Source of the DNA: a virus
Taxonomy: Duplodnaviria > Heunggongvirae > Uroviricota > Caudoviricetes
Reading direction: 5' to 3' (one strand)
DNA: 64,000 bases
IMG/VR virus record: IMGVR_UViG_3300028584_001240
This document shows positions 1 through 64,000 of this stretch, piece by piece (position 1 is the stretch's first letter; every line of letters begins with the position of its first letter). Under the pieces are notes generated by a model. That model had not been told where the DNA came from. It did not search any database and saw only the letters and a program-made list of their open reading frames with translations. Position numbers and translations under genes: made by a program.

Positions 1-1
1 T

Positions 2-349
2 CGGATTGATTCAATTTTGTTTAAGAAATACAATATGAATGAACCTAAATTAATCATTGCTGATGATATGATTTTAAACACTCAGGAAAATTGTTTATTC
101 TTTAATGTTTTAAAAACTCAAGAGATTATCAATGAAATGAGTGCTGATTATCAAAGTCATTATTTAACCACTCAACTGGTAAGCTTGTGTACTTTGTTCC
201 ACAAGTATTACGAAAGTGAAAAAATATTAGGACATGAAGAAGAGTATAAGAAATTATGCTTGATCGCTGCAGTGAAAGATGTCATTGAGAAAGGCTGCAA
301 TATCTTAGGTATTGAAACCTATCCATGTTTATCAAAAATGACTACTTAA
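2..349 (+). CDS. argS: Arginyl-tRNA synthetase, C-terminal DALR anticodon-binding domain (5'-truncated by window edge)
   Basis: Frame open from position 2 (RIDSILFKK, like the ArgRS 'ARIxSIL' motif); LCTLFHKYYESEKIL...LIAAVKDVIEKGCNILGI matches the DALR C-terminus. Confidence 0.8.
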   Translation, partial: RIDSILFKKYNMNEPKLIIADDMILNTQENCLFFNVLKTQEIINEMSADYQSHYLTTQLVSLCTLFHKYYESEKILGHEEEYKKLCLIAAVKDVIEKGCNILGIETYPCLSKMTT

Positions 350-381
350 AATGTAACGATTATTTCAAATTGAGGACAAAT

Positions 382-406
382 AAAAACCATCTCACGATGG
401 TTTTTT
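382..406. terminator. Bidirectional intrinsic terminator
   Basis: AAAAACCATC-TCAC-GATGGTTTTTT between convergent genes. Confidence 0.8.
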
Positions 407-409
407 ACT

Positions 410-769
410 TTATTCTGCTGGGCGTTGACTATCTATCTTTTCAAGTTTGTAAATTAAAGCTTCTTCACCACCACGAACACAAATTTCATAGACTTCACCT
501 TCCTCATCAGATAGGGCTAAACGGCCACGATAAAGGTCAGGTGGAAATTCTTTACCATCAGGGCTATAAAACTCTACAAAACTATTAAGAACATAGCTTG
601 TAGCACCATTTGGCATGATATGAACACCATTAAACTGATATTTGTCACTGCTATAAAAACATCTGTCAGGTGACTTTTCATCTATCTTAACAGGATCTAT
701 AAGTTCCTCAGCGAAAGACATTGAAGCTAAACCTGAAAGTAAAACGCCTACTATTAATTTTGAAAACAT
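410..769 (-). CDS. Secreted/periplasmic hypothetical protein
   Basis: Sec signal peptide ending ASMSFA; AGGAG RBS upstream. Confidence 0.7.
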   Translation of the reverse strand: MFSKLIVGVLLSGLASMSFAEELIDPVKIDEKSPDRCFYSSDKYQFNGVHIMPNGATSYVLNSFVEFYSPDGKEFPPDLYRGRLALSDEEGEVYEICVRGGEEALIYKLEKIDSQRPAE

Positions 770-839
770 ATAAAACTCCTATTAAATAATGCCATTTTCA
801 TTTTATCTACAAAAAAAATATTTTCAAGGAGTTGAATGA

Positions 840-1439
840 TTATTTGGTTGATTTATTAAAAAAAGAAGTCAAGAAATCAAAGTATTCAGGCCAGAAAGTC
901 AAGAAAAAAGTTAAAAATACGCCAACAAGTAAAAAGAAAAATAATGTAACAAGCGTTATAAAGTAATTCCGCTTATCGGCGTCCATCCCTAAAAAACCTT
1001 CGACGGTTGAATCTAATTGATAAAAAGACAATCCAACTGCTGCAATGAAAGCCAATCCTAGAATAAAAATATTAGGAGTTATGGCTGATGCACCTAACAA
1101 TGAAAAGGGAATGGATAAATAAATACAATAGTTAAGGCAATAAAGAAAACCATGCTCTTTATTGAGCTTATCGGTTATATAGGCCATAAACAAGGCAAAT
1201 AGAAGCACAAATGATAGCAATGAACAATAAATAATGAAAGATAACGTCAGTGAAGCTTCATACGATAGAAATTCTCGACTGCGTTGAAAGTTATGCCACC
1301 CTACAAAGTAAGATCCCATAAACATAGAGATTGAGGGAATGAAGGGTAACATGATGAAAAGTATTAAGTTATGAGCATTTATCTTTTTAAATTTGGAAAA
1401 AATTAAACTAGCCTTGTTTGGATTCGTCAATTGCGTCAT
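840..1439 (-). CDS. Yip1/YohC-family (DUF1282-like) inner membrane protein
   Basis: About five hydrophobic helices; 'LPFIPSISMFMGSYFVGW' and 'YLSIPFSLLG' resemble the YohC/Yip1 family; start moved to the ATG with RBS GGGGTG. Confidence 0.6.
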   Translation of the reverse strand: MTQLTNPNKASLIFSKFKKINAHNLILFIMLPFIPSISMFMGSYFVGWHNFQRSREFLSYEASLTLSFIIYCSLLSFVLLFALFMAYITDKLNKEHGFLYCLNYCIYLSIPFSLLGASAITPNIFILGLAFIAAVGLSFYQLDSTVEGFLGMDADKRNYFITLVTLFFFLLVGVFLTFFLTFWPEYFDFLTSFFNKSTK

Positions 1440-1521
1440 TTTTATCACCCCAATGTAATAAACATTCAGTGAACTTATAACACAATGCCAGTTTTTTGTC
1501 AAAGGCCGTTAATCTGGTTCT

Positions 1522-2187
1522 TTAAAATTGCATCATAGAAACAAGCGTCAATTTATTATCTAAATCATCAATAGTACTGATATCCAGCGTATCAGTGAAA
1601 GGTGGAAAGGTATCATTATAGTAATCTTCATAATTTTTATAAAATAAATACATAATTGCCATCTTATCGACTTTGTTCATGCAAAATTTTAATAGTTCTT
1701 GGTCTTTACCGTTGACACCATAAACACCTAATGGTTTATTATCTTTATTCATAAAGCAATAGATAACATGCTTAATGTCATCCCGCCAATGTTTATGTTT
1801 AGCAAGAAGACAATAAACAATTTTGTAGTCAAGCCGTAAACCAATATTGATCCAGTTCATGTCTTCAATAAAAATACTGGATATATATTCTTTTGTAATA
1901 CCATCATGAATAAAAGAATTACTTTGAATAAATTCATGTTTAAGTCGCAGGTTGAAACGGCTAATTTTTTTGACTATCTTGTAGTTTGTTTCTTTATCAT
2001 GTTTTTCAAGTGCCACTTCAAGATCAACAGCATGAATGCCATCAATAAAAACATGCAACGAATCTGCTTTTGGCGAGGTAGCGTTGATTTTAATTTTAAT
2101 GTCCATAGATTTCACATTTTGAAAAGACAATTGATTAAGAAAGTTAACCACTATCTTTTTTAGGAAATCAAAATTGTTTCTCTTCAT
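1522..2187 (-). CDS. Hypothetical protein with conserved C-terminal motif (…LTLVSMMQF)
   Basis: ORF track; own promoter and RBS; C-terminal L-x-x-M-x-x-F. Confidence 0.7.
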   Translation of the reverse strand: MKRNNFDFLKKIVVNFLNQLSFQNVKSMDIKIKINATSPKADSLHVFIDGIHAVDLEVALEKHDKETNYKIVKKISRFNLRLKHEFIQSNSFIHDGITKEYISSIFIEDMNWINIGLRLDYKIVYCLLAKHKHWRDDIKHVIYCFMNKDNKPLGVYGVNGKDQELLKFCMNKVDKMAIMYLFYKNYEDYYNDTFPPFTDTLDISTIDDLDNKLTLVSMMQF

Positions 2188-2243
2188 GACAGTATACCTT
2201 TTGGATTTACACTATTATAGCATTATAATAACATTTTATCAAT

Positions 2244-2269
2244 AAAAAAGACCACCGAAGTGGCCTTTT
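2244..2269 (-). terminator. Intrinsic terminator with C(UUCG)G tetraloop
   Basis: Minus strand GGCCAC-TTCG-GTGGTC followed by a U-run. Confidence 0.8.
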
Positions 2270-2285
2270 AACAAAGTTATGTAGT

Positions 2286-2774
2286 TTAAAAAGAATTATC
2301 TTCATCAACCACTTCAAAAACATCACCGTTGTCATCGTAGTATTCGATACGTTTAACAGACATCGTTGCAAAACCTTCTGATAAAACATCTTGTTCATAT
2401 AAGATGACATAAGGTGTGCCAATCACAGGTTTATGCATACTGAATTGAACAATATCATAGTTAATATCAATGAATGTCATATTACTGAGAGAATAAACAA
2501 CGCCATCCTGATATTCACGTTTTGGATTAATTCGCTCGTCAAAAAAATTGGCTCCACTATTATACATTTTTTCTTCAACAATAGCTTTATCTAATTCTTC
2601 TGAAACCATGATGAACTCTTTTAAATAGGCTTCCAACATTGCATAATCCGAATTATGAATCGTATATGTCCTGTAAGTATACAAATCATCATTACCAGTT
2701 CCATGTTTGTATTCAAACGTAATAACGAAACAATTCTTATACTTTTTTTCTATCGGTTTTATTGTTAATTTCAT
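2286..2774 (-). CDS. Hypothetical protein
   Basis: 162-aa ORF with AGGAG RBS. Confidence 0.65.
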   Translation of the reverse strand: MKLTIKPIEKKYKNCFVITFEYKHGTGNDDLYTYRTYTIHNSDYAMLEAYLKEFIMVSEELDKAIVEEKMYNSGANFFDERINPKREYQDGVVYSLSNMTFIDINYDIVQFSMHKPVIGTPYVILYEQDVLSEGFATMSVKRIEYYDDNGDVFEVVDEDNSF

Positions 2775-2790
2775 TTGTTAACTCCTGTTG

Positions 2791-4926
2791 TTATGCAGAT
2801 TTTGGCTTATGTTCTTTGAGCACAATACCTTTGGCATCTGCGACAATCTTAATCACTTTTTCCTTTGTTGCCTTATCACGCAATTCAGTATCGTTCTTGT
2901 TGTGAGCGGCATGAACCTTCATGTTTCTGGTTAATGTAATACCCACAATAGACTTATTGTCTTTTGAAGTAAGACTAAAGTCGTAAGCAAAAACTTGAAT
3001 ATTGCCACCCTCAGTATAGGTGCTGAAGTGATAATCTTCACGACTGATACACCAAGAAGGACTGCCCATTGCTTTTGACTGCTTGAACGTATCAATTTCA
3101 AGAACCAAGTAGTCTTCGGTTTCAAACAACACTTTCACATTGTTTGCTGCAGCTTTCATCTTAATATTTGAAATCTCAAATCCATTAATACTGTTCAACA
3201 ACGACTTCAAGGCAGCATTCAAAGAGCGAGTGTTTTTAATGCTTGCCATCTTTTTACCAATCATATCTTGAAGAATGTGAGTGCTAATACCCATATCATA
3301 GAGTTCTTCCATGATTGAGAGTGTTTTATCACTATATAGGCTCTTATACTTATTACTCACAATACTCATCGCATATTGCTCAATTTTATGCTTACGAACC
3401 ACTTTGTGAATTTTGTCATCGAATTCTTCAAAAGTACGAGAAGTCTTCAATTCATTAATCATGTCAAAATTATGAGCCTTCAAAATGTTTTCATTATCAA
3501 AATAACTTTTTAAACCAACTTTCAAACCTTTAAGCGAACTAAATAGCAAATGCTGGTTGTTGACATGTTTTGTTCTCAAGTTACGCATTAACACCTTAAC
3601 TGATTTGTTCATTGATGGATTTTTACGCAACATGTGGTTAATCTCATCCATGTAACCATCCAAAACCAATTCTGTGCCAATAAAAGAACTTGGACTATAC
3701 TGAAAGCCTTCATAACCTTTTTTCTTAACAGCTACTGATTTATCATCAAATACGATAGCTGCTGTAATACTAGAATTCTTAATATTATTAATAGCGGCTA
3801 CAATATTGAGATCTCTAAATTCAGCATCAAAATCAGTGGCTTTCATAATGTCTTCATGACGTGAAGCATAGGTGTCTAAAAACCTAATAGCCAGCAACGA
3901 CTTACAATTCATGTGAATGTCAGTTTTTTCAATCAAAATTTCACAAATTTTTAAAACTTTCTTGTAGTCTGCAATCAACATATCCTGATTAAACAATTCA
4001 TGAGCTTCCCGAGAAACAAGAATGTCTTTATTGGATTCAATAAAATCAGTTAACATACGCTCTTGTTCAGCAAACAGTTCTTTGAATTTCTCATTCAAGA
4101 CTGGCCCAACTGGACGATTAACGGGCATTCCTTGATGACCAAAAAAGTTACTGTATCCTCTTGAATTTTCAAAACCTCGTGGAGCAGCACTATGACGATC
4201 TTCGGTAAAAGCCATGAACATGTCAACAAAATCACCAGATTTAACAACAAAATCTACAAACGTTTCATAACGAGTTTTAAAAAACTTATTAGATTCATAA
4301 GTCGATTCAATAATTTTATTCAACTCTTTAACTTCTTTGGCACACGTCATATGCAATGACGGAACAGCCTGTTCCCATTGTTTCAACAATGTTGAGTAAT
4401 CCACAGACAGGCTATAACTATAATAACCAATCATATATTGAATAACAGAATGCATTTGTTGGTACAAACCACGGCATTTGCTCACAAATTTAATGGTAGC
4501 CATCGCTTCTTTGCCATACTTCGATATGTCTTGCTTATTTCTTGGATTCGAATTAAAGAAACTGTTGCCATGACAAGGTTCATTATCCAAAAACTCATCA
4601 TCGAAACGCTCATCTCTTGTGAGTCGGGCTAATTGTTGTTTAAAAGGTTGCCCAGATCCTTCTAGAATAAAGGAATAATCAAGCCCAGACAAAGACTTCA
4701 AAGTATTTACATCTAGATCACTGGATGAAAGAAAAGAACGTCCTGACGCATATTGAGGACGAATATTGTTTTGATTAAACATGAATGATTTTGTAACATC
4801 TTTATTAGCTGCCAAATTTTCAAGTGCATTAAAAATAAATGGAACACTGTGCCTTGATGAGTGATGGCTGTTGTTTCTATAATCATTAAAAAAGTGTACA
4901 ATAAGTGCTTCATTCGTTTGCATCAT
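2791..4926 (-). CDS. Large hypothetical protein with C-terminal PcfJ-related domain
   Basis: C-terminal LVLEIDTFKQSKAMGSPSWCISR…HFSTY resembles the PcfJ-superfamily 'G..WC' domain; start refined to GAGGA-ATG. Confidence 0.5.
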   Translation of the reverse strand: MMQTNEALIVHFFNDYRNNSHHSSRHSVPFIFNALENLAANKDVTKSFMFNQNNIRPQYASGRSFLSSSDLDVNTLKSLSGLDYSFILEGSGQPFKQQLARLTRDERFDDEFLDNEPCHGNSFFNSNPRNKQDISKYGKEAMATIKFVSKCRGLYQQMHSVIQYMIGYYSYSLSVDYSTLLKQWEQAVPSLHMTCAKEVKELNKIIESTYESNKFFKTRYETFVDFVVKSGDFVDMFMAFTEDRHSAAPRGFENSRGYSNFFGHQGMPVNRPVGPVLNEKFKELFAEQERMLTDFIESNKDILVSREAHELFNQDMLIADYKKVLKICEILIEKTDIHMNCKSLLAIRFLDTYASRHEDIMKATDFDAEFRDLNIVAAINNIKNSSITAAIVFDDKSVAVKKKGYEGFQYSPSSFIGTELVLDGYMDEINHMLRKNPSMNKSVKVLMRNLRTKHVNNQHLLFSSLKGLKVGLKSYFDNENILKAHNFDMINELKTSRTFEEFDDKIHKVVRKHKIEQYAMSIVSNKYKSLYSDKTLSIMEELYDMGISTHILQDMIGKKMASIKNTRSLNAALKSLLNSINGFEISNIKMKAAANNVKVLFETEDYLVLEIDTFKQSKAMGSPSWCISREDYHFSTYTEGGNIQVFAYDFSLTSKDNKSIVGITLTRNMKVHAAHNKNDTELRDKATKEKVIKIVADAKGIVLKEHKPKSA

Positions 4927-4986
4927 AAAATCCTCATAATTTACAAAATTGTACCATTTTAAAAGCAAAATATCAACAAAAATAAG

Positions 4987-5778
4987 TCAAATTGACACCA
5001 TTTTAAAAAGTAATATAAACTGTTCTATTTCTTCTGACTTCATATTCATAAATTCAGCTAATGTGAGGCCAGATAAACTCATGATTGTATTTAATTTACG
5101 ATACATATTATTCATGATTATTTTTTTTAGATTCATCATACATTGATTTATATCAACAGATTCAAATCTGCCATTTTGAATTTTAAACAAAAAATCATAT
5201 TCTTTTGATGCCGATATAATAGTTCTGTTTTGTTGGTCATCGTCAACAGGAAATGAAAATTCAATAACAGGAAGTAAAACCTGTTCACCAGAGGGTAATT
5301 GAATTTTTGCTATCGCCAATGAACAAATCAAAGCCCTATCACGATTATATAAACCAGTATGAGATATTTTTATCGTACTGGAAAAATCGTTCGAGTTATC
5401 TTGAGTTCCATATAATTGATTAGACTGTTGCCATGTATCTTTATTAAAAGGTGATTTTAAAGGTTCATTAAAAAATGAAACAGAATCATAGAGAATATTA
5501 GCATTATGCAAAACGGCATCATAATAACAAAAATTCAAAGGAAATACATCGTTTAAAATATCAACAGTTTTTAAATGCACTGAATTATCTGAAAATAAAC
5601 TTATTAGTTTTGATGTATGAATACCATTAGTTATTTTAATACTATTTTCATCAGCATCTGTCAAAACAACATGAGTATTTTTATTAATTTTACCTAAAAA
5701 CCCATAATCATCAAATAATTGAGAAATAGTTTCGAGATCATTTTTATTCAGATCACAAATTTTAAAATTATTCATCAA
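4987..5778 (-). CDS. Hypothetical protein, paralog pair A, C-terminal motif (…LLFKMVSI)
   Basis: Shares FFxEPLKxPF..TW and IAKI..PVI.F motifs with 5801..6604. Confidence 0.75.
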   Translation of the reverse strand: MMNNFKICDLNKNDLETISQLFDDYGFLGKINKNTHVVLTDADENSIKITNGIHTSKLISLFSDNSVHLKTVDILNDVFPLNFCYYDAVLHNANILYDSVSFFNEPLKSPFNKDTWQQSNQLYGTQDNSNDFSSTIKISHTGLYNRDRALICSLAIAKIQLPSGEQVLLPVIEFSFPVDDDQQNRTIISASKEYDFLFKIQNGRFESVDINQCMMNLKKIIMNNMYRKLNTIMSLSGLTLAEFMNMKSEEIEQFILLFKMVSI

Positions 5779-5800
5779 ACACCTCTTTATAGATAAGAAA

Positions 5801-6604
5801 TTAAACTTTTAACATATTTGAAACCATGATAAATCGTTCTCTTTCGTCATCATCCAATTGTTTAAAATCTTTCAAAGCTACATCATCCATACCAATAGAT
5901 TTTGATAAACTGTTATAAATATGAGTCACCAATGATTTATTGTGCTTTTCAAAAAAAACATCATGTTCTGAGCGGTCGAGGTAGATCATTTTACCACTGT
6001 GTTGATAAAACATAAAATCATGTTTTTGACTGGCTGAGACAATCACTGTTCTATTCGTGATTCTGGACATAGGTAAAGTGAATTTTATGACTGGAACATA
6101 CCCATAAGTGCAATCAGCAAATTTAATTTTAGCAATTGAAAGTCTATGTTTCAACACCATGCGAGAATCATGTTGTCCTGCCGATGTATGACGGATTTTA
6201 ATATTTCTTGAAAAATCATCACATAGTTTTCTCTTTCTTGGGGATGGCTTAAACTGTTCCCATGTAGAATCTTCAAATGGGATTTTTAAAGGTTCATCAA
6301 AAAAATTGTTGATTGCATAAATTGGGTTCACTTTATCAATGATTTCTTGATAATAAGAAAAATCTAATGGATAAGTCTTTTTAAGAAAGTCAATAATAGG
6401 CAATGCCATTTTAGCGTCAGAATAATTGAGATGTATCGTAGCTGCATAATTCTGATTCGATACACTAATTCGATTAGACTGAGAATCGACAATGGATGTG
6501 TGAACATCCAAGTATTCACGGCCTAGTGAGAATCCACTACCAAAAGAGGCAGTGATTTCTTTTAAATCATCTTTTATTAACTTGCAAATAATAATATTTT
6601 TCAT
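5801..6604 (-). CDS. Hypothetical protein, paralog pair A, C-terminal motif (…MVSNMLKV)
   Basis: Paralog of 4987..5778. Confidence 0.75.
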   Translation of the reverse strand: MKNIIICKLIKDDLKEITASFGSGFSLGREYLDVHTSIVDSQSNRISVSNQNYAATIHLNYSDAKMALPIIDFLKKTYPLDFSYYQEIIDKVNPIYAINNFFDEPLKIPFEDSTWEQFKPSPRKRKLCDDFSRNIKIRHTSAGQHDSRMVLKHRLSIAKIKFADCTYGYVPVIKFTLPMSRITNRTVIVSASQKHDFMFYQHSGKMIYLDRSEHDVFFEKHNKSLVTHIYNSLSKSIGMDDVALKDFKQLDDDERERFIMVSNMLKV

Positions 6605-6963
6605 AATTTAACCTTCTGACATAAGTCTTTTATGGATGCGTCGTCTTTTTCTTTTTTTACTCGTTCTAAAATAAGATTACGTTTTGTTAATTCAGCATGA
6701 GCCATAATGAGAGCCTGCAAAACCCTTTTATAATGACCAGATTCACAGATATTGTAAGGGTCATTAGAAAGTATTTTAAAGGTGTTCGCTTCAAAATTAT
6801 AGACAAGAAGTGTCGGTTCTTCCTCTCTGCGAATAAATAAGAAATGATTCTTAATTTCATAATAGAAAGGTAGTTCTGGAAGTTCATTATAGGTGGTGTT
6901 AAAACGTAATTCATCAATAATCGCATTGACAATTCGTTTCCTTTCAAAATAGTTGCCAAACAT
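6601..6963 (-). CDS. Hypothetical protein
   Basis: 120-aa ORF, GAGG RBS, ATGA overlap with the next gene. Confidence 0.65.
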   Translation of the reverse strand: MFGNYFERKRIVNAIIDELRFNTTYNELPELPFYYEIKNHFLFIRREEEPTLLVYNFEANTFKILSNDPYNICESGHYKRVLQALIMAHAELTKRNLILERVKKEKDDASIKDLCQKVKL

Positions 6964-7166
6964 AGAAGCCCCTCATGAGTTTGATGAATTATAGCAAAAT
7001 TCAAAGGAAACATCAATAAATTTTTATAATATACTAAAAGAAAGTGTTCAATAACACCAAACCATTTGAATACCACTCATCAGGAGGATGTTGGTGAGGC
7101 GTTGAATTATAATTATTTTGTGATATATTCTGAGGCACTTTAATGAGAATAAAAAAGGATATTGAT

Positions 7167-7574
7167 ATGTTTTCGATTGCAACATTAATAAGTGGGATCT
7201 GTTGGTTACTGGTGGCTATCACATTGTTAGCCGATTTTGCATTCTTAAAAAACAGCCCTTCATTGTCCATAATATTTAATATCATTAGCATTGTTTTCTT
7301 CGTTGTAGGTTGTTCATTATTTATATACAGCCGACACCTTTGTAGTAAAATTAGAAAATTTAAAAAGAAAACAAAATCTAAACTACAAAAATTAAATAAA
7401 GAAGGACGGCTTCAATATCTCTCGACAGTTAAAAAGTATGACTTCATGACAGAAAGTGGGAGACTTAATAACTGGCGAGGGGTGCTTTATTGCCTACAAT
7501 TGAAAATTCCTGAATATATTCTCACGAAGACAATAATCGAAGAACTTAATTTCGAAGACAATCGGGAGGAATAA
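7167..7574 (+). CDS. Two-TM membrane protein, hypothetical
   Basis: Two hydrophobic helices then a basic tract; AAGGA RBS before ATG 7167. Confidence 0.65.
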   Translation: MFSIATLISGICWLLVAITLLADFAFLKNSPSLSIIFNIISIVFFVVGCSLFIYSRHLCSKIRKFKKKTKSKLQKLNKEGRLQYLSTVKKYDFMTESGRLNNWRGVLYCLQLKIPEYILTKTIIEELNFEDNREE

Positions 7575-7575
7575 T

Positions 7576-7734
7576 ATGAACGATAATGAAACAAAAGCCG
7601 TAAAATTATGTGTAGCAAGTATTTTATTTATGATGGGAATGTGGATTTTTTTTGGTTTCAAACATCATAGCTCTGGTTACGAATATCAAGCACTGTCCGA
7701 ATACAACACCATCCCAGAATACAGTGGATTGTAA
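7576..7734 (+). CDS. Small single-TM protein (52 aa, not in ORF track)
   Basis: GGAGG RBS then MNDNETKAVKLCVASILFMMGMWIFFGFK…YSGL*. Confidence 0.55.
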   Translation: MNDNETKAVKLCVASILFMMGMWIFFGFKHHSSGYEYQALSEYNTIPEYSGL

Positions 7735-7744
7735 AAAAAGAGAC

Positions 7745-8320
7745 TCACGCCTCTTTCTTATGCTCAATCAATAACTGATTAAAATATTCTAACTTATAAT
7801 CTATCTTAGCTAATTCTTTTAACAATTTATCCCTTTCAATTAATAACACGTTTTTAGAAAGGATTTGATTGTCATTAAGTGATACTATCTCATTGTTCGA
7901 TAACATCACAGAATAGCTACGATATGAGCCAAAATCTTGCGTGCTTAATATTTTAACAATCTTCAATCCATTTAATTCTGGAAGCTCGGGTGTGTTCACC
8001 ATCATATCGAAAAGTGGATCTTCACCTTTTGACATAATAGATTTATAATTCCTTGACCAGTATAGCTTTAAGAAGACAGCATACACTGGGAACAACACAA
8101 TGTTACTGACCCACAACAAAACTAAGCCCAGATAAGACAAAGCACTACCAATCGTCAAATAGCCTTTCAAATAATCATAATCAGCTTTTAACTCAGTAAA
8201 GATTTTTCCACTAATAGTCAGTGAGGCCAATACACCACACCATTGAAAATAACTCATCTTTGATTTCTGTGAAAAAGGAATATCCTTAAACAACTCTTTA
8301 AACATCGATCTCTGGCTCAT
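7745..8320 (-). CDS. Membrane protein, hypothetical
   Basis: Hydrophobic segments; GGAG RBS. Confidence 0.6.
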   Translation of the reverse strand: MSQRSMFKELFKDIPFSQKSKMSYFQWCGVLASLTISGKIFTELKADYDYLKGYLTIGSALSYLGLVLLWVSNIVLFPVYAVFLKLYWSRNYKSIMSKGEDPLFDMMVNTPELPELNGLKIVKILSTQDFGSYRSYSVMLSNNEIVSLNDNQILSKNVLLIERDKLLKELAKIDYKLEYFNQLLIEHKKEA

Positions 8321-8741
8321 TTCGTTTTAACTCCACGGTTCCTTCTTTAAACAATATAGCAAATAAAAAGCTGAACAACAAGCCGATATTGATGACATAA
8401 TTAAAGATGAAAGATGAATTAACATTATCAATTAAAACAATTTTAATGTTCAATAATAGAATATTCTTAATTTTATCAACTAATAGTTCTTTCTTATAGA
8501 GAGAATCTTTATAAGATTTGAATGCTTGATCGGAAAGTGCTTCCATATCAGCCTTGAAATAATAAGGCTTTGCCATCAACATTTTTAATTTCTCTTTATT
8601 CTCAAGACTGGCTTGTGGGACAATATAACTATTGACTATACCATCCATGTTGCTCTTGATAGTAGAGTAAAACATATAGTTAAACCCATAACATAACAAC
8701 ACTAAAAAAAACATAAAGTAATATTTACTACTAATTCTCAT
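8298..8741 (-). CDS. Two-TM membrane protein, hypothetical
   Basis: N- and C-terminal TM helices; GAGG RBS. Confidence 0.6.
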   Translation of the reverse strand: MRISSKYYFMFFLVLLCYGFNYMFYSTIKSNMDGIVNSYIVPQASLENKEKLKMLMAKPYYFKADMEALSDQAFKSYKDSLYKKELLVDKIKNILLLNIKIVLIDNVNSSFIFNYVINIGLLFSFLFAILFKEGTVELKRNEPEIDV

Positions 8742-8864
8742 AACAACCTCTCTTTACAGTTAAAAGGAATTTACCACAAAATATCAAAAAATCAATGTTG
8801 TTTCGTCATTGTTTTTACTTAAAATAATAGTAATATAGAGTAATAAACAAGTATCGGACACCAC

Positions 8865-10088
8865 ATGAAAAATACAAATGCCAATATACTGGTATTGTTG
8901 AGTAATCACCTTTTCTTGAAAGAATACCTTTTAAAAATAGGTGTTATCGAATCAAAAGATAATAATATCAAAGGTAAGATTAACACGTTTTCTGTCAGTG
9001 AGAATAATTTGAACTTTCAGTTGACTGAATATTATGCTGCAGTTGACATAAAAATAATACTGTCATTTTTCCTACCTCACTTTACTAAAAATGAAATAAA
9101 ACAAGTTATATCCATGTTTGAATTTCATCATAATCTTTTTTGTGCTCCATTAGGTGAAAATGAAGTGTTTCATTTTGTTGTCACTAATAATCATGTTACA
9201 TTTAGCAGCAAACTCGTTGAATTCCAAGTGACTAAGCACTCTTTTGAGATATATCAGGAATGCTCATTTTTTGAAAGTGCATATTCATTAAAAAAATTAA
9301 ACGTAGTTGATTTTCAAAAAGCAATTATTGAACAGTTAAAAAAATCGCTATCACTCTATTTCAATAAAGACATAAAAAAAGTAAACAATACAATCATTGC
9401 TAATGTTGTGAATGAATCTATTCAAGATTACGATGCTCGGATCAATCATAAAGCTTTTTTTAAACAGTGGACTGATCATGATTTTTGTAAGAATATCAAT
9501 AATTCAAAATTATCATATGTCTTAAAAAATTATATTTATGAAGATGAAGAGTCTGATGCGTCTCTTAGTTTTCTAGAAAATAAAGATATAGCAATCATTA
9601 AACAAGATACAGAAACCAATATTATTGAATTAGATAACTTAAAAGACAGAATATCACTCTTTGTTGATGTCAATAATATAAATGTAATGAGAACAATATT
9701 GAAGCCAGTATTTCATGAAAAAGAATTGTCTTACTTACTCTCAATCATATCCCTAATGAGTTTTATAGAACAAATTGAAAACCCTTACTCCAGACAGAAG
9801 TTAATATCTATTGAAAAAGAACCCACTCTGTTTGATTCGAAAGAATATGTATTTTGCACTAATTACATTTTCAATATAAGTTTAGGTGATTTTAGCTTGA
9901 ATATTGGTAGAGAAACTGAAATAAGGTCTTATAGCCTACATGATTACAATTATTCATCTGACAAATTCAGTCTTATTTATAAAAATCTTGTCAACCTTTT
10001 AAAAAAATGGCTAACTAAGTCATTAGATGTCGAATCCAAAGAATTAACATTTGAACATGTCAGATTACAACAAATGAAAAACTCATAA
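8865..10088 (+). CDS. Hypothetical protein, paralog pair B, C-terminal motif (…RLQQMKNS)
   Basis: Colinear similarity with 10103..11350 (EIKQ.(I/V)SMF, LSYLLSII, IGR.TE). Confidence 0.8.
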   Translation: MKNTNANILVLLSNHLFLKEYLLKIGVIESKDNNIKGKINTFSVSENNLNFQLTEYYAAVDIKIILSFFLPHFTKNEIKQVISMFEFHHNLFCAPLGENEVFHFVVTNNHVTFSSKLVEFQVTKHSFEIYQECSFFESAYSLKKLNVVDFQKAIIEQLKKSLSLYFNKDIKKVNNTIIANVVNESIQDYDARINHKAFFKQWTDHDFCKNINNSKLSYVLKNYIYEDEESDASLSFLENKDIAIIKQDTETNIIELDNLKDRISLFVDVNNINVMRTILKPVFHEKELSYLLSIISLMSFIEQIENPYSRQKLISIEKEPTLFDSKEYVFCTNYIFNISLGDFSLNIGRETEIRSYSLHDYNYSSDKFSLIYKNLVNLLKKWLTKSLDVESKELTFEHVRLQQMKNS

Positions 10089-10102
10089 AGAGCAGGCTAA
10101 AA

Positions 10103-11350
10103 ATGAAAAAAATAAATTATAACACTGATAAATTAATGTCGAATCCAATTTTTATGAAAGATTATTTTATTTCAAACGGCATTATTGAAGTAGATAATAG
10201 AGATATTGACGACACCACAAATTGCTTTGCAATGAAAGATAATCAGCTTAGCTTTAACATTATGGAATACTATACCACGGCTAGCTTGGATCTTTGCCTA
10301 GCCTTCTTTCTGCCAAGTCTAACAGCATCTGAAATAAAACAAATAGTCTCGATGTTTACATTTCATTATCAATTATTCAGCGACTATCTACCTGAAAATA
10401 ACATCATCTACATAATGATTACAGATACTAATATTACATTTTCTAGTAAAATAATTGATCTATTGATAACAAAATCTTACTACAATATACAACAAGAGTC
10501 AGCTTTCTTTAAAAGAAACCATGCCTTGCATATATCAGTAGTGAATAAAATAAAAATAAAAGAATTTCATAAAATAATAATCAAGCAATTAAGAGTCTCA
10601 TTATCTAGTTACTTCAAGAAACATATAAAAGATATAAATGTTGAGTTAATCAACAAAGTGATTAATGAAAGTGTTGAAGACTACAATAATAGAATAAATA
10701 ACAACGTATATTTCAAAAACTATAATGATTATGATTTTTTTATAAATATTAAAAACTCTCATATAAACTATAAAACCGTTATGATAAAAGATTATGTAAA
10801 ATGCAATATGGAACCTGAACATGAATTAAAGAATGGTTATGAATTAGCTATCTTAAAACACAATCCAGAAAGAAATAAAGGTATTGAAAAAATTATAGAT
10901 AGAATATCTGTAAATGATCAAGTCGCTCTCTATATCTATACAAAGAATATTAAAACATTAAGAGTTCTATTAACACCTGTTTTTCAAGATCAAGACCTAT
11001 CTTATTTATTATCAATCATAGCGTTATTTGATTTTTATCAACAGATAAAAAATCCTTATGCTAATGAAATATTGTTGACCATCGACAAAGCTGCTAAAAT
11101 GATGATATCCAAAGAACATGCCTATACAAGTAATTCTATCTTCAATTTTTCTTGTAAAGATTTTAACATTAGCATAGGAAGAGACACAGAATTAAACACC
11201 TATGCTTTTAGTTATAAAAATGACAGTTTAGAAGCTATTTATAAAAAATTATGTGAACATATCTGCCATACGTTGGCGAAGTCTCAAGACATAGAACCTT
11301 CTGAATTAACTTATCAACATATCAAATTGGAACAAATGAAAAATTCTTAA
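10103..11350 (+). CDS. Hypothetical protein, paralog pair B, C-terminal motif (…KLEQMKNS)
   Basis: Paralog of 8865..10088. Confidence 0.8.
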   Translation: MKKINYNTDKLMSNPIFMKDYFISNGIIEVDNRDIDDTTNCFAMKDNQLSFNIMEYYTTASLDLCLAFFLPSLTASEIKQIVSMFTFHYQLFSDYLPENNIIYIMITDTNITFSSKIIDLLITKSYYNIQQESAFFKRNHALHISVVNKIKIKEFHKIIIKQLRVSLSSYFKKHIKDINVELINKVINESVEDYNNRINNNVYFKNYNDYDFFINIKNSHINYKTVMIKDYVKCNMEPEHELKNGYELAILKHNPERNKGIEKIIDRISVNDQVALYIYTKNIKTLRVLLTPVFQDQDLSYLLSIIALFDFYQQIKNPYANEILLTIDKAAKMMISKEHAYTSNSIFNFSCKDFNISIGRDTELNTYAFSYKNDSLEAIYKKLCEHICHTLAKSQDIEPSELTYQHIKLEQMKNS

Positions 11351-11411
11351 AAAAAAATGTAGCAATCCGTAAGAAAGCTACATTTATTTGTTTACAACTT
11401 TTACATTTCAA

Positions 11412-12245
11412 TCAAACAAGAATGGCGTTATCAATCTTAAATTCAGGTTCGGCACCGTTGAAGATGAACGCAACCTTGTTTGAAACATCAACAAAGTTTC
11501 CAAGGTCAACTTCTACAACACGACGACGCATAAAACCTTTGGAGTTTTCTTCATTCAAGAACTGTTCTGGAATGTTCGATTCTTCAGCAGTGATAAAGAA
11601 TGATTCGTTACGGACAAAAGTTCCATACTTAAAGAAGTTAGGGAGAGCATTAAAATCTACACCTTTCTTCATCAGCATTTCAATTTTATCAGCACCATTA
11701 ACACCCGTCAGTTGCTTGTGACTGAATTCAGCCATTGCTGCCATACTGATGGAGTTCTTGTAAGCATCCATTGCTCGCCACATAAACATGTTAGCCACTT
11801 CCGAGAAGTTAGGCATGTTGATAATACGGCAATCAAACGTAGGAAGCTTTTGAAGGCACTTTTCGCCCCAGTGTTCAAGAGCGTAGACCATAAACTTAGC
11901 CGTCGCAATAGAAGCTACGTTACTGACCATTTTTTGAATGCGACCATCAAAGAAAATATTGGAACGAGTGTCGCTACCGTACCAAGCAAGACTGATTTCG
12001 TCTGATTGAGTATAGCCCACCGTTGCACCGGTTTCTTTCACAAGGTACTTAGTGACTTCAATCATTGCCATCGAGAGTTTTTCATCGAAAGGCTTCTTCA
12101 TACCCTTAGTAAATTTACTAAAAGAACGACCATCAATACGAGCATAAACAGGCTGAGTACGATCAAAGCGAAGTTTTGTTTCTTTATCTTCGTAGGCTTT
12201 CATACGTTCGCCTAGCGTAAGTTGTTGCAGAGTTTGGTCTACCAT
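11412..12245 (-). CDS. thg1: tRNA(His) guanylyltransferase Thg1 / Thg1-like 3'-5' polymerase
   Basis: RMKAYE, RIDGRSFSKFT, KPFD, GYTQSDEISL, FDGRIQK, FDCR motifs. Confidence 0.92.
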   Translation of the reverse strand: MVDQTLQQLTLGERMKAYEDKETKLRFDRTQPVYARIDGRSFSKFTKGMKKPFDEKLSMAMIEVTKYLVKETGATVGYTQSDEISLAWYGSDTRSNIFFDGRIQKMVSNVASIATAKFMVYALEHWGEKCLQKLPTFDCRIINMPNFSEVANMFMWRAMDAYKNSISMAAMAEFSHKQLTGVNGADKIEMLMKKGVDFNALPNFFKYGTFVRNESFFITAEESNIPEQFLNEENSKGFMRRRVVEVDLGNFVDVSNKVAFIFNGAEPEFKIDNAILV

Positions 12246-12304
12246 GATGTTTCTCCTTTTGGTTAAGACCCGGCTATAATAACAAAAACACAACAAAAAA
12301 TCAA

Positions 12305-13120
12305 CTAAATAGTGTACATTTTTTCCACTTGTCGATATTTTTTAACCAGAACATCAAGTTCATCAATCGTTGTATACTTAAAATTACAAAAAATGTCTAT
12401 AGACTTAAACGAGTGTCGAAGAAACGTATCTTTATTAAAATCACCCATATTGTTGGCTCTAACAAAAAGGTGCTCCATTTTATTGTTGATATAATATCTA
12501 AGGTCATAATGGAAAAACAACATATCCTCATACGACGCCCCAAAACAAAAAGATAATGTTTCTTTAAATTGAGTGCCTTTATTAGCTAAATCAATCTGAG
12601 ATAGATATAAGTCAATATGAATACTACTTTTTCTAAGCGGTTCATCCAAAACCATAATACCAGATGTTTGGATGGCCTTTTTAACCATTGGACTTAAGTT
12701 AGCAAGGATAGACTTATAAAACTCAGGTGTTTTTTCTTTTTTAAGTGGCAAATGAAAACAATCGAACACAGAATTGTTAATCTGATAATTGAACACTAAC
12801 TCAATACGTGGTAACACATATTTATCATTCAAGTAGGCAAAGAAAGGGATATAGAAATCAGATTGATGAACTCGATAGAAACCATAAAGCTGACTTTCAT
12901 AGAACTCATAGTTTTGTTCTTCTTCGTCTTGAAATTCGAGATCTGTTTGAATTTGTGGTAATATTTTCTGATGTAAGAAAATGCATTCTACATCGCCCAT
13001 CGAACAATTGTAAGATTTTGCGACCATCTCATGAACACGTTCCGATTGATAAAATTTCAATTTATCATAATTGTAGTTAAAATATTGTTCAAAATAAGAT
13101 TTAAAATGTAAACTTTTCAT
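12305..13120 (-). CDS. Hypothetical protein, paralog array C, C-terminal motif (…QVEKMYTI)
   Basis: Shares HFK.(Y/F)FE.YF.Y, YGFYR, PLKKEKT with its two neighbours. Confidence 0.8.
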   Translation of the reverse strand: MKSLHFKSYFEQYFNYNYDKLKFYQSERVHEMVAKSYNCSMGDVECIFLHQKILPQIQTDLEFQDEEEQNYEFYESQLYGFYRVHQSDFYIPFFAYLNDKYVLPRIELVFNYQINNSVFDCFHLPLKKEKTPEFYKSILANLSPMVKKAIQTSGIMVLDEPLRKSSIHIDLYLSQIDLANKGTQFKETLSFCFGASYEDMLFFHYDLRYYINNKMEHLFVRANNMGDFNKDTFLRHSFKSIDIFCNFKYTTIDELDVLVKKYRQVEKMYTI

Positions 13121-13132
13121 TATTAACTCCAC

Positions 13133-13936
13133 TTAAATAAGATACATCTTTTCTACCTTTCTATATTCTTTGACAAGCGTATCCAACTCATTAATGGTCT
13201 TATACTCAAAACAACCAAAATCATTCATACCACTGAAAGATTGATTCAACATTTCAGCTTTATTGAAAGATAAGTTATTCAAGTTAATATTACTGCGATT
13301 GACCAGAAGATTTTCTACTTTTTTGTTGAGGCAATATCGAAGATAATAACGACAATGAAAAAAAGCATCAGTCACATCGTTATCTAGATTATTTTTATAA
13401 GTAATCGCAAAGGATTCATTGAAATTATGACCTCTATGAGCCACTTCCAACGTAAAATAATCAAAATCAAAATCAAAGTAAACGGAGCTTTTCTTAAACT
13501 GTTCATTCAATACCATCAAGCCCGATTTAGTGAGGATGCTTTTTATAAAGGGTTGAATATTTTCCATAGTCAATTCATAAAATTCCCGTGTTTTTTCTTT
13601 TTTAAGTGGCACATGGCGAAAATCAAAAACGGAATTGTTAATGTCGTAATTAAATTTCATTTCAACATGAGCAGTAACCAATGATGGTGAACAATGAGCA
13701 AAAAAAGGAACATAAAAATCTGAATTTTTTATCCTATAAAATCCATAGTGCTGTATTTCTTTATAGCGGTAAGTCAATGGGTTACTAAAAAGAAAGAAAC
13801 AATCGACTTCATCCAGCGTACACTCATACGAAGTAGCAATTTCTTTACGCACACAATCAGCGTCCCATAATTCAAGTTTTTCATAGGGATAATTGAAATA
13901 GGTTTCAAAGAAATGTTTAAAATGACTACGACGCAT
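13133..13936 (-). CDS. Hypothetical protein, paralog array C, C-terminal motif (…KVEKMYLI)
   Basis: Paralog in array C. Confidence 0.8.
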   Translation of the reverse strand: MRRSHFKHFFETYFNYPYEKLELWDADCVRKEIATSYECTLDEVDCFFLFSNPLTYRYKEIQHYGFYRIKNSDFYVPFFAHCSPSLVTAHVEMKFNYDINNSVFDFRHVPLKKEKTREFYELTMENIQPFIKSILTKSGLMVLNEQFKKSSVYFDFDFDYFTLEVAHRGHNFNESFAITYKNNLDNDVTDAFFHCRYYLRYCLNKKVENLLVNRSNINLNNLSFNKAEMLNQSFSGMNDFGCFEYKTINELDTLVKEYRKVEKMYLI

Positions 13937-14731
13937 TGTATAACTCCCATTTAAATAACATACATTTTTTCTAGCTGTCTATATCCTTCAACAAGATCAT
14001 TCAACTCATTAATATTCGTATAATCAAAATCACCAAACTCGCTCATACCACTAAATGATTGTTCAAGCATTTTATTTTTACTAAAATTAGCTGGATCATT
14101 AGTTTCAAGAAAAAGACATTCTTTCTTATTTTTTAGATAATAATTAAGTTCATATCTATAACATTTAATGATTTCTATCTCATACGGTTGGAGTAATGAC
14201 TTTTTACTTAAATAAAAATACTCATTAAAATTTTTACCTTTATTTGAAATTTCTAATGTATAAGAAGATAAGTTAAAATTAAAGATAATAAAACTTTTTA
14301 CAACCGTCGAAAGAAGGGTTGTTAATCCAGAGTTAAAAATTAATTCTTTAATATCTGGATGTATTTCTTTTAAAAATCGTTGATAAAACTCACTTGTTTT
14401 TTCTTTTTTCAAAGGGATATGTACACAATCAAAAATTGAATTGTTAATAGAATAATTAAATGCCAAATCTACATGTGGTGTGACCAAAAAATCAGTCTGA
14501 TGAATAAAAAACGGGATGTAAAAGTTAGATTTATTAATTCTGTAAAATCCATATAATTGAATTTCATGAGAACTCATTACTCTAGTAAAAAGAAAAAAAC
14601 AATCTACCTGTCTCAGTGGACATTTATAAAAATATGACAATTCCTTTTTAATAATGTCAGCACTCTGAAATTTCAATTTCTCATAAGGATAATCAAAATA
14701 GGTTTCAAAGAAATGTTTAAAATGACTACGA
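13896..14731. repeat. 36-bp exact direct repeat at the 5' ends of two array-C paralogs (13896-13931 and 14696-14731)
   Basis: AAATAGGTTTCAAAGAAATGTTTAAAATGACTACGA occurs at both positions. Confidence 0.85.
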
Positions 14732-14739
14732 TTCATCAT
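13951..14739 (-). CDS. Hypothetical protein, paralog array C, C-terminal motif (…QLEKMYVI)
   Basis: Paralog in array C. Confidence 0.8.
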   Translation of the reverse strand: MMNRSHFKHFFETYFDYPYEKLKFQSADIIKKELSYFYKCPLRQVDCFFLFTRVMSSHEIQLYGFYRINKSNFYIPFFIHQTDFLVTPHVDLAFNYSINNSIFDCVHIPLKKEKTSEFYQRFLKEIHPDIKELIFNSGLTTLLSTVVKSFIIFNFNLSSYTLEISNKGKNFNEYFYLSKKSLLQPYEIEIIKCYRYELNYYLKNKKECLFLETNDPANFSKNKMLEQSFSGMSEFGDFDYTNINELNDLVEGYRQLEKMYVI

Positions 14740-14746
14740 ACAACTC

Positions 14747-15592
14747 CTAAATTTTTATCATATCACTGATTTCTTTAATTCGTTTTTTTTCTTCATTGTA
14801 AAAATCAAACAATTCAATATGAGAATCAAAATGAGGAATAACATAATCATCCACATTGTAATGTTTTTGAATGGCTACCCTAAAAGGTTCTGAAATCATA
14901 GAAGGGTTCTCTTTAATTGTTGACCAAAAATCAATACTTGTGAACTTACCAGAGATAATGCCTTCCATTGGTTTCAATTGATAACATAATTCTTCCACTC
15001 TCGCTACATTCTTCTTATATTCAATACCATTACTATAAATATTAAAAAAGAATCCTGATGTATCGCTCATGTATTGAAACTCACAATCAAAAGAAATATC
15101 AGATGTTGGTTTAGTGTTAGGATCGGTTGCTTTCAATACATGCTGCTTATATTGCATGGGTGAGTTATCTTTATTGTAATAACTGTCATACAGAATGCTA
15201 AAACGTTCAGCGTCAGCACCTAAAAATTCTTTAAATGTTTCAACATTGAAATCATCTTCACGATTATCATCAAATAAAATACTTTGGAAACGATCATTAG
15301 CAATAGAAATATTAAACTTATACATTGCTCGATAACCTTTAATATATGTACAATCTAGATCACTGTCAATGGAGAAGTCGAGAGCCATAGGCAAGCAAAG
15401 GTCTTTATACCGAACAATGACATCAATGAGCCGTTTACCACGAAAAACAACATAATTAATCACATGAATATCATTGTTAGAAAGATCTTGGATAACAGGA
15501 AAAATGTCATTAAGCACTTTGCGAGCAAAGTCATCTACAATAAAGGCTTTCTTACGCTTATTTCCTTGCTGGACAAAATCAATCATACTCAT
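14747..15592 (-). CDS. Hypothetical protein with C-terminal motif (…EISDMIKI)
   Basis: ORF; start refined using AGGAG RBS. Confidence 0.7.
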   Translation of the reverse strand: MSMIDFVQQGNKRKKAFIVDDFARKVLNDIFPVIQDLSNNDIHVINYVVFRGKRLIDVIVRYKDLCLPMALDFSIDSDLDCTYIKGYRAMYKFNISIANDRFQSILFDDNREDDFNVETFKEFLGADAERFSILYDSYYNKDNSPMQYKQHVLKATDPNTKPTSDISFDCEFQYMSDTSGFFFNIYSNGIEYKKNVARVEELCYQLKPMEGIISGKFTSIDFWSTIKENPSMISEPFRVAIQKHYNVDDYVIPHFDSHIELFDFYNEEKKRIKEISDMIKI

Positions 15593-15694
15593 GTGACATC
15601 TCCTAAAATTTGAACAATTATAACACAACACCTTAAAACTGTAAACAAAAAAGCCACAACAAACGTTATGGCTTCATTTTACTAGACAAAACAA

Positions 15695-16345
15695 TTAAGC
15701 TACCGTATCAGCAACCACAATACCATGATCAACCATTTCTTTGATAGCATTATACAAGGTTTCATCAGCAATATGACGACACGCTGATAAGTTAACCACC
15801 ACATCAAAACCGGCGAGTTTTAACTGGATTGCGGTGTTCTTAACACAATAGTCTGTTGCAAGACCACCAACCAGAACAAGTTCAATGCCATTTGCACGAA
15901 GAACTTCAATCACACCCGTAGTTTTTTTGTTGCCGAGGTCATGGTAGCAAGCACCATATGGGTGCATATGTCGTTCAATACCTTTATAGACCATAAAATC
16001 ATATTTATCGGCCTTTGGAAGTTCATCCAAGAACTCTACCCCTTCGGTACCAAGAATACAGTGAGCTTTCCAGTGAATATCCATATCACGAAACTGTGGA
16101 GCAACTGGACTGAATTGTGGATTCTTTTCATCCGCTACCCAATAAGCATTGGTAGCATGAATATCTTTTGAACCTACACGAAACCCAGCCAGCTCAGCTT
16201 GTGCGTTTAGTGCAGCAGCAATCAAATGACCACCCGCTACGGGCAATTCCTCTGGAAAGAGTGGTGTGAAGCTTTTTTGAGGGTCAACATCAAACGAAGC
16301 AATCTTAGATTTTTCTTTATTCACAACATATTGAGTAGTATTCAT
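15695..16345 (-). CDS. pncA: Nicotinamidase/pyrazinamidase (isochorismatase family)
   Basis: DVDPQKSF, KDIH, W..HC, KG, GGLATDYCVK catalytic motifs. Confidence 0.88.
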   Translation of the reverse strand: MNTTQYVVNKEKSKIASFDVDPQKSFTPLFPEELPVAGGHLIAAALNAQAELAGFRVGSKDIHATNAYWVADEKNPQFSPVAPQFRDMDIHWKAHCILGTEGVEFLDELPKADKYDFMVYKGIERHMHPYGACYHDLGNKKTTGVIEVLRANGIELVLVGGLATDYCVKNTAIQLKLAGFDVVVNLSACRHIADETLYNAIKEMVDHGIVVADTVA

Positions 16346-16403
16346 GGTGTAACTCCTTTTTTTCATTTGACCTATTATACCACATTATAATACTAAAATT
16401 CAA

Positions 16404-17192
16404 CTAAATTTGATCCATTTCTAAAACTAAAAGGGCTTTGTTTAAATCAAGTAAAATTTCGTTTATGGATTGATAGGTGTTATTAATAAAATCGGTAAGA
16501 CTGGGTTTAAGAAAATGTGACGAAAACAAATATTTCCAGTAATCTTGAACATCAAGGTTCTTTACATTAATCATAGTAAAGTTTTGAGAATTAAATGAAA
16601 ATGAATCGCCATCGTAATAAAAACTCATATTAGCATGAAATATTGTAGAAGTGCTTTGATAATGATTAATGAAATAACACATATTATTTCGCGTCAAATC
16701 AATTACGATCTTTAAAGATTTTCCATTTTTATTATCTATATGTGGATAGAAATAAAGAGATTCCAATACACCAGATAAATCAACAGAATGCTTAGTGGGT
16801 AATGTTGCAATCAATTTTTGAGTGTAATCATCTACCTGCGTTCTCAATACATTCTTCACTGGACTGTTAATGTGATGATAATCGTCATCATTAAATTTTT
16901 CGTCACGAGAATACACGACTGTATAATAAAGTGAGATATCCATCGAGTATCCTTTACTTGTTTTTGAGTCTTGAATATACCTAAATGGGATACGGAGTTC
17001 ATCAATATGAATGAAACCTTTACACTCAAAATTATTGTCTAAACAGGTAATACTGAAGACATTTATTTCAACAGACCGACCAAAATATTCATCCGCAATA
17101 GTTTTCATTAATGTATCGTGATGTGGAATGAACGAAAGTTCTCCAAAATGGGTATCGACCACTTTATGTTCTGTCAATTTTTTTTCATTCAT
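16404..17192 (-). CDS. Hypothetical protein with C-terminal motif (…LVLEMDQI)
   Basis: 262-aa ORF with its own promoter. Confidence 0.7.
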   Translation of the reverse strand: MNEKKLTEHKVVDTHFGELSFIPHHDTLMKTIADEYFGRSVEINVFSITCLDNNFECKGFIHIDELRIPFRYIQDSKTSKGYSMDISLYYTVVYSRDEKFNDDDYHHINSPVKNVLRTQVDDYTQKLIATLPTKHSVDLSGVLESLYFYPHIDNKNGKSLKIVIDLTRNNMCYFINHYQSTSTIFHANMSFYYDGDSFSFNSQNFTMINVKNLDVQDYWKYLFSSHFLKPSLTDFINNTYQSINEILLDLNKALLVLEMDQI

Positions 17193-17244
17193 TTTGATTG
17201 CCTCACTTTCATATATTATAGCATATTTAACCTATTTATACAAT

Positions 17245-17269
17245 AAAAAAAGACCTGTTCGGTCTTTTT
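17245..17269. terminator. Intrinsic terminator
   Basis: A-run-GACC-TGTTC-GGTC-T-run. Confidence 0.75.
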
Positions 17270-17284
17270 CAATACATCAATAAA

Positions 17285-18850
17285 TTATACAGTCATACGG
17301 CTTTTAACACGATCTTGCTTATTAGCCACAAGATTTTCTGGTTTAGTATTATTCATAGCTTTTTGTTTAAGAATTTGATCTTTGAAGAATTGTTTAATAT
17401 TATCACCTTCTTTAACTTTAAATCCATGATCTTCAATTTGAAGAATAGGTAAAATATCATCAGCTTTACTTGCCTTTAATCCTTCAAGTTCTTTTGGTAT
17501 AGTGATATTAAGTTCAGTAGTTGAAGCTTGTTTAGCACTAATACCTGATACTGGCATGTCTATCAACTCAGGCTCTTCAAAGATAAATACTTCTTTGGGT
17601 ATTTTTTTGGTCTTTGACTCTGGCAAGGGTTGATATGTTTCTTTAATTTTTTTAACAAATTTAAGTAAGTCACTCGTAGTTAAATTGTCATTTTGTACGG
17701 CGGCAACATTAACAGGTTTGTCATCTTTTTCTGGTTTCACAAAAGCGTCAATAAATAATGGCTTCTTCAAGTTATCTTTAACATAAGGAACCTCTAGAAT
17801 TTTAGCAGTTGGCGTATTAACATTAATGGTTGAGTTCTCAATAGCAATATTGATTTCATTTTCAATTTGAGCTTCAACAAAATAATTATCATCATGTAAG
17901 CTAACAAGTTTATTCGTAGGAGCTGGAAGTAAAGCAGCATAAGACTTTCTCACATCACTCACTAAATTTAAGTAATCAGACTTATCCATTAATCCATCTT
18001 GGTTCATCGGAACTTCTGGTTTTTTAGCAGGTAATTGATAATCTATTGTCGGCATATTTGCTACATTGATATCTAACTTCTTAGCTTCCATAATAGGTGC
18101 AGCAAAAACAACATTCGTTAAACCATTATCAATTTCATTAGCCAATGCGGCATTTGTCTTTAATGATGAAGTAATTTTACTGTAATTCTCTTTACACTTA
18201 TCAACAAGCGTTAACAAAGGAGAAATCGCATACAAAGGCAATGAATACAAACCAGCAGTCATAATGGTTTCAACAGAACTAACTGGAAGAACATTGGTCA
18301 TACCATTAGTTAATCCGGCTGCAAGCATAGTGCCTACAACACCCGTAGCGAATGAATTGTAAAGATATTCTCTGCCTTCAAGTTTAACGTCTTCTGCAGT
18401 AATGTATCTATTTTCTTGAATGATAGGTGTTTCGAGCTTTCCAGCAATACGTTCTTTAAAAATAGATAATTTTTGATAGTCGTATTCATAATCGTTGACA
18501 GATTTTAATTTCTCACCTGATATTTTACATAAACCATCTTTCATTTTGTCATAAAGATTCATTAAAGGCGTTGCAGCAAAAGCTCCTGCGGAAGTAACGA
18601 TAGCCATTTGAGCCATTGATTTAGCCACATCAAGTGGTATCGTATTGGTGACATGAGCGAGAAGGCTACCTACGACTAAAATAGTAGAGACACCTGTGGC
18701 AAGTCCCACAACCATCAAACTCTTTTGATCTTTTTCAACATCTTTTCTTAGATATAAGGTTTTCTTTGCAAGATTTTCTTTCTCTTTATCTGCAAAATTT
18801 ATCAAATCGAGATTCAACTTCTCAGAAATGGATTTTTTAAATAATGGCAT
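17285..18850 (-). CDS. Hypothetical protein with duplicated hydrophobic hairpin and basic C-terminus
   Basis: 521 aa; two similar hydrophobic segments (…ATG…PL..L.DK.K…KI); ends DRVKSRMTV. Confidence 0.7.
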   Translation of the reverse strand: MPLFKKSISEKLNLDLINFADKEKENLAKKTLYLRKDVEKDQKSLMVVGLATGVSTILVVGSLLAHVTNTIPLDVAKSMAQMAIVTSAGAFAATPLMNLYDKMKDGLCKISGEKLKSVNDYEYDYQKLSIFKERIAGKLETPIIQENRYITAEDVKLEGREYLYNSFATGVVGTMLAAGLTNGMTNVLPVSSVETIMTAGLYSLPLYAISPLLTLVDKCKENYSKITSSLKTNAALANEIDNGLTNVVFAAPIMEAKKLDINVANMPTIDYQLPAKKPEVPMNQDGLMDKSDYLNLVSDVRKSYAALLPAPTNKLVSLHDDNYFVEAQIENEINIAIENSTINVNTPTAKILEVPYVKDNLKKPLFIDAFVKPEKDDKPVNVAAVQNDNLTTSDLLKFVKKIKETYQPLPESKTKKIPKEVFIFEEPELIDMPVSGISAKQASTTELNITIPKELEGLKASKADDILPILQIEDHGFKVKEGDNIKQFFKDQILKQKAMNNTKPENLVANKQDRVKSRMTV

Positions 18851-18911
18851 TAATTGACCAGTAGTTGTTAATTATAACTACATTATACAACATAACCAAA
18901 AAAAGTAAATT

Positions 18912-19619
18912 TTAAAAATCAACAATTTCACTTAAACGAAACAACTCATTAAGATCACTATCGAAATCAATACTTGCATCTTCCAAGCAAGAAAATATAT
19001 CAGACTCTTTAAAAATATGCTTGCAGACCGTATCAAAATCACCACTGTATATTTTCACTTTATTTTTTGTTTTCTTACTATCACTGTATTTGCAACGCAA
19101 GACTATTGTTGAATCAAGAAAATGAAACTCCATATTTAAATTAAATTCACCTTTAATATCATAGATGACAACATGATCGCCACCATGAACTTCATTTTCT
19201 ACATTTTCAGCTACTAAATTATAGCTGTAATTGAAGGTAGCATTTTTTTGATGTGTAAAGTGTTCATAAGCGTCAAGAAAAAACTGTTCTGCATGGCAAC
19301 TATTAAGTGTGTTCAACTTCTTAAATACTTTGAAAACGTCTTCAAAACTAGAATAATGTTCGTTAGCAATAAAACCAATTGAACTATAAGCAGTAGCTGA
19401 AAAAGAAAAACTACCGTCTTGTTCTAATGTGTAAAAATAAGGAAACCCTTCATCAATAACACAATGGCGAATACCATTAGAATAATGAACAAGAATATTT
19501 TGAGCAGCCGGACTAAATACAGCATGCATACCATCAGTCTTAGGTGTCTCAAAAGTGTTTTCAAGTTCGGAACCATTTTTAAAACTTCTAAGAATCTTGT
19601 GATTTTTTCTTCTGTCCAT
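18912..19619 (-). CDS. Hypothetical protein with variant C-terminal motif (…RLSEIVDF)
   Basis: 235-aa ORF with clear promoter and RBS. Confidence 0.7.
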   Translation of the reverse strand: MDRRKNHKILRSFKNGSELENTFETPKTDGMHAVFSPAAQNILVHYSNGIRHCVIDEGFPYFYTLEQDGSFSFSATAYSSIGFIANEHYSSFEDVFKVFKKLNTLNSCHAEQFFLDAYEHFTHQKNATFNYSYNLVAENVENEVHGGDHVVIYDIKGEFNLNMEFHFLDSTIVLRCKYSDSKKTKNKVKIYSGDFDTVCKHIFKESDIFSCLEDASIDFDSDLNELFRLSEIVDF

Positions 19620-19645
19620 TAGTCATCCTCAATAATGTAGCGACA

Positions 19646-19674
19646 ATCATACATTTTTTATCACAAAAAGTCAA
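19646..19674 (-). promoter_or_regulatory. Sigma70-type promoter
   Basis: TTGACT-17 nt-TATGAT on the minus strand. Confidence 0.7.
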
Positions 19675-19772
19675 TAAATAAGGCTAAACAAACAAAGAAA
19701 AAGACTTGATCTAATGGGTTATTTTGTGCTATCATTAAATTATTAAAGATATTCAATTAAAGGTATTGAACA

Positions 19773-20900
19773 ATGGGAAAGCAAAATAAAAAGAAAATTG
19801 AAGAGTTTGAATCGAGCGAAATGCGATTCAAGCAATCTATTGCCAATCATTCAAACAAAGTAAAATTTGAAAACTCAACCAAACAAGAAGTGCCAGCCAT
19901 TAATGAAATTGAAACTGAGTTGCTTGCTTTCGCTGTTAATGATCCTGATGCTTTCAAATACACCCTGAAATCAAGCAATCGTGACAAAAAAGTCAAACTT
20001 TTGGCAAAATTTCTTTTTTCAAAATACAAAACCCCAAAAATTCTTGAACAAGTATGGGATGGCCCAGCCATTCCAGATCGTGCCCACACCAAAAAGAAAT
20101 CATCAGCAATTCGTTATCGTAAATGGTTCGTGTGTGCCGCCACAGGTGGCTCTCTTTACAAGGAACATTTGAAACCATTCTTGACAAAAAAAGAAGGGGC
20201 TAATTTTGTTAGTTGTCCATTTGATTTGACCATCGATCAAGCCATTGTTTACTCTATTGCATTGGCAGAAAGTGATCGTGCCGGTGCTGCATTGCGTATC
20301 GCTAAATCAAAATTAAATGAAAAAAACTATGAAACTGAGTTCTGGAAGAATGTTATCAAGTTCTTTGCCCAAGAGGGTAAAACACCAGAAACCGTAGAAC
20401 AAATTAACGACTTGGTTGACTTTATCAATGCTCAAAAGCTTGAAAATAACAACTTTAATATTTTTGGTAATGGTTGGACACTTGCCTCGCTTATCAAAAG
20501 AACACATGATTGGCACTATGAACTTCGTCGTGCTAAAAAAATGGGTACCTTTACTTGGGATGGTCATGATTTCAAAAATTTCAGCTTTACTAAGCGTAAA
20601 GATGAATACAATGCTGAGGAATGGACACTGACTCAAATTAAATCATCCAAAGAATTGCTGGAGGAAGGTAAGCAACAACACCATTGTGTATTTGGTTACA
20701 AAAACTCTTGCATTGATGGCTCAACATCCATTTGGTCTTTGAAAATGAACGGAAAACGAAAAGTGACCATTGAAGTGCGTTCTAACTATAACATTGTACA
20801 AGCTCGTGGTTTTGCCAACAGAAAAACAACAGGTGAAGAAGACAACTTTATTAGACTTTGGGCTAATGAAAACAATCTTAGCCTCAACTATCGTTATTAA
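19773..20900 (+). CDS. PcfJ-domain protein
   Basis: ELLEEGKQQHHCVFGY…IWSL…TIEV…VQARGFANR is the PcfJ signature. Confidence 0.85.
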   Translation: MGKQNKKKIEEFESSEMRFKQSIANHSNKVKFENSTKQEVPAINEIETELLAFAVNDPDAFKYTLKSSNRDKKVKLLAKFLFSKYKTPKILEQVWDGPAIPDRAHTKKKSSAIRYRKWFVCAATGGSLYKEHLKPFLTKKEGANFVSCPFDLTIDQAIVYSIALAESDRAGAALRIAKSKLNEKNYETEFWKNVIKFFAQEGKTPETVEQINDLVDFINAQKLENNNFNIFGNGWTLASLIKRTHDWHYELRRAKKMGTFTWDGHDFKNFSFTKRKDEYNAEEWTLTQIKSSKELLEEGKQQHHCVFGYKNSCIDGSTSIWSLKMNGKRKVTIEVRSNYNIVQARGFANRKTTGEEDNFIRLWANENNLSLNYRY

Positions 20901-20909
20901 GGAGATGTT

Positions 20910-21083
20910 ATGAATAAAATGATGAACAAATTTTTACAACCGAAAGTCAGATTTAGAAACATCAAACTCTGGGAGAATTTGTATGGTGATGATTCACATC
21001 CACCATGTGTAGGGAATCACTTTGTTCCTGAAAAGTATTCAAGGTTTCATCTAAACCACGGAAAGTGGCGAAAATTTTATTAA
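20910..21083 (+). CDS. Small hypothetical protein (57 aa, not in ORF track)
   Basis: AAGGAG RBS; MNKMMNKFLQPKVRFRNIKLWENLYG…KWRKFY*. Confidence 0.55.
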   Translation: MNKMMNKFLQPKVRFRNIKLWENLYGDDSHPPCVGNHFVPEKYSRFHLNHGKWRKFY

Positions 21084-21172
21084 AAAATCTTTAAAATAAT
21101 TGTATTTTCCTTTTGTTCCTTATTGATATTGTTAAAAAACATGCTATTAATAAGAAAAAAGGAGACTATATT

Positions 21173-21364
21173 ATGCCTACAGTTCATAGAGTTCATTATT
21201 TTGAAAGCGAAAGAGGTTGGGGTTCAGATCAATGGCAGACTGATTACACAACAGAAGAAGAAGCCCAAAAAATGGTTAAAGAAACAAATGAAAAATTCTG
21301 TTCGAGTGTAATTACACCTGATTACTATATCAAAGCTGAATATCTCGGGCCAATCAATCTTTAA
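21173..21364 (+). CDS. Small hypothetical protein
   Basis: AAGGAG RBS; MPTVHRVHYFESERGWG…. Confidence 0.65.
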   Translation: MPTVHRVHYFESERGWGSDQWQTDYTTEEEAQKMVKETNEKFCSSVITPDYYIKAEYLGPINL

Positions 21365-21389
21365 ATCAATTAGAAATAGAAAAAGACTC

Positions 21390-22226
21390 CTAGGAGTCTT
21401 CTTTTTTTCCAAACACAATAACATATTCATCCATTCGGCCCACATTAAAGCCATAGGTATCCATCCAAAATATATTATCTTTATCTTTAAAGCGTTTATG
21501 GTTTCTTTTCCTCATATAAGTAGAATAAGCTTTTTCTTGATTGAAACGAATTCGATCAAAAAATTCATTGCTTATTTGACTACCATGAAAAATAGATTCA
21601 GTGATTAGTTTCTTCAAAATGTATTCTTTCTTATTGTGACCAAGTAATACACCATCGTCTATCAATAATAAAGCAGTTTCTTCAAGGATTTGAAGCTTAC
21701 TTTTCGATGTTAAGCTTCCAGTCACTTCAAGCAGTCTTTCAAGTCCAAAACCCACATCTATGCAAGTATCCATTGTATTAACAATATTCCCTATCTCAAC
21801 ATAGTTCTTGTAAAACTCTGTGCAATATCCACCAATACTACCATCTGACCAGACACATTCAGGATCTAAACGTATTTCAACGCCATATTCAGAATAAAGG
21901 TCTTTCCAGTCTTCATATTTATCAGGGTGAATAGTTACATAGTCTGGAATAATACCCAGCTTATTAACAAAGGAATACATGAAATCAATAGCTTTTTTAA
22001 GTGTCCATTGTCTAAATGAAAATAAACCTATCATTTCAAATTTTAAAAAGTGTGTGCCATCACCTATTTCGTCTAGGTCATTAATTCTTAGGCATTGCTG
22101 GATGTTAGTAAATGTGTTGGTGTATTCTAGGTTAGAATATAAGGGTTTAAATTGTTGCATACCAGATGTGGTAAACAGAGTTGTATCGTCAGGACTTTTG
22201 ACAGATGAATTTATATGAAAGTCCAA
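21390..22226 (-). CDS. Stand-alone alanyl-tRNA synthetase catalytic-core-like protein (class II aaRS)
   Basis: DDTTLFTTSGMQQFK, QQCLRINDLDEIG..TH…FEMIGLFSF, EIGNIV, IDVGFGLERL (AlaRS motifs 1-3); lacks editing and C-Ala domains; true start uncertain. Confidence 0.85.
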   Translation of the reverse strand: MDFHINSSVKSPDDTTLFTTSGMQQFKPLYSNLEYTNTFTNIQQCLRINDLDEIGDGTHFLKFEMIGLFSFRQWTLKKAIDFMYSFVNKLGIIPDYVTIHPDKYEDWKDLYSEYGVEIRLDPECVWSDGSIGGYCTEFYKNYVEIGNIVNTMDTCIDVGFGLERLLEVTGSLTSKSKLQILEETALLLIDDGVLLGHNKKEYILKKLITESIFHGSQISNEFFDRIRFNQEKAYSTYMRKRNHKRFKDKDNIFWMDTYGFNVGRMDEYVIVFGKKEDS

Positions 22227-22264
22227 TTCATATAATCTGGAATGGTCTTTGTATGTTTCGATAA

Positions 22265-22288
22265 TTAGATTGCGTTTAGCTGTGACAT
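22265..22288 (-). other. 7-codon out-of-frame leader ORF (MSQLNAI*) overlapping the open 5' extension of the AlaRS-like frame
   Basis: AGGAGG at 22294-22299, ATG at 22288, TAA at 22265-22267. Confidence 0.5.
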
Positions 22289-22416
22289 AGCTTCCTCCTA
22301 TTTATAAAAGTTGTCTATAACATAATAACATTAAAAACCTTATTATGTCAATAAACAAAACAAAATTGAAGAAAAAATAAAGACTCTAGTTAAATAGAGT
22401 CATCATCACAATTAAA

Positions 22417-23616
22417 TTATTTATCAAAATTAAGAATGCTTAATAATTGCATAGTCATATTACTAATCTTACCATCAGGGCTTTGTTTAATTACTCGTTT
22501 TTTAAAATAATCAATAAAATGAATATAAGCTTTATCTAATGTTTCAAAGTTGTGTTCGTAAACAACGTCTCTACCGTCCTTAACCTGAACATAGATATCC
22601 AGTTTAAAATCAATTTTAAAGCTTTGTTTGTTATCGAAGTAAATTTCGGAATCAGAACTCACACTGAACAAATCAAAATGTGTAAGAAACTTTTTTTCAT
22701 CACCCAACGTAGGTAAAAATAAAGAAAAATGATTAACAATAAGGCCATTAATGGTGTATTGGTATAAAATCATAGCATTGATTAATTGTAATAAATTCTT
22801 CGACCAATCATTAACCAATAGAAGGTCGAACAACTTTTCAGAGTGTTTTAAATTTTTTACTGGAAAAGTGACCCTCTCATTCCCATAAAACTTGCCATTA
22901 TTATTGAGTTTTCGTGACATATCAACGGTAGGCTTACTGAGTAGTGTCCTCAATGGCTTGTCTCTATTCATAACCGATGATAACATAATTCCATCATAAT
23001 GCTCATTCATATATTGAGCGATGTTTTTTTGACTATAATCTTTATTTAAGAACTCTCGATAATGTGGGGCTTTAAGATTATACAAAGTATTAATAATTGT
23101 TTGAATTAAATCAATATTCTCCTTTGTGTATTCAATATTATGAGTTTGTTTAAAATAGTGTGTAATTTTGTCATTTAAAAGAACAATCAATTTTTCAATT
23201 TTCATGGTTCTATCGAAAGAGAAATCCAAACCAGAAATAGAGAACTTAACATTATTTGTATCATCTACGACAATATGCAAAACATTGAGAATAAATACAC
23301 TTACTTTATTATCTTTAAAAGCGAAGGAAACAGTAAACTTTTCACCACGACTACCTGCAGTAGTTGATTCATTAAAAATAGATAACAGATGCTCAATATA
23401 ATCAGTTAATGTGGCAGATTGAGATTTTTTGATACCTAAAAAAAGAAAACTGACAATTTTATTAAGAGTTGCATTAAATGAAATAAGATATCCACATTCA
23501 TTTTTGATAGTTGAAAAATAGTCATTAACAATAGGGATTTCTACACTATCAAATTTCTTTTCTAATAGCAATTGTTTAAAATTTTTCTTTGATTTCTGTA
23601 AGTATTCAAATAACAT
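22417..23616 (-). CDS. Hypothetical protein with variant C-terminal motif (…QLLSILNFDK)
   Basis: 399-aa ORF, AAGGAG RBS. Confidence 0.7.
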   Translation of the reverse strand: MLFEYLQKSKKNFKQLLLEKKFDSVEIPIVNDYFSTIKNECGYLISFNATLNKIVSFLFLGIKKSQSATLTDYIEHLLSIFNESTTAGSRGEKFTVSFAFKDNKVSVFILNVLHIVVDDTNNVKFSISGLDFSFDRTMKIEKLIVLLNDKITHYFKQTHNIEYTKENIDLIQTIINTLYNLKAPHYREFLNKDYSQKNIAQYMNEHYDGIMLSSVMNRDKPLRTLLSKPTVDMSRKLNNNGKFYGNERVTFPVKNLKHSEKLFDLLLVNDWSKNLLQLINAMILYQYTINGLIVNHFSLFLPTLGDEKKFLTHFDLFSVSSDSEIYFDNKQSFKIDFKLDIYVQVKDGRDVVYEHNFETLDKAYIHFIDYFKKRVIKQSPDGKISNMTMQLLSILNFDK

Positions 23617-23626
23617 GACAACTCCT

Positions 23627-24325
23627 TTAAATATTAATCATTGCTGATAGTGCGTGTGAATCTTTTTCGTTCTTGATAAAATCTTCATAAGTCACTTCAT
23701 GGTTTCTAAAATAAAGGGCATGAACTACTTTCTTAGGTTCTTTAATAAGATCATGACACAAAGATTCAAAGTCATAAGGTAGATCCGCAACATCACGAGT
23801 TTTGCCATCTACTTTAATTCGAGTTCTAACATTCGTGATAATTCGCTCATTTTTCTCATCAACTTCAAAACCAGAGTTAAAGAATATATGATTAACAAAT
23901 TCGATTTTGTAATCATCATTCAAGTAATACAGTTTTTTAATCAACAATTTTTTATTGATTAGTGTGCTATCCATCCAAAAATTATAATAGCTATGGTCAC
24001 TAGGCTTCCCATCTGAACGAAGTGGGAAATATTCAAACTCAACAACTCGTTGATTATCAACTTCAATTTCAATATCAAATGTTGAAACTGTCACACAACC
24101 ATTGTAGGCAGGTGTGCAGGTTTTAAATATTTTAATAAGATAAGATTTCCCACCTTCAAAAATAGGCTTTAACTGAGTCATAAAATTAATAATCTTCGCA
24201 TTAACTTCCTGATAATCCATGTCATCATTAATATCAGCAATCATCTCATCCCATTTTTTACTTGGAAACTTACCAAAGAAACGTTTTGGTAATTCATATT
24301 TCTTTTTTACTTGATAATCAATCAT
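23627..24325 (-). CDS. Hypothetical protein with C-terminal motif (…ALSAMINI)
   Basis: ORF; start refined to MIDYQV. Confidence 0.7.
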   Translation of the reverse strand: MIDYQVKKKYELPKRFFGKFPSKKWDEMIADINDDMDYQEVNAKIINFMTQLKPIFEGGKSYLIKIFKTCTPAYNGCVTVSTFDIEIEVDNQRVVEFEYFPLRSDGKPSDHSYYNFWMDSTLINKKLLIKKLYYLNDDYKIEFVNHIFFNSGFEVDEKNERIITNVRTRIKVDGKTRDVADLPYDFESLCHDLIKEPKKVVHALYFRNHEVTYEDFIKNEKDSHALSAMINI

Positions 24326-24408
24326 AAGTATAAATATCCCATGTTTATAAATTGACGACAGTATACCATAAAAGACTGTAAATAACAAATAAATTATGTT
24401 AAGTTAAC

Positions 24409-24437
24409 TTGACGAAAAGGCGATACATTACTATAAT
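24409..24437 (+). promoter_or_regulatory. Sigma70-type promoter
   Basis: TTGACG-17 nt-TATAAT. Confidence 0.8.
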
Positions 24438-24461
24438 GACATAAAATTAAAAGGTGAAGAT

Positions 24462-24689
24462 ATGAATGAAATGGACGAAGAATGTACAATCTGCGGCAGT
24501 TTAAATACATTGGCTGAAATTATTCATATAAAACAGTTGAAAACTGACAAAAGAGTCAGGTATTTATTCAGAATGGTTCATTGTTCATCATGTGGAACAG
24601 ATTCTGCAGGCGGCCTTCATCTCCACTTAAATAAGCTTGAAATGCTAATGGCCCTAGAAAAACAAAAAGCCCTGTCAAAACAGAGCTAA
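24462..24689 (+). CDS. Small zinc-finger protein (YgiT/MqsA N-terminal-like)
   Basis: CTICGS…HCSSCG, two CxxC motifs. Confidence 0.55.
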   Translation: MNEMDEECTICGSLNTLAEIIHIKQLKTDKRVRYLFRMVHCSSCGTDSAGGLHLHLNKLEMLMALEKQKALSKQS

Positions 24690-24697
24690 TTGATAGG

Positions 24698-25318
24698 TTA
24701 AAGATCTTTGTTGTCTAACCAAGCAAAAAAAGATTTAATTGAGAACGGTGATTCTGAATAACTGTTATTCACTAAAAATGTATGACAACCCATAAACTTA
24801 CATTTACTAATATTTTGACTGTTATCATCTACAACTAATATTTCCATTGGGTTAATGGTTTCAAAATTATCTTCATACCAAGTAATAACATGTTCAAAGG
24901 CTTCTTGATCAGGCTTAGCCTTCCCTATTTCAAATGAATAGAAACAGTGGTCAACGTGTTTTGCCAAATACTTCTCAATCGGCTTAGCATACTCTTCTGA
25001 AAGATTGGAAAGCAATACAACGGTGTAATCCTTTCTCAACTCATCCAGTTTGCTTCCGATATCTTTTAAATAAGGTGTGATATTTTTTAATTCTAATTGA
25101 AGTTCCAACTGCATACTATCAAGATTTTCTGCAATAAATTCATCATTCACATCGACAGGTATTAAACTACGCCAGTCAACATTTTTTTCAGTCATTATTT
25201 TTCGACGTAATTCTCTTGGATTAAGACCAACAGAACTTAAAAATTTACCATGTGGATTACGAACAGTTGACGTTAACAATGTTCCGTAGCAGTCAAATAT
25301 AATCAGTTTCTTTTTCAT
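24698..25318 (-). CDS. HAD-superfamily hydrolase
   Basis: IFDCYGTL, LSN, KPD, VDD motifs. Confidence 0.85.
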   Translation of the reverse strand: MKKKLIIFDCYGTLLTSTVRNPHGKFLSSVGLNPRELRRKIMTEKNVDWRSLIPVDVNDEFIAENLDSMQLELQLELKNITPYLKDIGSKLDELRKDYTVVLLSNLSEEYAKPIEKYLAKHVDHCFYSFEIGKAKPDQEAFEHVITWYEDNFETINPMEILVVDDNSQNISKCKFMGCHTFLVNNSYSESPFSIKSFFAWLDNKDL

Positions 25319-25459
25319 AACAAATACTCCTTTTCATTTTCAATTATACACTAATAAAGTCCTAAGACAAGTTATTTTGATTGATCCTATTTGGTTTTTA
25401 CAATATTTGTCAATTTATCAAAAATAAAGTATAATGTATTAAAATAATCGGAAGAACTC

Positions 25460-26233
25460 ATGAAAGAATACTCAACACATACATCAAACATTGAATACAA
25501 TAGAAACAATATGCAAGGATTTTTCAAGATGTATCAGGGAGCTTGTATAGAAAGAAATGAATATCAAGCTGAAACTGATAAATTAACCAGTATTGATAGC
25601 TTATCTTACGAGGAACCTTTTAATAATGTTAAAGACAACATTGTCACTTGGTTAGCTGATATGGCAAAAGCTGGGTTAATCAATCCGAAAGACTCGGCCA
25701 GTGTGGATAAACTGTTGACTGATGCTTATGCGAAATTAAACTCTACAGCCATTAACGAAAAATTGAAAAAGCTTGATCATATTGCTACACAAAAATTAAA
25801 CAATCTTCAACGTTCATTTGATGAGGCAAAAGAAAACACAGGATATTTAACACAAGTATTGAATATTCAGATATTGGGGTTAACGATGGATAAAGTTGAA
25901 ACCATCAATAAAATATTAGAAAAAGAAGGTGTTCACATTACAAAAGATTACTATGACAACGGAAGTAAAGAACGTGGAAATTTTGATATTAAAGTGTATG
26001 CAGATAACAAAGAAAAACTCAGCGATATTCAAGATGAGATAACCATTGCTTCCATTAAACAAAATTTTAAAGGAAACGTTAAAAGATCAACAATTTTGGA
26101 CAGTGAAGAAGCCTTTAAACTCATGACAAACATGAAAAACCCTGTTATGATTGGTAGTCATATCAACAAAATCATTAGACCTGATGAAATGATTTACTAT
26201 AAACCAAAAAATAAAGGTAAATATGAATTTTGA
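25460..26233 (+). CDS. Hypothetical protein with basic C-terminal tail
   Basis: 257 aa; ends YYKPKNKGKYEF. Confidence 0.7.
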   Translation: MKEYSTHTSNIEYNRNNMQGFFKMYQGACIERNEYQAETDKLTSIDSLSYEEPFNNVKDNIVTWLADMAKAGLINPKDSASVDKLLTDAYAKLNSTAINEKLKKLDHIATQKLNNLQRSFDEAKENTGYLTQVLNIQILGLTMDKVETINKILEKEGVHITKDYYDNGSKERGNFDIKVYADNKEKLSDIQDEITIASIKQNFKGNVKRSTILDSEEAFKLMTNMKNPVMIGSHINKIIRPDEMIYYKPKNKGKYEF

Positions 26234-26317
26234 CAATAAAAAAGAACAATAATGGTCTTTTTTCTTTATATTTAATTAAAAATAGAGTATAATGAAGCAT
26301 TATTAGGAGTTCATCAC

Positions 26318-26857
26318 ATGTTAAGATATTTTCCTTTGAAAAAAAATAATATCACCATTAATGATAGCAATACAGCGTTTCTTTTTTCATATAAAGACAC
26401 GACTGAAATTCCTATTGCCCCTCATCCGGGTTCATTTGGCTATGTGCGTAAGAACCATATTCATGAAGGTGTAGACCTGTATGCCGAAGAAGGCGACGAT
26501 GTGGTTGCTATTGAAAATGGTGTCGTTCGTAAAATCATCCCATTCACAGGTGAAATTGCTAACACGCCTTGGTGGAATAACACCTATTCTATTTTCGTTG
26601 AACATGATGGTTACATTATTAACTATGGTGAACTTATCCCTGTTACTCATTTAAAAGAAGGTGATGTCGTTAAAGCGGGTGAAGTGATTGGTCACATTAG
26701 AACAGTTCTATTAAAAGACAAAGGCAGACCGATGGCGATGCTACATATTGAGATGTATCAACCAGAAGCGATTGTTCCGGTGACTGAATGGTCATTAAAT
26801 ACAGGGAAACCTGAATATTTACTAGACCCTACTGAACTATTAAAATCTTTGCTATAA
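26318..26857 (+). CDS. M23-family metallopeptidase
   Basis: HEGVDL (HxxxD), GDVVKAGEVIG, LHIEM. Confidence 0.85.
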   Translation: MLRYFPLKKNNITINDSNTAFLFSYKDTTEIPIAPHPGSFGYVRKNHIHEGVDLYAEEGDDVVAIENGVVRKIIPFTGEIANTPWWNNTYSIFVEHDGYIINYGELIPVTHLKEGDVVKAGEVIGHIRTVLLKDKGRPMAMLHIEMYQPEAIVPVTEWSLNTGKPEYLLDPTELLKSLL

Positions 26858-26875
26858 GGACGACTTAAATACAAC

Positions 26876-26900
26876 AAAGCCACTTGAAAGTGGCTTTTTT
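26876..26900. terminator. Bidirectional intrinsic terminator
   Basis: AAAGCCACTT-GA-AAGTGGCTTTTTT between convergent genes. Confidence 0.8.
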
Positions 26901-26909
26901 AATGCTGCA

Positions 26910-27413
26910 TTAACAACAGTATTTAAATAATCTATAACTGATGGTAATTTCATCATCTTTATAGAAACGTTGAAGTAATTCAAGAACTTCTTTTGTTTCT
27001 CGTAATTGTTTAAATTTCTCAAGATTTGTCTTTAAATCTACATCACTCAAATCAAAATCGAATTCATTATATTTTTCAGAATCGTATACACTGAATATAT
27101 CCTTTTCATCCAAAAGGAAATTAGGCATATAAATAATTCGATCATCAATATCACGGTTTTCAAACAAACTATACCAATAATCGAAATCATTTTCATCATC
27201 CTCATCATATGGTTCAAGCGTTAATGAAGAAGACACCTTTCTATATTGATTACCTGATCCACAACTTGAACAAAACTTATCAGCTTCTGAAGCCGCTTTG
27301 GTATGCTTTTTACAGGACGTTGAAGAACAACAATACAAATCTACAGTAGTTTTAACAGTTTTTTTTGGCACAACAATGGTCGGGCCTAAATATATCATCA
27401 CATCAGTTCCCAT
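26910..27413 (-). CDS. Hypothetical protein with zinc ribbon
   Basis: CCSSTSC…FCSSCGS; AGGAG RBS before MGTDV. Confidence 0.65.
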   Translation of the reverse strand: MGTDVMIYLGPTIVVPKKTVKTTVDLYCCSSTSCKKHTKAASEADKFCSSCGSGNQYRKVSSSLTLEPYDEDDENDFDYWYSLFENRDIDDRIIYMPNFLLDEKDIFSVYDSEKYNEFDFDLSDVDLKTNLEKFKQLRETKEVLELLQRFYKDDEITISYRLFKYCC

Positions 27414-27521
27414 ATAACTTCTCCTATAATAGCACATAGAATAACAGAAATATTATTAAAAAGTCAATTGATTTTTTTAATTGTTACAGGTATAATCATG
27501 GGAATTATTAAGGAGAATTAA

Positions 27522-29438
27522 ATGTTCGCTAAAGACTTATTTCAACCCAAAGCAAATGATAAAGAAACATTTCTTGCCGTCTTCGAAAGTTATAAAAATT
27601 GGATTTATGACTTTATCAAAAATAACAAAGGCATGAAGTTCAATGATTACATGAAAGAAAGCGATATCCAATCTAAAGCTATGTCTGACATTTTTCTTCG
27701 TTACAACTACCTCTCAAATGTCAAGAAAACTGATGAGGTGAGTGAACTGTATGAATTTATGGTCACTGAATATGAAAAATACTCTGATCCGTTTAGCCAA
27801 GACCCTGTGCATTATGAATTTATCAAATCATTGGTAACTGAAAATGAAACAGAAGAACGCCTTAAAAAACGTTATATCGAAGCCTTCGAGAAGTCTGGTA
27901 TTGATTTGCCAAAAGACAAACAAGATGAATTGAATGCTATTAGCCAAGAGCTATCCACTGCTCAAATGCTGTTCAGCAAAAACCTCATTGACTCTAAAAA
28001 AGAGTGGTCATACACCCTAACACCTGAAGTTAAAGTGACACTATCAGAAAAAGACCTTGAATCTTTTAAAGAAATTGATGGCGAACTGGTAATGAAATTT
28101 AACCAGAATGCAATGGGTGACATCATGGTTAAATCCCCATCAGATGAACTGAAGCAAATCATCTATGAAGCCAGTGGTTATCCGGGTTCACCACGTTCAA
28201 ACTTTGACAACACCGAAGTGACTAAAAAGATTTTGAGCTTGAAACAACAGATTGCAGCTATCATGGGTTATAAATCTTATACTGAAATGGCGTTGGAAGA
28301 TCGTATGGCTCCCACTTACGATGTAGTAACCAACTTCCTTGGTCGTATTAAAGAAAAAATGCAACCGTTGGCAAAAGTAGAATACGAAGCCCTCAATCAG
28401 TTTGCTAAAACTGAATTTGGTGTGGACACCATTCCAAAATGGAATCGTGGGTTCTATGGCAACATCAAGAAAGAAAAATTGCTTAACTATGAATTCAACA
28501 TGGAACGTCCATATTTCAACAAAAATCGTGTATTTGAAGGTGTTTTCAATCTTGTTGAAAAACTGTTTGGTTTCACTTTTGTCAAAGATACAGAAGCGTT
28601 TGACCTTCCTTATGAAGACAGTGAATGTTTTAAAGTGTATGAAGATGGTGTATTGAAAGCTCGCCTTATTGTGGACATGTATGAAAGAGAATTGAAAGGT
28701 AGCGGTGCTTGGGTATCCTGTCTTTCTGGTGTAACTCTGGACGAAGTAGGTCTTGTTTCTCTTTGCTGCAACATCAACAAGAAAGATATCGGTATGGATA
28801 TTGATGAGATTGTCACCTTCTTGCACGAAATGGGTCATGCAGTTCACCACTTCAGTTCCAAGGTTCAATATTCTGATATGGCTGGTACCAGTGGTATGGC
28901 TCGTGACGCGGTTGAAATCCCAAGTCAGATGCTTGAACAATTCGCTTACGATCCTGAGTTTTTGATGTCAGTGTCTGGGCATGTTGAAACAGGCGAGAAA
29001 ATACCACAAGTTATGCTGAATTCAATCATTGCTTCAAAGAACTACAACGTAGGTAGCATGTATGCACGTCAGTTGGTGCTTGCCACCTTCGATATTAACC
29101 TTTATAACACGTTTGAAGGTGATATTACTGATTTCTACAAATCCATTGCGAATGAAATTCTTCCATCCAAAGTGGATGACGATACTTCTTTCCCAAATAC
29201 CTTCGGTCACATCTTTGCAGGTGGTTACAGTGCCGGTTATTATGGTTACATGTGGGCTGATATTTACTCAGTTGATGCGTTTATGCATGTGATTGAAGAC
29301 AAAGAAAAGAATGCTATCAAATTCAAGAAAGAATTCTTAGAAAAAGGCAGCAGTGTTGAGCCATTGAAACTGTATGATAACTTCCGTGGTCAAGAAGTGA
29401 GTATTGATAACTTCCTAAGTTACTATGGTGTAAGTTAA
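27522..29438 (+). CDS. prlC: M3A oligopeptidase (oligopeptidase A/PrlC-like)
   Basis: HEMGHAVH zinc motif, DAVEIPSQMLE, FGHIFAGGYSAGYYGYMWA. Confidence 0.9.
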   Translation: MFAKDLFQPKANDKETFLAVFESYKNWIYDFIKNNKGMKFNDYMKESDIQSKAMSDIFLRYNYLSNVKKTDEVSELYEFMVTEYEKYSDPFSQDPVHYEFIKSLVTENETEERLKKRYIEAFEKSGIDLPKDKQDELNAISQELSTAQMLFSKNLIDSKKEWSYTLTPEVKVTLSEKDLESFKEIDGELVMKFNQNAMGDIMVKSPSDELKQIIYEASGYPGSPRSNFDNTEVTKKILSLKQQIAAIMGYKSYTEMALEDRMAPTYDVVTNFLGRIKEKMQPLAKVEYEALNQFAKTEFGVDTIPKWNRGFYGNIKKEKLLNYEFNMERPYFNKNRVFEGVFNLVEKLFGFTFVKDTEAFDLPYEDSECFKVYEDGVLKARLIVDMYERELKGSGAWVSCLSGVTLDEVGLVSLCCNINKKDIGMDIDEIVTFLHEMGHAVHHFSSKVQYSDMAGTSGMARDAVEIPSQMLEQFAYDPEFLMSVSGHVETGEKIPQVMLNSIIASKNYNVGSMYARQLVLATFDINLYNTFEGDITDFYKSIANEILPSKVDDDTSFPNTFGHIFAGGYSAGYYGYMWADIYSVDAFMHVIEDKEKNAIKFKKEFLEKGSSVEPLKLYDNFRGQEVSIDNFLSYYGVS

Positions 29439-29439
29439 G

Positions 29440-29982
29440 TTGAACATTCCAAACGATTTATCGCTCTGGTTTGCGGAAGTCTTTAATGACACACTTACTG
29501 CGAGTGATATTTTGCTAGGTAACAGCGAACTGGGGTACACGCCCCAGTTGAGCTTTACTGATGGAAATATAGTCAGTGTTCATCGTGTCCCCTATACAGT
29601 TATCAATAAGAAATACAGACTTGTCTCAAATGAAGTGCCTATTCATTACTATGATAATATCAAGTTGATTAGGAAATTAGAAAGATTGTTAGAAGTGCCG
29701 TTTGTGATGTTATTCGAAAAAGAGAAAGAGAATGTATTAATAAATATTTCAAATGTAAAAATGGATAAGACAACTCAACAGACGATATTTGAAGAAGATT
29801 ATGCTGTACATTTACTTGTTAATCATGGCGATTATCAAATCATTAACATTAAAGATCCCTTTTTCTTTGAAACCTTAGATGATATGTTAACAACAAAACT
29901 AGTATCAATGGTGACCGATAAAAAATTTTCTGAACTATCTAATGATGAATTAATAATGGTCAGAATTTATCACTACAAATAA
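29440..29982 (+). CDS. Hypothetical protein, array D, variant C-terminal motif (…ELSNDELIMVRIYHYK)
   Basis: Shares the K.F.EL..DEL tail with downstream genes. Confidence 0.65.
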   Translation: MNIPNDLSLWFAEVFNDTLTASDILLGNSELGYTPQLSFTDGNIVSVHRVPYTVINKKYRLVSNEVPIHYYDNIKLIRKLERLLEVPFVMLFEKEKENVLINISNVKMDKTTQQTIFEEDYAVHLLVNHGDYQIINIKDPFFFETLDDMLTTKLVSMVTDKKFSELSNDELIMVRIYHYK

Positions 29983-29992
29983 GGTATGTTTA

Positions 29993-30727
29993 ATGAAAAA
30001 TAAAATTACATTAAGAGAAGATGAAATTGCAATAATCTACAAAAACATTAGTGAACACCTACTGATTGATAACTTTTCAGGATTAAGTCTGCTTAATTGG
30101 AAATCAATGTTATTTAATCAAGATGATTTAACACAAGAAGATTTCATGAAAATAATGAAAACAGCTAATCTGTGTGTGCCTAGTTGGCAAAGATTGGTTA
30201 ACTATCGTGAATTTTCGACTGAGTTATTATTAAGGTTTAACTCAATACATAAAGAATTCATAGAACCCATTACGTTTGAAGTAGGAGAAAATACTCAGGA
30301 TAGACGCTTAATTTTTCGAGTTCCTGAATATTTGATAAATAAGGATTTTAAAGAATACAACACCGAAATATTTTTTGGTTCACTGCCACTTGAACTAATG
30401 GAATCAATTATTACTGTTTTTGGTGAATTCGTTCCTAAAAAAAGTGGAGTTATGTCTTATATCAAGATAGACGAAATGTGTATTTATTTACATAAGTTCA
30501 TATTATTTGAAGAAAACAATATTCGCTATTGTCATAAATATATATTTGAACCGTTTTCAAGAATTGATGCTAATGAAAGGATGATATACCAAATAACAGA
30601 TAACTACGACTTTATAAAAACCGTCAATGAATTTATCACCATAAGATACACTGAAGAGTTATTTGAAAAAGAGTTTAAAGATTTGACTAATGATGAGCTA
30701 ACTGTTCTTAAAATGAGAGTGATATAA
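29993..30727 (+). CDS. Hypothetical protein, array D, C-terminal motif (…TVLKMRVI)
   Basis: LID.(F/L)S N-terminal motif and YT..L..K…LT.D.L tail shared in the array. Confidence 0.75.
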   Translation: MKNKITLREDEIAIIYKNISEHLLIDNFSGLSLLNWKSMLFNQDDLTQEDFMKIMKTANLCVPSWQRLVNYREFSTELLLRFNSIHKEFIEPITFEVGENTQDRRLIFRVPEYLINKDFKEYNTEIFFGSLPLELMESIITVFGEFVPKKSGVMSYIKIDEMCIYLHKFILFEENNIRYCHKYIFEPFSRIDANERMIYQITDNYDFIKTVNEFITIRYTEELFEKEFKDLTNDELTVLKMRVI

Positions 30728-31492
30728 ATGAAAAAGTATAATAATTTTAGTGATTTTGCTAACCATGTTAAAGTTTTAAAAAATAATAAAATAGAAGAAT
30801 CCCTTGAACGGTTAAAGACGGGTATCTTCGTTGATGATTTATCTCATTTAACAATTGAACAGTTACAAGATATGATACCCGATGAGAAATCTGAACACTC
30901 GGACTATATATTGAATAATAGAAAAGACATCATATATCATGACTGTTTATTTGAAAAAAGTGTAAGCTGGAATACAAATTATGATACATTTTCACTGATT
31001 TATAAAATATTCATTCCAAATAAAAGAAAGAAAATTGATATTAAAAAATCATTTCTTTTAACTAATAATGATGGTTTACCATCTGATATAGAATTTGTAA
31101 TAGAAGATATTTATTTGAAAGAATCTTTTGTCGAATCCAATACAATAACGAATTATAACAATGAAGATTTAAGTCTTATTAAACTATACAACACGTTAAT
31201 CAATAATACGGGGCCGGTTGATTATGTTACAAAACACGTTTTGAGAAAGACAACTAAAATTATAGTATCTGATGTTCCTAAATTATATATTTCATATTCA
31301 TTATTAACAAGACAAATAATAAATTCTGGTTTCTCTAAATACTTTATGAGAATAAGTGATACATCAAGCAACTCTTTTGCAGAAAAACTAAGAAATCTTT
31401 TAGAAACTGAATACACCTTACCAATAGTAGCAAAAAAAATTGATGAATTAACAGAAGATGACATAACCGTTATCCAGATGGGGTTAATATGA
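30728..31492 (+). CDS. Hypothetical protein, array D, C-terminal motif (…TVIQMGLI)
   Basis: Paralog in array D. Confidence 0.75.
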   Translation: MKKYNNFSDFANHVKVLKNNKIEESLERLKTGIFVDDLSHLTIEQLQDMIPDEKSEHSDYILNNRKDIIYHDCLFEKSVSWNTNYDTFSLIYKIFIPNKRKKIDIKKSFLLTNNDGLPSDIEFVIEDIYLKESFVESNTITNYNNEDLSLIKLYNTLINNTGPVDYVTKHVLRKTTKIIVSDVPKLYISYSLLTRQIINSGFSKYFMRISDTSSNSFAEKLRNLLETEYTLPIVAKKIDELTEDDITVIQMGLI

Positions 31493-32193
31493 CATCCTAT
31501 ACAGAAATGTTGACAGAGTTTACATTAATCAAAGATTTCAGTAATTTCAAAAAAGAAGATTGGTTAATTTTTAGTAATTACAACGATGAAATATTAGAAA
31601 GCTTAACAAGAGATAGACATCGTATTCAAGTAGAATGGGAAACGACCACTAAATTTTCATTTCATATGTTAAGAGTGTCATTTCGCTATGAAAATAATCT
31701 AGACTGTGGTATAATAAAAGCGTCAATTTCTTTCCCGATTGAAGGTAACCCTGTTCTTTTGACAACAGAAATACAGTTACCGGAATGTTTAATTGATAGA
31801 AGCTTTTACAACAACAATGTTCAATTAGCTATATCTGAGTCTGAATATGAACTTATAACGTTATATCAAAGAATATTTAGAAATCATAAAGAGGGTTCTC
31901 ATCAAAATCGGATGACATACAAACATAATGTTGTAAAATATGATTTTATAGAGATTGATAATAGTAATAAAATAGACTATATCATGAGGTATAGCTACTA
32001 TGATACATCTGGACTCAACACAGCTATGGGTATTAAAGGCTATTATCACACAGTAGCTTCAACCAGTGATGATGATTTTGAAGAAAAACTTACAAAAATG
32101 ATTGAAGACAGGTATACATTACCTTTATTGAATAAGAAATTAAATGAACTCACTGATGATGATATTTTAGTCTTAGAAATGAACAACACTTGA
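31489..32193 (+). CDS. Hypothetical protein, array D, C-terminal motif (…LVLEMNNT)
   Basis: Paralog in array D. Confidence 0.75.
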   Translation: MTSYTEMLTEFTLIKDFSNFKKEDWLIFSNYNDEILESLTRDRHRIQVEWETTTKFSFHMLRVSFRYENNLDCGIIKASISFPIEGNPVLLTTEIQLPECLIDRSFYNNNVQLAISESEYELITLYQRIFRNHKEGSHQNRMTYKHNVVKYDFIEIDNSNKIDYIMRYSYYDTSGLNTAMGIKGYYHTVASTSDDDFEEKLTKMIEDRYTLPLLNKKLNELTDDDILVLEMNNT

Positions 32194-32205
32194 AAGGATA
32201 TTATC

Positions 32206-32901
32206 TTGAACAAAATAGTTTTAAATGATTCATTGATGAAAAATATAACTCATACATTGAGAAGTCAAATTCTTATTGATGACCTATCAACTTATCATAA
32301 TGAGTTTTTAAGAGACATTGCAGATTATGAGAATGTACCTGATCTTGTCGAAAAAAAATTAAGATATGAAATGTACTGGAAGCTATTCCATTCATCAAAT
32401 ACTATGAAATTATACAATAGCATTATAGACAACAGTATTGAAACTTCAAGAAATTTATACACTGTTGAGTTTCTGGGTTCATTAACTGACGATATATTGT
32501 CTGTTACGATACCTAGACATTACATTAGACGCTCATTTTATAATCAATCAGCAGCGGGTGAACATGAAATTACTCCTGCTAATGCTAATTTTATTACATT
32601 GGTTGCGAAATTATTTAGACATCATAAAGATTTTGTTATGTTAGAAAAAGGTGATTACGCAATTTTGAATAAATCATACGTCAAAATGAAAGTTGATCAC
32701 GAACAGGTATTGAGTTCACAGTATGTGGAAAAATATATTTTAAAGCTAGGCGGAACAACAGTATCAACCAGTAAAAGGATGGACTTTAAAAAAGGTCTTA
32801 ATGATGTGATATCTGAAAAACACACAATTGAATTATTTGGTAAAGAGTTTTTGAAACTAACAAAAAGAGAGTTAAAATTATTTGAAATGTATTTGGAGTA
32901 A
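32206..32901 (+). CDS. Hypothetical protein, array D, C-terminal motif (…KLFEMYLE)
   Basis: Paralog in array D. Confidence 0.75.
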   Translation: MNKIVLNDSLMKNITHTLRSQILIDDLSTYHNEFLRDIADYENVPDLVEKKLRYEMYWKLFHSSNTMKLYNSIIDNSIETSRNLYTVEFLGSLTDDILSVTIPRHYIRRSFYNQSAAGEHEITPANANFITLVAKLFRHHKDFVMLEKGDYAILNKSYVKMKVDHEQVLSSQYVEKYILKLGGTTVSTSKRMDFKKGLNDVISEKHTIELFGKEFLKLTKRELKLFEMYLE

Positions 32902-32904
32902 AAC

Positions 32905-33597
32905 ATGGCACTAATACCGCATATAAGAAAAGTCAGTAAAAACATGAATGGCAGAGATTTTGTCATTGGTGATATTCATGGTTCTTACGAATTATTAATG
33001 GAATATCTCGTATTCATTAAATTCGACTTTGAAAAAGACAGATTATTTTCTGTGGGTGATTTGGTCAACAAAGGTGTTAATTCATTGGCTGTCTTCGCAC
33101 TCATTGATGAGCCGTGGTTTTATCCCGTATTAGGTAACCATGAAATTATTGTGATTGATTTCTGGCGTTATGGAGATTACCCTAATCATTTGGATGAATA
33201 TGGTGGTGAATGGTTCTTAAACTTATCAGATGATGAAAAAGAAGCCGTTGTTTTAAAACTTGAAACATTACCAGCAGCGATTGAATTAGAAGTCCATAAT
33301 AAAAGGATTGGCATCATTCATGCCGAAGTTCCTGATGATAATTGGAAAATATTTGATGCTAGATTGAAAAGCACCAAAGGAGTAGAAGCACTTCGTGCTC
33401 TTAATGAAGCTCTCTGGGGTCGGTCTAAACATAAACGTAAGGATAAATCAAAAATTAGAAATATTGATTATGTCTATGTGGGGCATACCATTGTAAGAGA
33501 TCCATTAGTCTTAGGTAATGTATTCTATATTGATACAGGAGCCTTTTATTATGAAGAGTTCACCATTGTTAACCTTACTGACATCTACAGTGTGTAA
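32905..33597 (+). CDS. Ser/Thr protein phosphatase (PphA/lambda NinI-like metallophosphoesterase)
   Basis: GDIHG, GDLVNKG, GNHE, HAE, GHT, IDTG motifs. Confidence 0.9.
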   Translation: MALIPHIRKVSKNMNGRDFVIGDIHGSYELLMEYLVFIKFDFEKDRLFSVGDLVNKGVNSLAVFALIDEPWFYPVLGNHEIIVIDFWRYGDYPNHLDEYGGEWFLNLSDDEKEAVVLKLETLPAAIELEVHNKRIGIIHAEVPDDNWKIFDARLKSTKGVEALRALNEALWGRSKHKRKDKSKIRNIDYVYVGHTIVRDPLVLGNVFYIDTGAFYYEEFTIVNLTDIYSV

Positions 33598-33712
33598 TCA
33601 ATACCTGATAATCCTTGTGTAAACATCAGAATATCAACCAATGCTAAATTTGACATTAATACCTCATTAGAAGGCATTTTTTGTTGAGGTCCAAAAAACT
33701 CTGGGATGTGTT

Positions 33713-34282
33713 CTAATAGGAGATGATTAGCATGTTCTTGCAATATGGACATTTGAATAGTATTTCAAATTCAACAAATGTTAAGTTCTGCGTGGACAAT
33801 AGTTCCACGTCATAATAATTATATTGATAAACCATATCATCTTCAATAATAAACTTGGTGCAATGTTCATCAACACCAATGAATCTAAAATGAAGGCTTT
33901 GTGTATTATTCGAAAATACCACTTTACTTCTCAATTCAGAAAAATAACCAACATCATAACGTCTAGAATAATAATTGTAAAAGTTAGACAAGGTGAGATG
34001 AAGACGTTTAGTCAATAGCATATTGAATTCAAAAGAAATCTCTTTATAGAAGTATCGCCCATCAGAAGTATAGTCAATCACTTTATAGAGATAAACAAAA
34101 TAAAAAAGACCTGTGTGTGTATTTTTTAATTTAACCATATGCTTTTGCACTGAAATAATCTCATGTACAACACAATCTGTATAAACACGAATAAGTTCCA
34201 TAGCGAGATCCGCTAGGAACTTATTTTCTTCGTGTTGACAAGTGAATTTAACATCAAATACACGCTTCACAAAATCGGTCAT
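33713..34282 (-). CDS. Hypothetical protein
   Basis: 189-aa ORF coupled to the AlkB gene by ATGA overlap. Confidence 0.6.
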   Translation of the reverse strand: MTDFVKRVFDVKFTCQHEENKFLADLAMELIRVYTDCVVHEIISVQKHMVKLKNTHTGLFYFVYLYKVIDYTSDGRYFYKEISFEFNMLLTKRLHLTLSNFYNYYSRRYDVGYFSELRSKVVFSNNTQSLHFRFIGVDEHCTKFIIEDDMVYQYNYYDVELLSTQNLTFVEFEILFKCPYCKNMLIISY

Positions 34283-34830
34283 ATGAACTTATAACCTCTG
34301 TAAGTCAAACTGACCCTTTCACCACAAGGTCTGTCATTCTTAGGGATTCTGTGTAAATCTGTCGCTTGCATACCGGCTGGCATGATACAAGCACTCCCAT
34401 GTCCTAACTTAATCTTAGTGACTTCCTTAGAACTGGTTTCAGAAGGTCTTTCTTTAAACCAGATTTTTCTTTCAGCACCCAAACTAACAGTGACAATAGG
34501 TCTGTCAGGGTCCATTTCTGGACTGTCATCAGCGTGCCATCCAATGTGACCAGCAAAGTCATCATACAAATTTAAAAAGCAGACATCGAAAGTAGATTTC
34601 AATTCTTCTTCCAACTTGTATCTGATGTTTAAGATGTCATCACTGTAAGGACTTCTAGTATAGGTATCAGCAAACGCTGGATTGCCATAACTATAAGGAA
34701 CGTCATGATCGTTGCAGTAGTATTCTTTTCTAGGTTTGTTTCCGTATCTTTTCCATTCTAACTCGTTCAATAATCTTTTGAACACAGCATCAGGATTAGC
34801 CACGAAATTTGGGACATAAATAGGTTTCAT
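34279..34830 (-). CDS. AlkB-family (ALKBH2/3-like) 2OG-Fe(II) dioxygenase
   Basis: CFLNLY, GWHADD (HxD), VSLGAER, HRIPK, RVSLTYR. Confidence 0.9.
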   Translation of the reverse strand: MKPIYVPNFVANPDAVFKRLLNELEWKRYGNKPRKEYYCNDHDVPYSYGNPAFADTYTRSPYSDDILNIRYKLEEELKSTFDVCFLNLYDDFAGHIGWHADDSPEMDPDRPIVTVSLGAERKIWFKERPSETSSKEVTKIKLGHGSACIMPAGMQATDLHRIPKNDRPCGERVSLTYRGYKFI

Positions 34831-34893
34831 TTTTAAAACTCCATAATTAGTTAAATTTAAGACAATGTAATACAATTAAACGAAGGTTTAGGT

Positions 34894-34926
34894 TTAATGC
34901 CGTTGTCGTAGACTTTGGAGTTTCAT
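34894..34926 (-). other. Putative leader peptide MKLQSLRQRH* upstream of alkB-like gene
   Basis: AAGGA RBS, ATG 34926, TAA 34894; followed by a hairpin and then the main RBS. Confidence 0.45.
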
Positions 34927-34989
34927 GATAATTTATCCTTTTATTTGAGAGAGCTTATAATACCATAATGCTATGGTTTCGTCAAGCTA

Positions 34990-35697
34990 TTAACATTCCA
35001 TCATTTCTACCATCAAAAGACGACTTTTCAAATCTTCTGAATTGAAATCGTAGGCTGAAGGTGTATTGATTTCAGGTATCAATCTATTAATTTCTGGATT
35101 TTGAGATTGTATTTTCAATTTGACTAAATTTAGTTCCTCATCAAAAGAAACATTATTTTTAATTAAATATCTTGAAAAAGTCTTATTTTTCGAATATAAA
35201 CATAATGTTCTATCTAGGCTCACCAGAACAAATTCTTCATCAGTGGTAAGAGATAATTTTATATAACTATCATATTTCCTTGGGTCGTAAGGATAATAGA
35301 TATTGAGAACAAAATTAAATCCAGTAACTTTCCCATTGCTAAAATATGCCACTGAATGAAAGTTATCGACTTTTGAATAACGAGTTATATAATGAAGATA
35401 CGGTTTCAAACAATCTAAATAAGTTAAATTAAAGTTATCTATCGCAGCTTCACCTTCTTTCTGTGGTGAAGAGAATGATATAAGTTTTTTATCATCTAAC
35501 AAATTATAATACTCAGCAACTAAATTATCAGATAAACGCATTGAATACTGACTATATCTATATTCATTTGTATTATACAGCTTATTTAAACTACTTAATA
35601 TTTGCTCCACAACGGCTTTATAATTATACCGTTTAACAGCAGACAACATGATAAGTTTTAGACAAAAATATAGGCCCATCTGCATCAATACTAACAT
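34990..35697 (-). CDS. Hypothetical protein with C-terminal motif (…LMVEMMEC)
   Basis: ORF; start uncertain (35697 or 35649). Confidence 0.65.
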   Translation of the reverse strand: MLVLMQMGLYFCLKLIMLSAVKRYNYKAVVEQILSSLNKLYNTNEYRYSQYSMRLSDNLVAEYYNLLDDKKLISFSSPQKEGEAAIDNFNLTYLDCLKPYLHYITRYSKVDNFHSVAYFSNGKVTGFNFVLNIYYPYDPRKYDSYIKLSLTTDEEFVLVSLDRTLCLYSKNKTFSRYLIKNNVSFDEELNLVKLKIQSQNPEINRLIPEINTPSAYDFNSEDLKSRLLMVEMMEC

Positions 35698-35817
35698 AAC
35701 TATTTAAGCCTCATTTAAATATTTTAAGTATATATTATTAAAATTTTAAAGCAATAACAAATCCTTTTAAAAAACTTAAACAATGATACAATAATAATAC
35801 AAACAGAAAATCTTTCA

Positions 35818-37002
35818 ATGAATATAGAACAAAAACTAAGAAGCTACACCAAAGATGAAAATCCAATCTATTTTGAATCTGATTTCAATGCAATGCTGGC
35901 TGAGTGGCCTAATGAAGAAGACATAACTGTTTATCGTGGTATCAATTTCTCAACCAAAGAAAAGTATGAATCCTTTTTAAAAGAATTGAAAGCAAAAGGT
36001 GGTTATCAATCTGCTGAATGTGCTGGTTTCTCTCCACGTTATGATACCGCCTATGACTTCTCTACTACTACTAAGACTTACTTCCCTACAATGGAAGTTG
36101 TCATGGAGGAAGCGAAGCGTAATGTTCAAGGAGAAAAAATATCCGGCTATTGTGGTGTTATCTTAACCGCTACTGCAGCCAAAGGAACTGTTATTGATGT
36201 TAACCGTTCAGGACAAGGGGTTGAAAGCGAAGTATTGTTTGCCCCCAATCAGTTAATCAAATGTGAAGTCTTCAAAGTTAAGAGTTTTAAAGAGCTTGTT
36301 AGAACACGAGACTTTAATGTCAATGAGTATGTTCAAAAACATGCTGGTGAAGATGATGACTTATTGACCTACCTTGTCATCAATAAAAACAAAACCATCA
36401 CTGATGAGAATTGCCAGTTGTTGCTTGATAAGTATTTAGAAAAATTTAATAAAACAAAAACAGGCTTTCAAGCTGATGAAATACTAGTAGCTGAAAATAA
36501 TATTGTGATTATTGAGAAAAATAATCATAAATTTGGTGAAGAATCAAAATTAATAAAAATATATGTTCCTGACACAAAATATTTTGAAAACTATGAAATA
36601 TTGAGAAAAGATCAAAGAAATCAAGTTAAAAAAATTGCAAATGAAGTTATCCAACATGTGTTTGATATCCATCTACAATACAGAGACATTACGCCTATTG
36701 ATTATAGTTCACTCAAAAGTATTACTCCGTATTTAAATAAAGAAAATGAAGCCTTATACAAAAGAATGATAGGTTATAAACAAAAAGAAACCTATGACAA
36801 TCATAATAATAGATTTAGAGAAATTTACAAAGATAAATCACTTACCAGTAATCAACGTGCAAAATTAGTAGACAACGAAATGGATAAACTGAAGAGTTTC
36901 TTAAATAACATGATTAACAACTTGCCAGAAACAATGACTAATATTAAACAAGATGTGCAAGAAAGAAAAACTAGAAAAAGAAATACATTAAAAAGAAAAT
37001 AA
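35818..37002 (+). CDS. Putative ADP-ribosyltransferase (R-S-E clade) with basic C-terminal tail
   Basis: ITVYRG, AGFSP (STS-equivalent), GVESEVLF (ExE) in the correct order and spacing. Confidence 0.65.
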   Translation: MNIEQKLRSYTKDENPIYFESDFNAMLAEWPNEEDITVYRGINFSTKEKYESFLKELKAKGGYQSAECAGFSPRYDTAYDFSTTTKTYFPTMEVVMEEAKRNVQGEKISGYCGVILTATAAKGTVIDVNRSGQGVESEVLFAPNQLIKCEVFKVKSFKELVRTRDFNVNEYVQKHAGEDDDLLTYLVINKNKTITDENCQLLLDKYLEKFNKTKTGFQADEILVAENNIVIIEKNNHKFGEESKLIKIYVPDTKYFENYEILRKDQRNQVKKIANEVIQHVFDIHLQYRDITPIDYSSLKSITPYLNKENEALYKRMIGYKQKETYDNHNNRFREIYKDKSLTSNQRAKLVDNEMDKLKSFLNNMINNLPETMTNIKQDVQERKTRKRNTLKRK

Positions 37003-37045
37003 CCCATCAACTCAATTGAATAGAAGATTTTAAACTTGTATTCAA

Positions 37046-37074
37046 TTGACTTTGTTATACCTTTAAAGTATACT
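37046..37074 (+). promoter_or_regulatory. Sigma70-type promoter
   Basis: TTGACT-17 nt-TATACT. Confidence 0.75.
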
Positions 37075-37125
37075 TAAAAACAATTTTTAATAATCAATTA
37101 TTAAAATATACAGGAGTTTTTAAGC

Positions 37126-37788
37126 ATGTTAAAATATCTAAGCATCATCATACTAACCATTATAGCCCATAGTGCGTTTGCAGCTAATGAAAAACCTCAA
37201 AACTTTACAATGTCTGAACTTGAACACATTGAATATACAGCAACACTCTCTTATGTGCCTGAACAAGATGACCTAACAAAAGGATATAAAAAAGGTGTCC
37301 CAGTCAAACTCATACATCAAAAATTTCTGATTGACTATAAAGACGATAATAGAAATATTACCAAGATAGATATAGGACAGAAAGCATTGGGGTCACTATT
37401 AATTACTTATGAAGATCCAGAACAATTAGGTATCAGTTCTTTAGACGATAGATTTAAAAGTATGTTAGTTATTATGAAAGACCAAAAAAATATAAAAATA
37501 GATAATTATACCGACTTTGGATTAAAGTTGAGAATATATTCTATACAACAAAGGCTACATACTAATTATACTGCCAGTATAGTAGATCTATACGACAATC
37601 CTGATGATTATAAAGTTGTTTTCAATAATTTTATGTTGTCTAATCCAAAAGGTAACCGTTATGATTTAAAACAAAAAGTAGTATTAGCTCCAAATGTTCC
37701 AAAGTTTAAAACTGATAAAGCAAATATCATGCGAGGTTTAATTGTTGAATTAGAAGCAAAAAGTGTGGATAACTTCAATAGTAAATAG
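37126..37788 (+). CDS. Secreted hypothetical protein
   Basis: Signal peptide ending HSAFA. Confidence 0.7.
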   Translation: MLKYLSIIILTIIAHSAFAANEKPQNFTMSELEHIEYTATLSYVPEQDDLTKGYKKGVPVKLIHQKFLIDYKDDNRNITKIDIGQKALGSLLITYEDPEQLGISSLDDRFKSMLVIMKDQKNIKIDNYTDFGLKLRIYSIQQRLHTNYTASIVDLYDNPDDYKVVFNNFMLSNPKGNRYDLKQKVVLAPNVPKFKTDKANIMRGLIVELEAKSVDNFNSK

Positions 37789-37872
37789 TAATAAACTATT
37801 AAACAAATATTTTTAATAAATTTCCATTATTATTTTCTATGTGTTAAAACTAAAAGAAAAAGGAGATAGAAA

Positions 37873-38076
37873 ATGAAAAAGACAATTAGCTTTGGCATTC
37901 TACACATGATGGTTGCCTTTACAGTAGGTTATGCATTTACTGGAAGCTGGATGGTAGGTGGACTAATGGCGATTGTTGAGCCAATGATTAATACGGTTGT
38001 TTTCTATTTTCATGAAAAAGTCTGGAACAAAATCGATCATGAACCAACCAGTAATTTCACATTCCATCACCATTAA
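37873..38076 (+). CDS. DUF2061-family small membrane protein
   Basis: KTISFGILH..VAF.V.Y.FTGS…A.VEP..NTV.FYFHEKVW. Confidence 0.85.
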   Translation: MKKTISFGILHMMVAFTVGYAFTGSWMVGGLMAIVEPMINTVVFYFHEKVWNKIDHEPTSNFTFHHH

Positions 38077-38095
38077 TTAAAAATTTAAAAATAAT

Positions 38096-38120
38096 AAAAG
38101 ACACTTCGGTGTCTTTTTTT
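38096..38120. terminator. Bidirectional terminator with UUCG tetraloop
   Basis: AAAAGACAC-TTCG-GTGTCTTTTTTT. Confidence 0.85.
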
Positions 38121-38130
38121 GTCTGGTTTA

Positions 38131-38733
38131 TTAAATTAAATCCATCTCATAGACCATCTCTTGCATTTTCAAAAGTTCAATGGCTTGTTCAATATCACTC
38201 TCTTCATTAAGAGATTCAATACCAACTTGATTGAGTAGATTGTTAATGTATGATTCAATTTCAATTTCAACAAGATCATGATGCCAGCTATAAAATTTAA
38301 AAAGATCGGTTGTCGATATTACATTAATAATTTCGAGATTCTTGTTATACTCAACAATCAACTTTAACATAAAACTATCGTACTTGTTAAATTCATCAAC
38401 GCTATAAATAGCCATAAATACTTTGATGTATTGATTAATTAAATAGAGGGAACTTTTTATTTTAGGATTGTTCATAGGAACCAAAGCACTCGCTACACCA
38501 GTAGGACTTAACAGTGCTTCAAATTCCAATATGGATGATATTTTATTACTTGATTCAAAATTATTGATAAACAGTCCATGACTTTGTTTTTCTTTATCTG
38601 TAACAGATAGGCTCGATGTCACATGTTCATAAGAGTCTTCTTGAAAAAAATCAACATCAAAGTCATCATTAATCTCAATGCCTAAAATTGAAAGCATATT
38701 TTCTTCGTTAAAAATAGTAACATTGATATCCAT
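38131..38733 (-). CDS. Hypothetical protein, array E, C-terminal motif (…MVYEMDLI)
   Basis: F..EN(I/M).S.LGI N-terminus and G(V/I)..ID..T.. tail shared by five tandem genes. Confidence 0.8.
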   Translation of the reverse strand: MDINVTIFNEENMLSILGIEINDDFDVDFFQEDSYEHVTSSLSVTDKEKQSHGLFINNFESSNKISSILEFEALLSPTGVASALVPMNNPKIKSSLYLINQYIKVFMAIYSVDEFNKYDSFMLKLIVEYNKNLEIINVISTTDLFKFYSWHHDLVEIEIESYINNLLNQVGIESLNEESDIEQAIELLKMQEMVYEMDLI

Positions 38734-38748
38734 ACTGCCTCCAAAAAA

Positions 38749-39378
38749 CTAAATTGTTTTCATTTCTTCAACAAGTAGCTGCTTTATAATTAATTCAACA
38801 ATTTCTTCTATATTGGTTGATTCATCAATACAATCTACACCCAGTAAAAGCAAGATATTGTTAATAATATCTTGAACATCAAATCTTCTGTTTTTGATAT
38901 GGTCATCATAAGTTCGAATAAAACAGGTAGATTTATAGACAAGTTCTACTAATACTAAAGTATTATCAATTATTTTATAATGGCAGTCAAAAGTAAAAAA
39001 AACAATATCTTCTTTATGCGGCTCTTGATACAATCCTTTAATATTATTTACTTTTGTAAATACATCTAAATGTTGATTTCCAATAGCCATAATTTTATTA
39101 ATGGCAGGGTTTTTAATTCCGATAGAAGGTGTATAAGGTTTACCAATACTCGTTCTTTTTACTTTTACGCTCATCACTATTATTGGATTATCTTTATCTT
39201 CTAATTTAAACTCACCTGTTAAATTAGAAAAAGGTATGAAAATCTTATCTGAAGATACCATCAATATAGCTTTTTCTTTTAATCCAGATCCAATAATTTC
39301 CATATACAAATGTTCTTCCAACTCAATACCTAATGTAGACATTATATTATCTTCAGTAAAATAATCATCTTGTTCCAT
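38749..39378 (-). CDS. Hypothetical protein, array E, C-terminal motif (…LVEEMKTI)
   Basis: Paralog in array E. Confidence 0.8.
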   Translation of the reverse strand: MEQDDYFTEDNIMSTLGIELEEHLYMEIIGSGLKEKAILMVSSDKIFIPFSNLTGEFKLEDKDNPIIVMSVKVKRTSIGKPYTPSIGIKNPAINKIMAIGNQHLDVFTKVNNIKGLYQEPHKEDIVFFTFDCHYKIIDNTLVLVELVYKSTCFIRTYDDHIKNRRFDVQDIINNILLLLGVDCIDESTNIEEIVELIIKQLLVEEMKTI

Positions 39379-39995
39379 TATATTGCCACCATTGCTTCAA
39401 GTGTTTTCTGCATCTTCACCAATACCATCAAAGAATCAACATCAGTGTTGTCATCAATCTTATCTACACCTAGTTTAGAAATATAAGTATTAACAAAATC
39501 TTCAATGTTAATTTCTTTTCTCTTATAATTTGTTTCGAATGGTGAATATAGTACGAAATTAAAAAGTTCGACATTTGCAAGTAATAAAATATCTGTATAC
39601 TTATAAGCAGTCATAATTTCTAATCTAACTTTCTCATGGACATAGAAACCTTTTTGATCATTAATCACCATAAAAAATTGAATATAATCATTTACAAGTT
39701 TCATTATTTTTGTAATTGCTGGTAAATTCATATTAAGCTTAAGGGTAACAACGCCATCTCGTGTCAAGTTGGTTGGTAATGACGCAATATAACCGGGATT
39801 AGCACTGTTTTCAAAGTTATCGCTGGCAATGTAGAAACCAGAGTGTGGGTTTGCTTTACTTTCAATAAAAAATCTAGATGTAATGTCAATGGCCTCTGGA
39901 TCTGGCTCAAATTTAATATTATAGTCATCTTGAATATTGATACCTAAAGTCGATATGATGTTTTCTGCACTAAATACAACGTTATTCTTTTCCAT
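39378..39995 (-). CDS. Hypothetical protein, array E, C-terminal motif (…TLEAMVAI)
   Basis: Paralog in array E. Confidence 0.8.
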   Translation of the reverse strand: MEKNNVVFSAENIISTLGINIQDDYNIKFEPDPEAIDITSRFFIESKANPHSGFYIASDNFENSANPGYIASLPTNLTRDGVVTLKLNMNLPAITKIMKLVNDYIQFFMVINDQKGFYVHEKVRLEIMTAYKYTDILLLANVELFNFVLYSPFETNYKRKEINIEDFVNTYISKLGVDKIDDNTDVDSLMVLVKMQKTLEAMVAI

Positions 39996-40007
39996 TTTCT
40001 AACCTCA

Positions 40008-40664
40008 TTAAATTAAAGACATGTCATCCACAGTTTTTTGCATTTTTACTAAATTTAAAAGTTCTTCAAAGTTGGTATGATTATCAATATTAGTCACTCC
40101 AATTTCCTTTAAATAGTTATCAACAATATTTTCAATATTTTGTGATATATTCATTTTAGTCACTTCATCCAATGAACGAATAATAATAATGCTATTCATA
40201 ATAAGGCTATTCAATGAAATATCTGTTAACGTTAACTCACCTGATTTTGATTTAACATATTTAACATCCATATCTATATTAATTGTTGGAGAATTGTCAT
40301 TTTTTTTGTGTCCTAAAATAATCATAAAAACTTTAATATAACGATTAACAAGTGACAGTAGTTTTTTAAATTTTGGATGTGAAATTTCTACTAAGGGCTT
40401 AAAATCACCATCATTACTTGAAAAGATATCAAAAGACGCTATGAGATTTGGAGTTTTATCATTTTCAAAAGTTTCTGCCATGAAACAATACCGTTCATGA
40501 TCTTTATGATCAATCGTAAATACTGAAGCTGCTCCATAACTATTAAAAGCTTCTTCAAAACGCACATCAAAATCTTTTTCAATATTCATATTCAAAGTAG
40601 AAATAATATTTTCAGAACTAAAAATAAATTGCTTCGGACGCAGTGATAACGATAACATGTTCAA
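40008..40664 (-). CDS. Hypothetical protein, array E, C-terminal motif (…TVDDMSLI)
   Basis: Paralog in array E. Confidence 0.8.
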   Translation of the reverse strand: MNMLSLSLRPKQFIFSSENIISTLNMNIEKDFDVRFEEAFNSYGAASVFTIDHKDHERYCFMAETFENDKTPNLIASFDIFSSNDGDFKPLVEISHPKFKKLLSLVNRYIKVFMIILGHKKNDNSPTINIDMDVKYVKSKSGELTLTDISLNSLIMNSIIIIRSLDEVTKMNISQNIENIVDNYLKEIGVTNIDNHTNFEELLNLVKMQKTVDDMSLI

Positions 40665-41281
40665 ATCCTCTCCATATGGTTAATTGTTCTTTGCATGTCT
40701 ATTAATGGATATAACTTTTCCATGTTTGTGTTTTCATCAATACACTTAATATCCAAATTTTTTAAGAAATCATTAACAAAATAACTGACATTAGTTTCAA
40801 CTGGTCCTTCATAATCTTCAATAATCTCAAACAGTTTTATTCTCTGGCAGTAGACACTGGTCATTGATAAGCCGTCTATAATTTCATAATCTGCAATAAA
40901 AACTAAAACCACTTTATATTTATCAGTAAATGCTTTTATGTCATACATACGCATATACACATCTAGATATCTATTGCTCACTTTTAATAAAGTATTGATA
41001 GATTGATTATTAAATTCAATCGCCGTTGTAAAAGATCCATCTTTATTAAAATTAGTATTAACAAGTGCTACAATACAAGGATTTAAAACATCCTCATAAT
41101 TATCAGTTAAAAAACAAACATCGGACTTTTTAGATTGATTTTTTTTTGTAATAGAAAATTTTGAGGAAATAAGAAAAGAACCATTCGATTGCTCCATCTC
41201 ATACTCAAAGTTATCATCCATGACTATTCCAAAGGTTGAAATAATATTTTCTGGCGTAAATCTAATATTACTCTCATTCAT
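40661..41281 (-). CDS. Hypothetical protein, array E, C-terminal motif (…TINHMERI)
   Basis: Paralog in array E. Confidence 0.8.
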   Translation of the reverse strand: MNESNIRFTPENIISTFGIVMDDNFEYEMEQSNGSFLISSKFSITKKNQSKKSDVCFLTDNYEDVLNPCIVALVNTNFNKDGSFTTAIEFNNQSINTLLKVSNRYLDVYMRMYDIKAFTDKYKVVLVFIADYEIIDGLSMTSVYCQRIKLFEIIEDYEGPVETNVSYFVNDFLKNLDIKCIDENTNMEKLYPLIDMQRTINHMERI

Positions 41282-41399
41282 GGATTAACCTCAATTAATT
41301 AGCACAATTCTACTAAAAACGACCAAGATTGTCAATGATTAATACAATAAGCTATTTGACTTTAGTCGTACAAAGATTAAAGTAAAAAGAAAAATAGGA

Positions 41400-41765
41400 G
41401 TGAATGTTATGATATTATCTCATGTTGAAAAAATATTAAACAAAGAACCTGACAGACACTTCACTATCAAAGAAATTGTTGATATCTTAATATTAACTGT
41501 TCCGCAAGAACGAAATAGAAATGTGTTAGAAGCACAAATTGTTAATAAAATTATAAAAAATAAAGGAAGGTTAAGTTTTTCGTTTGGTGAAAAAGATGGA
41601 ATGCTCTATCTGTATTCAAGAGAAAATGACAAGTTTCATAGACTAAACAGAAAAGTGCCAGATACTCCATTTTTTAATAGATTGAAGAAACTTAAAATAC
41701 GATTGACTGTTTTTTATGCCGTGTTGTTGGTGATAGGCTTCATCTACTTTTACTTTTTTAAATGA
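41400..41765 (+). CDS. Hypothetical protein with C-terminal TM anchor (N-terminus possibly winged-helix-like)
   Basis: AGGAG RBS; hydrophobic C-terminus. Confidence 0.55.
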   Translation: MNVMILSHVEKILNKEPDRHFTIKEIVDILILTVPQERNRNVLEAQIVNKIIKNKGRLSFSFGEKDGMLYLYSRENDKFHRLNRKVPDTPFFNRLKKLKIRLTVFYAVLLVIGFIYFYFFK

Positions 41766-41786
41766 AACCTAATCTTGTTTGCATTT

Positions 41787-42311
41787 TTACATTTTTGATT
41801 TCAATTTTCTAACAGGTTTCAAAAGGGTATTCATCTCATTAAGAATTTCTGTGTGAGTATTTAACCATTTATGATGTTTTTCAACAACTTTATCTTGAGT
41901 AAGATACACACGACCAGTACATTCAAAGTCAGCTTTAAATTCATGCGTATTGAAGTCAGTCACGGCATAAAACAATTGATAACCTACTGCTGGATAACCT
42001 GATTCAAGAGCTTTCGGATTATCTCTATTATCAACACGAACAGCTCCGATAAGCTTCATGGTATTAATGGTCAAATAACCTTCTTCCATCCCTTCACGTT
42101 TCATAGCTTCTTCTGGTGTTTCACCTTTCTCAACATGTCCACCAATAATATCAATACCGCGTGGATTTGTTGTAAACATAATTTCATTACCTTTCACGGG
42201 AAAGCAATGCACAGAAGTCACAGTTTTATCTGTGATGGCTTCTAACTGCTTAGCTGGAATAAAGCTGAGGTAGACAACGGCATCACCATAATAAGTTTTT
42301 TCTTCCTGCAT
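41787..42311 (-). CDS. NUDIX hydrolase
   Basis: GGHVEKGETPEEAMKREGMEEG Nudix box. Confidence 0.9.
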   Translation of the reverse strand: MQEEKTYYGDAVVYLSFIPAKQLEAITDKTVTSVHCFPVKGNEIMFTTNPRGIDIIGGHVEKGETPEEAMKREGMEEGYLTINTMKLIGAVRVDNRDNPKALESGYPAVGYQLFYAVTDFNTHEFKADFECTGRVYLTQDKVVEKHHKWLNTHTEILNEMNTLLKPVRKLKSKM

Positions 42312-42348
42312 GATTTAACTCCTAATTAATACATTCATTATACCAAAA

Positions 42349-42645
42349 TTAATCTTGGCTATCAACTATATCTTGATATTCATCGAATGTGAGTAATTCA
42401 ATATTTTTGAGAAATTCTTTCTGATTTTTAAAGAGCAAGAAATGGAAAGGTTCAGAATCATGAACGTAAGCATAAATCTTACCATCAACAACCTCAATAA
42501 AATTTCCCATGAAGTCTTCTGCTAGGTAACTGTCTTTTTCTCTGTCTTCACCATCATCAAATAACTTAAAGGCAAATTCTTCATCTAACGCATCAATCCA
42601 CACCAAAAACATACATTTTTTATTTTCATCGTCATCGTCAATCAT
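42349..42645 (-). CDS. Small acidic hypothetical protein
   Basis: 98-aa ORF with GGAG RBS. Confidence 0.6.
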   Translation of the reverse strand: MIDDDDENKKCMFLVWIDALDEEFAFKLFDDGEDREKDSYLAEDFMGNFIEVVDGKIYAYVHDSEPFHFLLFKNQKEFLKNIELLTFDEYQDIVDSQD

Positions 42646-42751
42646 TCTTATTCTCCATTATATAATAAGTTTTATAATCTATTTTAGTACACCATCCCTA
42701 TGTTAAAAGTCAATAACTAGGAAATTTTAACTTATTTAACAGTAAAAATGA

Positions 42752-42780
42752 TTGACATTGAGATTTAATTGATTTAAAAT
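42752..42780 (+). promoter_or_regulatory. Sigma70-type promoter
   Basis: TTGACA-17 nt-TAAAAT. Confidence 0.75.
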
Positions 42781-42843
42781 AACTAATAAATAAGACAACC
42801 CCAAGTCTATAAAAAGAGGCACTTCAATAACATAAAAAGGAGT

Positions 42844-43518
42844 GTGAAAATGAAAAGCAATATCAAATTGAAAGTGGCCTTCTGCAACCTCTCAAATAAA
42901 AAATTCGCAATAGTATCCAGTGACCCTACCTACTTTCATGACTACATGAATGGAATGAGCCGTTCTCTTGAAAATATTGAACACAATATCACTATTGAAG
43001 AAATCGTCATTCAAACAAAAAAACATAAATCAGTTCACAAAGCCTTAGAAGTTTTAGACGTGTCTGAAACTATTCTTACGGCTGAGAACGTGTATTCCGT
43101 AGAACAACTGTATACGTGGTTAGCCATTAAAGCTGGCACTTATGAAGCCAAAGAAGACTGGGATTTGTTTTTAAAGAATAATGATTTACTTAATGAGTGG
43201 ATTGACGGGGATATCAAACTCTTGATGGCTCATACTTACGTTGAACGTTCAAAAGAGTTTGGTTACAAAGATGAATTCAAGAAAATAGAAACAAAAATTC
43301 ATACCTATGAAGAAATATGGCAGCTACCAACGTTATTTAAAGGCGATACTAAAACAACGCATGGCACTTACGCTAAATATTCATACACTATTGACAATAA
43401 AATTATTGAAATGACGGCTGATGGTCGTTGTGTGAAACTCAATCAAGAGTGGTTAGAAAAAAAAGCTCCTGCTCAGGTTGAATACCGATTAGCTGATTTA
43501 TATCAGATGAGAAGATAA
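42844..43518 (+). CDS. Hypothetical protein
   Basis: 224-aa ORF with AAGGAG RBS. Confidence 0.7.
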   Translation: MKMKSNIKLKVAFCNLSNKKFAIVSSDPTYFHDYMNGMSRSLENIEHNITIEEIVIQTKKHKSVHKALEVLDVSETILTAENVYSVEQLYTWLAIKAGTYEAKEDWDLFLKNNDLLNEWIDGDIKLLMAHTYVERSKEFGYKDEFKKIETKIHTYEEIWQLPTLFKGDTKTTHGTYAKYSYTIDNKIIEMTADGRCVKLNQEWLEKKAPAQVEYRLADLYQMRR

Positions 43519-43567
43519 CATGTTGACTTTTTTGAACCTTCTACAATAATACTGTAGGAGGTTTAAT

Positions 43568-44170
43568 ATGTCTAATTATAACATAAGTAAAAAACTAATA
43601 AAAAAACTAAATGATATGTATTTTATTGACTACATGGCTTTTCTTGATCTAGTTGAAAAATATAAGCCAGATAATTTCTCAACCAAATATATATATGCTC
43701 AAATTAAAAATATAGAAAATAACAGTGTTATCGACTTAGGCGAGATTCTGAAATTTAATATTGAAGATTTAAATACTGTCTTTACAAAGGATTGCGATTT
43801 AAAATTGGAAATGTATAAGATTATGCGATTACAAAATCAAGTCTATAAATTTCAAACTGAAGAATCAAATTTAACCTATCGTTATAACAATTTAAATCCA
43901 AACAATAAAAAGACATGGATAGAGCGATTGATAATAGATATAACTTTTTCAATCGTCCCATCCACCGGATTATTTAATTTTTTGAAAAAGGATAAATTTT
44001 ACACTTATCTTCATGCCAATAAGAAACCTTATCATTTTAAAAACATATACGATTTTTTGCTAACACCCTTTAAAGAGTTGGAAATAGAATGCTCAGAAGA
44101 CTATATCAAAAGTTTAAAAAAAGAAGAGTTTGATAATCTAATGAGCATATTTGATATGGTAGATATTTAA
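43568..44170 (+). CDS. Hypothetical protein with C-terminal motif (…SIFDMVDI)
   Basis: AGGAGG RBS. Confidence 0.7.
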   Translation: MSNYNISKKLIKKLNDMYFIDYMAFLDLVEKYKPDNFSTKYIYAQIKNIENNSVIDLGEILKFNIEDLNTVFTKDCDLKLEMYKIMRLQNQVYKFQTEESNLTYRYNNLNPNNKKTWIERLIIDITFSIVPSTGLFNFLKKDKFYTYLHANKKPYHFKNIYDFLLTPFKELEIECSEDYIKSLKKEEFDNLMSIFDMVDI

Positions 44171-44725
44171 TCAGTCAATTACAAGACCTTCAATATCAAT
44201 GCCATATTCTGGTAAGTCTTTGAGCTGGACAGTCCCATCTTCTACAATCGAAACAAGACATTCCCAAGCACGAGAACCCTCTGATATTGTATCAAACGAT
44301 CTAATATACTCATCCTTTTGGGCATAAATCTTTTCCAGTAATTTTTGACCGTATTGACGTTTAACATAATTGCTCATTTCTTTTTTAATGTTATCAAGGA
44401 TAAGATTACTTTCAATGTAAAAGCTTTCGGCTTCTTTAATCATACGATTATTGATCGAAATAAGCGTATTAGGAAGATCAACTTTTTTAGAGTCTTTGAT
44501 CATAGCAGAGCGATAATCACGAAAAACCATCTTGTATTTTTCAGCAAGATAATTGATATCGGATTTGGTCTGTTTGTCATAAGTTGGATAACGAGTATTA
44601 ATCATTACATTCATTGCATTCAAGTTAGCAATAATGGTTTGCATTCGATAATCTTCCTTTCTAAAAAACTCCAATTTCTCTACTGGATTTTTGAGGCGAT
44701 TTAAAGCTTTTAAAAAATTAGACAT
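44171..44725 (-). CDS. Hypothetical protein
   Basis: 184-aa helical ORF with GGAG RBS. Confidence 0.65.
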   Translation of the reverse strand: MSNFLKALNRLKNPVEKLEFFRKEDYRMQTIIANLNAMNVMINTRYPTYDKQTKSDINYLAEKYKMVFRDYRSAMIKDSKKVDLPNTLISINNRMIKEAESFYIESNLILDNIKKEMSNYVKRQYGQKLLEKIYAQKDEYIRSFDTISEGSRAWECLVSIVEDGTVQLKDLPEYGIDIEGLVID

Positions 44726-44843
44726 GAATGTTCTCCACCTATAATGAATACCTATTATATCATATTTTGGTTAAAAATAAAAGTAAACATTGACTTTTAA
44801 CATAAAAAAACTACAATAATAGAAACATAAAAAGGTCTATATA

Positions 44844-45683
44844 ATGAAGAAATTACTATTATCTATTTGCATAGCACTTACAACAACCAGTGCTTTTGCT
44901 GGTAATGAAAAGATAACTTCCATACTCATGGAAACCCAAAAGAATTTAGGGAACAAGGATTATGCATTACAGTTAGGTCAGTTTTTAAAAAATGACAGAG
45001 ACAAGCAACTGATTGTAAGGGAATCGCTTCGTCATACAGCAGTCGTTAACAGTGATCACAGAGATGATGCATTGAATATGCTGTTTGATTCTGGTTTGAT
45101 TGACCAGCGTGAAAGAAATCAAATAGAAGAACAAGCCAACAGTTATAATGATATTGTTTTTCAATTTAAACAAAACGTATCAAGAATTGATGTGGAACAA
45201 TCTTACACAACATACAGTTGTAACGGTGTAGAGCAAAGATTGACAGATATGAACGCTATAGTGCCATTTAAGAGGCAATTAAGAATAACTGATGTTAGTG
45301 CTTACCAAGACTTTTTGCAGTTCTATAATGCGTCTAACGTGGTCATTACGACAGTGCCATCAGCACAAAAGGTTGTGGATTATGTCAAAGATCAAAGCCG
45401 AATAAAAATGATAGGGCTTGAAGAAAAGTTTATCATGAACAATGCGACAGCGGTTTCGATGTATCCAAAGGTGGTGAATGGTGACAAAACCTATTTAATG
45501 TTCCCTTATAAAATGTTCCCATACCCTGCCGCCAATTTATCGGAACAAACCATGCTGGAATATGCTTATTTTGCATTGAACTTGAAACTGGTAGGACGAT
45601 TAACACCAGAGATCTACCAAACCTTTAACAAAATATACAGAAGAAACGCTTCTTTCTGTCTTTACGCTCAACCTAGGAGATAA
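44844..45683 (+). CDS. Secreted hypothetical protein
   Basis: Signal peptide MKKLLLSICIALTTTSAFA. Confidence 0.7.
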   Translation: MKKLLLSICIALTTTSAFAGNEKITSILMETQKNLGNKDYALQLGQFLKNDRDKQLIVRESLRHTAVVNSDHRDDALNMLFDSGLIDQRERNQIEEQANSYNDIVFQFKQNVSRIDVEQSYTTYSCNGVEQRLTDMNAIVPFKRQLRITDVSAYQDFLQFYNASNVVITTVPSAQKVVDYVKDQSRIKMIGLEEKFIMNNATAVSMYPKVVNGDKTYLMFPYKMFPYPAANLSEQTMLEYAYFALNLKLVGRLTPEIYQTFNKIYRRNASFCLYAQPRR

Positions 45684-45684
45684 T

Positions 45685-45984
45685 ATGAGTTCATTTAATA
45701 TTACAGATTTTATCTCAAAATCAAATAAGGACACTTCAGTTGATAACTTAACAAAGACGGCTGAAAGTGCTTTCGCATGGTTACTCTTAAACGGTGTAAG
45801 CAATCTTGATCTATCAGGATTGGTGCCAGAAGAAGTGAACGCTGAACACTTAGCCTTACTTTTGCGTATTACATCGACATATAAAGAAAGTATTGAAGGA
45901 TGGAGCGAAGCACTTGATGTAGCTCAGACTGCAGCAACACTTGCAAGTTTAGATCCCACTGATATTTTGTATGGTTTAATTTAA
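45685..45984 (+). CDS. Hypothetical protein
   Basis: 99-aa ORF, AGGAG RBS. Confidence 0.65.
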   Translation: MSSFNITDFISKSNKDTSVDNLTKTAESAFAWLLLNGVSNLDLSGLVPEEVNAEHLALLLRITSTYKESIEGWSEALDVAQTAATLASLDPTDILYGLI

Positions 45985-46039
45985 AATATCTCAGGTAATA
46001 AAAAACCAACATCGCTGTTGGTTTTTTTACAACTATTAC

Positions 46040-46570
46040 TTATTTTTTTGCAGGTTGTGTCTTAATAGTTACTGGAACAACCGTTGTTTCTTTTTTTACA
46101 GAAGGTTTAGCAGACTTATTGACTGGCTTCTTTTTAGGGAGAGCTGGTTTTTTATTGTCTTCGGCTTCCATTTTAGGAAAATCTGAACGATCCTTTTTAA
46201 CAATAACTTCAAGAATGCGTTTAATTTTCCAAGCATTCATTTCAGCAACTGGTCCGCTACCTGTATAAAACTTGAAAGCACGAGACAGCTTCCAACCTTC
46301 ACGGAATAACTCAACAATATTTTGAATGAGTGTGACTTGTTTGTTTTTAACGAGGTTGTCCAACAACGCTTTACTGAGCGTGTTATTTTCGGCTTCACGA
46401 ACACCCCACAAAAGTTTATCAAGCACTTGAACTTGTGTGTAAGATGTCAAAAAACCTTCTTGAATAAGTTTCTTACGCATAGACTGCACTGATTCGCAGA
46501 GAGCCTTATCCGCACTAGCAATTAAGTTGGCTTTTTCTTGTCCTGTAAGCGACTTCTTAACATCTTTCAT
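46040..46570 (-). CDS. Hypothetical basic protein with Lys/Pro-rich tail
   Basis: 176-aa ORF, AGGAG RBS. Confidence 0.65.
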   Translation of the reverse strand: MKDVKKSLTGQEKANLIASADKALCESVQSMRKKLIQEGFLTSYTQVQVLDKLLWGVREAENNTLSKALLDNLVKNKQVTLIQNIVELFREGWKLSRAFKFYTGSGPVAEMNAWKIKRILEVIVKKDRSDFPKMEAEDNKKPALPKKKPVNKSAKPSVKKETTVVPVTIKTQPAKK

Positions 46571-46655
46571 AATTTTCTCCTAAAAAAAGATTTGCTACTC
46601 TAATACAACACTTAGAGTAGTATATCAAATATAGGATATGTTTGCAAACCTTATT

Positions 46656-47321
46656 TCATTGTGTTCCTGAAACTATTTTATTAATTTCTCTAAAAACTTC
46701 TGAGGCTAAAAGAGTATAAGACATTTCAGTAATTTCAACATTGTTTCGCCTACTTTCTGGTGTCATACCTCTAAACAAAGAACCTGACAAGAACATAATA
46801 AAAGAAAAGAAATCACATGGATATTTCGATTTATTCACTTGGGGTAGTCTTACATAGACTTTTTTAGGATAAGCTTTGTTTTCGACATAATCTGGGTTAT
46901 CTTCCATTCTGAAATTTACAATTTTTTCGTTTAACTTAATAGGGTGATTAATCAGTTCGAATAATTGATGATTATTAACATTAGACAGATGACCTGACTT
47001 AAACTTCACGGTGAGGTTGTGCTTCTTATCCATCGACAAACCTTCATCTTCTACTATGTAACTATTAAACAGAATTTTTTTAGTGGTATCAATTTCTTCA
47101 ATAGCCCCTTTTTCTGCTGTTTTGTTATAAAACTCTAGATAAAGTGGCATGTAAGTTTCAAGTTTTAGCAAGTTAGGATAAAGGTTTAACATTTTAAAAA
47201 ATGAATTGAGTGTAAATTCTTCATCAAGGACTAACCGCTCACTCAACATCGTTAACACAACACTATTCGGAATACATTTATCTTTGAAATGGATGTAACC
47301 ATTTTTAGTTATCTTAATCAT
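46656..47321 (-). CDS. Hypothetical protein, array F (no C-terminal motif)
   Basis: Shares I.K.G.I N-terminus and F…F..M…YP with the two upstream genes. Confidence 0.7.
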   Translation of the reverse strand: MIKITKNGYIHFKDKCIPNSVVLTMLSERLVLDEEFTLNSFFKMLNLYPNLLKLETYMPLYLEFYNKTAEKGAIEEIDTTKKILFNSYIVEDEGLSMDKKHNLTVKFKSGHLSNVNNHQLFELINHPIKLNEKIVNFRMEDNPDYVENKAYPKKVYVRLPQVNKSKYPCDFFSFIMFLSGSLFRGMTPESRRNNVEITEMSYTLLASEVFREINKIVSGTQ

Positions 47322-47995
47322 GATTTGCCGCCAGACTTGATTTGTTCAAGAAATTTTGCAGTTAAATCATTAGCTTCTATTTCAAGGTGTTCTTTCATTT
47401 CTTTTTCATCACGTTCAATTTCTTCAATAACAGTATTTCGTTCTTCAACAAAACCATGCAATGAAATGGTATCAAAGACAAAATGAACAAAATTAAGCAA
47501 GTGGAATTGAGTTTCTGGGAAGTATTCTAAGTAAAGAGAGTCACTGACACCATCTTCATCAATACTGTCCACAAACGCTAAACTATTAATGCCAATTCTA
47601 TAATTAATATAATCTTTCAGATACATAGAACTAATGTCATCTTCACAGAAAGATTCGGCATCATTGTAAAAATAAACTTCCATTTTATTGAATTGACTAA
47701 TTACATGATCCTTAATCATAAAGTGTGGAGTAATAACCGCTATTTTATTAGTATCTTTACCAATAGACTTATCTATTAATTCATACTCTTCTAAATAAGA
47801 AGCTCCTTGTTGAAAAAATTTCAAAAATAATGGATATTGTTTAATCATTTCAAAGAACGATACGACTGAAAAATCTTCTTCTATTTCAAAATTTTGAAAA
47901 ACACTATTATAGAGATCTTCATTTTCAAGTAAAACCGACTTTCCATCGAGTTCAGAAACTGTAAAAATATGACCTTCTTTGCTTAATCTTAACAT
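47318..47995 (-). CDS. Hypothetical protein, array F
   Basis: Paralog in array F. Confidence 0.7.
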   Translation of the reverse strand: MLRLSKEGHIFTVSELDGKSVLLENEDLYNSVFQNFEIEEDFSVVSFFEMIKQYPLFLKFFQQGASYLEEYELIDKSIGKDTNKIAVITPHFMIKDHVISQFNKMEVYFYNDAESFCEDDISSMYLKDYINYRIGINSLAFVDSIDEDGVSDSLYLEYFPETQFHLLNFVHFVFDTISLHGFVEERNTVIEEIERDEKEMKEHLEIEANDLTAKFLEQIKSGGKS

Positions 47996-48005
47996 AAAAA
48001 ACTCC

Positions 48006-48767
48006 TTATTGTTTTCCCTTGTCTTTATCTTTCCCCGGATTCATCATATCTTCGATTTGCTTCAATATGTGATTGGTATTTTCTTTTACATCCTCTTCAT
48101 CCACTTTACGCTCACTTTCAAAGTTTGGCAAGCCCAATCTTTGAGACATAATATTACGCATTTTAAATAGCTTATCTTTGATTTCATTGAAACTATCTTC
48201 GGCCCCTTCATTCTCAGTATTTTGAACAAGACTATTGGCTACGACCGCAATAAAATCGAATAAAGTAAAGTTCTTAACATTAAATGGGATATGACCTTTA
48301 TAGGAATTGCTATCACCTAGCTCAAATGTTAAAGCTAAGCTATCCATGATTCTAATGTTGGAGTTGATAACATTTTTGAGAGACAATGAGCAAGCTTGCA
48401 CATTGAGTGAGAAATTTTCTTGTAGTTTAGTAACACCGATAAGGTTAAAGTACATAATAGAATTTTCTTCATCTTCCCGAGCCACAATATCTGAACCAAT
48501 CTGCATACACAGGCAATCCACATCAGACTCAGTAAAATTATCATAAACCTTGGACTGAGAAATGACTTCTTCAAATTCTGGCACAATAAGCAACAATGAT
48601 GGATAGGTTTCAAACATTGAAATAAAATCTCTTACACCAAAGTTATGAGTCATACCAGAAATGCAATTTCTTAAAAAACTTAAAACTTCCTTGTCTTCAA
48701 TTCTATATTTTTCTCCTGTGTGTTCATCTTGTGCATATAGGACACCATATTTGTCAATTAAAATCAT
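48006..48767 (-). CDS. Hypothetical protein, array F
   Basis: Paralog in array F. Confidence 0.7.
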   Translation of the reverse strand: MILIDKYGVLYAQDEHTGEKYRIEDKEVLSFLRNCISGMTHNFGVRDFISMFETYPSLLLIVPEFEEVISQSKVYDNFTESDVDCLCMQIGSDIVAREDEENSIMYFNLIGVTKLQENFSLNVQACSLSLKNVINSNIRIMDSLALTFELGDSNSYKGHIPFNVKNFTLFDFIAVVANSLVQNTENEGAEDSFNEIKDKLFKMRNIMSQRLGLPNFESERKVDEEDVKENTNHILKQIEDMMNPGKDKDKGKQ

Positions 48768-48851
48768 AGTTCACCTTTAATATAAATTTCCCAAATTATA
48801 TACACATATAACATAAAAATCAACTTGTTTTTGACGGACTGCTCATTTAGT

Positions 48852-49550
48852 TTATATTTTTGTCATTGCAATCAAAGAATTATAACGTGTAAAGTCTTCT
48901 GCATACAACTTTAATGACGCCAAAAAATCGTCAGCAATTAAAATATCTTTAATAGATGTATGTTCCCACAAAAAATAGAAGTCTCGTAAATATGGCTGAT
49001 AAAGCTCATTTAATCCATTTTCTTTCAAAAAAACTACATCACCCCTATCATAAATATAATGATCAGAAAGATGTTGATAATTTTCATCACTCAGTGTAGG
49101 ATCTTTATGGTTTTGAAATATCACTCTAACTCTCGTTAAATTACCAAACTTATCAAATGAAAATTCACTGCTAGCTCGTGTTTTATTTTCACATTCAAAA
49201 CCACCCAGTTCTTGAGCCATTAAATAAAATCTTTCACGAAGATCATGAATACTAAGGTCATCGGTATCAAATAATGGAACCAATGGCTCACCAACCCAAG
49301 CCAATATTTCATAATGGATATTTTCATAAAATGGACTTGTTTTGGTGGCCGAAACATTGACAGTTATTGGCTGTTTACCAGACAAAAAAATTTGAACTCG
49401 TTCATCTTCGATAACACTATTAAATTCACTAATATTTGTCCCTGATTGGTCAAAAACATTTTGCCACTTAGCATAAAAATTCTTCAAAATATCAGAAGAC
49501 ACATCTATAATATCGGCATCATCCACAATGATTGTTTTATTAATATTCAT
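48852..49550 (-). CDS. Hypothetical protein, array G, C-terminal motif (…SLIAMTKI)
   Basis: L..F..(K/E)W, F.FD, W.(H/R)(T/S).I, Y…(I/F).RY..L shared by four tandem genes. Confidence 0.8.
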   Translation of the reverse strand: MNINKTIIVDDADIIDVSSDILKNFYAKWQNVFDQSGTNISEFNSVIEDERVQIFLSGKQPITVNVSATKTSPFYENIHYEILAWVGEPLVPLFDTDDLSIHDLRERFYLMAQELGGFECENKTRASSEFSFDKFGNLTRVRVIFQNHKDPTLSDENYQHLSDHYIYDRGDVVFLKENGLNELYQPYLRDFYFLWEHTSIKDILIADDFLASLKLYAEDFTRYNSLIAMTKI

Positions 49551-49554
49551 GATG

Positions 49555-50259
49555 TTAAATAAGCTCCATTTGAATTAAGGCATGATATCGTTCAATATCT
49601 TTGATATACAGAAAAAAAGACTTATAAAAATCATCTGAAATCAAACTTTCTCTGATATTGGATCGCTGCCAAATAAAATATAGATTTCGTAAGTGTTGCA
49701 AGTTAGTCTTGCTATTGGAATTATTATAAATTAAAAAATGACTGTCATTGTGTTCATATATACGGTGAGCAAATGCTCTGGTAGCAATATTTTTATTTGT
49801 ATTTTCAACCATGATAACAACTTCTTCAATATCAAGAGTTAAAAAATCAAAAGAAACTCTTACTCGAAATGTATTCTCATCAGGTATTTCTATTTTGAAT
49901 AATCTATTCGCTAATGACCAAAAATTAGCATACATATCATCTGGTGAAAACTTTTCATTCCTTAATGTTGTTAAATTTTTAGGTGTCACATCTAAAGAAA
50001 CAGTATAAATCATACTTTCATGGTTAATTTTTGAAAACATGGCTGTAAATGATAGTCTGAAAGGTCTATCATATGCTTCATCATAATCCGTTAGACGTAA
50101 TAAATACATATCATTTTGGTATGATTTTTTAATTTCATCAAGATTAAAAGACACTGCTTCAAAAAATAAAGGCCATTTTAACATGAATACATTTAATTTT
50201 TCATGTAAAACAGCATAAATTCCCTCATCAATTTTAATTAAGTTTTGATCATTCATCAT
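49555..50259 (-). CDS. Hypothetical protein, array G, C-terminal motif (…ALIQMELI)
   Basis: Paralog in array G. Confidence 0.8.
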   Translation of the reverse strand: MMNDQNLIKIDEGIYAVLHEKLNVFMLKWPLFFEAVSFNLDEIKKSYQNDMYLLRLTDYDEAYDRPFRLSFTAMFSKINHESMIYTVSLDVTPKNLTTLRNEKFSPDDMYANFWSLANRLFKIEIPDENTFRVRVSFDFLTLDIEEVVIMVENTNKNIATRAFAHRIYEHNDSHFLIYNNSNSKTNLQHLRNLYFIWQRSNIRESLISDDFYKSFFLYIKDIERYHALIQMELI

Positions 50260-50970
50260 TTAAATTTTTTCCATTTGTAACAAGGTGTGATAACGCTCAA
50301 TGTCTGCTGTATATATTTTATAAGCTTCATAGAAATGAGGTGTATTAATAATCTCTTCTATTGATGTATGTTCCCAAAGGAATTGAAAATTACACAAATT
50401 AACCACACCAGAACGAACCATATTATGTTTGCGTAATGCAACAATGTCATCAATTCTATAAAGAGAATGCTCAACCCTCCTAGCAGCATGATTTTCGTAA
50501 TGACTAAATGTCGTCTTAATACTTAACAAATCACCATCATGATCAAAAGCAAATATTAATCTAGACGTTTCATTTTCATTTAATTCAGATCCAATAACGT
50601 TTTGATAAAATGTTTTAAAGTCATTGATGAGTTTTACAGGGTCAATGTCTTTTGTTTTAAAGTTGTTGATACTGTCAGCATCCACGCTCACATGAACATT
50701 GTAATAATGTTCAGTATAAAACCCAGAGCTAATATTTGCAGAAACAATAATAGCAAACTTCTTAAGCGTGTTAACATTAATGCCTGTTGTCTTCAAAACA
50801 TGATGATAATCAGGATTCAATTCTGTTGTGGCTTCATCAAAGAAGATTTTATCATTAGCAAAAGCGAATTTCCACTTGCTATAAAATCGAGCAAGCACAT
50901 TGTCTGCGTACGCTTTGATAATAGAAGTTTCTTCTGGTGTTAGATTAATCTGATTCATCAACATCTCCAA
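50260..50970 (-). CDS. Hypothetical protein, array G, C-terminal motif (…TLLQMEKI)
   Basis: Paralog in array G. Confidence 0.8.
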   Translation of the reverse strand: MEMLMNQINLTPEETSIIKAYADNVLARFYSKWKFAFANDKIFFDEATTELNPDYHHVLKTTGINVNTLKKFAIIVSANISSGFYTEHYYNVHVSVDADSINNFKTKDIDPVKLINDFKTFYQNVIGSELNENETSRLIFAFDHDGDLLSIKTTFSHYENHAARRVEHSLYRIDDIVALRKHNMVRSGVVNLCNFQFLWEHTSIEEIINTPHFYEAYKIYTADIERYHTLLQMEKI

Positions 50971-51017
50971 GATACATATATTTCACTATTATACTATAAA
51001 ACACCAATAATAATCAA

Positions 51018-51843
51018 CAAAAAAAGAGCCTAAGCTCTTTTTAAATAGAAATCTCATTTATATATTAAATGCGTTCCATTTGAAGTAATGAATGATAACG
51101 CTCAATATTGTCACTGTATAGCGTGTAAGCATTAAAAAAGACAACTTCATTCATCACCGTTCGAATATTAGTATGATCCCATAGAAATGTAAAATTACGA
51201 TAGTTAATGACACCCGTATGAACAAGATTGTAACCGCTTAATACATCTAAATCACTGACATGGTAGACAAAATGGTCTGCACGACAGGCTTCATCATTCT
51301 TATAAATAGTGAATGTCGTTTTAGCACTTAAAATCTTAGCGTCTTCATCAAAAACAAGGTATAAACCATAAGCATGTTTATCAACTTCTTTATAATTAAG
51401 AATAGATGTATAAAAGGTATGAAACTTATCACGAAGTTCAAGAGGGTTAAAATCATTTTTTTTAAAATCACGAACTCTATCACCATCAACAGCTACTGAA
51501 ATGGTATAAACATTCTGTAAAGAATAAGCTTTCCCTAAGATACCTGTCACAACGATATGCATCTTTTTTAACGTTGATACATTAACAGCAATAACTTTCC
51601 ATGTATACACCCCTTCACTTGGAAAATCAAGTTGATATTCATCAAAGTAGATTTTGTCATTATAAAATGAATGCTGCCATTCCTTACAAAAGTTATTCAA
51701 AATTTCAGATGCTCGCTTTTTGAAGACTTCCACTTCTGTATGCTTTATTTCTTCAGTCATAGTCATTCTCCAAGCTCAATATAATAACCGTATTATACTA
51801 CAAAATGAAAATAAACTCAATAAAAAAAGAGCCTAAGCTCTTT
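51018..51843. repeat. Duplicated terminator (AAAAAAAGAGCCTAAGCTCTTT at ~51018-51042 and ~51822-51843) flanking one array-G gene
   Basis: Identical hairpin at both ends, each next to a similar TATTATACTA promoter element. Confidence 0.75.
51065..51766 (-). CDS. Hypothetical protein, array G, C-terminal motif (…SLLQMERI)
   Basis: Paralog in array G. Confidence 0.8.
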   Translation of the reverse strand: MTMTEEIKHTEVEVFKKRASEILNNFCKEWQHSFYNDKIYFDEYQLDFPSEGVYTWKVIAVNVSTLKKMHIVVTGILGKAYSLQNVYTISVAVDGDRVRDFKKNDFNPLELRDKFHTFYTSILNYKEVDKHAYGLYLVFDEDAKILSAKTTFTIYKNDEACRADHFVYHVSDLDVLSGYNLVHTGVINYRNFTFLWDHTNIRTVMNEVVFFNAYTLYSDNIERYHSLLQMERI

Positions 51844-52102
51844 AAATATCGAGGTCGTTCATGGCCTCTTTAAACACTACATCATTGATTTCTTCTTTCA
51901 ATGTTTTGTAACCATAAGCTTTGCGTGGATTCATACACTGCTTACAACGTGGTCTACCACAATTTAATGCTTTATGCTTCACATACATACCAGAGATAGT
52001 TTGTGGAGTAATCATATCATATTGCTTTAAAATTTTCATTTGTTTACGAACTTGTTTAACGTCATTAAAACGCCTTTCAGCACGCTTATTATTCTTTTCC
52101 AT
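51842..52102 (-). CDS. Small basic Cys-rich protein (CxxxxCxxCxNPR)
   Basis: NCGRPRCKQCMNPRK; AGGAG RBS. Confidence 0.7.
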   Translation of the reverse strand: MEKNNKRAERRFNDVKQVRKQMKILKQYDMITPQTISGMYVKHKALNCGRPRCKQCMNPRKAYGYKTLKEEINDVVFKEAMNDLDI

Positions 52103-52155
52103 ATTACGTCTCCTAAAATTAGTTAACGTCTAAGAAACACCTCGAAAGTAGTTAA

Positions 52156-52203
52156 TTAGACGCTAAGTATTTTAAAAGCATCCAAATGATTTGATTTATT
52201 CAT
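52156..52203 (-). other. Putative leader peptide MNKSNHLDAFKILSV*
   Basis: AAGGAG RBS, ATG 52203, TAA 52156 inside a hairpin. Confidence 0.5.
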
Positions 52204-52250
52204 AACAACTCCTTTATCTTTATTCAATTACTATATCAAATAAGTGCCCA

Positions 52251-52283
52251 AAAAGCAAGAAGCTTCCCGAAGGAAGCTTTTTT
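52251..52283 (-). terminator. Intrinsic terminator with UUCG tetraloop
   Basis: AAGCTTCC-TTCG-GGAAGCTT on the minus strand. Confidence 0.75.
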
Positions 52284-52297
52284 GCATTCAAGCTTTT

Positions 52298-53791
52298 TTA
52301 CGCCATCATACTGCCGATATTGCCTTCTTCCGGCTCTGGTTCAGGGCGAGCCACAAACTGTTCGAAGTAACTGATGTGACCATTGATTACATCAAGTTTG
52401 TCTTGTGCATGTTCTTCCTTGGTTGCCAACTTACCACCAATCAAGTCAACAAGGTTGTCTTGACCACGAACTGCTTCAACAACCGCCTCCTGAGCCACTT
52501 TCATTTGGTCAAGGTAGAACAACACATTATGTTCACCGATCATCACAGTTGGAACATTACGCAAGAACTCAATTAAACGCGGTGTCTCTTTGTAGTAATT
52601 AACGTGTGAAACCATACCCGGAATGGCAAGAATGTCATCTTTGTAATCAACATAAGCCTTTTCGATAATTTCGGCCATTTCTGGAATTTCCATACGGTAT
52701 ACGTTGTTATGTTTAACAAGAGCAAGAGCCAACATTTTTGGATCAACATTGTCTTTGTAAAGATTAAACACATCAACAGACATTTCCTGACGAAGATCAT
52801 GGAAGCTTTCACGAACAAATTCATCAATGGTCGATTGTGGCTTACCTTTGAAGTTGATGTTTTTCACCAACACACCAAGGAAACGGTTAAAATCAAGACC
52901 ACGATAAGCTACTGAGAAAATCGCACGACTTGTTGCACTATCAAAATCACCACTTGGCGTATTCAACAAGTCTTTCGAGCTAGCCAAAGACTGAATAAAG
53001 CACGCTTGTTTGTTCATTTCGATGCAGTAGCTGACAAGACTTTCATCACGAAACAACACACTGGTATCAATGTTATTGTCATAGATGAAATCACGCATGC
53101 CCCAGTCATCATCAACGCGGATGAACTCAGACAATTCGTGGCGAACTTCCATTTCTGCAAGCTCCGCAGCTTCTGGTTCGGTCACAGTAATTTCAACTTC
53201 ACCAAAAAACGGCTTCATTGCACAGTTAACGTCATCGTAAACAAAGCCAACCTTAGACAAAGTGGTAATCATTTCGCGGTAAGTGCCTTGGAAGTGATAA
53301 GTCAGACCATCATCAGTTTCTAAACCAGTGCCAAGAGTGAAAGTGTTCAAAAGCACTTTACTACCTTTTTTGTAAAGGTCTTCACCGGAAAACATCACAA
53401 CCACTGGCAAAGTAACTGGTGAGTCAAATGTAGGGTTCAATCTATCGGCATAAATAGGTTTCAATAGTTTTGCTTCTTCAACTACTTTAAGGAAGTTTTC
53501 TACGGTGCCAAATTCTTCTTGAATAGCCACGTTGGTTTCAAGCGTGCCTGCCATGTCGTTAGTTTCAAACGATTCGATAATAGCGTCAATTTTAGCAGCA
53601 ATTTCAGTGTTTTTCTCTTTTGCTTCATCAACCATTTCTTTCATAAATGCAAATTTAAACAAAGAAGGGATAGCTTTAAAGCCACGGGAGAGGAAGTCTA
53701 CTTCATTACGGTGTAGAACGAAATAGTTCTTAGCCATTTCTTTGGCCGTTTCAACACAGATTTCTGGATATTGCACACGAGTAATAGTCAT
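52298..53791 (-). CDS. Hypothetical acidic protein (497 aa)
   Basis: Long ORF with AGGAG RBS; more GC-rich than its neighbours; no recognised family. Confidence 0.75.
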   Translation of the reverse strand: MTITRVQYPEICVETAKEMAKNYFVLHRNEVDFLSRGFKAIPSLFKFAFMKEMVDEAKEKNTEIAAKIDAIIESFETNDMAGTLETNVAIQEEFGTVENFLKVVEEAKLLKPIYADRLNPTFDSPVTLPVVVMFSGEDLYKKGSKVLLNTFTLGTGLETDDGLTYHFQGTYREMITTLSKVGFVYDDVNCAMKPFFGEVEITVTEPEAAELAEMEVRHELSEFIRVDDDWGMRDFIYDNNIDTSVLFRDESLVSYCIEMNKQACFIQSLASSKDLLNTPSGDFDSATSRAIFSVAYRGLDFNRFLGVLVKNINFKGKPQSTIDEFVRESFHDLRQEMSVDVFNLYKDNVDPKMLALALVKHNNVYRMEIPEMAEIIEKAYVDYKDDILAIPGMVSHVNYYKETPRLIEFLRNVPTVMIGEHNVLFYLDQMKVAQEAVVEAVRGQDNLVDLIGGKLATKEEHAQDKLDVINGHISYFEQFVARPEPEPEEGNIGSMMA

Positions 53792-53881
53792 TTAGTTGTT
53801 CTCCTGAATTTTCATAATTATAGCAAAGAATAGCCTTCAACGCAACACTTTTTTAAAATAGTTCGTAAATAGTTGAAAAAG

Positions 53882-53907
53882 AAAAAAGCCAGAAAAATCT
53901 GGCCTTT
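53882..53907 (-). terminator. Intrinsic terminator after structured RNA copy A
   Basis: GCCAGA-TTTT-TCTGGC followed by a U-run on the minus strand. Confidence 0.75.
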
Positions 53908-53924
53908 CATCTGCTAGTCGCTGC

Positions 53925-54050
53925 CTAACAACATATACTTGGCCTTTGTAGCCTGACCTATGCGGGTGCTTACGCGAGTCCTGTGTTCTCTTTTAAAGAG
54001 CAGGGGGACAAAAATCCCGGCTCTATTAGCTTACGCCAATTCTTTGTTAG
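53925..54050 (-). ncRNA. Unknown structured RNA, copy A
   Basis: GC-rich intergenic island, terminal stem CUAACAA/UUGUUAG, colinear similarity to 55650-55751. Confidence 0.6.
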
Positions 54051-54553
54051 TCATTATAGACATCCAGCTTACGAAAGAGTTCAAATAATTCTTGATTTCC
54101 TTGTAAACGATCTAGAAAACTATTATCTTGACCATTAAACATTTCTAAGGTGACGAAGAATTCTTCAATATAATAGAAAGTTTGACCAAAACTATTATGC
54201 TGAGATAAATAAGCATGTGATGTAACGCCAGTATTGGTTTCTAACAGAATGACCAAATCCTTTGTTTCACCATAATAAACAGCTACCAGACCATTTTCAC
54301 CAGCTTCGGCCACCGCCTCAATAAACTCATCTTCAACTAATTCGTTAAAGATATCTTCTGTTTTGTCTTTATCAACATAGAAAATGAATGCACCATGATC
54401 TTGTGGTCTTGAAAATAGATCTTCCAAGTCAAATAGACTGAATACATCATTTACGTTATCATCGGATACATCACCAAACACCATTGCCAGATCAGGCACT
54501 TTAAAACAATGCACTAAGCTGTCTAGTTTTGGATTTTGGATTTCATGAAACAT
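54047..54553 (-). CDS. Acidic hypothetical protein, pair H
   Basis: K.D…K.PD…FG.VS and VDK..TE…GE/DN..V.VY..G..KDL.I..ET shared with 54566..55069. Confidence 0.75.
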   Translation of the reverse strand: MFHEIQNPKLDSLVHCFKVPDLAMVFGDVSDDNVNDVFSLFDLEDLFSRPQDHGAFIFYVDKDKTEDIFNELVEDEFIEAVAEAGENGLVAVYYGETKDLVILLETNTGVTSHAYLSQHNSFGQTFYYIEEFFVTLEMFNGQDNSFLDRLQGNQELFELFRKLDVYND

Positions 54554-54565
54554 AATTATTTTCCT

Positions 54566-55069
54566 TTATTCTTCTTCAATAGAAATTTCTTTCAACGCGG
54601 CCAATATTTTAGGAGCCTTACCAACATAATGATAGAAATTGGATTCTTTGTCGTTCATAAGATCTTTTGTTGGGTAAAAATGCGGAACCTCAACAAAATC
54701 ATCAAGAATATCATGTTCACCTTTTAAATCACAGCCTGTCATAAAACCTGAAGTCTCCATCCAAATAATCAAGTCTTTATCACCTAAGTGATAAACAACC
54801 ACAAACGCATTATCACCACATTCATCAAGAGAGTCAACATATTCGTGATTCGTCAATAGTGTTATAACTCGTTCAGTTAACGATTTATCAACTAATGCAA
54901 GTTCAGCATCATGATCATAACTTTCTTCGAGAAATTTTTCAAGCTGTTCAACTGTAGTAATGTCTAAGCTATTTTCACCTGAAACATTACCGAAAGCAAT
55001 AGAAATATCAGGCTTTTTCAACAGACCAATCACATTATCAATTTTAAGATTTTTAATAAGTTCTGCCAT
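54566..55069 (-). CDS. Acidic hypothetical protein, pair H
   Basis: Paralog of 54047..54553. Confidence 0.75.
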   Translation of the reverse strand: MAELIKNLKIDNVIGLLKKPDISIAFGNVSGENSLDITTVEQLEKFLEESYDHDAELALVDKSLTERVITLLTNHEYVDSLDECGDNAFVVVYHLGDKDLIIWMETSGFMTGCDLKGEHDILDDFVEVPHFYPTKDLMNDKESNFYHYVGKAPKILAALKEISIEEE

Positions 55070-55103
55070 TTTTTCCCCTTAGTTATTTATCAGTCATACT
55101 GGT

Positions 55104-55487
55104 TTAAAAGTTAATGAAATTATGATCAAACATATTATGGTTATAAATCTGAGCAATCTGACCATCAGGATACGCTAAGACATAATCCGCCATATACATT
55201 TCATCTTCGATCTCTGGATCGTATAAAATATCTGTCTTCTCGTAAGTATCATACAACTTATCAATCATATACTCACGAAAATCATCATCAGTTAAAGATT
55301 TCCCATGTTGCTCACATATGTCAGCAATATTAAAATTATATTCCTTCATAACGTTATTGTATAATTTCATAAGAGATTTAGTATTAAGAGACAACAATTC
55401 ATTTTCTGTTTTAATCGTCTTTTTACCATCCTTAATTGCTGAACGGCTAATCGCTTTTTTTAAAACCTCAATAACAATCTGCTTCAT
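55104..55487 (-). CDS. Hypothetical protein
   Basis: Start refined to MKQIVIEVL (GAGGA RBS); the longer ORF-track start runs into tRNA-Gly. Confidence 0.65.
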   Translation of the reverse strand: MKQIVIEVLKKAISRSAIKDGKKTIKTENELLSLNTKSLMKLYNNVMKEYNFNIADICEQHGKSLTDDDFREYMIDKLYDTYEKTDILYDPEIEDEMYMADYVLAYPDGQIAQIYNHNMFDHNFINF

Positions 55488-55531
55488 AGAATGTCCTCTT
55501 TTATAATTAGAAATCACTGTAAACCACAAAT

Positions 55532-55552
55532 AAAAAAACACCCGAAGGTGTT
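55532..55552 (-). terminator. Terminator of tRNA/ncRNA operon
   Basis: AACACC-TTCG-GGTGTT followed by a U-run. Confidence 0.8.
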
Positions 55553-55559
55553 GTAAATT

Positions 55560-55633
55560 TGGAGCGGAATACGAGGATCGAACTCGTGTAGCCAGCTTGG
55601 AAGGCTGGAGCACAGCCACTATGCCAATTCCGC
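55560..55633 (-). tRNA. tRNA-Gly (TCC)
   Basis: GCGGAAT/ATTCCGC acceptor, CCAGC-CTTCCAA-GCTGG anticodon arm, TTCGATC T-loop, encoded CCA. Confidence 0.95.
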
Positions 55634-55649
55634 AATAACGATTAAACTC

Positions 55650-55751
55650 ACACTTCCAGTTTGCTTATACTCGCTTTTGCAGTCTTCGCAGATCCTGTGC
55701 TCTCGTCGGGAGTAGGCTTCTAGAGCCTTGCATAATTTCTTTGCTGAGTGT
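55650..55751 (-). ncRNA. Unknown structured RNA, copy B
   Basis: Terminal stem ACACU/AGUGU; homologous to 53925-54050. Confidence 0.6.
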
Positions 55752-55761
55752 TTATTTAATC

Positions 55762-55873
55762 TGGTGCGGAACGGTCTTACAACACGAACCACATATCTTT
55801 CGTGCCCATTTAAGGGCTTTACAGTAAAGGGTTTTAGCCCTGTCGCTGGGGTAGATTACTGCTATCTTCGCCC
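55762..55873 (-). ncRNA. Multi-hairpin RNA ending in ACCA
   Basis: About five consecutive hairpins; 3' ACCA followed by the same GATTAAA trailer as tRNA-Thr. Confidence 0.45.
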
Positions 55874-55881
55874 AACCAAAA

Positions 55882-56010
55882 TGGTCTGCTTGTATTCGGA
55901 CTTGAACCGAAGATTAAATCCTCAATGACTCTTTCAGCCCCGGAAGCCTTAGCTGTGGTTGACTAGTATACCACAACGTTCATTAATTCATCAATAAACC
56001 TATTACAAGC
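55882..56010 (-). ncRNA. tRNA-like RNA with expanded central region
   Basis: GCTTGTA/TACAAGC acceptor stem, TTCGG-TTCAAGT-CCGAA T-arm, 3' ACCA; no canonical anticodon arm. Confidence 0.6.
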
Positions 56011-56023
56011 ATAAATTTTAATC

Positions 56024-56099
<76 letters not shown>

Positions 56100-56128
56100 A
56101 TAAAGTGTTTGCTGCTTCAATATTGATA

Positions 56129-56157
56129 ATACTACAGTAATCACTCATTGAAGTCAA
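56129..56157 (-). promoter_or_regulatory. Sigma70-type promoter of tRNA/ncRNA operon
   Basis: TTGACT-17 nt-TAGTAT. Confidence 0.7.
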
Positions 56158-56386
56158 GCAGTTTTTTCTATTTTATTCTTTTATTTTATCTTTTAAATCA
56201 ATGTTTTTCTTCAGTTAACGGTTTTTTGTCATCCAACCTGAATACATTTAAAAGATGCTAATACTATTTTTTTCAATCCTTATAGAAATATGATTTTTAT
56301 TTCATTTCCAACAAACCTCTTTATTTTAAAAAATATAGTGTATATTAACAGATACGGATTAAAAATTCAACCTAGGAGATACATGA

Positions 56387-57034
56387 ATGAATATAAGTAA
56401 AATTGCATTAAGCCTATTAATAACCACTTGTACCGCACCTGTATTTGCAACAGACCTAAGAAGTTACCAGCTTGCAGACTACAATTGTGAAGAATCATCA
56501 GCCATAGAAGTAAAAGCCTGCCTTGAAACAACACTATCAGAAAGTTTAGCTAAATTAAGTGAGTCAGAACATTATTTCAATAAATCTGTTGAAAGCATTA
56601 ATTTAGATCAAGATTCAACAACAACATTAAAAAAATCTTTTGAAGAAGAAAAATTAGCCTACAAAAATTATGCAGAAACTCAATGTAACTTTAAAATAGC
56701 AATTGAAAGTAAGCAAAATCCTAATGCTGACATAGAGAGATTATCTTTAATTTGCAAAATTAACACAATTGATAGCAGAATAGAAGGATTAACTGAATTT
56801 ACACATGATTTAACAAATGACTTCGTAGCATCTAAGTCACCAGAATCAGTTGCCAGTGATACACCTATTGTTCCTTTTGTAGAAGAAAATACAGAAGCCG
56901 TCCAAGAAGCACCGATGAACGAAGTGACTGAACAAACTCCAGTAGTCGATGAAGATTTCACCAAATCAGTGCAATCAGAAACCGAAATGGTGCCAACAGA
57001 TAATGAAACTGATGTAGAAGATGATTTAAATTAA
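56387..57034 (+). CDS. Secreted LprI/DUF1311-like protein with acidic tail
   Basis: Signal peptide; C-x9-C…AYKNYAETQC…C…RI..L pattern of the lysozyme-inhibitor LprI family. Confidence 0.65.
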   Translation: MNISKIALSLLITTCTAPVFATDLRSYQLADYNCEESSAIEVKACLETTLSESLAKLSESEHYFNKSVESINLDQDSTTTLKKSFEEEKLAYKNYAETQCNFKIAIESKQNPNADIERLSLICKINTIDSRIEGLTEFTHDLTNDFVASKSPESVASDTPIVPFVEENTEAVQEAPMNEVTEQTPVVDEDFTKSVQSETEMVPTDNETDVEDDLN

Positions 57035-57046
57035 GACGAAGAGAAT

Positions 57047-57076
57047 AAAAAAGGATAACTAGATTATCCTTTTTTT
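57047..57076. terminator. Bidirectional terminator
   Basis: AAAAAAGGATAA-CTAGA-TTATCCTTTTTT. Confidence 0.8.
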
Positions 57077-57099
57077 ATATCTTGATTAAGCAATAAATA

Positions 57100-58752
57100 T
57101 CAAGTATTAAACTGAGATACCAATTCATTCAACTTATTAGCTTTATCTTGAAGTTTTGAAACTGTGTCTTCTGTTTGCTCAACAATTTTTTGGCTACGAA
57201 TAGAACTATTACTGCCTTCCTCGGCTGAACGAGCCATGTCTTGGGTAGCAATAGACTGTTCTTTGGTCGCTAAGTTGATTACTTGAACATTATCAAAGAC
57301 GGCCTTCATATCCGTTTGAATTGAACCGATCTGAACTAACACATTACCAGCAAGCTTAACCCCATTTTCAACTTTGTGGTTAGTTTCGTCCATTTTCTTG
57401 GTAGCACTTACAATCTGTTTACTGATATCGCTAATTGTTTTAGAAATATTCAGAGTGGCTTCTGCTGTTTTACCAGCCAAGTTACGAACTTCTTCGGCCA
57501 CTACCGCAAAACCTCTTCCATGCTCACCTGCTCGTGCAGCTTCAATTGAAGCATTGAGAGCCAATAAGTTGGTTTGATCAGCAATGCCATGAATAACAGT
57601 GACAATCTTTGAAATATCAAGGGACTTAACTTCCAAATTATGGATCAATCCTGAAAGATCCTGAGCTGATGTAGTGATGTCTGCTACTTCTGAACTCAAC
57701 AACTTAACTGAGTTTGAACTTTCACTTGTCAATTCATTTACGTTCTCTACGGATTTAGTCGTAGTGTCAGTGCTTAATGAAATACTTCCCATACTTGTAG
57801 TTAACTCTTCTATTGTTGCTGCAGAAGCTGTGGCTCTGTCTGATTGTCCTTGGGCGTCTACTAACAAGTTATTCATCAAACCATTAATTTCAACAAGACC
57901 TGTTGTAAGCTCATGTGTGTTCATTTTAATAGAAGAAACCATATCTCTAAGTGTTGTGATAAATGAATTAAAATTGCGAGCCATTTGACCACTTTCATCG
58001 TTAAACTTAACAGGTATTTGATAGGTTAAATCAGCATCACCAGAACCTAGTTGTTCAAAAACTTTCACCATTTCAAGAATAGGAGCAGTAATCAATCGAC
58101 CAAGCAAGTAAGCGACAAAGTTAATAAAGAGAATAGAAACAGCGAACATGATAGCAACTGTTGTAATAATACGTTCTTTAATTGCAGTGACATCGGAAAG
58201 ATTAATGTCAGCAGCCACCACATATTGGTTACCAGCCAATGTTTTTTTAGGCACATACAATGTTCTAAAATCACCTGTTTTTGAAGTGTATTCTTCGGTT
58301 GCTTGGATATTTGTGCTCAATACTTTTCTAATAAAGTTCTCTGTTTCAGGTTCATCATAAGGTGTTGCCGTGTAATGTATAGCTTCATCACTAACCTCTT
58401 TTTCTGTTAAATTAGAGGTGATGTATTTTGATTTACCATCTTTATCAATAAATATAGCATAAAAATAAGGTATTTCTAATTCATTAACAAAAGTCGTTAG
58501 CTGAATAGATTTTTGTCGAGATAAATTAACATCAATCTCATTATGATTAATAACACCATCAATAAATGGTTCATTAATGATTTCATTAAAATATTTAGTT
58601 GCAAAATCAAGTTTGCTGTCCATATTTCCTAATTCACTTTTAACAGCATATGAATAATAAAAATAACTAAATGCAGACATGATAATCAAAGACACTGCAA
58701 GAAATGCAATTTGTATCTTCCATTTTATACCTAAATCATTAAACAGTTTCAT
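57100..58752 (-). CDS. Methyl-accepting chemotaxis protein
   Basis: TM-periplasmic-TM-HAMP (DLT…DE.G.MA..FN.F); signalling hairpin [37 protein letters not shown]. Confidence 0.95.
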
Positions 58753-58905
58753 ATTAAGACATCCTCTAAAAAATTTGATGACATAATGCCATAACTTATA
58801 TATAAGTCAACAAAAATTATTTTAAAATGTGCATTTAGTAACACTTTCTATCCACTAGTAAAATTAAATACCAGTAAATAGAGATGTGTAGAGGATTTTG
58901 AAAAT

Positions 58906-59439
58906 TTAATTATTTTTCTTGAACGATGGGAATTTAATAGAAATGGATGATTTTTCAGTGAGTTTTTGCTTTTCAGAAGAATATTCACTTTCAACTTTTG
59001 TTTTCAAAATGTCAGCTTTCATTTCTTTTAAACTGTCAATGCTGCTTTTTTCGTTTTCATATTGACCATATTCAATAGCCTCAAAATTACTGCTGAAGTT
59101 AACAACATCATCAACTCTTTCAAATTGCCATTTTTTAAATCTTGACGGATCACCGGCTGAAACCAAAATCATTTCATAGGGTTCAAATACATGAAGGTTA
59201 CCTTTTTCTGTAAACTCAATACGCTCAGTAGGCTGTACCAAGAAGAAAATAGAATTATCTGTGCAAATACTTTTATTAGTAAAGTCTTGTGTTTCATTAT
59301 CAAAGATTCGAACAACAGAATGCTTTTTATGTTGAGCTGGGTCAACGTCTGCTTCGTCTATAACAAATGGTTTTACTTTTGCATAAACAGTATTCATATC
59401 TGCTTCTGATATAAGGGCTGTGTAAGAATTTATTTTCAT
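58906..59439 (-). CDS. Hypothetical protein
   Basis: 177-aa ORF. Confidence 0.65.
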   Translation of the reverse strand: MKINSYTALISEADMNTVYAKVKPFVIDEADVDPAQHKKHSVVRIFDNETQDFTNKSICTDNSIFFLVQPTERIEFTEKGNLHVFEPYEMILVSAGDPSRFKKWQFERVDDVVNFSSNFEAIEYGQYENEKSSIDSLKEMKADILKTKVESEYSSEKQKLTEKSSISIKFPSFKKNN

Positions 59440-59505
59440 CTCTTTTTATTCCTTGGTTTTATCTATTCATTATAACATAAATCATAGCTTTTAAAAGAAA
59501 GTCTA

Positions 59506-60255
59506 TCAAATACTATACATAATCGCAGTATCTAATTCATTTTTAGTATAATCAATAATTTTCTTATCGAAAGTATTATTAAACATGACAACTTCACTAT
59601 AACTCATGAAGACTTTTTTAAGATAGATTCCTTGCTTATTCATTTTAAGAAAAATACCTAACACAAACCATGTCTTAATATTCTTATTAAATCCGAGCAT
59701 ATAATTATTAGGTGTACCAGTAAACTTTCCAAAAATGCCATAATGAGTTGATGCAATAACAATTAATCCGGTTTCTTCACTTACCTTTGAAAAAACAGAA
59801 TTTTTAACATTGTGATATTGTTGAATTAGAACCTTTCTAAGTTCTATGGCTAGACACAATAATGCTACCGCATATAATATCTGAAAACTAATAATGGCGG
59901 GTATATGAGTTACTGTGCAAAATTTCAGCAGAAAATTTAAAATACAAATGACAACCACAAAAAAATAAAGAATTTTTGGAAGTATGTATTCAGTTTTTTT
60001 AATTCTAAAAGTTAAATAGTAAAATGAACTAACTAAATAAATTATACAAAAAATACTTAATAATGAACTAATAAAACCAATAAACATTTGTAAATCAAAA
60101 GTTCTTGTTAAAATATTAACTGAGCTACATGATGTTATACAAGCTAAAATAACAACCAATTTAGCAACATCATTGCTTTTAACAAAATTAAAAGCTCTAA
60201 TAATTTCAATTTTGAATAACGGCCAAACTTGCAGCCATACCAAAAGTATTTTCAT
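59506..60255 (-). CDS. Four-TM membrane protein with C-terminal motif (…ELDTAIMYSI)
   Basis: Four hydrophobic helices then a soluble tail ending in M-x-x-I. Confidence 0.7.
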   Translation of the reverse strand: MKILLVWLQVWPLFKIEIIRAFNFVKSNDVAKLVVILACITSCSSVNILTRTFDLQMFIGFISSLLSIFCIIYLVSSFYYLTFRIKKTEYILPKILYFFVVVICILNFLLKFCTVTHIPAIISFQILYAVALLCLAIELRKVLIQQYHNVKNSVFSKVSEETGLIVIASTHYGIFGKFTGTPNNYMLGFNKNIKTWFVLGIFLKMNKQGIYLKKVFMSYSEVVMFNNTFDKKIIDYTKNELDTAIMYSI

Positions 60256-60258
60256 TTT

Positions 60259-60864
60259 CTAATCTACCTTCTTTTCAGCAGGCTTAATACTAGAATAACT
60301 TGAATTTTTTATCCAACCTGTAAATGATTTATTATCATCATTAATGTATTCAATGGATGTATAACCATCTTTAACTTCAATAACACTAAATACATCATCT
60401 TTTACAATATAGACTTTACTTTCTGTCCCAGCAATAGGCGTTTTGTTTAAGTAAACCTTTGCTTCTGTTATAACACCTAAACCAATCCAAGGTTTCTTTT
60501 CCAGCAAGGAGAAATTTAAACCATATTTAGCTTGACTTGCACCAACACTGGAACAACCCGGATGGTCATCAGCAACTTCCATGAAGAGTGAATCAGGTTG
60601 ATTATCAATAACACCATCAATCTTACTGGTGTCTGACCATGTTTTTACATAAGTAGATCCATTAGGAACAATGGCACCTTCAAAAAAGAATGTACACGTT
60701 CTGGTCACACCTTCACCCATAACTTCATGATAATAACCTTCGATTCGATTGTCAGGCGTTACAGCCATTTTTATAAACTCATATTGACCAGCTTGGAACT
60801 TATTGTCAGCCGAAGCAATCCCAACTGTTAATAGTGATAAAGCAATAGAAATAGTTTTAAACAT
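60259..60864 (-). CDS. Secreted protein with C-terminal SH3-like domain
   Basis: Signal peptide; YIVKDD.F.V.EVKDGY..IEY…TGWIK SH3b-like pattern. Confidence 0.65.
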   Translation of the reverse strand: MFKTISIALSLLTVGIASADNKFQAGQYEFIKMAVTPDNRIEGYYHEVMGEGVTRTCTFFFEGAIVPNGSTYVKTWSDTSKIDGVIDNQPDSLFMEVADDHPGCSSVGASQAKYGLNFSLLEKKPWIGLGVITEAKVYLNKTPIAGTESKVYIVKDDVFSVIEVKDGYTSIEYINDDNKSFTGWIKNSSYSSIKPAEKKVD

Positions 60865-60949
60865 GATTAACCTCTTAATATGTTATTTAAATTATATTTA
60901 TGATATGATTTAAATTTAAACATGTCAAAAAAAATAAAAAGACTGAAGC

Positions 60950-60972
60950 AAAAAAACCACCGAAGTGGTTTT
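60950..60972 (-). terminator. Terminator with UUCG tetraloop after tRNA-fMet unit
   Basis: AACCAC-TTCG-GTGGTT followed by a U-run. Confidence 0.8.
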
Positions 60973-60985
60973 AAATATTTTCAAG

Positions 60986-61056
60986 TTCGCACTTAGGGTA
61001 GCGTATCACCTATTTTAACAACCTTATTTCTAAGGTCACTCGTGCCTAAACGGCTA
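60986..61056 (-). ncRNA. Small structured RNA in tRNA-fMet trailer
   Basis: 10-bp G-U-containing stem with GAAA tetraloop; possible UUAGG/CCUAA pseudoknot. Confidence 0.4.
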
Positions 61057-61060
61057 AATC

Positions 61061-61135
61061 TGGTTGCAGGGGCGGGAATTGAACCCACGATCTTCAGGTT
61101 ATGAGCCTAACGAGATACCACTTCTCCACCCTGCG
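61061..61135 (-). tRNA. Initiator-type tRNA-Met (CAT)
   Basis: CGCAGGG/CCCTGCA with C1-A72 mismatch, CTCATAA loop, CCA. Confidence 0.92.
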
Positions 61136-61188
61136 ACTAAGTAAAATAAAAATATTCATTTAAGAATTGTTCTTTATTTCGTTTTTAT

Positions 61189-61217
61189 ATAATACCTTGG
61201 ATTTAAAACCATGTCAA
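61189..61217 (-). promoter_or_regulatory. Sigma70-type promoter for tRNA-fMet; -35 lies within the upstream terminator hairpin
   Basis: TTGACA-17 nt-TATTAT; palindrome AAAACCATG-TCAA-CATGGTTTT at 61205-61226. Confidence 0.65.
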
Positions 61218-61235
61218 CATGGTTTTTATATATTT

Positions 61236-61883
61236 TTAATAAGATATCATACTAAGCAGATCTTTACATCGTTTTTTATTATCAATTTTTTGACCTTGAA
61301 GGATAAGATTAAGATCAAAATGGTCATCTTTTACAATATCATTATTTGCATTATAAATACAAGCCAACACAAAATCAGGTAAAATTTCAAATATGGTTTG
61401 TGTTCCATTTAAATCATAATCAACTCCATCTGTGGTGATTTTGACAAAATCATCTTCTAAAATTAGTTCAATATGATTACTATACCTATTATTTCCAGAA
61501 CCATTGTAAGGTTTAAATGAATACAAGAAATCAAAACTAAATGATTTAAAAGTGAAATCGTTATTCAAGTAAAAAGCAAAGGTCAAGTAATAATGATTAA
61601 CCGTTTTATCGACATTATTAATCTGGGAGAAAATAAACTCACTGTTGAATAATACTTTAGTCCTATTATTAATGTTTTGAAACATACCTAACTCTTGACC
61701 AGAGTTATTGACTAATCGACCATAAGACATGTTATGATCCAGTGGTGTAGAAAGAGACTCTTTCAAAGCGTCATAACCGTCTAAATCATTACGATTAAGC
61801 TTTTTGAGCCTAAATCCTTCTGTATAATAAGGAAATACGTCCTTAAATATAGCTGACAAATCCATTCCATCTACAAAATACAT
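61236..61883 (-). CDS. Hypothetical protein with C-terminal motif (…DLLSMISY)
   Basis: GAGG RBS. Confidence 0.7.
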   Translation of the reverse strand: MYFVDGMDLSAIFKDVFPYYTEGFRLKKLNRNDLDGYDALKESLSTPLDHNMSYGRLVNNSGQELGMFQNINNRTKVLFNSEFIFSQINNVDKTVNHYYLTFAFYLNNDFTFKSFSFDFLYSFKPYNGSGNNRYSNHIELILEDDFVKITTDGVDYDLNGTQTIFEILPDFVLACIYNANNDIVKDDHFDLNLILQGQKIDNKKRCKDLLSMISY

Positions 61884-61884
61884 G

Positions 61885-62604
61885 TTAAACCTCTTTCATG
61901 GCATGCAATAACAAATAATCGTCCAGATTATCTACATTGACTTCTTTATAATCTATATTTACCAGTTCTCTAAAACCTTTCTCAATAAAGTAATCAATAA
62001 AAAAATCAAAAGCTTTGGCTTTTTTCTCAATAGATAAATCTTTCATGACTTCCTTTACATGCGAATCTTCAAACCCTATATTAATCAAATTATGATTTTT
62101 GTCAAATACAAAGGTAACATAAACAGAAGGATAATGGTAGGCAAAGAAGGCAGTAGTATGACTAACCACAAAATGACCAGATGTGTCGTCAAGATCAATC
62201 CTAAACCTATCCAGACGTTCGTCTTTCAATAACTTATATTTTGTAGGAATTGCTTTTTCTAATGAAGCACAATAAGACTGAACAAATTTCAAATTGCTCA
62301 GGATTCGTTCATGATAGGTCAATGCACTTTTACTGGATTGCTGAGTTGCCATATCGACTATTTTGAACAGATTATTGACACCACCTGCCGTGTTCATAAA
62401 AAAGATATGATAGTTTTCATAGTTCTCATAACTGAATAGGGTTTTATTTGTATAGTCATTTTCATTATTTAAATGAATCAAACCACCCGGCTTAGCCTTT
62501 TCATGAATGTATAAATCTAAAAAGCCATCGTCATCCTCACACTTCACCTCTTCAAAAGATAAAATGTATGATTTAATTAAGTTGGCTACTTCTAATTTAT
62601 CCAC
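61885..62604 (-). CDS. Hypothetical protein, pair I, C-terminal motif (…LLHAMKEV)
   Basis: C-terminal half similar to 63446..64000 (FD…N….F, K…F.FF..YF, DYL). Confidence 0.7.
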   Translation of the reverse strand: MDKLEVANLIKSYILSFEEVKCEDDDGFLDLYIHEKAKPGGLIHLNNENDYTNKTLFSYENYENYHIFFMNTAGGVNNLFKIVDMATQQSSKSALTYHERILSNLKFVQSYCASLEKAIPTKYKLLKDERLDRFRIDLDDTSGHFVVSHTTAFFAYHYPSVYVTFVFDKNHNLINIGFEDSHVKEVMKDLSIEKKAKAFDFFIDYFIEKGFRELVNIDYKEVNVDNLDDYLLLHAMKEV

Positions 62605-62722
62605 GTATGAATCCTCGGTAATAGAGCGTTATTATAACAAAAAATAAACCAAAAGTAAAGTTAAAGGAGTTCTTTAATTCACAATGTTTTTATGCTATAA
62701 TAGTTAAAATAATGAGGATTTA

Positions 62723-63382
62723 TTGATGTTAACAGCCTATCAATTAGAACAGGAACAACTAAACTGCAGTTTCTTTAAGCACACATTGACCCGACATATT
62801 GAGAGGCGAAAAGCAACCTATCAAAATAATGGATTTCAAACTCGTGACGGCGAAAGTATTGGTACCATGACTGCTGAAGAATTGGTTTTACAATTTAATA
62901 CAGAATTTGCAAAACATAACTTATCCGTAGCTTGTGAAGATAATATCAAACACGAAATATTATCAGGCGGCGATGTTAATCATTTACTCTCTACTTTATT
63001 TAAACCTTCTAATAGCTACAGTCCATCAACGATAAGATCTTTAATGAATTATATAGACCTTATGGAGTCTATTGCAAAAATAACGACAAAAGTATTTAAA
63101 CATGATCCTACTGATTACAGTCGATTAACTCCATTCGATATTGATTTTTTCTTGTCAAAAATGAGATTGCACACTAGAGAATTCACCTTGCCGACACAAA
63201 AAGGCCGTTCAATTGCAAAAAAACAATTAAAATTACTTGATGCTGATAATAGATTTCGCTATTTGCCAAAAACACTGTGTATGTTAATGGAACATAGTTT
63301 GCTTGATATTATGGCAAAAGAAGCAATTATTGTATATGACAGAAATCAAAGATTAAAGAATTCACCAGACATAACACTTTAA
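62723..63382 (+). CDS. Hypothetical protein
   Basis: 219-aa ORF with GAGGA RBS. Confidence 0.65.
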   Translation: MMLTAYQLEQEQLNCSFFKHTLTRHIERRKATYQNNGFQTRDGESIGTMTAEELVLQFNTEFAKHNLSVACEDNIKHEILSGGDVNHLLSTLFKPSNSYSPSTIRSLMNYIDLMESIAKITTKVFKHDPTDYSRLTPFDIDFFLSKMRLHTREFTLPTQKGRSIAKKQLKLLDADNRFRYLPKTLCMLMEHSLLDIMAKEAIIVYDRNQRLKNSPDITL

Positions 63383-63395
63383 AACAAAAAACAAT

Positions 63396-63424
63396 AAAAA
63401 CATCTGCCGAAACAGATGTTTTTT
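63396..63424. terminator. Bidirectional terminator
   Basis: AAAAACATCTG-CCGAAA-CAGATGTTTTTT. Confidence 0.8.
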
Positions 63425-63445
63425 ATTATGTTTTTTTGAGATTTA

Positions 63446-64000
63446 TTAAATATTAACCATTCTATAAATGGTGAGGTAATCACGAATTTCCTCAAAAGAT
63501 AATTCATCATACTTCTTACAAAGTTCATCTCTTAGCAAAGGGCTTCTGAAGTAAACATTAAAAAAGGCAAAGATAACTTTCTTATCTTCCAATGGATGTG
63601 TTCTAAACTTTTCTAAATTCGGATGTCGAAAGTAAACATCAACAATGTTAAAAGATTGATCAAATACAGCTCTAAATCCAGTGTCGTAGTTGAGCACATG
63701 AAATAATTTTATAACGCCATCAACATTTTTTAACACTGCTTTATAGCTGCTAGTGCGGTTATCAAGGAAAGGATTGTCAACACCCATGCTAGAATGCAAC
63801 TCATCATGCATACGGCGTAAGAATTCCATTTGAGTGAGGACGCGATCTATCGTAGGATACTTAGCAATGTAATAAAGAAAATTACCTGCCCCTGTAAATG
63901 AATAAGCCGCCTCATGTGGAGTATCAGCTTGATTGAAAACATGAACTTTGTGTTGTTCTGTTTGAATGTAGATTTCAGGCGTAGAAATATCTTGAACGCC
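63446..64000 (-). CDS. Hypothetical protein, pair I, C-terminal motif (…TIYRMVNI); 5'-truncated by window edge
   Basis: Frame stays open from 63829 to 64000. Confidence 0.7.
   Translation of the reverse strand, partial: GVQDISTPEIYIQTEQHKVHVFNQADTPHEAAYSFTGAGNFLYYIAKYPTIDRVLTQMEFLRRMHDELHSSMGVDNPFLDNRTSSYKAVLKNVDGVIKLFHVLNYDTGFRAVFDQSFNIVDVYFRHPNLEKFRTHPLEDKKVIFAFFNVYFRSPLLRDELCKKYDELSFEEIRDYLTIYRMVNI

Follow-up and report, generated by a model that had tools for sequence, protein, structure and literature searches.

The stretch of DNA analysed here, called the window below, is 64,000 nucleotides long and belongs to a low-GC replicon (31% GC) of about 1.85 Mb. It contains 82 open reading frames, 30 of which have methionine exactly four residues from the C-terminus of the protein (position -4; genes are named below by their first coordinate). 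All 30 endings listed in the initial annotation were reproduced at the genes concerned, and a recount led to the same figures for the neighbouring positions: residue -7 is L, V, I or M in 29 of the 30 proteins, the exception being 59506 with T, and the last residue is Ile in 21. Most of these carriers are 200–294 aa long and are encoded in tandem paralog arrays. As a whole the tail-bearing set consists of soluble proteins of 200–415 aa together with the cytoplasmic end of a single membrane protein (59506), in which four transmembrane helices (residues 30–139) are followed by a cytoplasmic C-terminal part of 110 aa that includes the tail. The strict carriers form seven families and eight singletons, in agreement with the earlier estimate of at least seven paralog families and about ten singletons. 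Three further genes had been described as variants with Ile in place of Met, and they are real: 18912 and 22417 are supported by the tails of their relatives, which in the case of 22417 are canonical (...LLSMINI, ...LISMLNY or ...LLAMLNI), and 29440 fits if one extra Lys is allowed for. The 58 kb upstream of the window hold another 17 carriers, and over more than 120 kb carriers make up about a third of all genes.

Table 1. Genes in the window whose products end in the shared tail or a variant of it.
Coordinates	Strand	Group	Length (aa)	C-terminus	Remarks
1522..2187	-	singleton	221	...KLTLVSMMQF	orthologues ...LVSMMQY
4987..5778	-	family E	263	...FILLFKMVSI	
5801..6604	-	family E	267	...FIMVSNMLKV	
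8865..10088	+	family F	407	...HVRLQQMKNS	
10103..11350	+	family F	415	...HIKLEQMKNS	
12305..13132	-	family D	275	...YRQVEKMYTI	
13133..13936	-	family D	267	...YRKVEKMYLI	structure predicted
13951..14739	-	family D	262	...YRQLEKMYVI	
14747..15631	-	singleton	294	...IKEISDMIKI	
16404..17192	-	singleton	262	...ALLVLEMDQI	
18912..19619	-	I-for-M variant	235	...LFRLSEIVDF	all relatives keep I at -4
22417..23616	-	decayed or extended variant	399	...QLLSILNFDK	
23627..24388	-	singleton	253	...SHALSAMINI	
29440..29982	+	variant	180	...NDELIMVRIYHYK	I-for-M plus one Lys; family B-related by tail region
29993..30727	+	family B	244	...ELTVLKMRVI	
30728..31492	+	family B	254	...DITVIQMGLI	
31489..32193	+	family B	234	...DILVLEMNNT	
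32206..32901	+	family B	231	...ELKLFEMYLE	
34990..35697	-	singleton	235	...RLLMVEMMEC	
38131..38733	-	family A	200	...QEMVYEMDLI	
38749..39378	-	family A	209	...QLLVEEMKTI	
39378..39995	-	family A	205	...QKTLEAMVAI	structure predicted
40008..40664	-	family A	218	...QKTVDDMSLI	
40661..41281	-	family A	206	...QRTINHMERI	
43568..44170	+	singleton	200	...LMSIFDMVDI	
48852..49550	-	family C	232	...YNSLIAMTKI	
49555..50259	-	family C	234	...YHALIQMELI	
50260..50970	-	family C	236	...YHTLLQMEKI	
51065..51766	-	family C	233	...YHSLLQMERI	
59506..60255	-	membrane protein	249	...ELDTAIMYSI	
61236..61883	-	singleton	215	...CKDLLSMISY	
61885..62604	-	family G	239	...YLLLHAMKEV	
63446..64000	-	family G	at least 127-184	...YLTIYRMVNI	frame leaves window

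The methionine is concentrated at one position, with 30 occurrences at -4 but 0–7 at each of the eleven remaining positions among the last 12. When the motif is written as the regular expression [LVIM]xxMxx[IVLFYM], it is found at 24 of the 82 termini and at 45 of 18,746 internal positions, which is a 122-fold terminal excess, and there are no matches that end one to six residues before the terminus. A comparison with shuffled termini, proposed along with the original observation, was carried out within the window by permuting the last 30 residues 2000 times. The shuffled tails gave on average 0.30 full-motif matches (maximum 4) where 24 are observed, and 2.95 Met at -4 (maximum 9) where 30 are observed. 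Paralogy can be taken into account by counting each BLAST lineage once; Met at -4 is then found in 15 of 65 lineages, with a binomial P of about 1e-9 at a Met background of 3.1%. The tail is absent from every gene product with a Pfam enzyme family, as the initial annotation had noted for the recognisable enzymes. The carriers have no signal-peptide-like N-terminus, and proteins that do have a signal peptide never have the tail. Literature searches on megabase phages and elements and on C-terminal packaging tags brought up no description of the motif or of the replicon.

A shared ending can also be a by-product of something at the level of DNA or RNA, such as a terminator, promoter or recombination site at the gene ends, or of low-GC codon bias, and a GC content of 31% does favour ATT-TAA endings. 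However, the stop codons are TAA, TGA or TAG and no common nucleotide motif surrounds them, synonymous codons are used at the conserved residues (more than one codon occurs at -7 and at -1), and the sequences downstream are unrelated, being the next gene, a promoter or a terminator. Ile is moreover the last residue in only 3 of the 52 non-carriers. This explanation has next to no probability left and was rejected: the signal resides in the protein, not in the DNA.

At the protein level the conserved unit appears to be a helix of about 17–24 residues, [ST]xx[DE][LIF]xxxLx[LVI]xxMxxI-COOH, as suggested by its helix-compatible composition: Pro and Gly account for 4 of 540 tail residues, compared to 67 of 936 in the non-carriers. 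Acidic residues make up 27% of positions -10 to -18 in carriers and 18% in non-carriers, and in lineage-weighted counts -14 and -15 are mostly D or E. The hydrophobic residues form a conserved stripe at -1, -4, -7, -10, -14 and -21. The earlier description of residues i, i+3 and i+6 on one helix face was roughly right, in that the hydrophobic periodicity of the tails has its peak at about 110 degrees, with a phase that is locked to the C-terminus. The alpha-helical hydrophobic moment at 100 degrees does not separate the tails from other C-termini (0.207 vs 0.216).

Conservation extends from -1 back to about -21. Orthologues with 40–93% identity, found in related metagenomic contigs of 0.5–1.9 Mb, keep the tail, and their last 17 residues are more similar than their bodies (65% vs 54% identity; 41 pairs, Wilcoxon P 3e-5), with 90% identity at -4 and -10. 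Near-complete contigs are ENA ERZ27281805 k141_522346 (1,843,594 bp) and JGI 3300034157 Ga0370506_000001 (1,917,244 bp). As an example, 34990 and one of its relatives are identical over the last 17 aa, while their bodies are 56% identical. Natural variants with one or two extra residues exist (…MYSIK, …FDK), and thus a free carboxylate directly after the Ile is not strictly required. The homologues all belong to one narrow clade, and family D is absent from IMG/VR and from the GTDB species genomes. Searching 1.84 billion representatives with a 30-column tail profile (62 sequences) gave no match at E <= 0.001, but such a profile is too short to reach significance and the result is uninformative on distribution.

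The proteins in front of the tail are a different matter. BLAST sorts the carriers into 15 lineages and detects no similarity between the bodies of different families. With hhalign, all 136 family pairs gave E > 0.03, and several of the best matches lay within the terminal 25–45 aa; when the deeper profiles A1 and A2 were compared, only the last 24 residues aligned, end to end (E 0.008). Scans of the carriers against Pfam, PHROGs and PADLOC gave no family above noise, and an atlas feature search with two carriers gave no usable match. It is nevertheless conceivable that the carriers are highly divergent members of one fast-evolving superfamily, in which the tail is simply the best-conserved structural element, a last helix over a beta-sheet, kept by descent and the needs of folding without any common reader. 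The size of most carriers (200–294 aa) and their tandem arrays are in line with this, and so are the AlphaFold models, which cover only families D (13133) and A (39378). The model of 13133 has an alpha/beta body (residues 1–215), a low-confidence linker and a tail helix (248–263). The model of 39378 has a pLDDT of 87, and its tail helix (186–204) is confident at a pLDDT of about 95, so that the tail is perhaps not free but packed against the body of the same protein. Neither model matched a known fold. Both show a similar order of elements, namely an N-terminal helix, a meander of 4–5 strands, a long helix, a second meander, a short helix and the tail helix, and their top-50 lists of weak PDB matches have 8 entries in common (e.g. 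4h62_Q, 9kue_D, 6i3y_C, 6u9e_A and TamA barrels). The structural comparison of bodies that had been suggested earlier thus covers two families and returns broadly similar alpha+beta layouts, so that remote common descent of the carriers retains some probability. The membrane protein, with its four transmembrane helices, cannot have the same N-terminal half as the folded families. We consider a single superfamily unlikely, if worth keeping in mind. Even if all carriers had one fold, this would be a large, explosively diversifying superfamily that is constant only in its last helix, which would still be unusual.

The reading that we prefer, at somewhat below an even chance, is that the tail is a C-terminally anchored, portable peptide that marks unrelated cytoplasmic orphan proteins for one reader and serves as a transient sorting or translocation signal. 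A common cytoplasmic reader would recognise the tail on orphans of the 1.85-Mb replicon, handle these clients transiently and hand them to a motor or gate, and the output may be export, transfer to another cell or particle loading. In its acidic upstream half and its hydrophobic extreme end the tail resembles the C-terminal signals of type IV secretion substrates, and it would work in the same way. Transient handling is suggested by the sheer share of carriers among the genes, which makes stable occupation of one site unlikely. The initial annotation had proposed a variable body with a constant C-terminal handle read by one receptor. This design finds partial support, in that the bodies show no sequence similarity between families, the motif is locked to the terminus and the tail is better conserved than the rest, but no receptor came to light and hence none of the proposed outputs (adaptor, degron, packaging or secretion) could be singled out.

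No reader of the tail was identified; the candidates are a DotL/IcmO-like NTPase and a TPR protein of 144 aa. The NTPase, P0067, is a soluble P-loop protein of 530 aa encoded about 52 kb upstream. A stretch of 64 residues is highly identical to Legionella IcmO/DotL (phmmer E 4e-17), while mad8, a component of the MADS defence system, matches over the whole NTPase domain (E 5e-10), so that P0067 may be unconnected with secretion. Type IV coupling proteins are recognised by an N-terminal transmembrane anchor and an FtsK/TraD-type NTPase domain with an all-alpha insertion, and P0067 does not qualify as one of them. By reading, residues 1–148 contain no hydrophobic segment and hence no anchor, the C-terminal adaptor region of DotL is missing, the Pfam families of type IV coupling proteins give no match, and NCBIfam TrbC and TraD match only at residues 149–217. 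One orthologue of P0067 turned up in the JGI scan and none in the GTDB scan, whose patterns were non-conserved. The gene for the TPR protein adjoins that of the NTPase and lies directly 3' of a carrier gene, whose stop overlaps the start of the TPR gene, an arrangement that is kept in one relative at 66–73% identity. Complex prediction for the TPR protein with a tail peptide gave a score of 0.01, which speaks neither for nor against binding. Further secretion, capsid or shell genes were not recognised in the roughly 122 kb examined.

Two other uses of a common tail have to be considered. One is that it is a degron or protease-adaptor handle, whose hydrophobic end would be recognised by an AAA+ protease of the host or the replicon (ClpXP, ClpAP, Lon or FtsH) or by a tail-specific protease, in which case the carriers would turn over fast or be removed at a defined time. 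The tail does have a two-part design that would suit this, as an adaptor may bind to its acidic upstream part, like SspB to ssrA, and its C-terminus is non-polar and faces the cytoplasm; the large number of carriers would be compatible with transient handling, and the membrane protein fits FtsH or ClpXP better than it fits packaging. On the other hand, an invariant Met at -4 with conservation back to -21 is more elaborate than the known bacterial C-degrons, and the neighbourhood showed no gene for a protease or an adaptor. To our knowledge, the tail consensus has nothing in common with the LAA-type or MuA-type motifs of ClpX, and overall a degron seems improbable. The other use would be stable binding, either of the tails to each other, as a co-assembly helix in a body or condensate, or to one scaffold, as a hub-docking peptide similar to the clamp-binding or acidic tails of T4 and T7 proteins. 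A helix free of Pro and Gly with a conserved hydrophobic stripe could do this. However, the stripe is spaced mostly by 3 rather than in the 3-4 pattern of heptads, which makes a classical coiled coil unlikely, and a single stable site would have to serve dozens to hundreds of competing clients; stable binding is, in our view, distinctly improbable.

Coming back to the transient sorting signal, a more specific version can be put forward, albeit only as a tentative suggestion with a good deal less than an even chance. The tail may belong to an undescribed sorting route of a megabase phage- or plasmid-like replicon in a gammaproteobacterial host, where one reader, perhaps the DotL/mad8-like NTPase with the TPR protein as helper, would collect hundreds of fast-evolving orphans by their last 20 or so residues and deliver them out of the cytoplasm, into a recipient or host cell or into a particle, as a diversified arsenal. 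If there is one reader, the tail names, directly from sequence, the clients of an unknown machine, dozens of them in the window and probably hundreds over the whole replicon, and a very large, undescribed element full of orphan genes would become a system open to testing. This short, strict and portable tag could also be used to look for the same system in metagenomes.

Several known systems use short terminal peptides in a similar manner. In phages, the clamp-binding tails of T4 and the acidic tails of T7 gp2.5 and gp4 are examples of unrelated proteins of one mobile genome with the same short ending, which docks on one hub. These are sets of 3–10 functionally linked members with a different motif, whereas here there are dozens of orphans in paralog arrays. 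The ssrA/SspB/ClpX system likewise has a terminus-anchored, cytoplasm-facing signal with a non-polar end and, upstream, a part that corresponds to the possible adaptor-binding half of the tail. In contrast to ssrA, the tail is genome-encoded in each protein, longer, helical and Met-centred, and it lacks an LAA-like end; the proteins end in M-x-x-[I/V/F/Y], and none in AA. Encapsulin and bacterial microcompartment peptides are short, terminal and often helical, and they sit on unrelated cargo and are read by one shell surface, which is the same logic of a variable body with a constant handle. Their consensus is different, the carriers here are far more numerous and one of them is an integral membrane protein, and Pfam scans of 68 proteins from the window and the upstream loci gave no shell family (HK97-fold encapsulin, BMC-H/BMC-P). 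The substrates of the Dot/Icm (type IVB) system differ in having no strict consensus, while the tail has an invariant Met at -4 and a register set by the stop codon. DotL itself has 783 aa, whereas the DotL-like protein here is soluble, has 530 aa and is equally mad8-like, and no further Dot/Icm components were seen. In other respects the resemblance is considerable: Dot/Icm substrates are hundreds of otherwise unrelated orphans without a signal peptide whose signal lies in the last 20–35 or so residues, a DotL/IcmO-like P-loop stretch is encoded on the same replicon as the tails, and the acidic residues about 10–17 from the end (the E-block) and the hydrophobic extreme end that characterise these substrates are both found here.

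Greedy, non-overlapping calling of ORFs of at least 60 amino acids gave 82 ORFs in the window (GC 31%). The initial annotation had described 30 ORFs with Met four residues from the end (position -4, where -1 is the last residue; such ORFs are called carriers here), and both the number (30/82) and the individual endings were borne out exactly, as were Leu, Val, Ile or Met at -7 in 29 carriers and a terminal Ile in 21. At each of the other eleven positions among the last twelve, Met occurs 0 to 7 times in the 82 termini. The pattern [LVIM]xxMxx[IVLFYM] is found at 24 of these termini versus 45 of 18,746 internal positions, a 122-fold terminal excess, and none of the 82 ORFs has a match ending one to six residues short of its terminus. 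The enrichment also stands against shuffled termini: 2000 shuffles of the last 30 residues gave a mean of 0.30 motif matches (maximum 4), compared with the 24 observed, and a mean of 2.95 termini with Met at -4 (maximum 9), compared with 30. After paralogs had been collapsed by BLAST, carriers made up 15 of 65 lineages (binomial P ~1e-9).

Weighted by lineage, information peaks at -4 (Met), -1 (Ile), -7 (Leu, Val or Ile), -9 (Leu), -11/-12 (Lys, Arg or Asn) and -14/-15 (Asp or Glu), and the tail consensus is [ST]xx[DE][LIF]xxxLx[LVI]xxMxxI-COOH. Across 41 orthologue or paralogue pairs, identity is highest at -4 and -10 (90%), followed by -21 (71%) and by -1, -7 and -14 (68%). In the last 18 positions, Pro and Gly account for 4 of 540 residues in carriers versus 67 of 936 in non-carriers, and the hydrophobic period of about 110 degrees is phase-locked to the C-terminus. 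The acidic stretch said to precede the motif is visible as 27% Asp and Glu at -10 to -18 (18% in non-carriers). In AlphaFold models of both families that were folded (D and A), the tail is a helix. An artefact at the nucleotide level is refuted as the cause of the tail: comparison of 48 nt 5' and 60 nt 3' of every carrier stop codon gave no common nucleotide motif, the stops vary (TAA 21, TGA 5, TAG 4), carriers encode the Leu, Val or Ile at -7 with varying codons and likewise the Ile at -1, and the sequence 3' of the stop differs from gene to gene (ribosome-binding site of the following gene, sigma-70-like promoter or terminator hairpin). The constraint therefore acts on the protein.

In agreement with the proposed at least seven paralog families and about ten singletons, BLAST gave seven families (A to G, in tandem arrays and, as proposed, on both strands) and eight singletons. 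Carriers are mainly 200-294 aa long (family F, 407-415 aa). Pfam, PHROGs and PADLOC gave no family for any of them, and no gene with a Pfam enzyme family bears the tail, in line with the earlier remark on recognisable enzymes. The lack of body similarity between families, first noted by eye, is borne out by profile comparison. All 136 hhalign pairs had E > 0.03, several of the best matches spanning merely the terminal 25-45 residues, and between families D and A (alignments of 23 and 25 sequences) only the last 24 residues align, end to end (E 0.008). One remote fold is still conceivable, however, because the models of D and A have a similar element order (helix, meander of 4-5 strands, long helix, second meander, helix, tail helix) and have 8 weak PDB matches in common among the top 50 of each, a likeness judged from element order and match lists. 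In the family D model (mean pLDDT 76), residues 1-215 form an alpha/beta body predicted with confidence, residues 228-244 a linker at pLDDT < 50 and residues 248-263 a tail helix of low confidence; in the family A model (mean pLDDT 87) the tail helix (186-204) is at about 95. That all carriers belong to one divergent superfamily whose last helix is conserved is, on balance, unlikely. Copy number shifts quickly, as family A shows with five tandem copies in the window versus three in a related strain.

Features of the window and of loci (L numbers) from the same or related strains
Feature	Location	Strand	Remarks
Family D	window 12305-14739	-
AlaRS catalytic-core protein	window 21390-22226	-	stand-alone, 278 aa; Pfam tRNA-synt_2c at residues 8-165; kept at equivalent position in all relatives
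Family A, five tandem copies	window 38131-41281	-
Family A, three copies	L005:9366-11287		canonical ending lost in one 212-aa copy (...KTNKVLK)
GC-richer patch	window 52001-56000		37% vs 31%; 497-aa protein of unclear family, two paralogues of 167-168 aa, two tRNA genes
tRNA-Thr(UGU)	window 56027-56099	-
Methyl-accepting chemotaxis protein	window 57100-58752	-	complete (HAMP + MCPsignal, two TM helices), amid orphan genes
Four-TM carrier	window 59506-60255	-	249 aa
Class II (tRNA-synt_2b) fragment	L036:7764-8519		upstream; 251 aa
Three tandem paralogues	L037:17778-20077	-	248-257 aa; M at -4 in two, I in one
P0066, TPR protein	L040:11307-11741	-	144 aa
Carrier gene beside P0066	L040:11738-12529	-	tail ...LLRMVKI
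P0067, soluble P-loop NTPase	L040:13407-14999	+	530 aa; ~52 kb before window start, 99%-identical strain
Carrier-TPR arrangement, relative	L042:896-2142

Homologues of three carrier families (16-27 each) are all metagenome-assembled and either unannotated or labelled 'hypothetical protein'. Contigs bearing them reach 1,917,244, 1,859,102, 1,843,594, 1,281,823, 773,483 and 520,353 bp; the one containing the window has 1,851,360 bp. Contigs of 1.84-1.92 Mb that are nearly complete turn up in several JGI, ENA and Logan metagenome assemblies, yet the replicon was not found in GTDB species genomes or IMG/VR. Loci are syntenic among relatives, and orthologues keep the tail. ORF 22417, correctly picked out as an I-for-M variant, ends in LLSILNFDK in the window and in canonical LLSMINI in relatives. 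Two relatives end in ...MYSIK or ...MYAIK, so one additional Lys is tolerated.

The replicon (about 1.85 Mb, 31% GC) may be a phage or plasmid-like element of giant size, or else an unusual cell. Its Thg1 is nearest to jumbo-phage Thg1, its promoters and ribosome-binding sites are bacterial-type, and it also encodes a PBECR5 nuclease, PcfJ and tRNAs, together with genes or gene fragments for several aminoacyl-tRNA synthetases. A Pfam family could be assigned to only ~15% of genes; one precomputed T4 Y00F-like Pfam match was not reproduced in our own Pfam scan. Methyl-accepting chemotaxis proteins, of which the window encodes one, are unusual on phage-like elements. The exact 57-nt core of the tRNA-Thr occurs in 22 GTDB genomes, mostly Moraxellaceae (Fluviicoccus, Agitococcus, Perlucidibaca, Amnimonas) and almost nothing else, a match that points to the lineage of the host or else to the replicon's own ancestry.

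A walk of ~58 kb upstream, along contigs from this strain or one 99% identical to it, added 17 carriers and two proteins, P0067 and P0066, that are no more than leads as candidate readers of the tail. Residues 149-212 of P0067 (64 residues) have high identity to Legionella IcmO/DotL (PDB 6sz9, E 4e-17), and a second, weak stretch is colinear. P0067 has no TM anchor and matches no Pfam T4CP family; NCBIfam TrbC and TraD match over residues 149-217 only. Its whole NTPase domain also aligns with mad8, a component of the MADS defence system (E 5e-10); MAD7-MAD8 is described as an ATPase-nuclease module (PMC13662399). The Pseudomonas silesiensis plasmid pPL1 (NZ_CP143488.1; 1.17 Mb, unannotated) encodes a homologue (29% identical), and the 41 kb around that gene has Met at -4 in 1 of 46 ORFs and the full motif in none. 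The start of the P0066 gene, ~1.7 kb from P0067 on the opposite strand, overlaps the stop of the adjacent carrier gene, an arrangement kept in a relative at 66-73% identity; P0066 is a possible tail-binding helper. The three tandem paralogues at L037 have a ~30-residue stretch matching a conserved T2SSE (PilT/GspE/DotB) segment, the rest of the ATPase being missing; the T2SSE match of protein P0063 scores 26 bits, just over the Pfam cut-off.

The four-TM carrier has its helices within residues 30-139, and the positive-inside count places its 110-residue C-terminal part, and therefore the tail, in the cytoplasm. The tail is absent from all window proteins with signal-peptide-like starts. The most economical reading, to which we lean tentatively, is that the tail would be a portable, terminus-anchored, cytoplasm-facing tag recognised by one partner. 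Such a partner would handle carriers transiently, in sorting, translocation or loading; this is favoured over stable docking because carriers make up about a third of genes across >120 kb. There is a small chance that the tail is instead a degron, and a slightly smaller one that it is a helix for co-assembly. Among known systems, type IVB secretion signals resemble the tail in its acidic-then-hydrophobic design.

Follow-up and report, generated by a model that had tools for sequence, protein, structure and literature searches.

The window, i.e., the whole stretch of 64,000 nucleotides that was analysed, contains a tRNA operon and neighbouring genes among which lie two structured RNA elements, called A and B here. 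The neighbouring genes, the tRNAs and the terminators are all encoded on the minus strand. The operon is read in the order promoter, tRNA-Thr, seg1, seg2, B, tRNA-Gly and terminator. Three non-tRNA modules thus separate the two tRNA genes, and B is the last of them. The features of the locus are the following:

56024 to 56157, minus strand: start of the operon, with a promoter-like site (56157-56129) and tRNA-Thr(UGU) (56099-56024).
55762 to 56012, minus strand: two non-tRNA modules upstream of B, of which the first (56012-55883) is a tRNA mimic and the second (55882-55762) consists of several hairpins.
55640 to 55761, minus strand: element B, a structured RNA domain of about 122 nt (about 122-128), supported by ortholog alignment and covariance model R2.
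55560 to 55633, minus strand: tRNA-Gly(UCC), 100% identical in all relatives; RNase P, by cutting at its 5' end, would set where B stops.
54047 to 54553, minus strand: ORF168, a gene without Pfam or PHROG family that carries element A as its 3' UTR; ORF167 (54566-55069) is its paralog.
53911 to 54046, minus strand: element A, a multi-hairpin RNA of about 136 nt immediately 3' of the ORF168 stop codon, supported by ortholog alignment and covariance model R1.
53883 to 53908, minus strand: intrinsic terminator closing the A transcript, found by terminator scan and supported by two compensatory pairs.

An earlier note had located both elements correctly. The sequences that it attributed to A and B are indeed present, B lies within the tRNA operon, flanked by tRNA-Thr (56024-56099) and tRNA-Gly (55560-55633), and A is bounded by the ORF168 stop codon (54047-54049) and the intrinsic terminator (53883-53908). 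Both elements also form GC islands, as it had described, with 47-48% GC vs 24-37% in the surrounding DNA. Of the two, only B is part of a tRNA transcription unit, with tRNA genes on either side. The plus-strand reading adopted at that time has to be reversed, since a comparison of pairing between strands identifies the minus strand as the functional one for both RNAs. The helices of A are 96.0% paired on the minus strand vs 86.3% when read on the opposite strand, the corresponding values for B are 98.8 and 93.5%, and the G.U pairs point in the same direction. Searches of ORF128, ORF167, ORF168 and ORF215 against Pfam, with E-values up to 5, returned no credible match. Within the operon, the tRNA mimic shows a stem with several compensatory changes beneath an invariant loop of 10 nt. 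No tRNA or tmRNA was detected by ARAGORN in B, seg1 or seg2, even with introns allowed and lowered thresholds, apart from one spurious call on the plus strand.

Comparison with orthologs establishes that A and B are conserved, structured and non-coding RNAs, as initially proposed: they change far less than the third codon positions nearby, and their helices are maintained by compensatory changes. The core of B is 90-98% identical to its counterparts in four relatives, whereas the third codon positions of ORF497, ORF168 and ORF167 are just 47-74% identical in the same comparisons. The core of A is less strictly conserved (76-90%), to be compared with 47-68% for the third positions of ORF168. 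Mean identity amounts to 84% over the eight variants of A, and mean column identity to 95% over the seven variants of B. Covariance models were built from these two sets of orthologs (R1 for A, R2 for B). Each genome gives a single hit with R2 and likewise a single hit with R1, the latter always lying 3' of an ORF168 ortholog. In the Rfam 15 search, gathering scores were reached only by tRNAs in the window, in line with the initial view that the RNAs belong to no known class, and relaxed Rfam searches of the window locus and six ortholog loci gave no match recurring within the body of either element. Judged from sequence, A and B thus match no Rfam 15 family, and no known RNA family is assigned to them. 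B looks the more interesting of the two, with about 100 nt conserved nearly as strictly as the flanking tRNAs.

The fold of B is organised as a closing stem followed by an A-rich internal loop, a helix P2 and three hairpins:

55747 to 55761, minus strand: 5' strand of the closing stem, with P0 (55761-55754) and P1 (55751-55747), P1b continuing at 55746-55744; it pairs with 55640-55659.
55640 to 55659, minus strand: 3' strand of the closing stem, with P1b (55659-55657), a GA bulge, P1 (55654-55650) and P0 (55647-55640), supported by covariation.
55665 to 55735, minus strand: upper domain, with P2 (55735-55730 paired with 55670-65) around the hairpins P3 (55728-14), P4 (55712-02) and P5 (55697-80), supported by ortholog substitutions.

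The closing stem comprises 16 pairs, three of them compensatory, with 97.3% of cells paired. In lineage L072, GAUUAAA/UUUAAUC is replaced by GAUAAGA/UUUUAUC. The ACACU/AGUGU terminal stem seen in the earlier note is real, since lineage L085 has UUACU/AGUAA, i.e., two compensatory pairs. In the upper domain, a U-A pair of P2 becomes C-G in L072, and a C-G pair of P3 becomes U.G. The apical loop of P5 (55690-85) varies in both sequence and length (UGCGAA, UGCAAA, GAAA or UUUAUG, depending on the lineage), the L072 version being a GAAA tetraloop. In the interior, all substitutions among the seven variants either preserve pairing or fall in loops. Overall, the fold includes 35 pairs with 98.8% of cells paired and four compensatory changes. 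None of 500 shuffles equals it, and slid controls reach 31-38% pairing. These values come from just seven variants, each of at least 88% identity; most pairs are invariant and thus speak neither for nor against the fold. From the thermodynamic point of view, B is no better than shuffled sequence (z of -0.11 for 55650-55751, -1.9 with the outer stem), and the covariation-based model lies 6 kcal/mol above the minimum free energy.

The possibility that B is a small protein gene was also considered and is rejected because of frame-breaking indels. Its only AUG frame, of 22 codons, contains the 6-nt replacement of L085, and a 2-nt deletion in L072 disrupts all frames through B, this one included. 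A 78-codon open frame across B, searched as a protein for further contigs, found no match.

Taken together, these features lead us to favour, as the probable explanation, that A and B are different, unrelated minus-strand non-coding RNAs, B being a tRNA-operon RNA and A a 3'-UTR element of ORF168; their processing, stability and function are proposed by inference. B would be co-transcribed with the tRNAs and released by the nucleases of tRNA maturation, with one cut made by RNase P where tRNA-Gly begins and another, presumably by an endonuclease, upstream in the conserved CCA|GAUUAA trailer. With its ends paired, and hence protected, B should persist, and it would thus be a stable small RNA cut from the tRNA precursor.

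The same anatomy could be read more simply, B being only a cis spacer whose closing stem serves RNase III or RNase E as a cleavage site, parting the upstream module from tRNA-Gly, with no function after cleavage. The stem indeed begins, at G55761, immediately 3' of the ...CACCA with which the preceding module ends, and stops at C55640, 6 nt ahead of tRNA-Gly; it is the best-supported helix of B, and the GAUUAA trailer is also found after tRNA-Thr. However, about 98 interior nucleotides are nearly invariant while the stem, seg1 and seg2 vary between lineages, and in the distant relative L057 the upstream module is joined to tRNA-Gly without any B. The spacer-only explanation keeps a real chance but is unlikely. 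The near-invariance of the interior suggests instead that B, as the proposed tRNA-operon RNA, is more than a mere spacer and relies on a defined fold, which might serve protein binding, RNA binding or catalysis.

When tRNAs mature, the spacers transcribed along with them can yield functional RNAs, and these tRNA-precursor spacer RNAs act in trans. One of them, 3'ETS-leuZ of E. coli, acts as a sponge (bioRxiv 10.1101/2021.04.25.441314). Sponges of this type are short and offer a linear pairing site and involve Hfq, whereas B is about 125 nt long, highly structured and conserved over nearly its full length. Another point of comparison is given by RNAC and RNAD of phage T4, small RNAs that come from transcription of a cluster of tRNA genes without being tRNAs themselves, and whose biological roles are still unexplained (PMC3014915, PMC9697503). 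B, seg1 and seg2 likewise share one transcription unit with the tRNAs that flank them. In contrast with the T4 RNAs, the B locus has no sequence similarity to 50,697 phage records, its host is not a recognisable phage, with relatives on contigs of up to 1.9 Mb, and the processing and stability of B are predicted, RNAC and RNAD being small stable RNAs. RNAs of tRNA clusters such as these have stayed unexplained for decades, and a further case such as B, which is unrelated and under strong constraint, might help to bring the question within reach of tests.

A bolder version of the proposal would see B, the tRNA mimic and seg2 as a dedicated set of new functional RNAs derived from the tRNA precursor. 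B would then be a tRNA-binding RNA, a new ribozyme or the core of a new ribonucleoprotein, linked to unusual tRNA biology in an undescribed genome of about 1.9 Mb. This reading is speculative, and we give it a small chance. The tRNA mimic next to B occupies the slot where tRNA-Tyr would presumably be expected, if the E. coli thrU-tyrU-glyT operon is taken as a guide.

Element A looks quite different. Its layout is a linear row of six hairpins ahead of the terminator, among which are the following helical regions:

54025 to 54040, minus strand: hairpin P2, AUURGC-tetraloop-GCUAAU, with one compensatory pair and 97.9% of cells paired.
53997 to 54024, minus strand: helix P3, AGAGY/GCUCU, around a variable inner hairpin, from ortholog pairing.
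53941 to 53953, minus strand: hairpin P6, GGCU-loop-GGCC, G-C changing to A-U in two lineages, with 100% of cells paired.
53913 to 53929, minus strand: hairpin P7, GUUAG-GCAGCGA-CUARC, G-C changing to A-U in three variants, with 100% of cells paired.

The fold as a whole comprises 41 pairs, seven of them compensatory, with 96% of cells paired, and is equalled by 1 of 500 shuffles. The P2 loop appears in the orthologs as GUAA, GUGA, GUUA, UUCG or UUUG, i.e., as GNRA, UNCG or other tetraloops. Two helices proposed earlier for A did not survive the comparison. The 5' strand of the CUAACAA/UUGUUAG terminal stem is absent in four of the eight orthologs, and its UUAG pairs instead with a downstream CUAA, as indicated by a G-C to A-U covariation; P7 takes its place. 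The central helix was said to be kept with different loops in both elements; what GCUCU pairs with throughout the A orthologs is an upstream AGAGC.

The 3' strand of P3 bears a boxA-like sequence, UGCUCUUUAA. The rrn boxA consensus is UGCUCUUUAACAA, which the UGCUCU[U/C][U/A]AA of A resembles, and its position after a hairpin is as well reminiscent of a nut-like (boxA) antitermination or attenuation signal, which would govern read-through of the terminator into ORF497. A further hint comes from the best sub-threshold Rfam match, RF01770 (the gammaproteobacterial rimP leader), with 33.6 bits over 53854-53940 and a similar terminator hairpin and U-tract. This score is, however, below the 47-bit gathering threshold and covers only P7 and the terminator-like hairpin, not the conserved body of A, and the metY-rimP-nusA context is absent at this locus. 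GCUCU is paired with AGAGY in P3 in all orthologs, whereas boxA acts single-stranded, and the site lies at the 3' end of a gene and not in a leader. The identical 10-mer also recurs by chance at 42428-42437, within an unlisted short frame (<150 aa) that was read by eye. In addition, ORF497 has its own conserved promoter past the terminator, even in lineages without A. An antitermination role of A is thus given a slim chance. A is absent from the lineages that lack ORF168 (L059, L057 and L060), and is therefore dispensable for the neighbouring ORF497 operon.

The small RNAs derived from 3' UTRs usually begin at a stop codon, are co-oriented with the gene and end at an intrinsic terminator. A has the same anatomy, starting at the stop codon of ORF168, in the same orientation, and ending at an intrinsic terminator. 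The difference lies in its six hairpins before the terminator, which make it far more structured than typical seed-bearing sRNAs. As the 3' UTR of ORF168, a row of hairpins of about 136 nt finishing at the terminator, A would be either a small RNA derived from that UTR or an element of the mRNA 3' end.

The earlier note was right to propose conserved structured RNAs of no recognised class; its further suggestion of a single family, represented by two diverged copies, does not stand, since architectures, models and alignments disagree. What speaks for such paralogs, with a common core helix and colinear blocks, is the presence of CAAAGAA and GAGA[AG]CACAGGA in both elements of the window, in the same order, and a local alignment with z of 2.6-3.3 under lenient scoring. 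This in-window similarity is marginal: z ranges from 1.4 to 3.3 with the scoring scheme, and 4-169 per 1000-2000 shuffles reach an equal score. With stricter scoring, 169 of 2000 shuffles do as well, and other tiles of the window outscore B. The z value, 3.3 in the window, drops to 2.1 in L071, -0.5 in L077, -1.5 in L072 and 0.0 in L085, so that similarity is at chance level in three of the four relatives (L077, L072 and L085) and is not a property of every genome carrying both elements. R1 misses B and R2 misses A in stretches of 600-900 nt, also with filters off. The GAGA[AG]CACAGGA motif is invariant in B and variable among A orthologs. A and B have one or two 7-mers in common, which holds for every pair of RNA modules here, and across all these modules, with distant relatives included, the sharing of 7- and 8-mers stays at background level. 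The architectures differ too, with a long closing stem, P2 and three hairpins in B against a hairpin row ending in a terminator in A. The paralog reading thus appears largely refuted and very improbable. By these alignments and models, A and B are shown to be without homology to each other; a very remote common origin, beyond the reach of these methods, may exist. With the two-copy family gone, a joint A and B model is unwarranted for follow-up. There remain two candidate RNA motifs, each with an ortholog alignment and a covariation-supported structure.

That B, and perhaps A, might be a protein sponge of the CsrA/RsmA type displaying GGA motifs was suggested by CAGGAUC and CUGGAAG in B, by a CUGGA hairpin loop in most B variants and by the one conserved GGA that A retains at the end of a hairpin loop, but is scarcely credible, since three GGA per about 100 nt are close to the roughly two expected (a rough composition estimate), the window's B has CUAGA and thus no loop GGA, two of the three GGA of B (2-3 per variant) lie in helix bulges, and the only Csr/Rsm family match, with E = 0.2, is a terminator-only CsrC fragment.

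A blastn search of 50,697 phage records gave no match for the A/B locus, and tblastn and megablast searches of INPHARED and PLSDB with the neighbours and the locus matched the tRNAs and nothing else. No relative of ORF497 is present in IMG/VR or among the GTDB species genomes, and the latter also lack the B pattern. A pattern scan of IMG/VR with GAGARCACAGGANNNGCG returned 53 matches, all due to chance, the surrounding motif being absent. Only two contigs were recovered from JGI metagenomes, both of lineages already in the ortholog set. The lineage is an uncultivated one, absent from GTDB representatives and from phage and plasmid collections. The relatives of the locus lie on uncultivated contigs of 1.28-1.9 Mb, which makes the phage context of the A/B locus doubtful. 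The undescribed genome of about 1.9 Mb carries a Thg1-like enzyme and an AlaRS fragment.

The two elements A (53911-54046, minus strand), a multi-hairpin RNA after the ORF168 stop codon, and B (55640-55761, minus strand), an RNA of about 122 nt before tRNA-Gly, are two independent new candidate RNA motifs, B being the more remarkable. An earlier note had described them as two diverged copies of one conserved structured RNA. Selection and compensatory pairs in both elements uphold the conserved structured non-coding RNA, but not the single two-copy family; the observation was right in part, and its "two copies" wrong. Both sequences are found where they had been placed, as GC-rich islands (47-48% GC, compared with 24-37% in the surrounding DNA). 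B indeed lies inside the tRNA operon, between tRNA-Thr(UGU) and tRNA-Gly(UCC) on the minus strand, and A begins at the ORF168 stop and is followed by a terminator at 53908-53883. The plus-strand view has to be reversed: the neighbouring tRNAs, ORFs and terminators are all on the minus strand, which the G.U pairs of both elements also favour. In the 5' to 3' direction of this strand, a promoter-like site, tRNA-Thr, a tRNA-like module (seg1), a second module (seg2), B, tRNA-Gly and a terminator are followed by three small ORFs, A, a terminator, a promoter and ORF497:

56099-56024, minus strand, tRNA-Thr(UGU)
55633-55560, minus strand, tRNA-Gly(UCC)
55552-55537, minus strand, intrinsic terminator
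55490-55104, minus strand, ORF
55069-54566, minus strand, ORF167
54553-54047, minus strand, ORF168
53908-53883, minus strand, intrinsic terminator
53791-52298, minus strand, ORF497

Within the small-ORF stretch (54047-55490, minus strand), ORF167 and ORF168 are paralogs with 27% identity. At the related locus L083, a distant ORF128 homolog (P0021) belongs to a small-ORF array including an SUKH/SMI1-KNR4 immunity-type protein. There are hints that the small genes at 54047-55490 are members of an immunity-like gene array. Elsewhere, a GC-richer block of about 85 nt (60976-61060, minus strand) between tRNA-Met (61135-61061) and a terminator (about 60971-60952) has the same kind of RNA-module-before-terminator layout; it is matched by neither the A nor the B covariance model.

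The window DNA belongs to an uncultivated genome of some 1.9 Mb, and to no recognisable or typical phage, because its relatives are carried by single contigs that span 1.28-1.9 Mb (L072, L077, L089 and L090; ENA, JGI, Logan), searches of INPHARED phages, PLSDB plasmids, IMG/VR and GTDB species genomes gave no similar sequence, and most window ORFs are without a Pfam or PHROG family. Protein homologs of ORF497 and ORF128 were found in metagenome assemblies only, several of the contigs bearing them measuring 0.5, 1.28, 1.84, 1.86 and 1.9 Mb. The signals are of bacterial type (Shine-Dalgarno sites, sigma-70-like promoters, intrinsic terminators), and a chemoreceptor and an M3 peptidase are also encoded. 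Three further ORFs point to gene content centred on tRNA in the neighbourhood of the odd tRNA operon:

11412-12296, minus strand, Thg1-like tRNA-His guanylyltransferase or tRNA 5'-repair enzyme
19773-20900, plus strand, PcfJ-like protein
21390-22226, minus strand, 278-aa fragment matching the AlaRS catalytic core

The ORF497 and ORF128 homologs led to syntenic loci in five or more lineages, with seven distinct variants of B (alignment A4) and eight of A (alignment A5).

Identity between the window and four relatives
Both tRNAs: 100%
B core: 90-98%
A: 76-90%
seg1: 84-98%
seg2: 78-98%
ORF497 codon positions 1+2: 89-96%
Third codon positions of ORF497, ORF168 and ORF167: 47-74%

The identity of A and B, far above that of third codon positions, is a clear sign of purifying selection on both, and the constraint on B is about that of the best-conserved protein positions nearby. 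A is found only where an ORF168 ortholog precedes ORF497, and is absent from L059, L057 and L060. A coding reading of B was rejected: its only AUG frame (22 codons) is hit in L072 by a 2-nt deletion and in L085 by a 6-nt replacement, and every frame is broken.

The resemblance between A and B in the window is marginal (z 1.4-3.3, depending on the scoring scheme). Under strict scoring it is matched by 169 of 2000 shuffles, and several unrelated window tiles score above B. Within the related genomes, the corresponding z values are -0.5 in L077, 2.1 in L071, -1.5 in L072 and 0.0 in L085, and the resemblance is therefore peculiar to the window's genome. The common GAGA[AG]CACAGGA string is invariant among B orthologs, and its place in A orthologs is taken by GAGAAUAGCGGA, AUAAAGACAAGGA, GAAAAUAUAGGA and other variants. 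The covariance model from A orthologs (R1) gives 200-216 bits on the copies used to build it and, with filters off over 900 nt, no match to B; that from B orthologs (R2) gives 153-165 bits on its own copies and on L089/L090 (JGI contigs from the L085 and L072 lineages), and no match to A. One or two 7-mers are common to every pair of RNA modules at the locus, the A/B pair being no different.

The closing stem of B (16 pairs: P0, P1, P1b) starts right after the ...CACCA end of seg2 and stops 6 nt short of tRNA-Gly. Of its three compensatory changes, one is GAUUAAA/UUUAAUC to GAUAAGA/UUUUAUC; the other two turn the proposed terminal stem ACACU/AGUGU into UUACU/AGUAA. The interior is almost invariant. 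Outside loops, L072 has just two interior substitutions of its own (55734, U to C; 55666, A to G), and together they re-form a pair of P2 (UUAUGC/GUAUAA), a long-range helix. In P3, a change from C to U produces G.U, and the remaining substitutions fall in the P3 and P4 loops. The only hypervariable patch (55690-55685) is the P5 apical loop, which reads UGCGAA, UGCAAA, UUUAUG or, after deletion, a GAAA tetraloop. Based on these compensatory and loop-confined changes, B is modelled as a long stem that continues through an A-rich internal loop into P2, from which three hairpins branch. In this model 98.8% of cells are paired, with four compensatory pairs, compared with 31-38% pairing in slid controls; none of 500 shuffles is as good. 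Most pairs show no variation among orthologs, and the energy exceeds the minimum free energy by 6 kcal/mol.

A forms a row of hairpins starting from the ORF168 stop codon. The P2 loop switches between GUAA, GUGA, UUCG, GUUA and UUUG; after P3 (AGAGY/GCUCU), which encloses a variable hairpin, come a small hairpin with GGA at the end of its loop, one of ACC/GGU, and then P6, P7 and the terminator. The terminal stem proposed for A (CUAACAA/UUGUUAG) is not conserved: UUAG has its partner in a CUAA further downstream (P7), and this pairing covaries from G-C to A-U. The model has seven compensatory pairs and 96% of cells paired; this pair count was reached by one of 500 shuffles, the covariation score by none.

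As had been anticipated, no known class was recognised: only the tRNAs exceed Rfam thresholds, and relaxed searches of the window and six ortholog loci gave no recurring match in the bodies of A or B. The best sub-threshold match, a rimP leader (33.6 bits, threshold 47), was rejected, covering only P7 and the terminator. The UGCUCUUUAA of A resembles a boxA, but it is paired in P3 and located at a 3' end, and the same 10-mer also occurs within a short frame, read by eye, at 42428. GGA motifs are about as numerous in the elements as a rough composition estimate predicts.

B would be transcribed within the tRNA precursor and then released, as an RNA of about 125 nt, by RNase P at tRNA-Gly and a second cut in the conserved CCA|GAUUAA trailer; its paired ends should confer stability. 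That its upper domain hardly varies speaks for a function dependent on the exact fold. A, as a putative structured 3' UTR of ORF168, probably serves as a 3'-end stabiliser or is a small RNA of the 3'-UTR-derived kind. B has its closest analogues in RNAC and RNAD of the T4 tRNA region, which still lack a known role (PMC3014915, PMC9697503), and in the RNAs derived from E. coli tRNA-operon spacers; what these share with B is position and the presumed mode of production, not sequence.

The other modules of the operon have features of their own. seg1 (55883-56012, minus strand) is a tRNA-like RNA with an 8-bp acceptor-type stem and a canonical T-arm (UUCGG-UUCAAGU-CCGAA), three long arms replacing the D and anticodon arms. 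Shuffled sequence folds far less well (z -3.55 for seg1). The module shows several compensatory changes in one 8-bp stem under an invariant 10-nt loop, AUACUAGUCA, and has a more distant homolog at L057:60-210. In seg2 (55762-55882, minus strand), a second non-tRNA module, hairpins covary; below a conserved AGCAGUA loop, for instance, GAU/AUC is replaced by GGC/GCC. The CCA-like end of seg2 varies and reads CUA in L085. Conservation across 55634-56023 is mosaic, seg1 being 98% identical to L064 and 85% to L077, and seg2 88% and 98%, respectively, which suggests recombination between lineages within the operon. In L060 (27-140) and L057 (295-410), distant relatives without A and B, another conserved element of about 95 nt lies between tRNA-Gly and the terminator; it is closed by UAGGUA/UACCUA and holds a GGUUG/CAACC hairpin.
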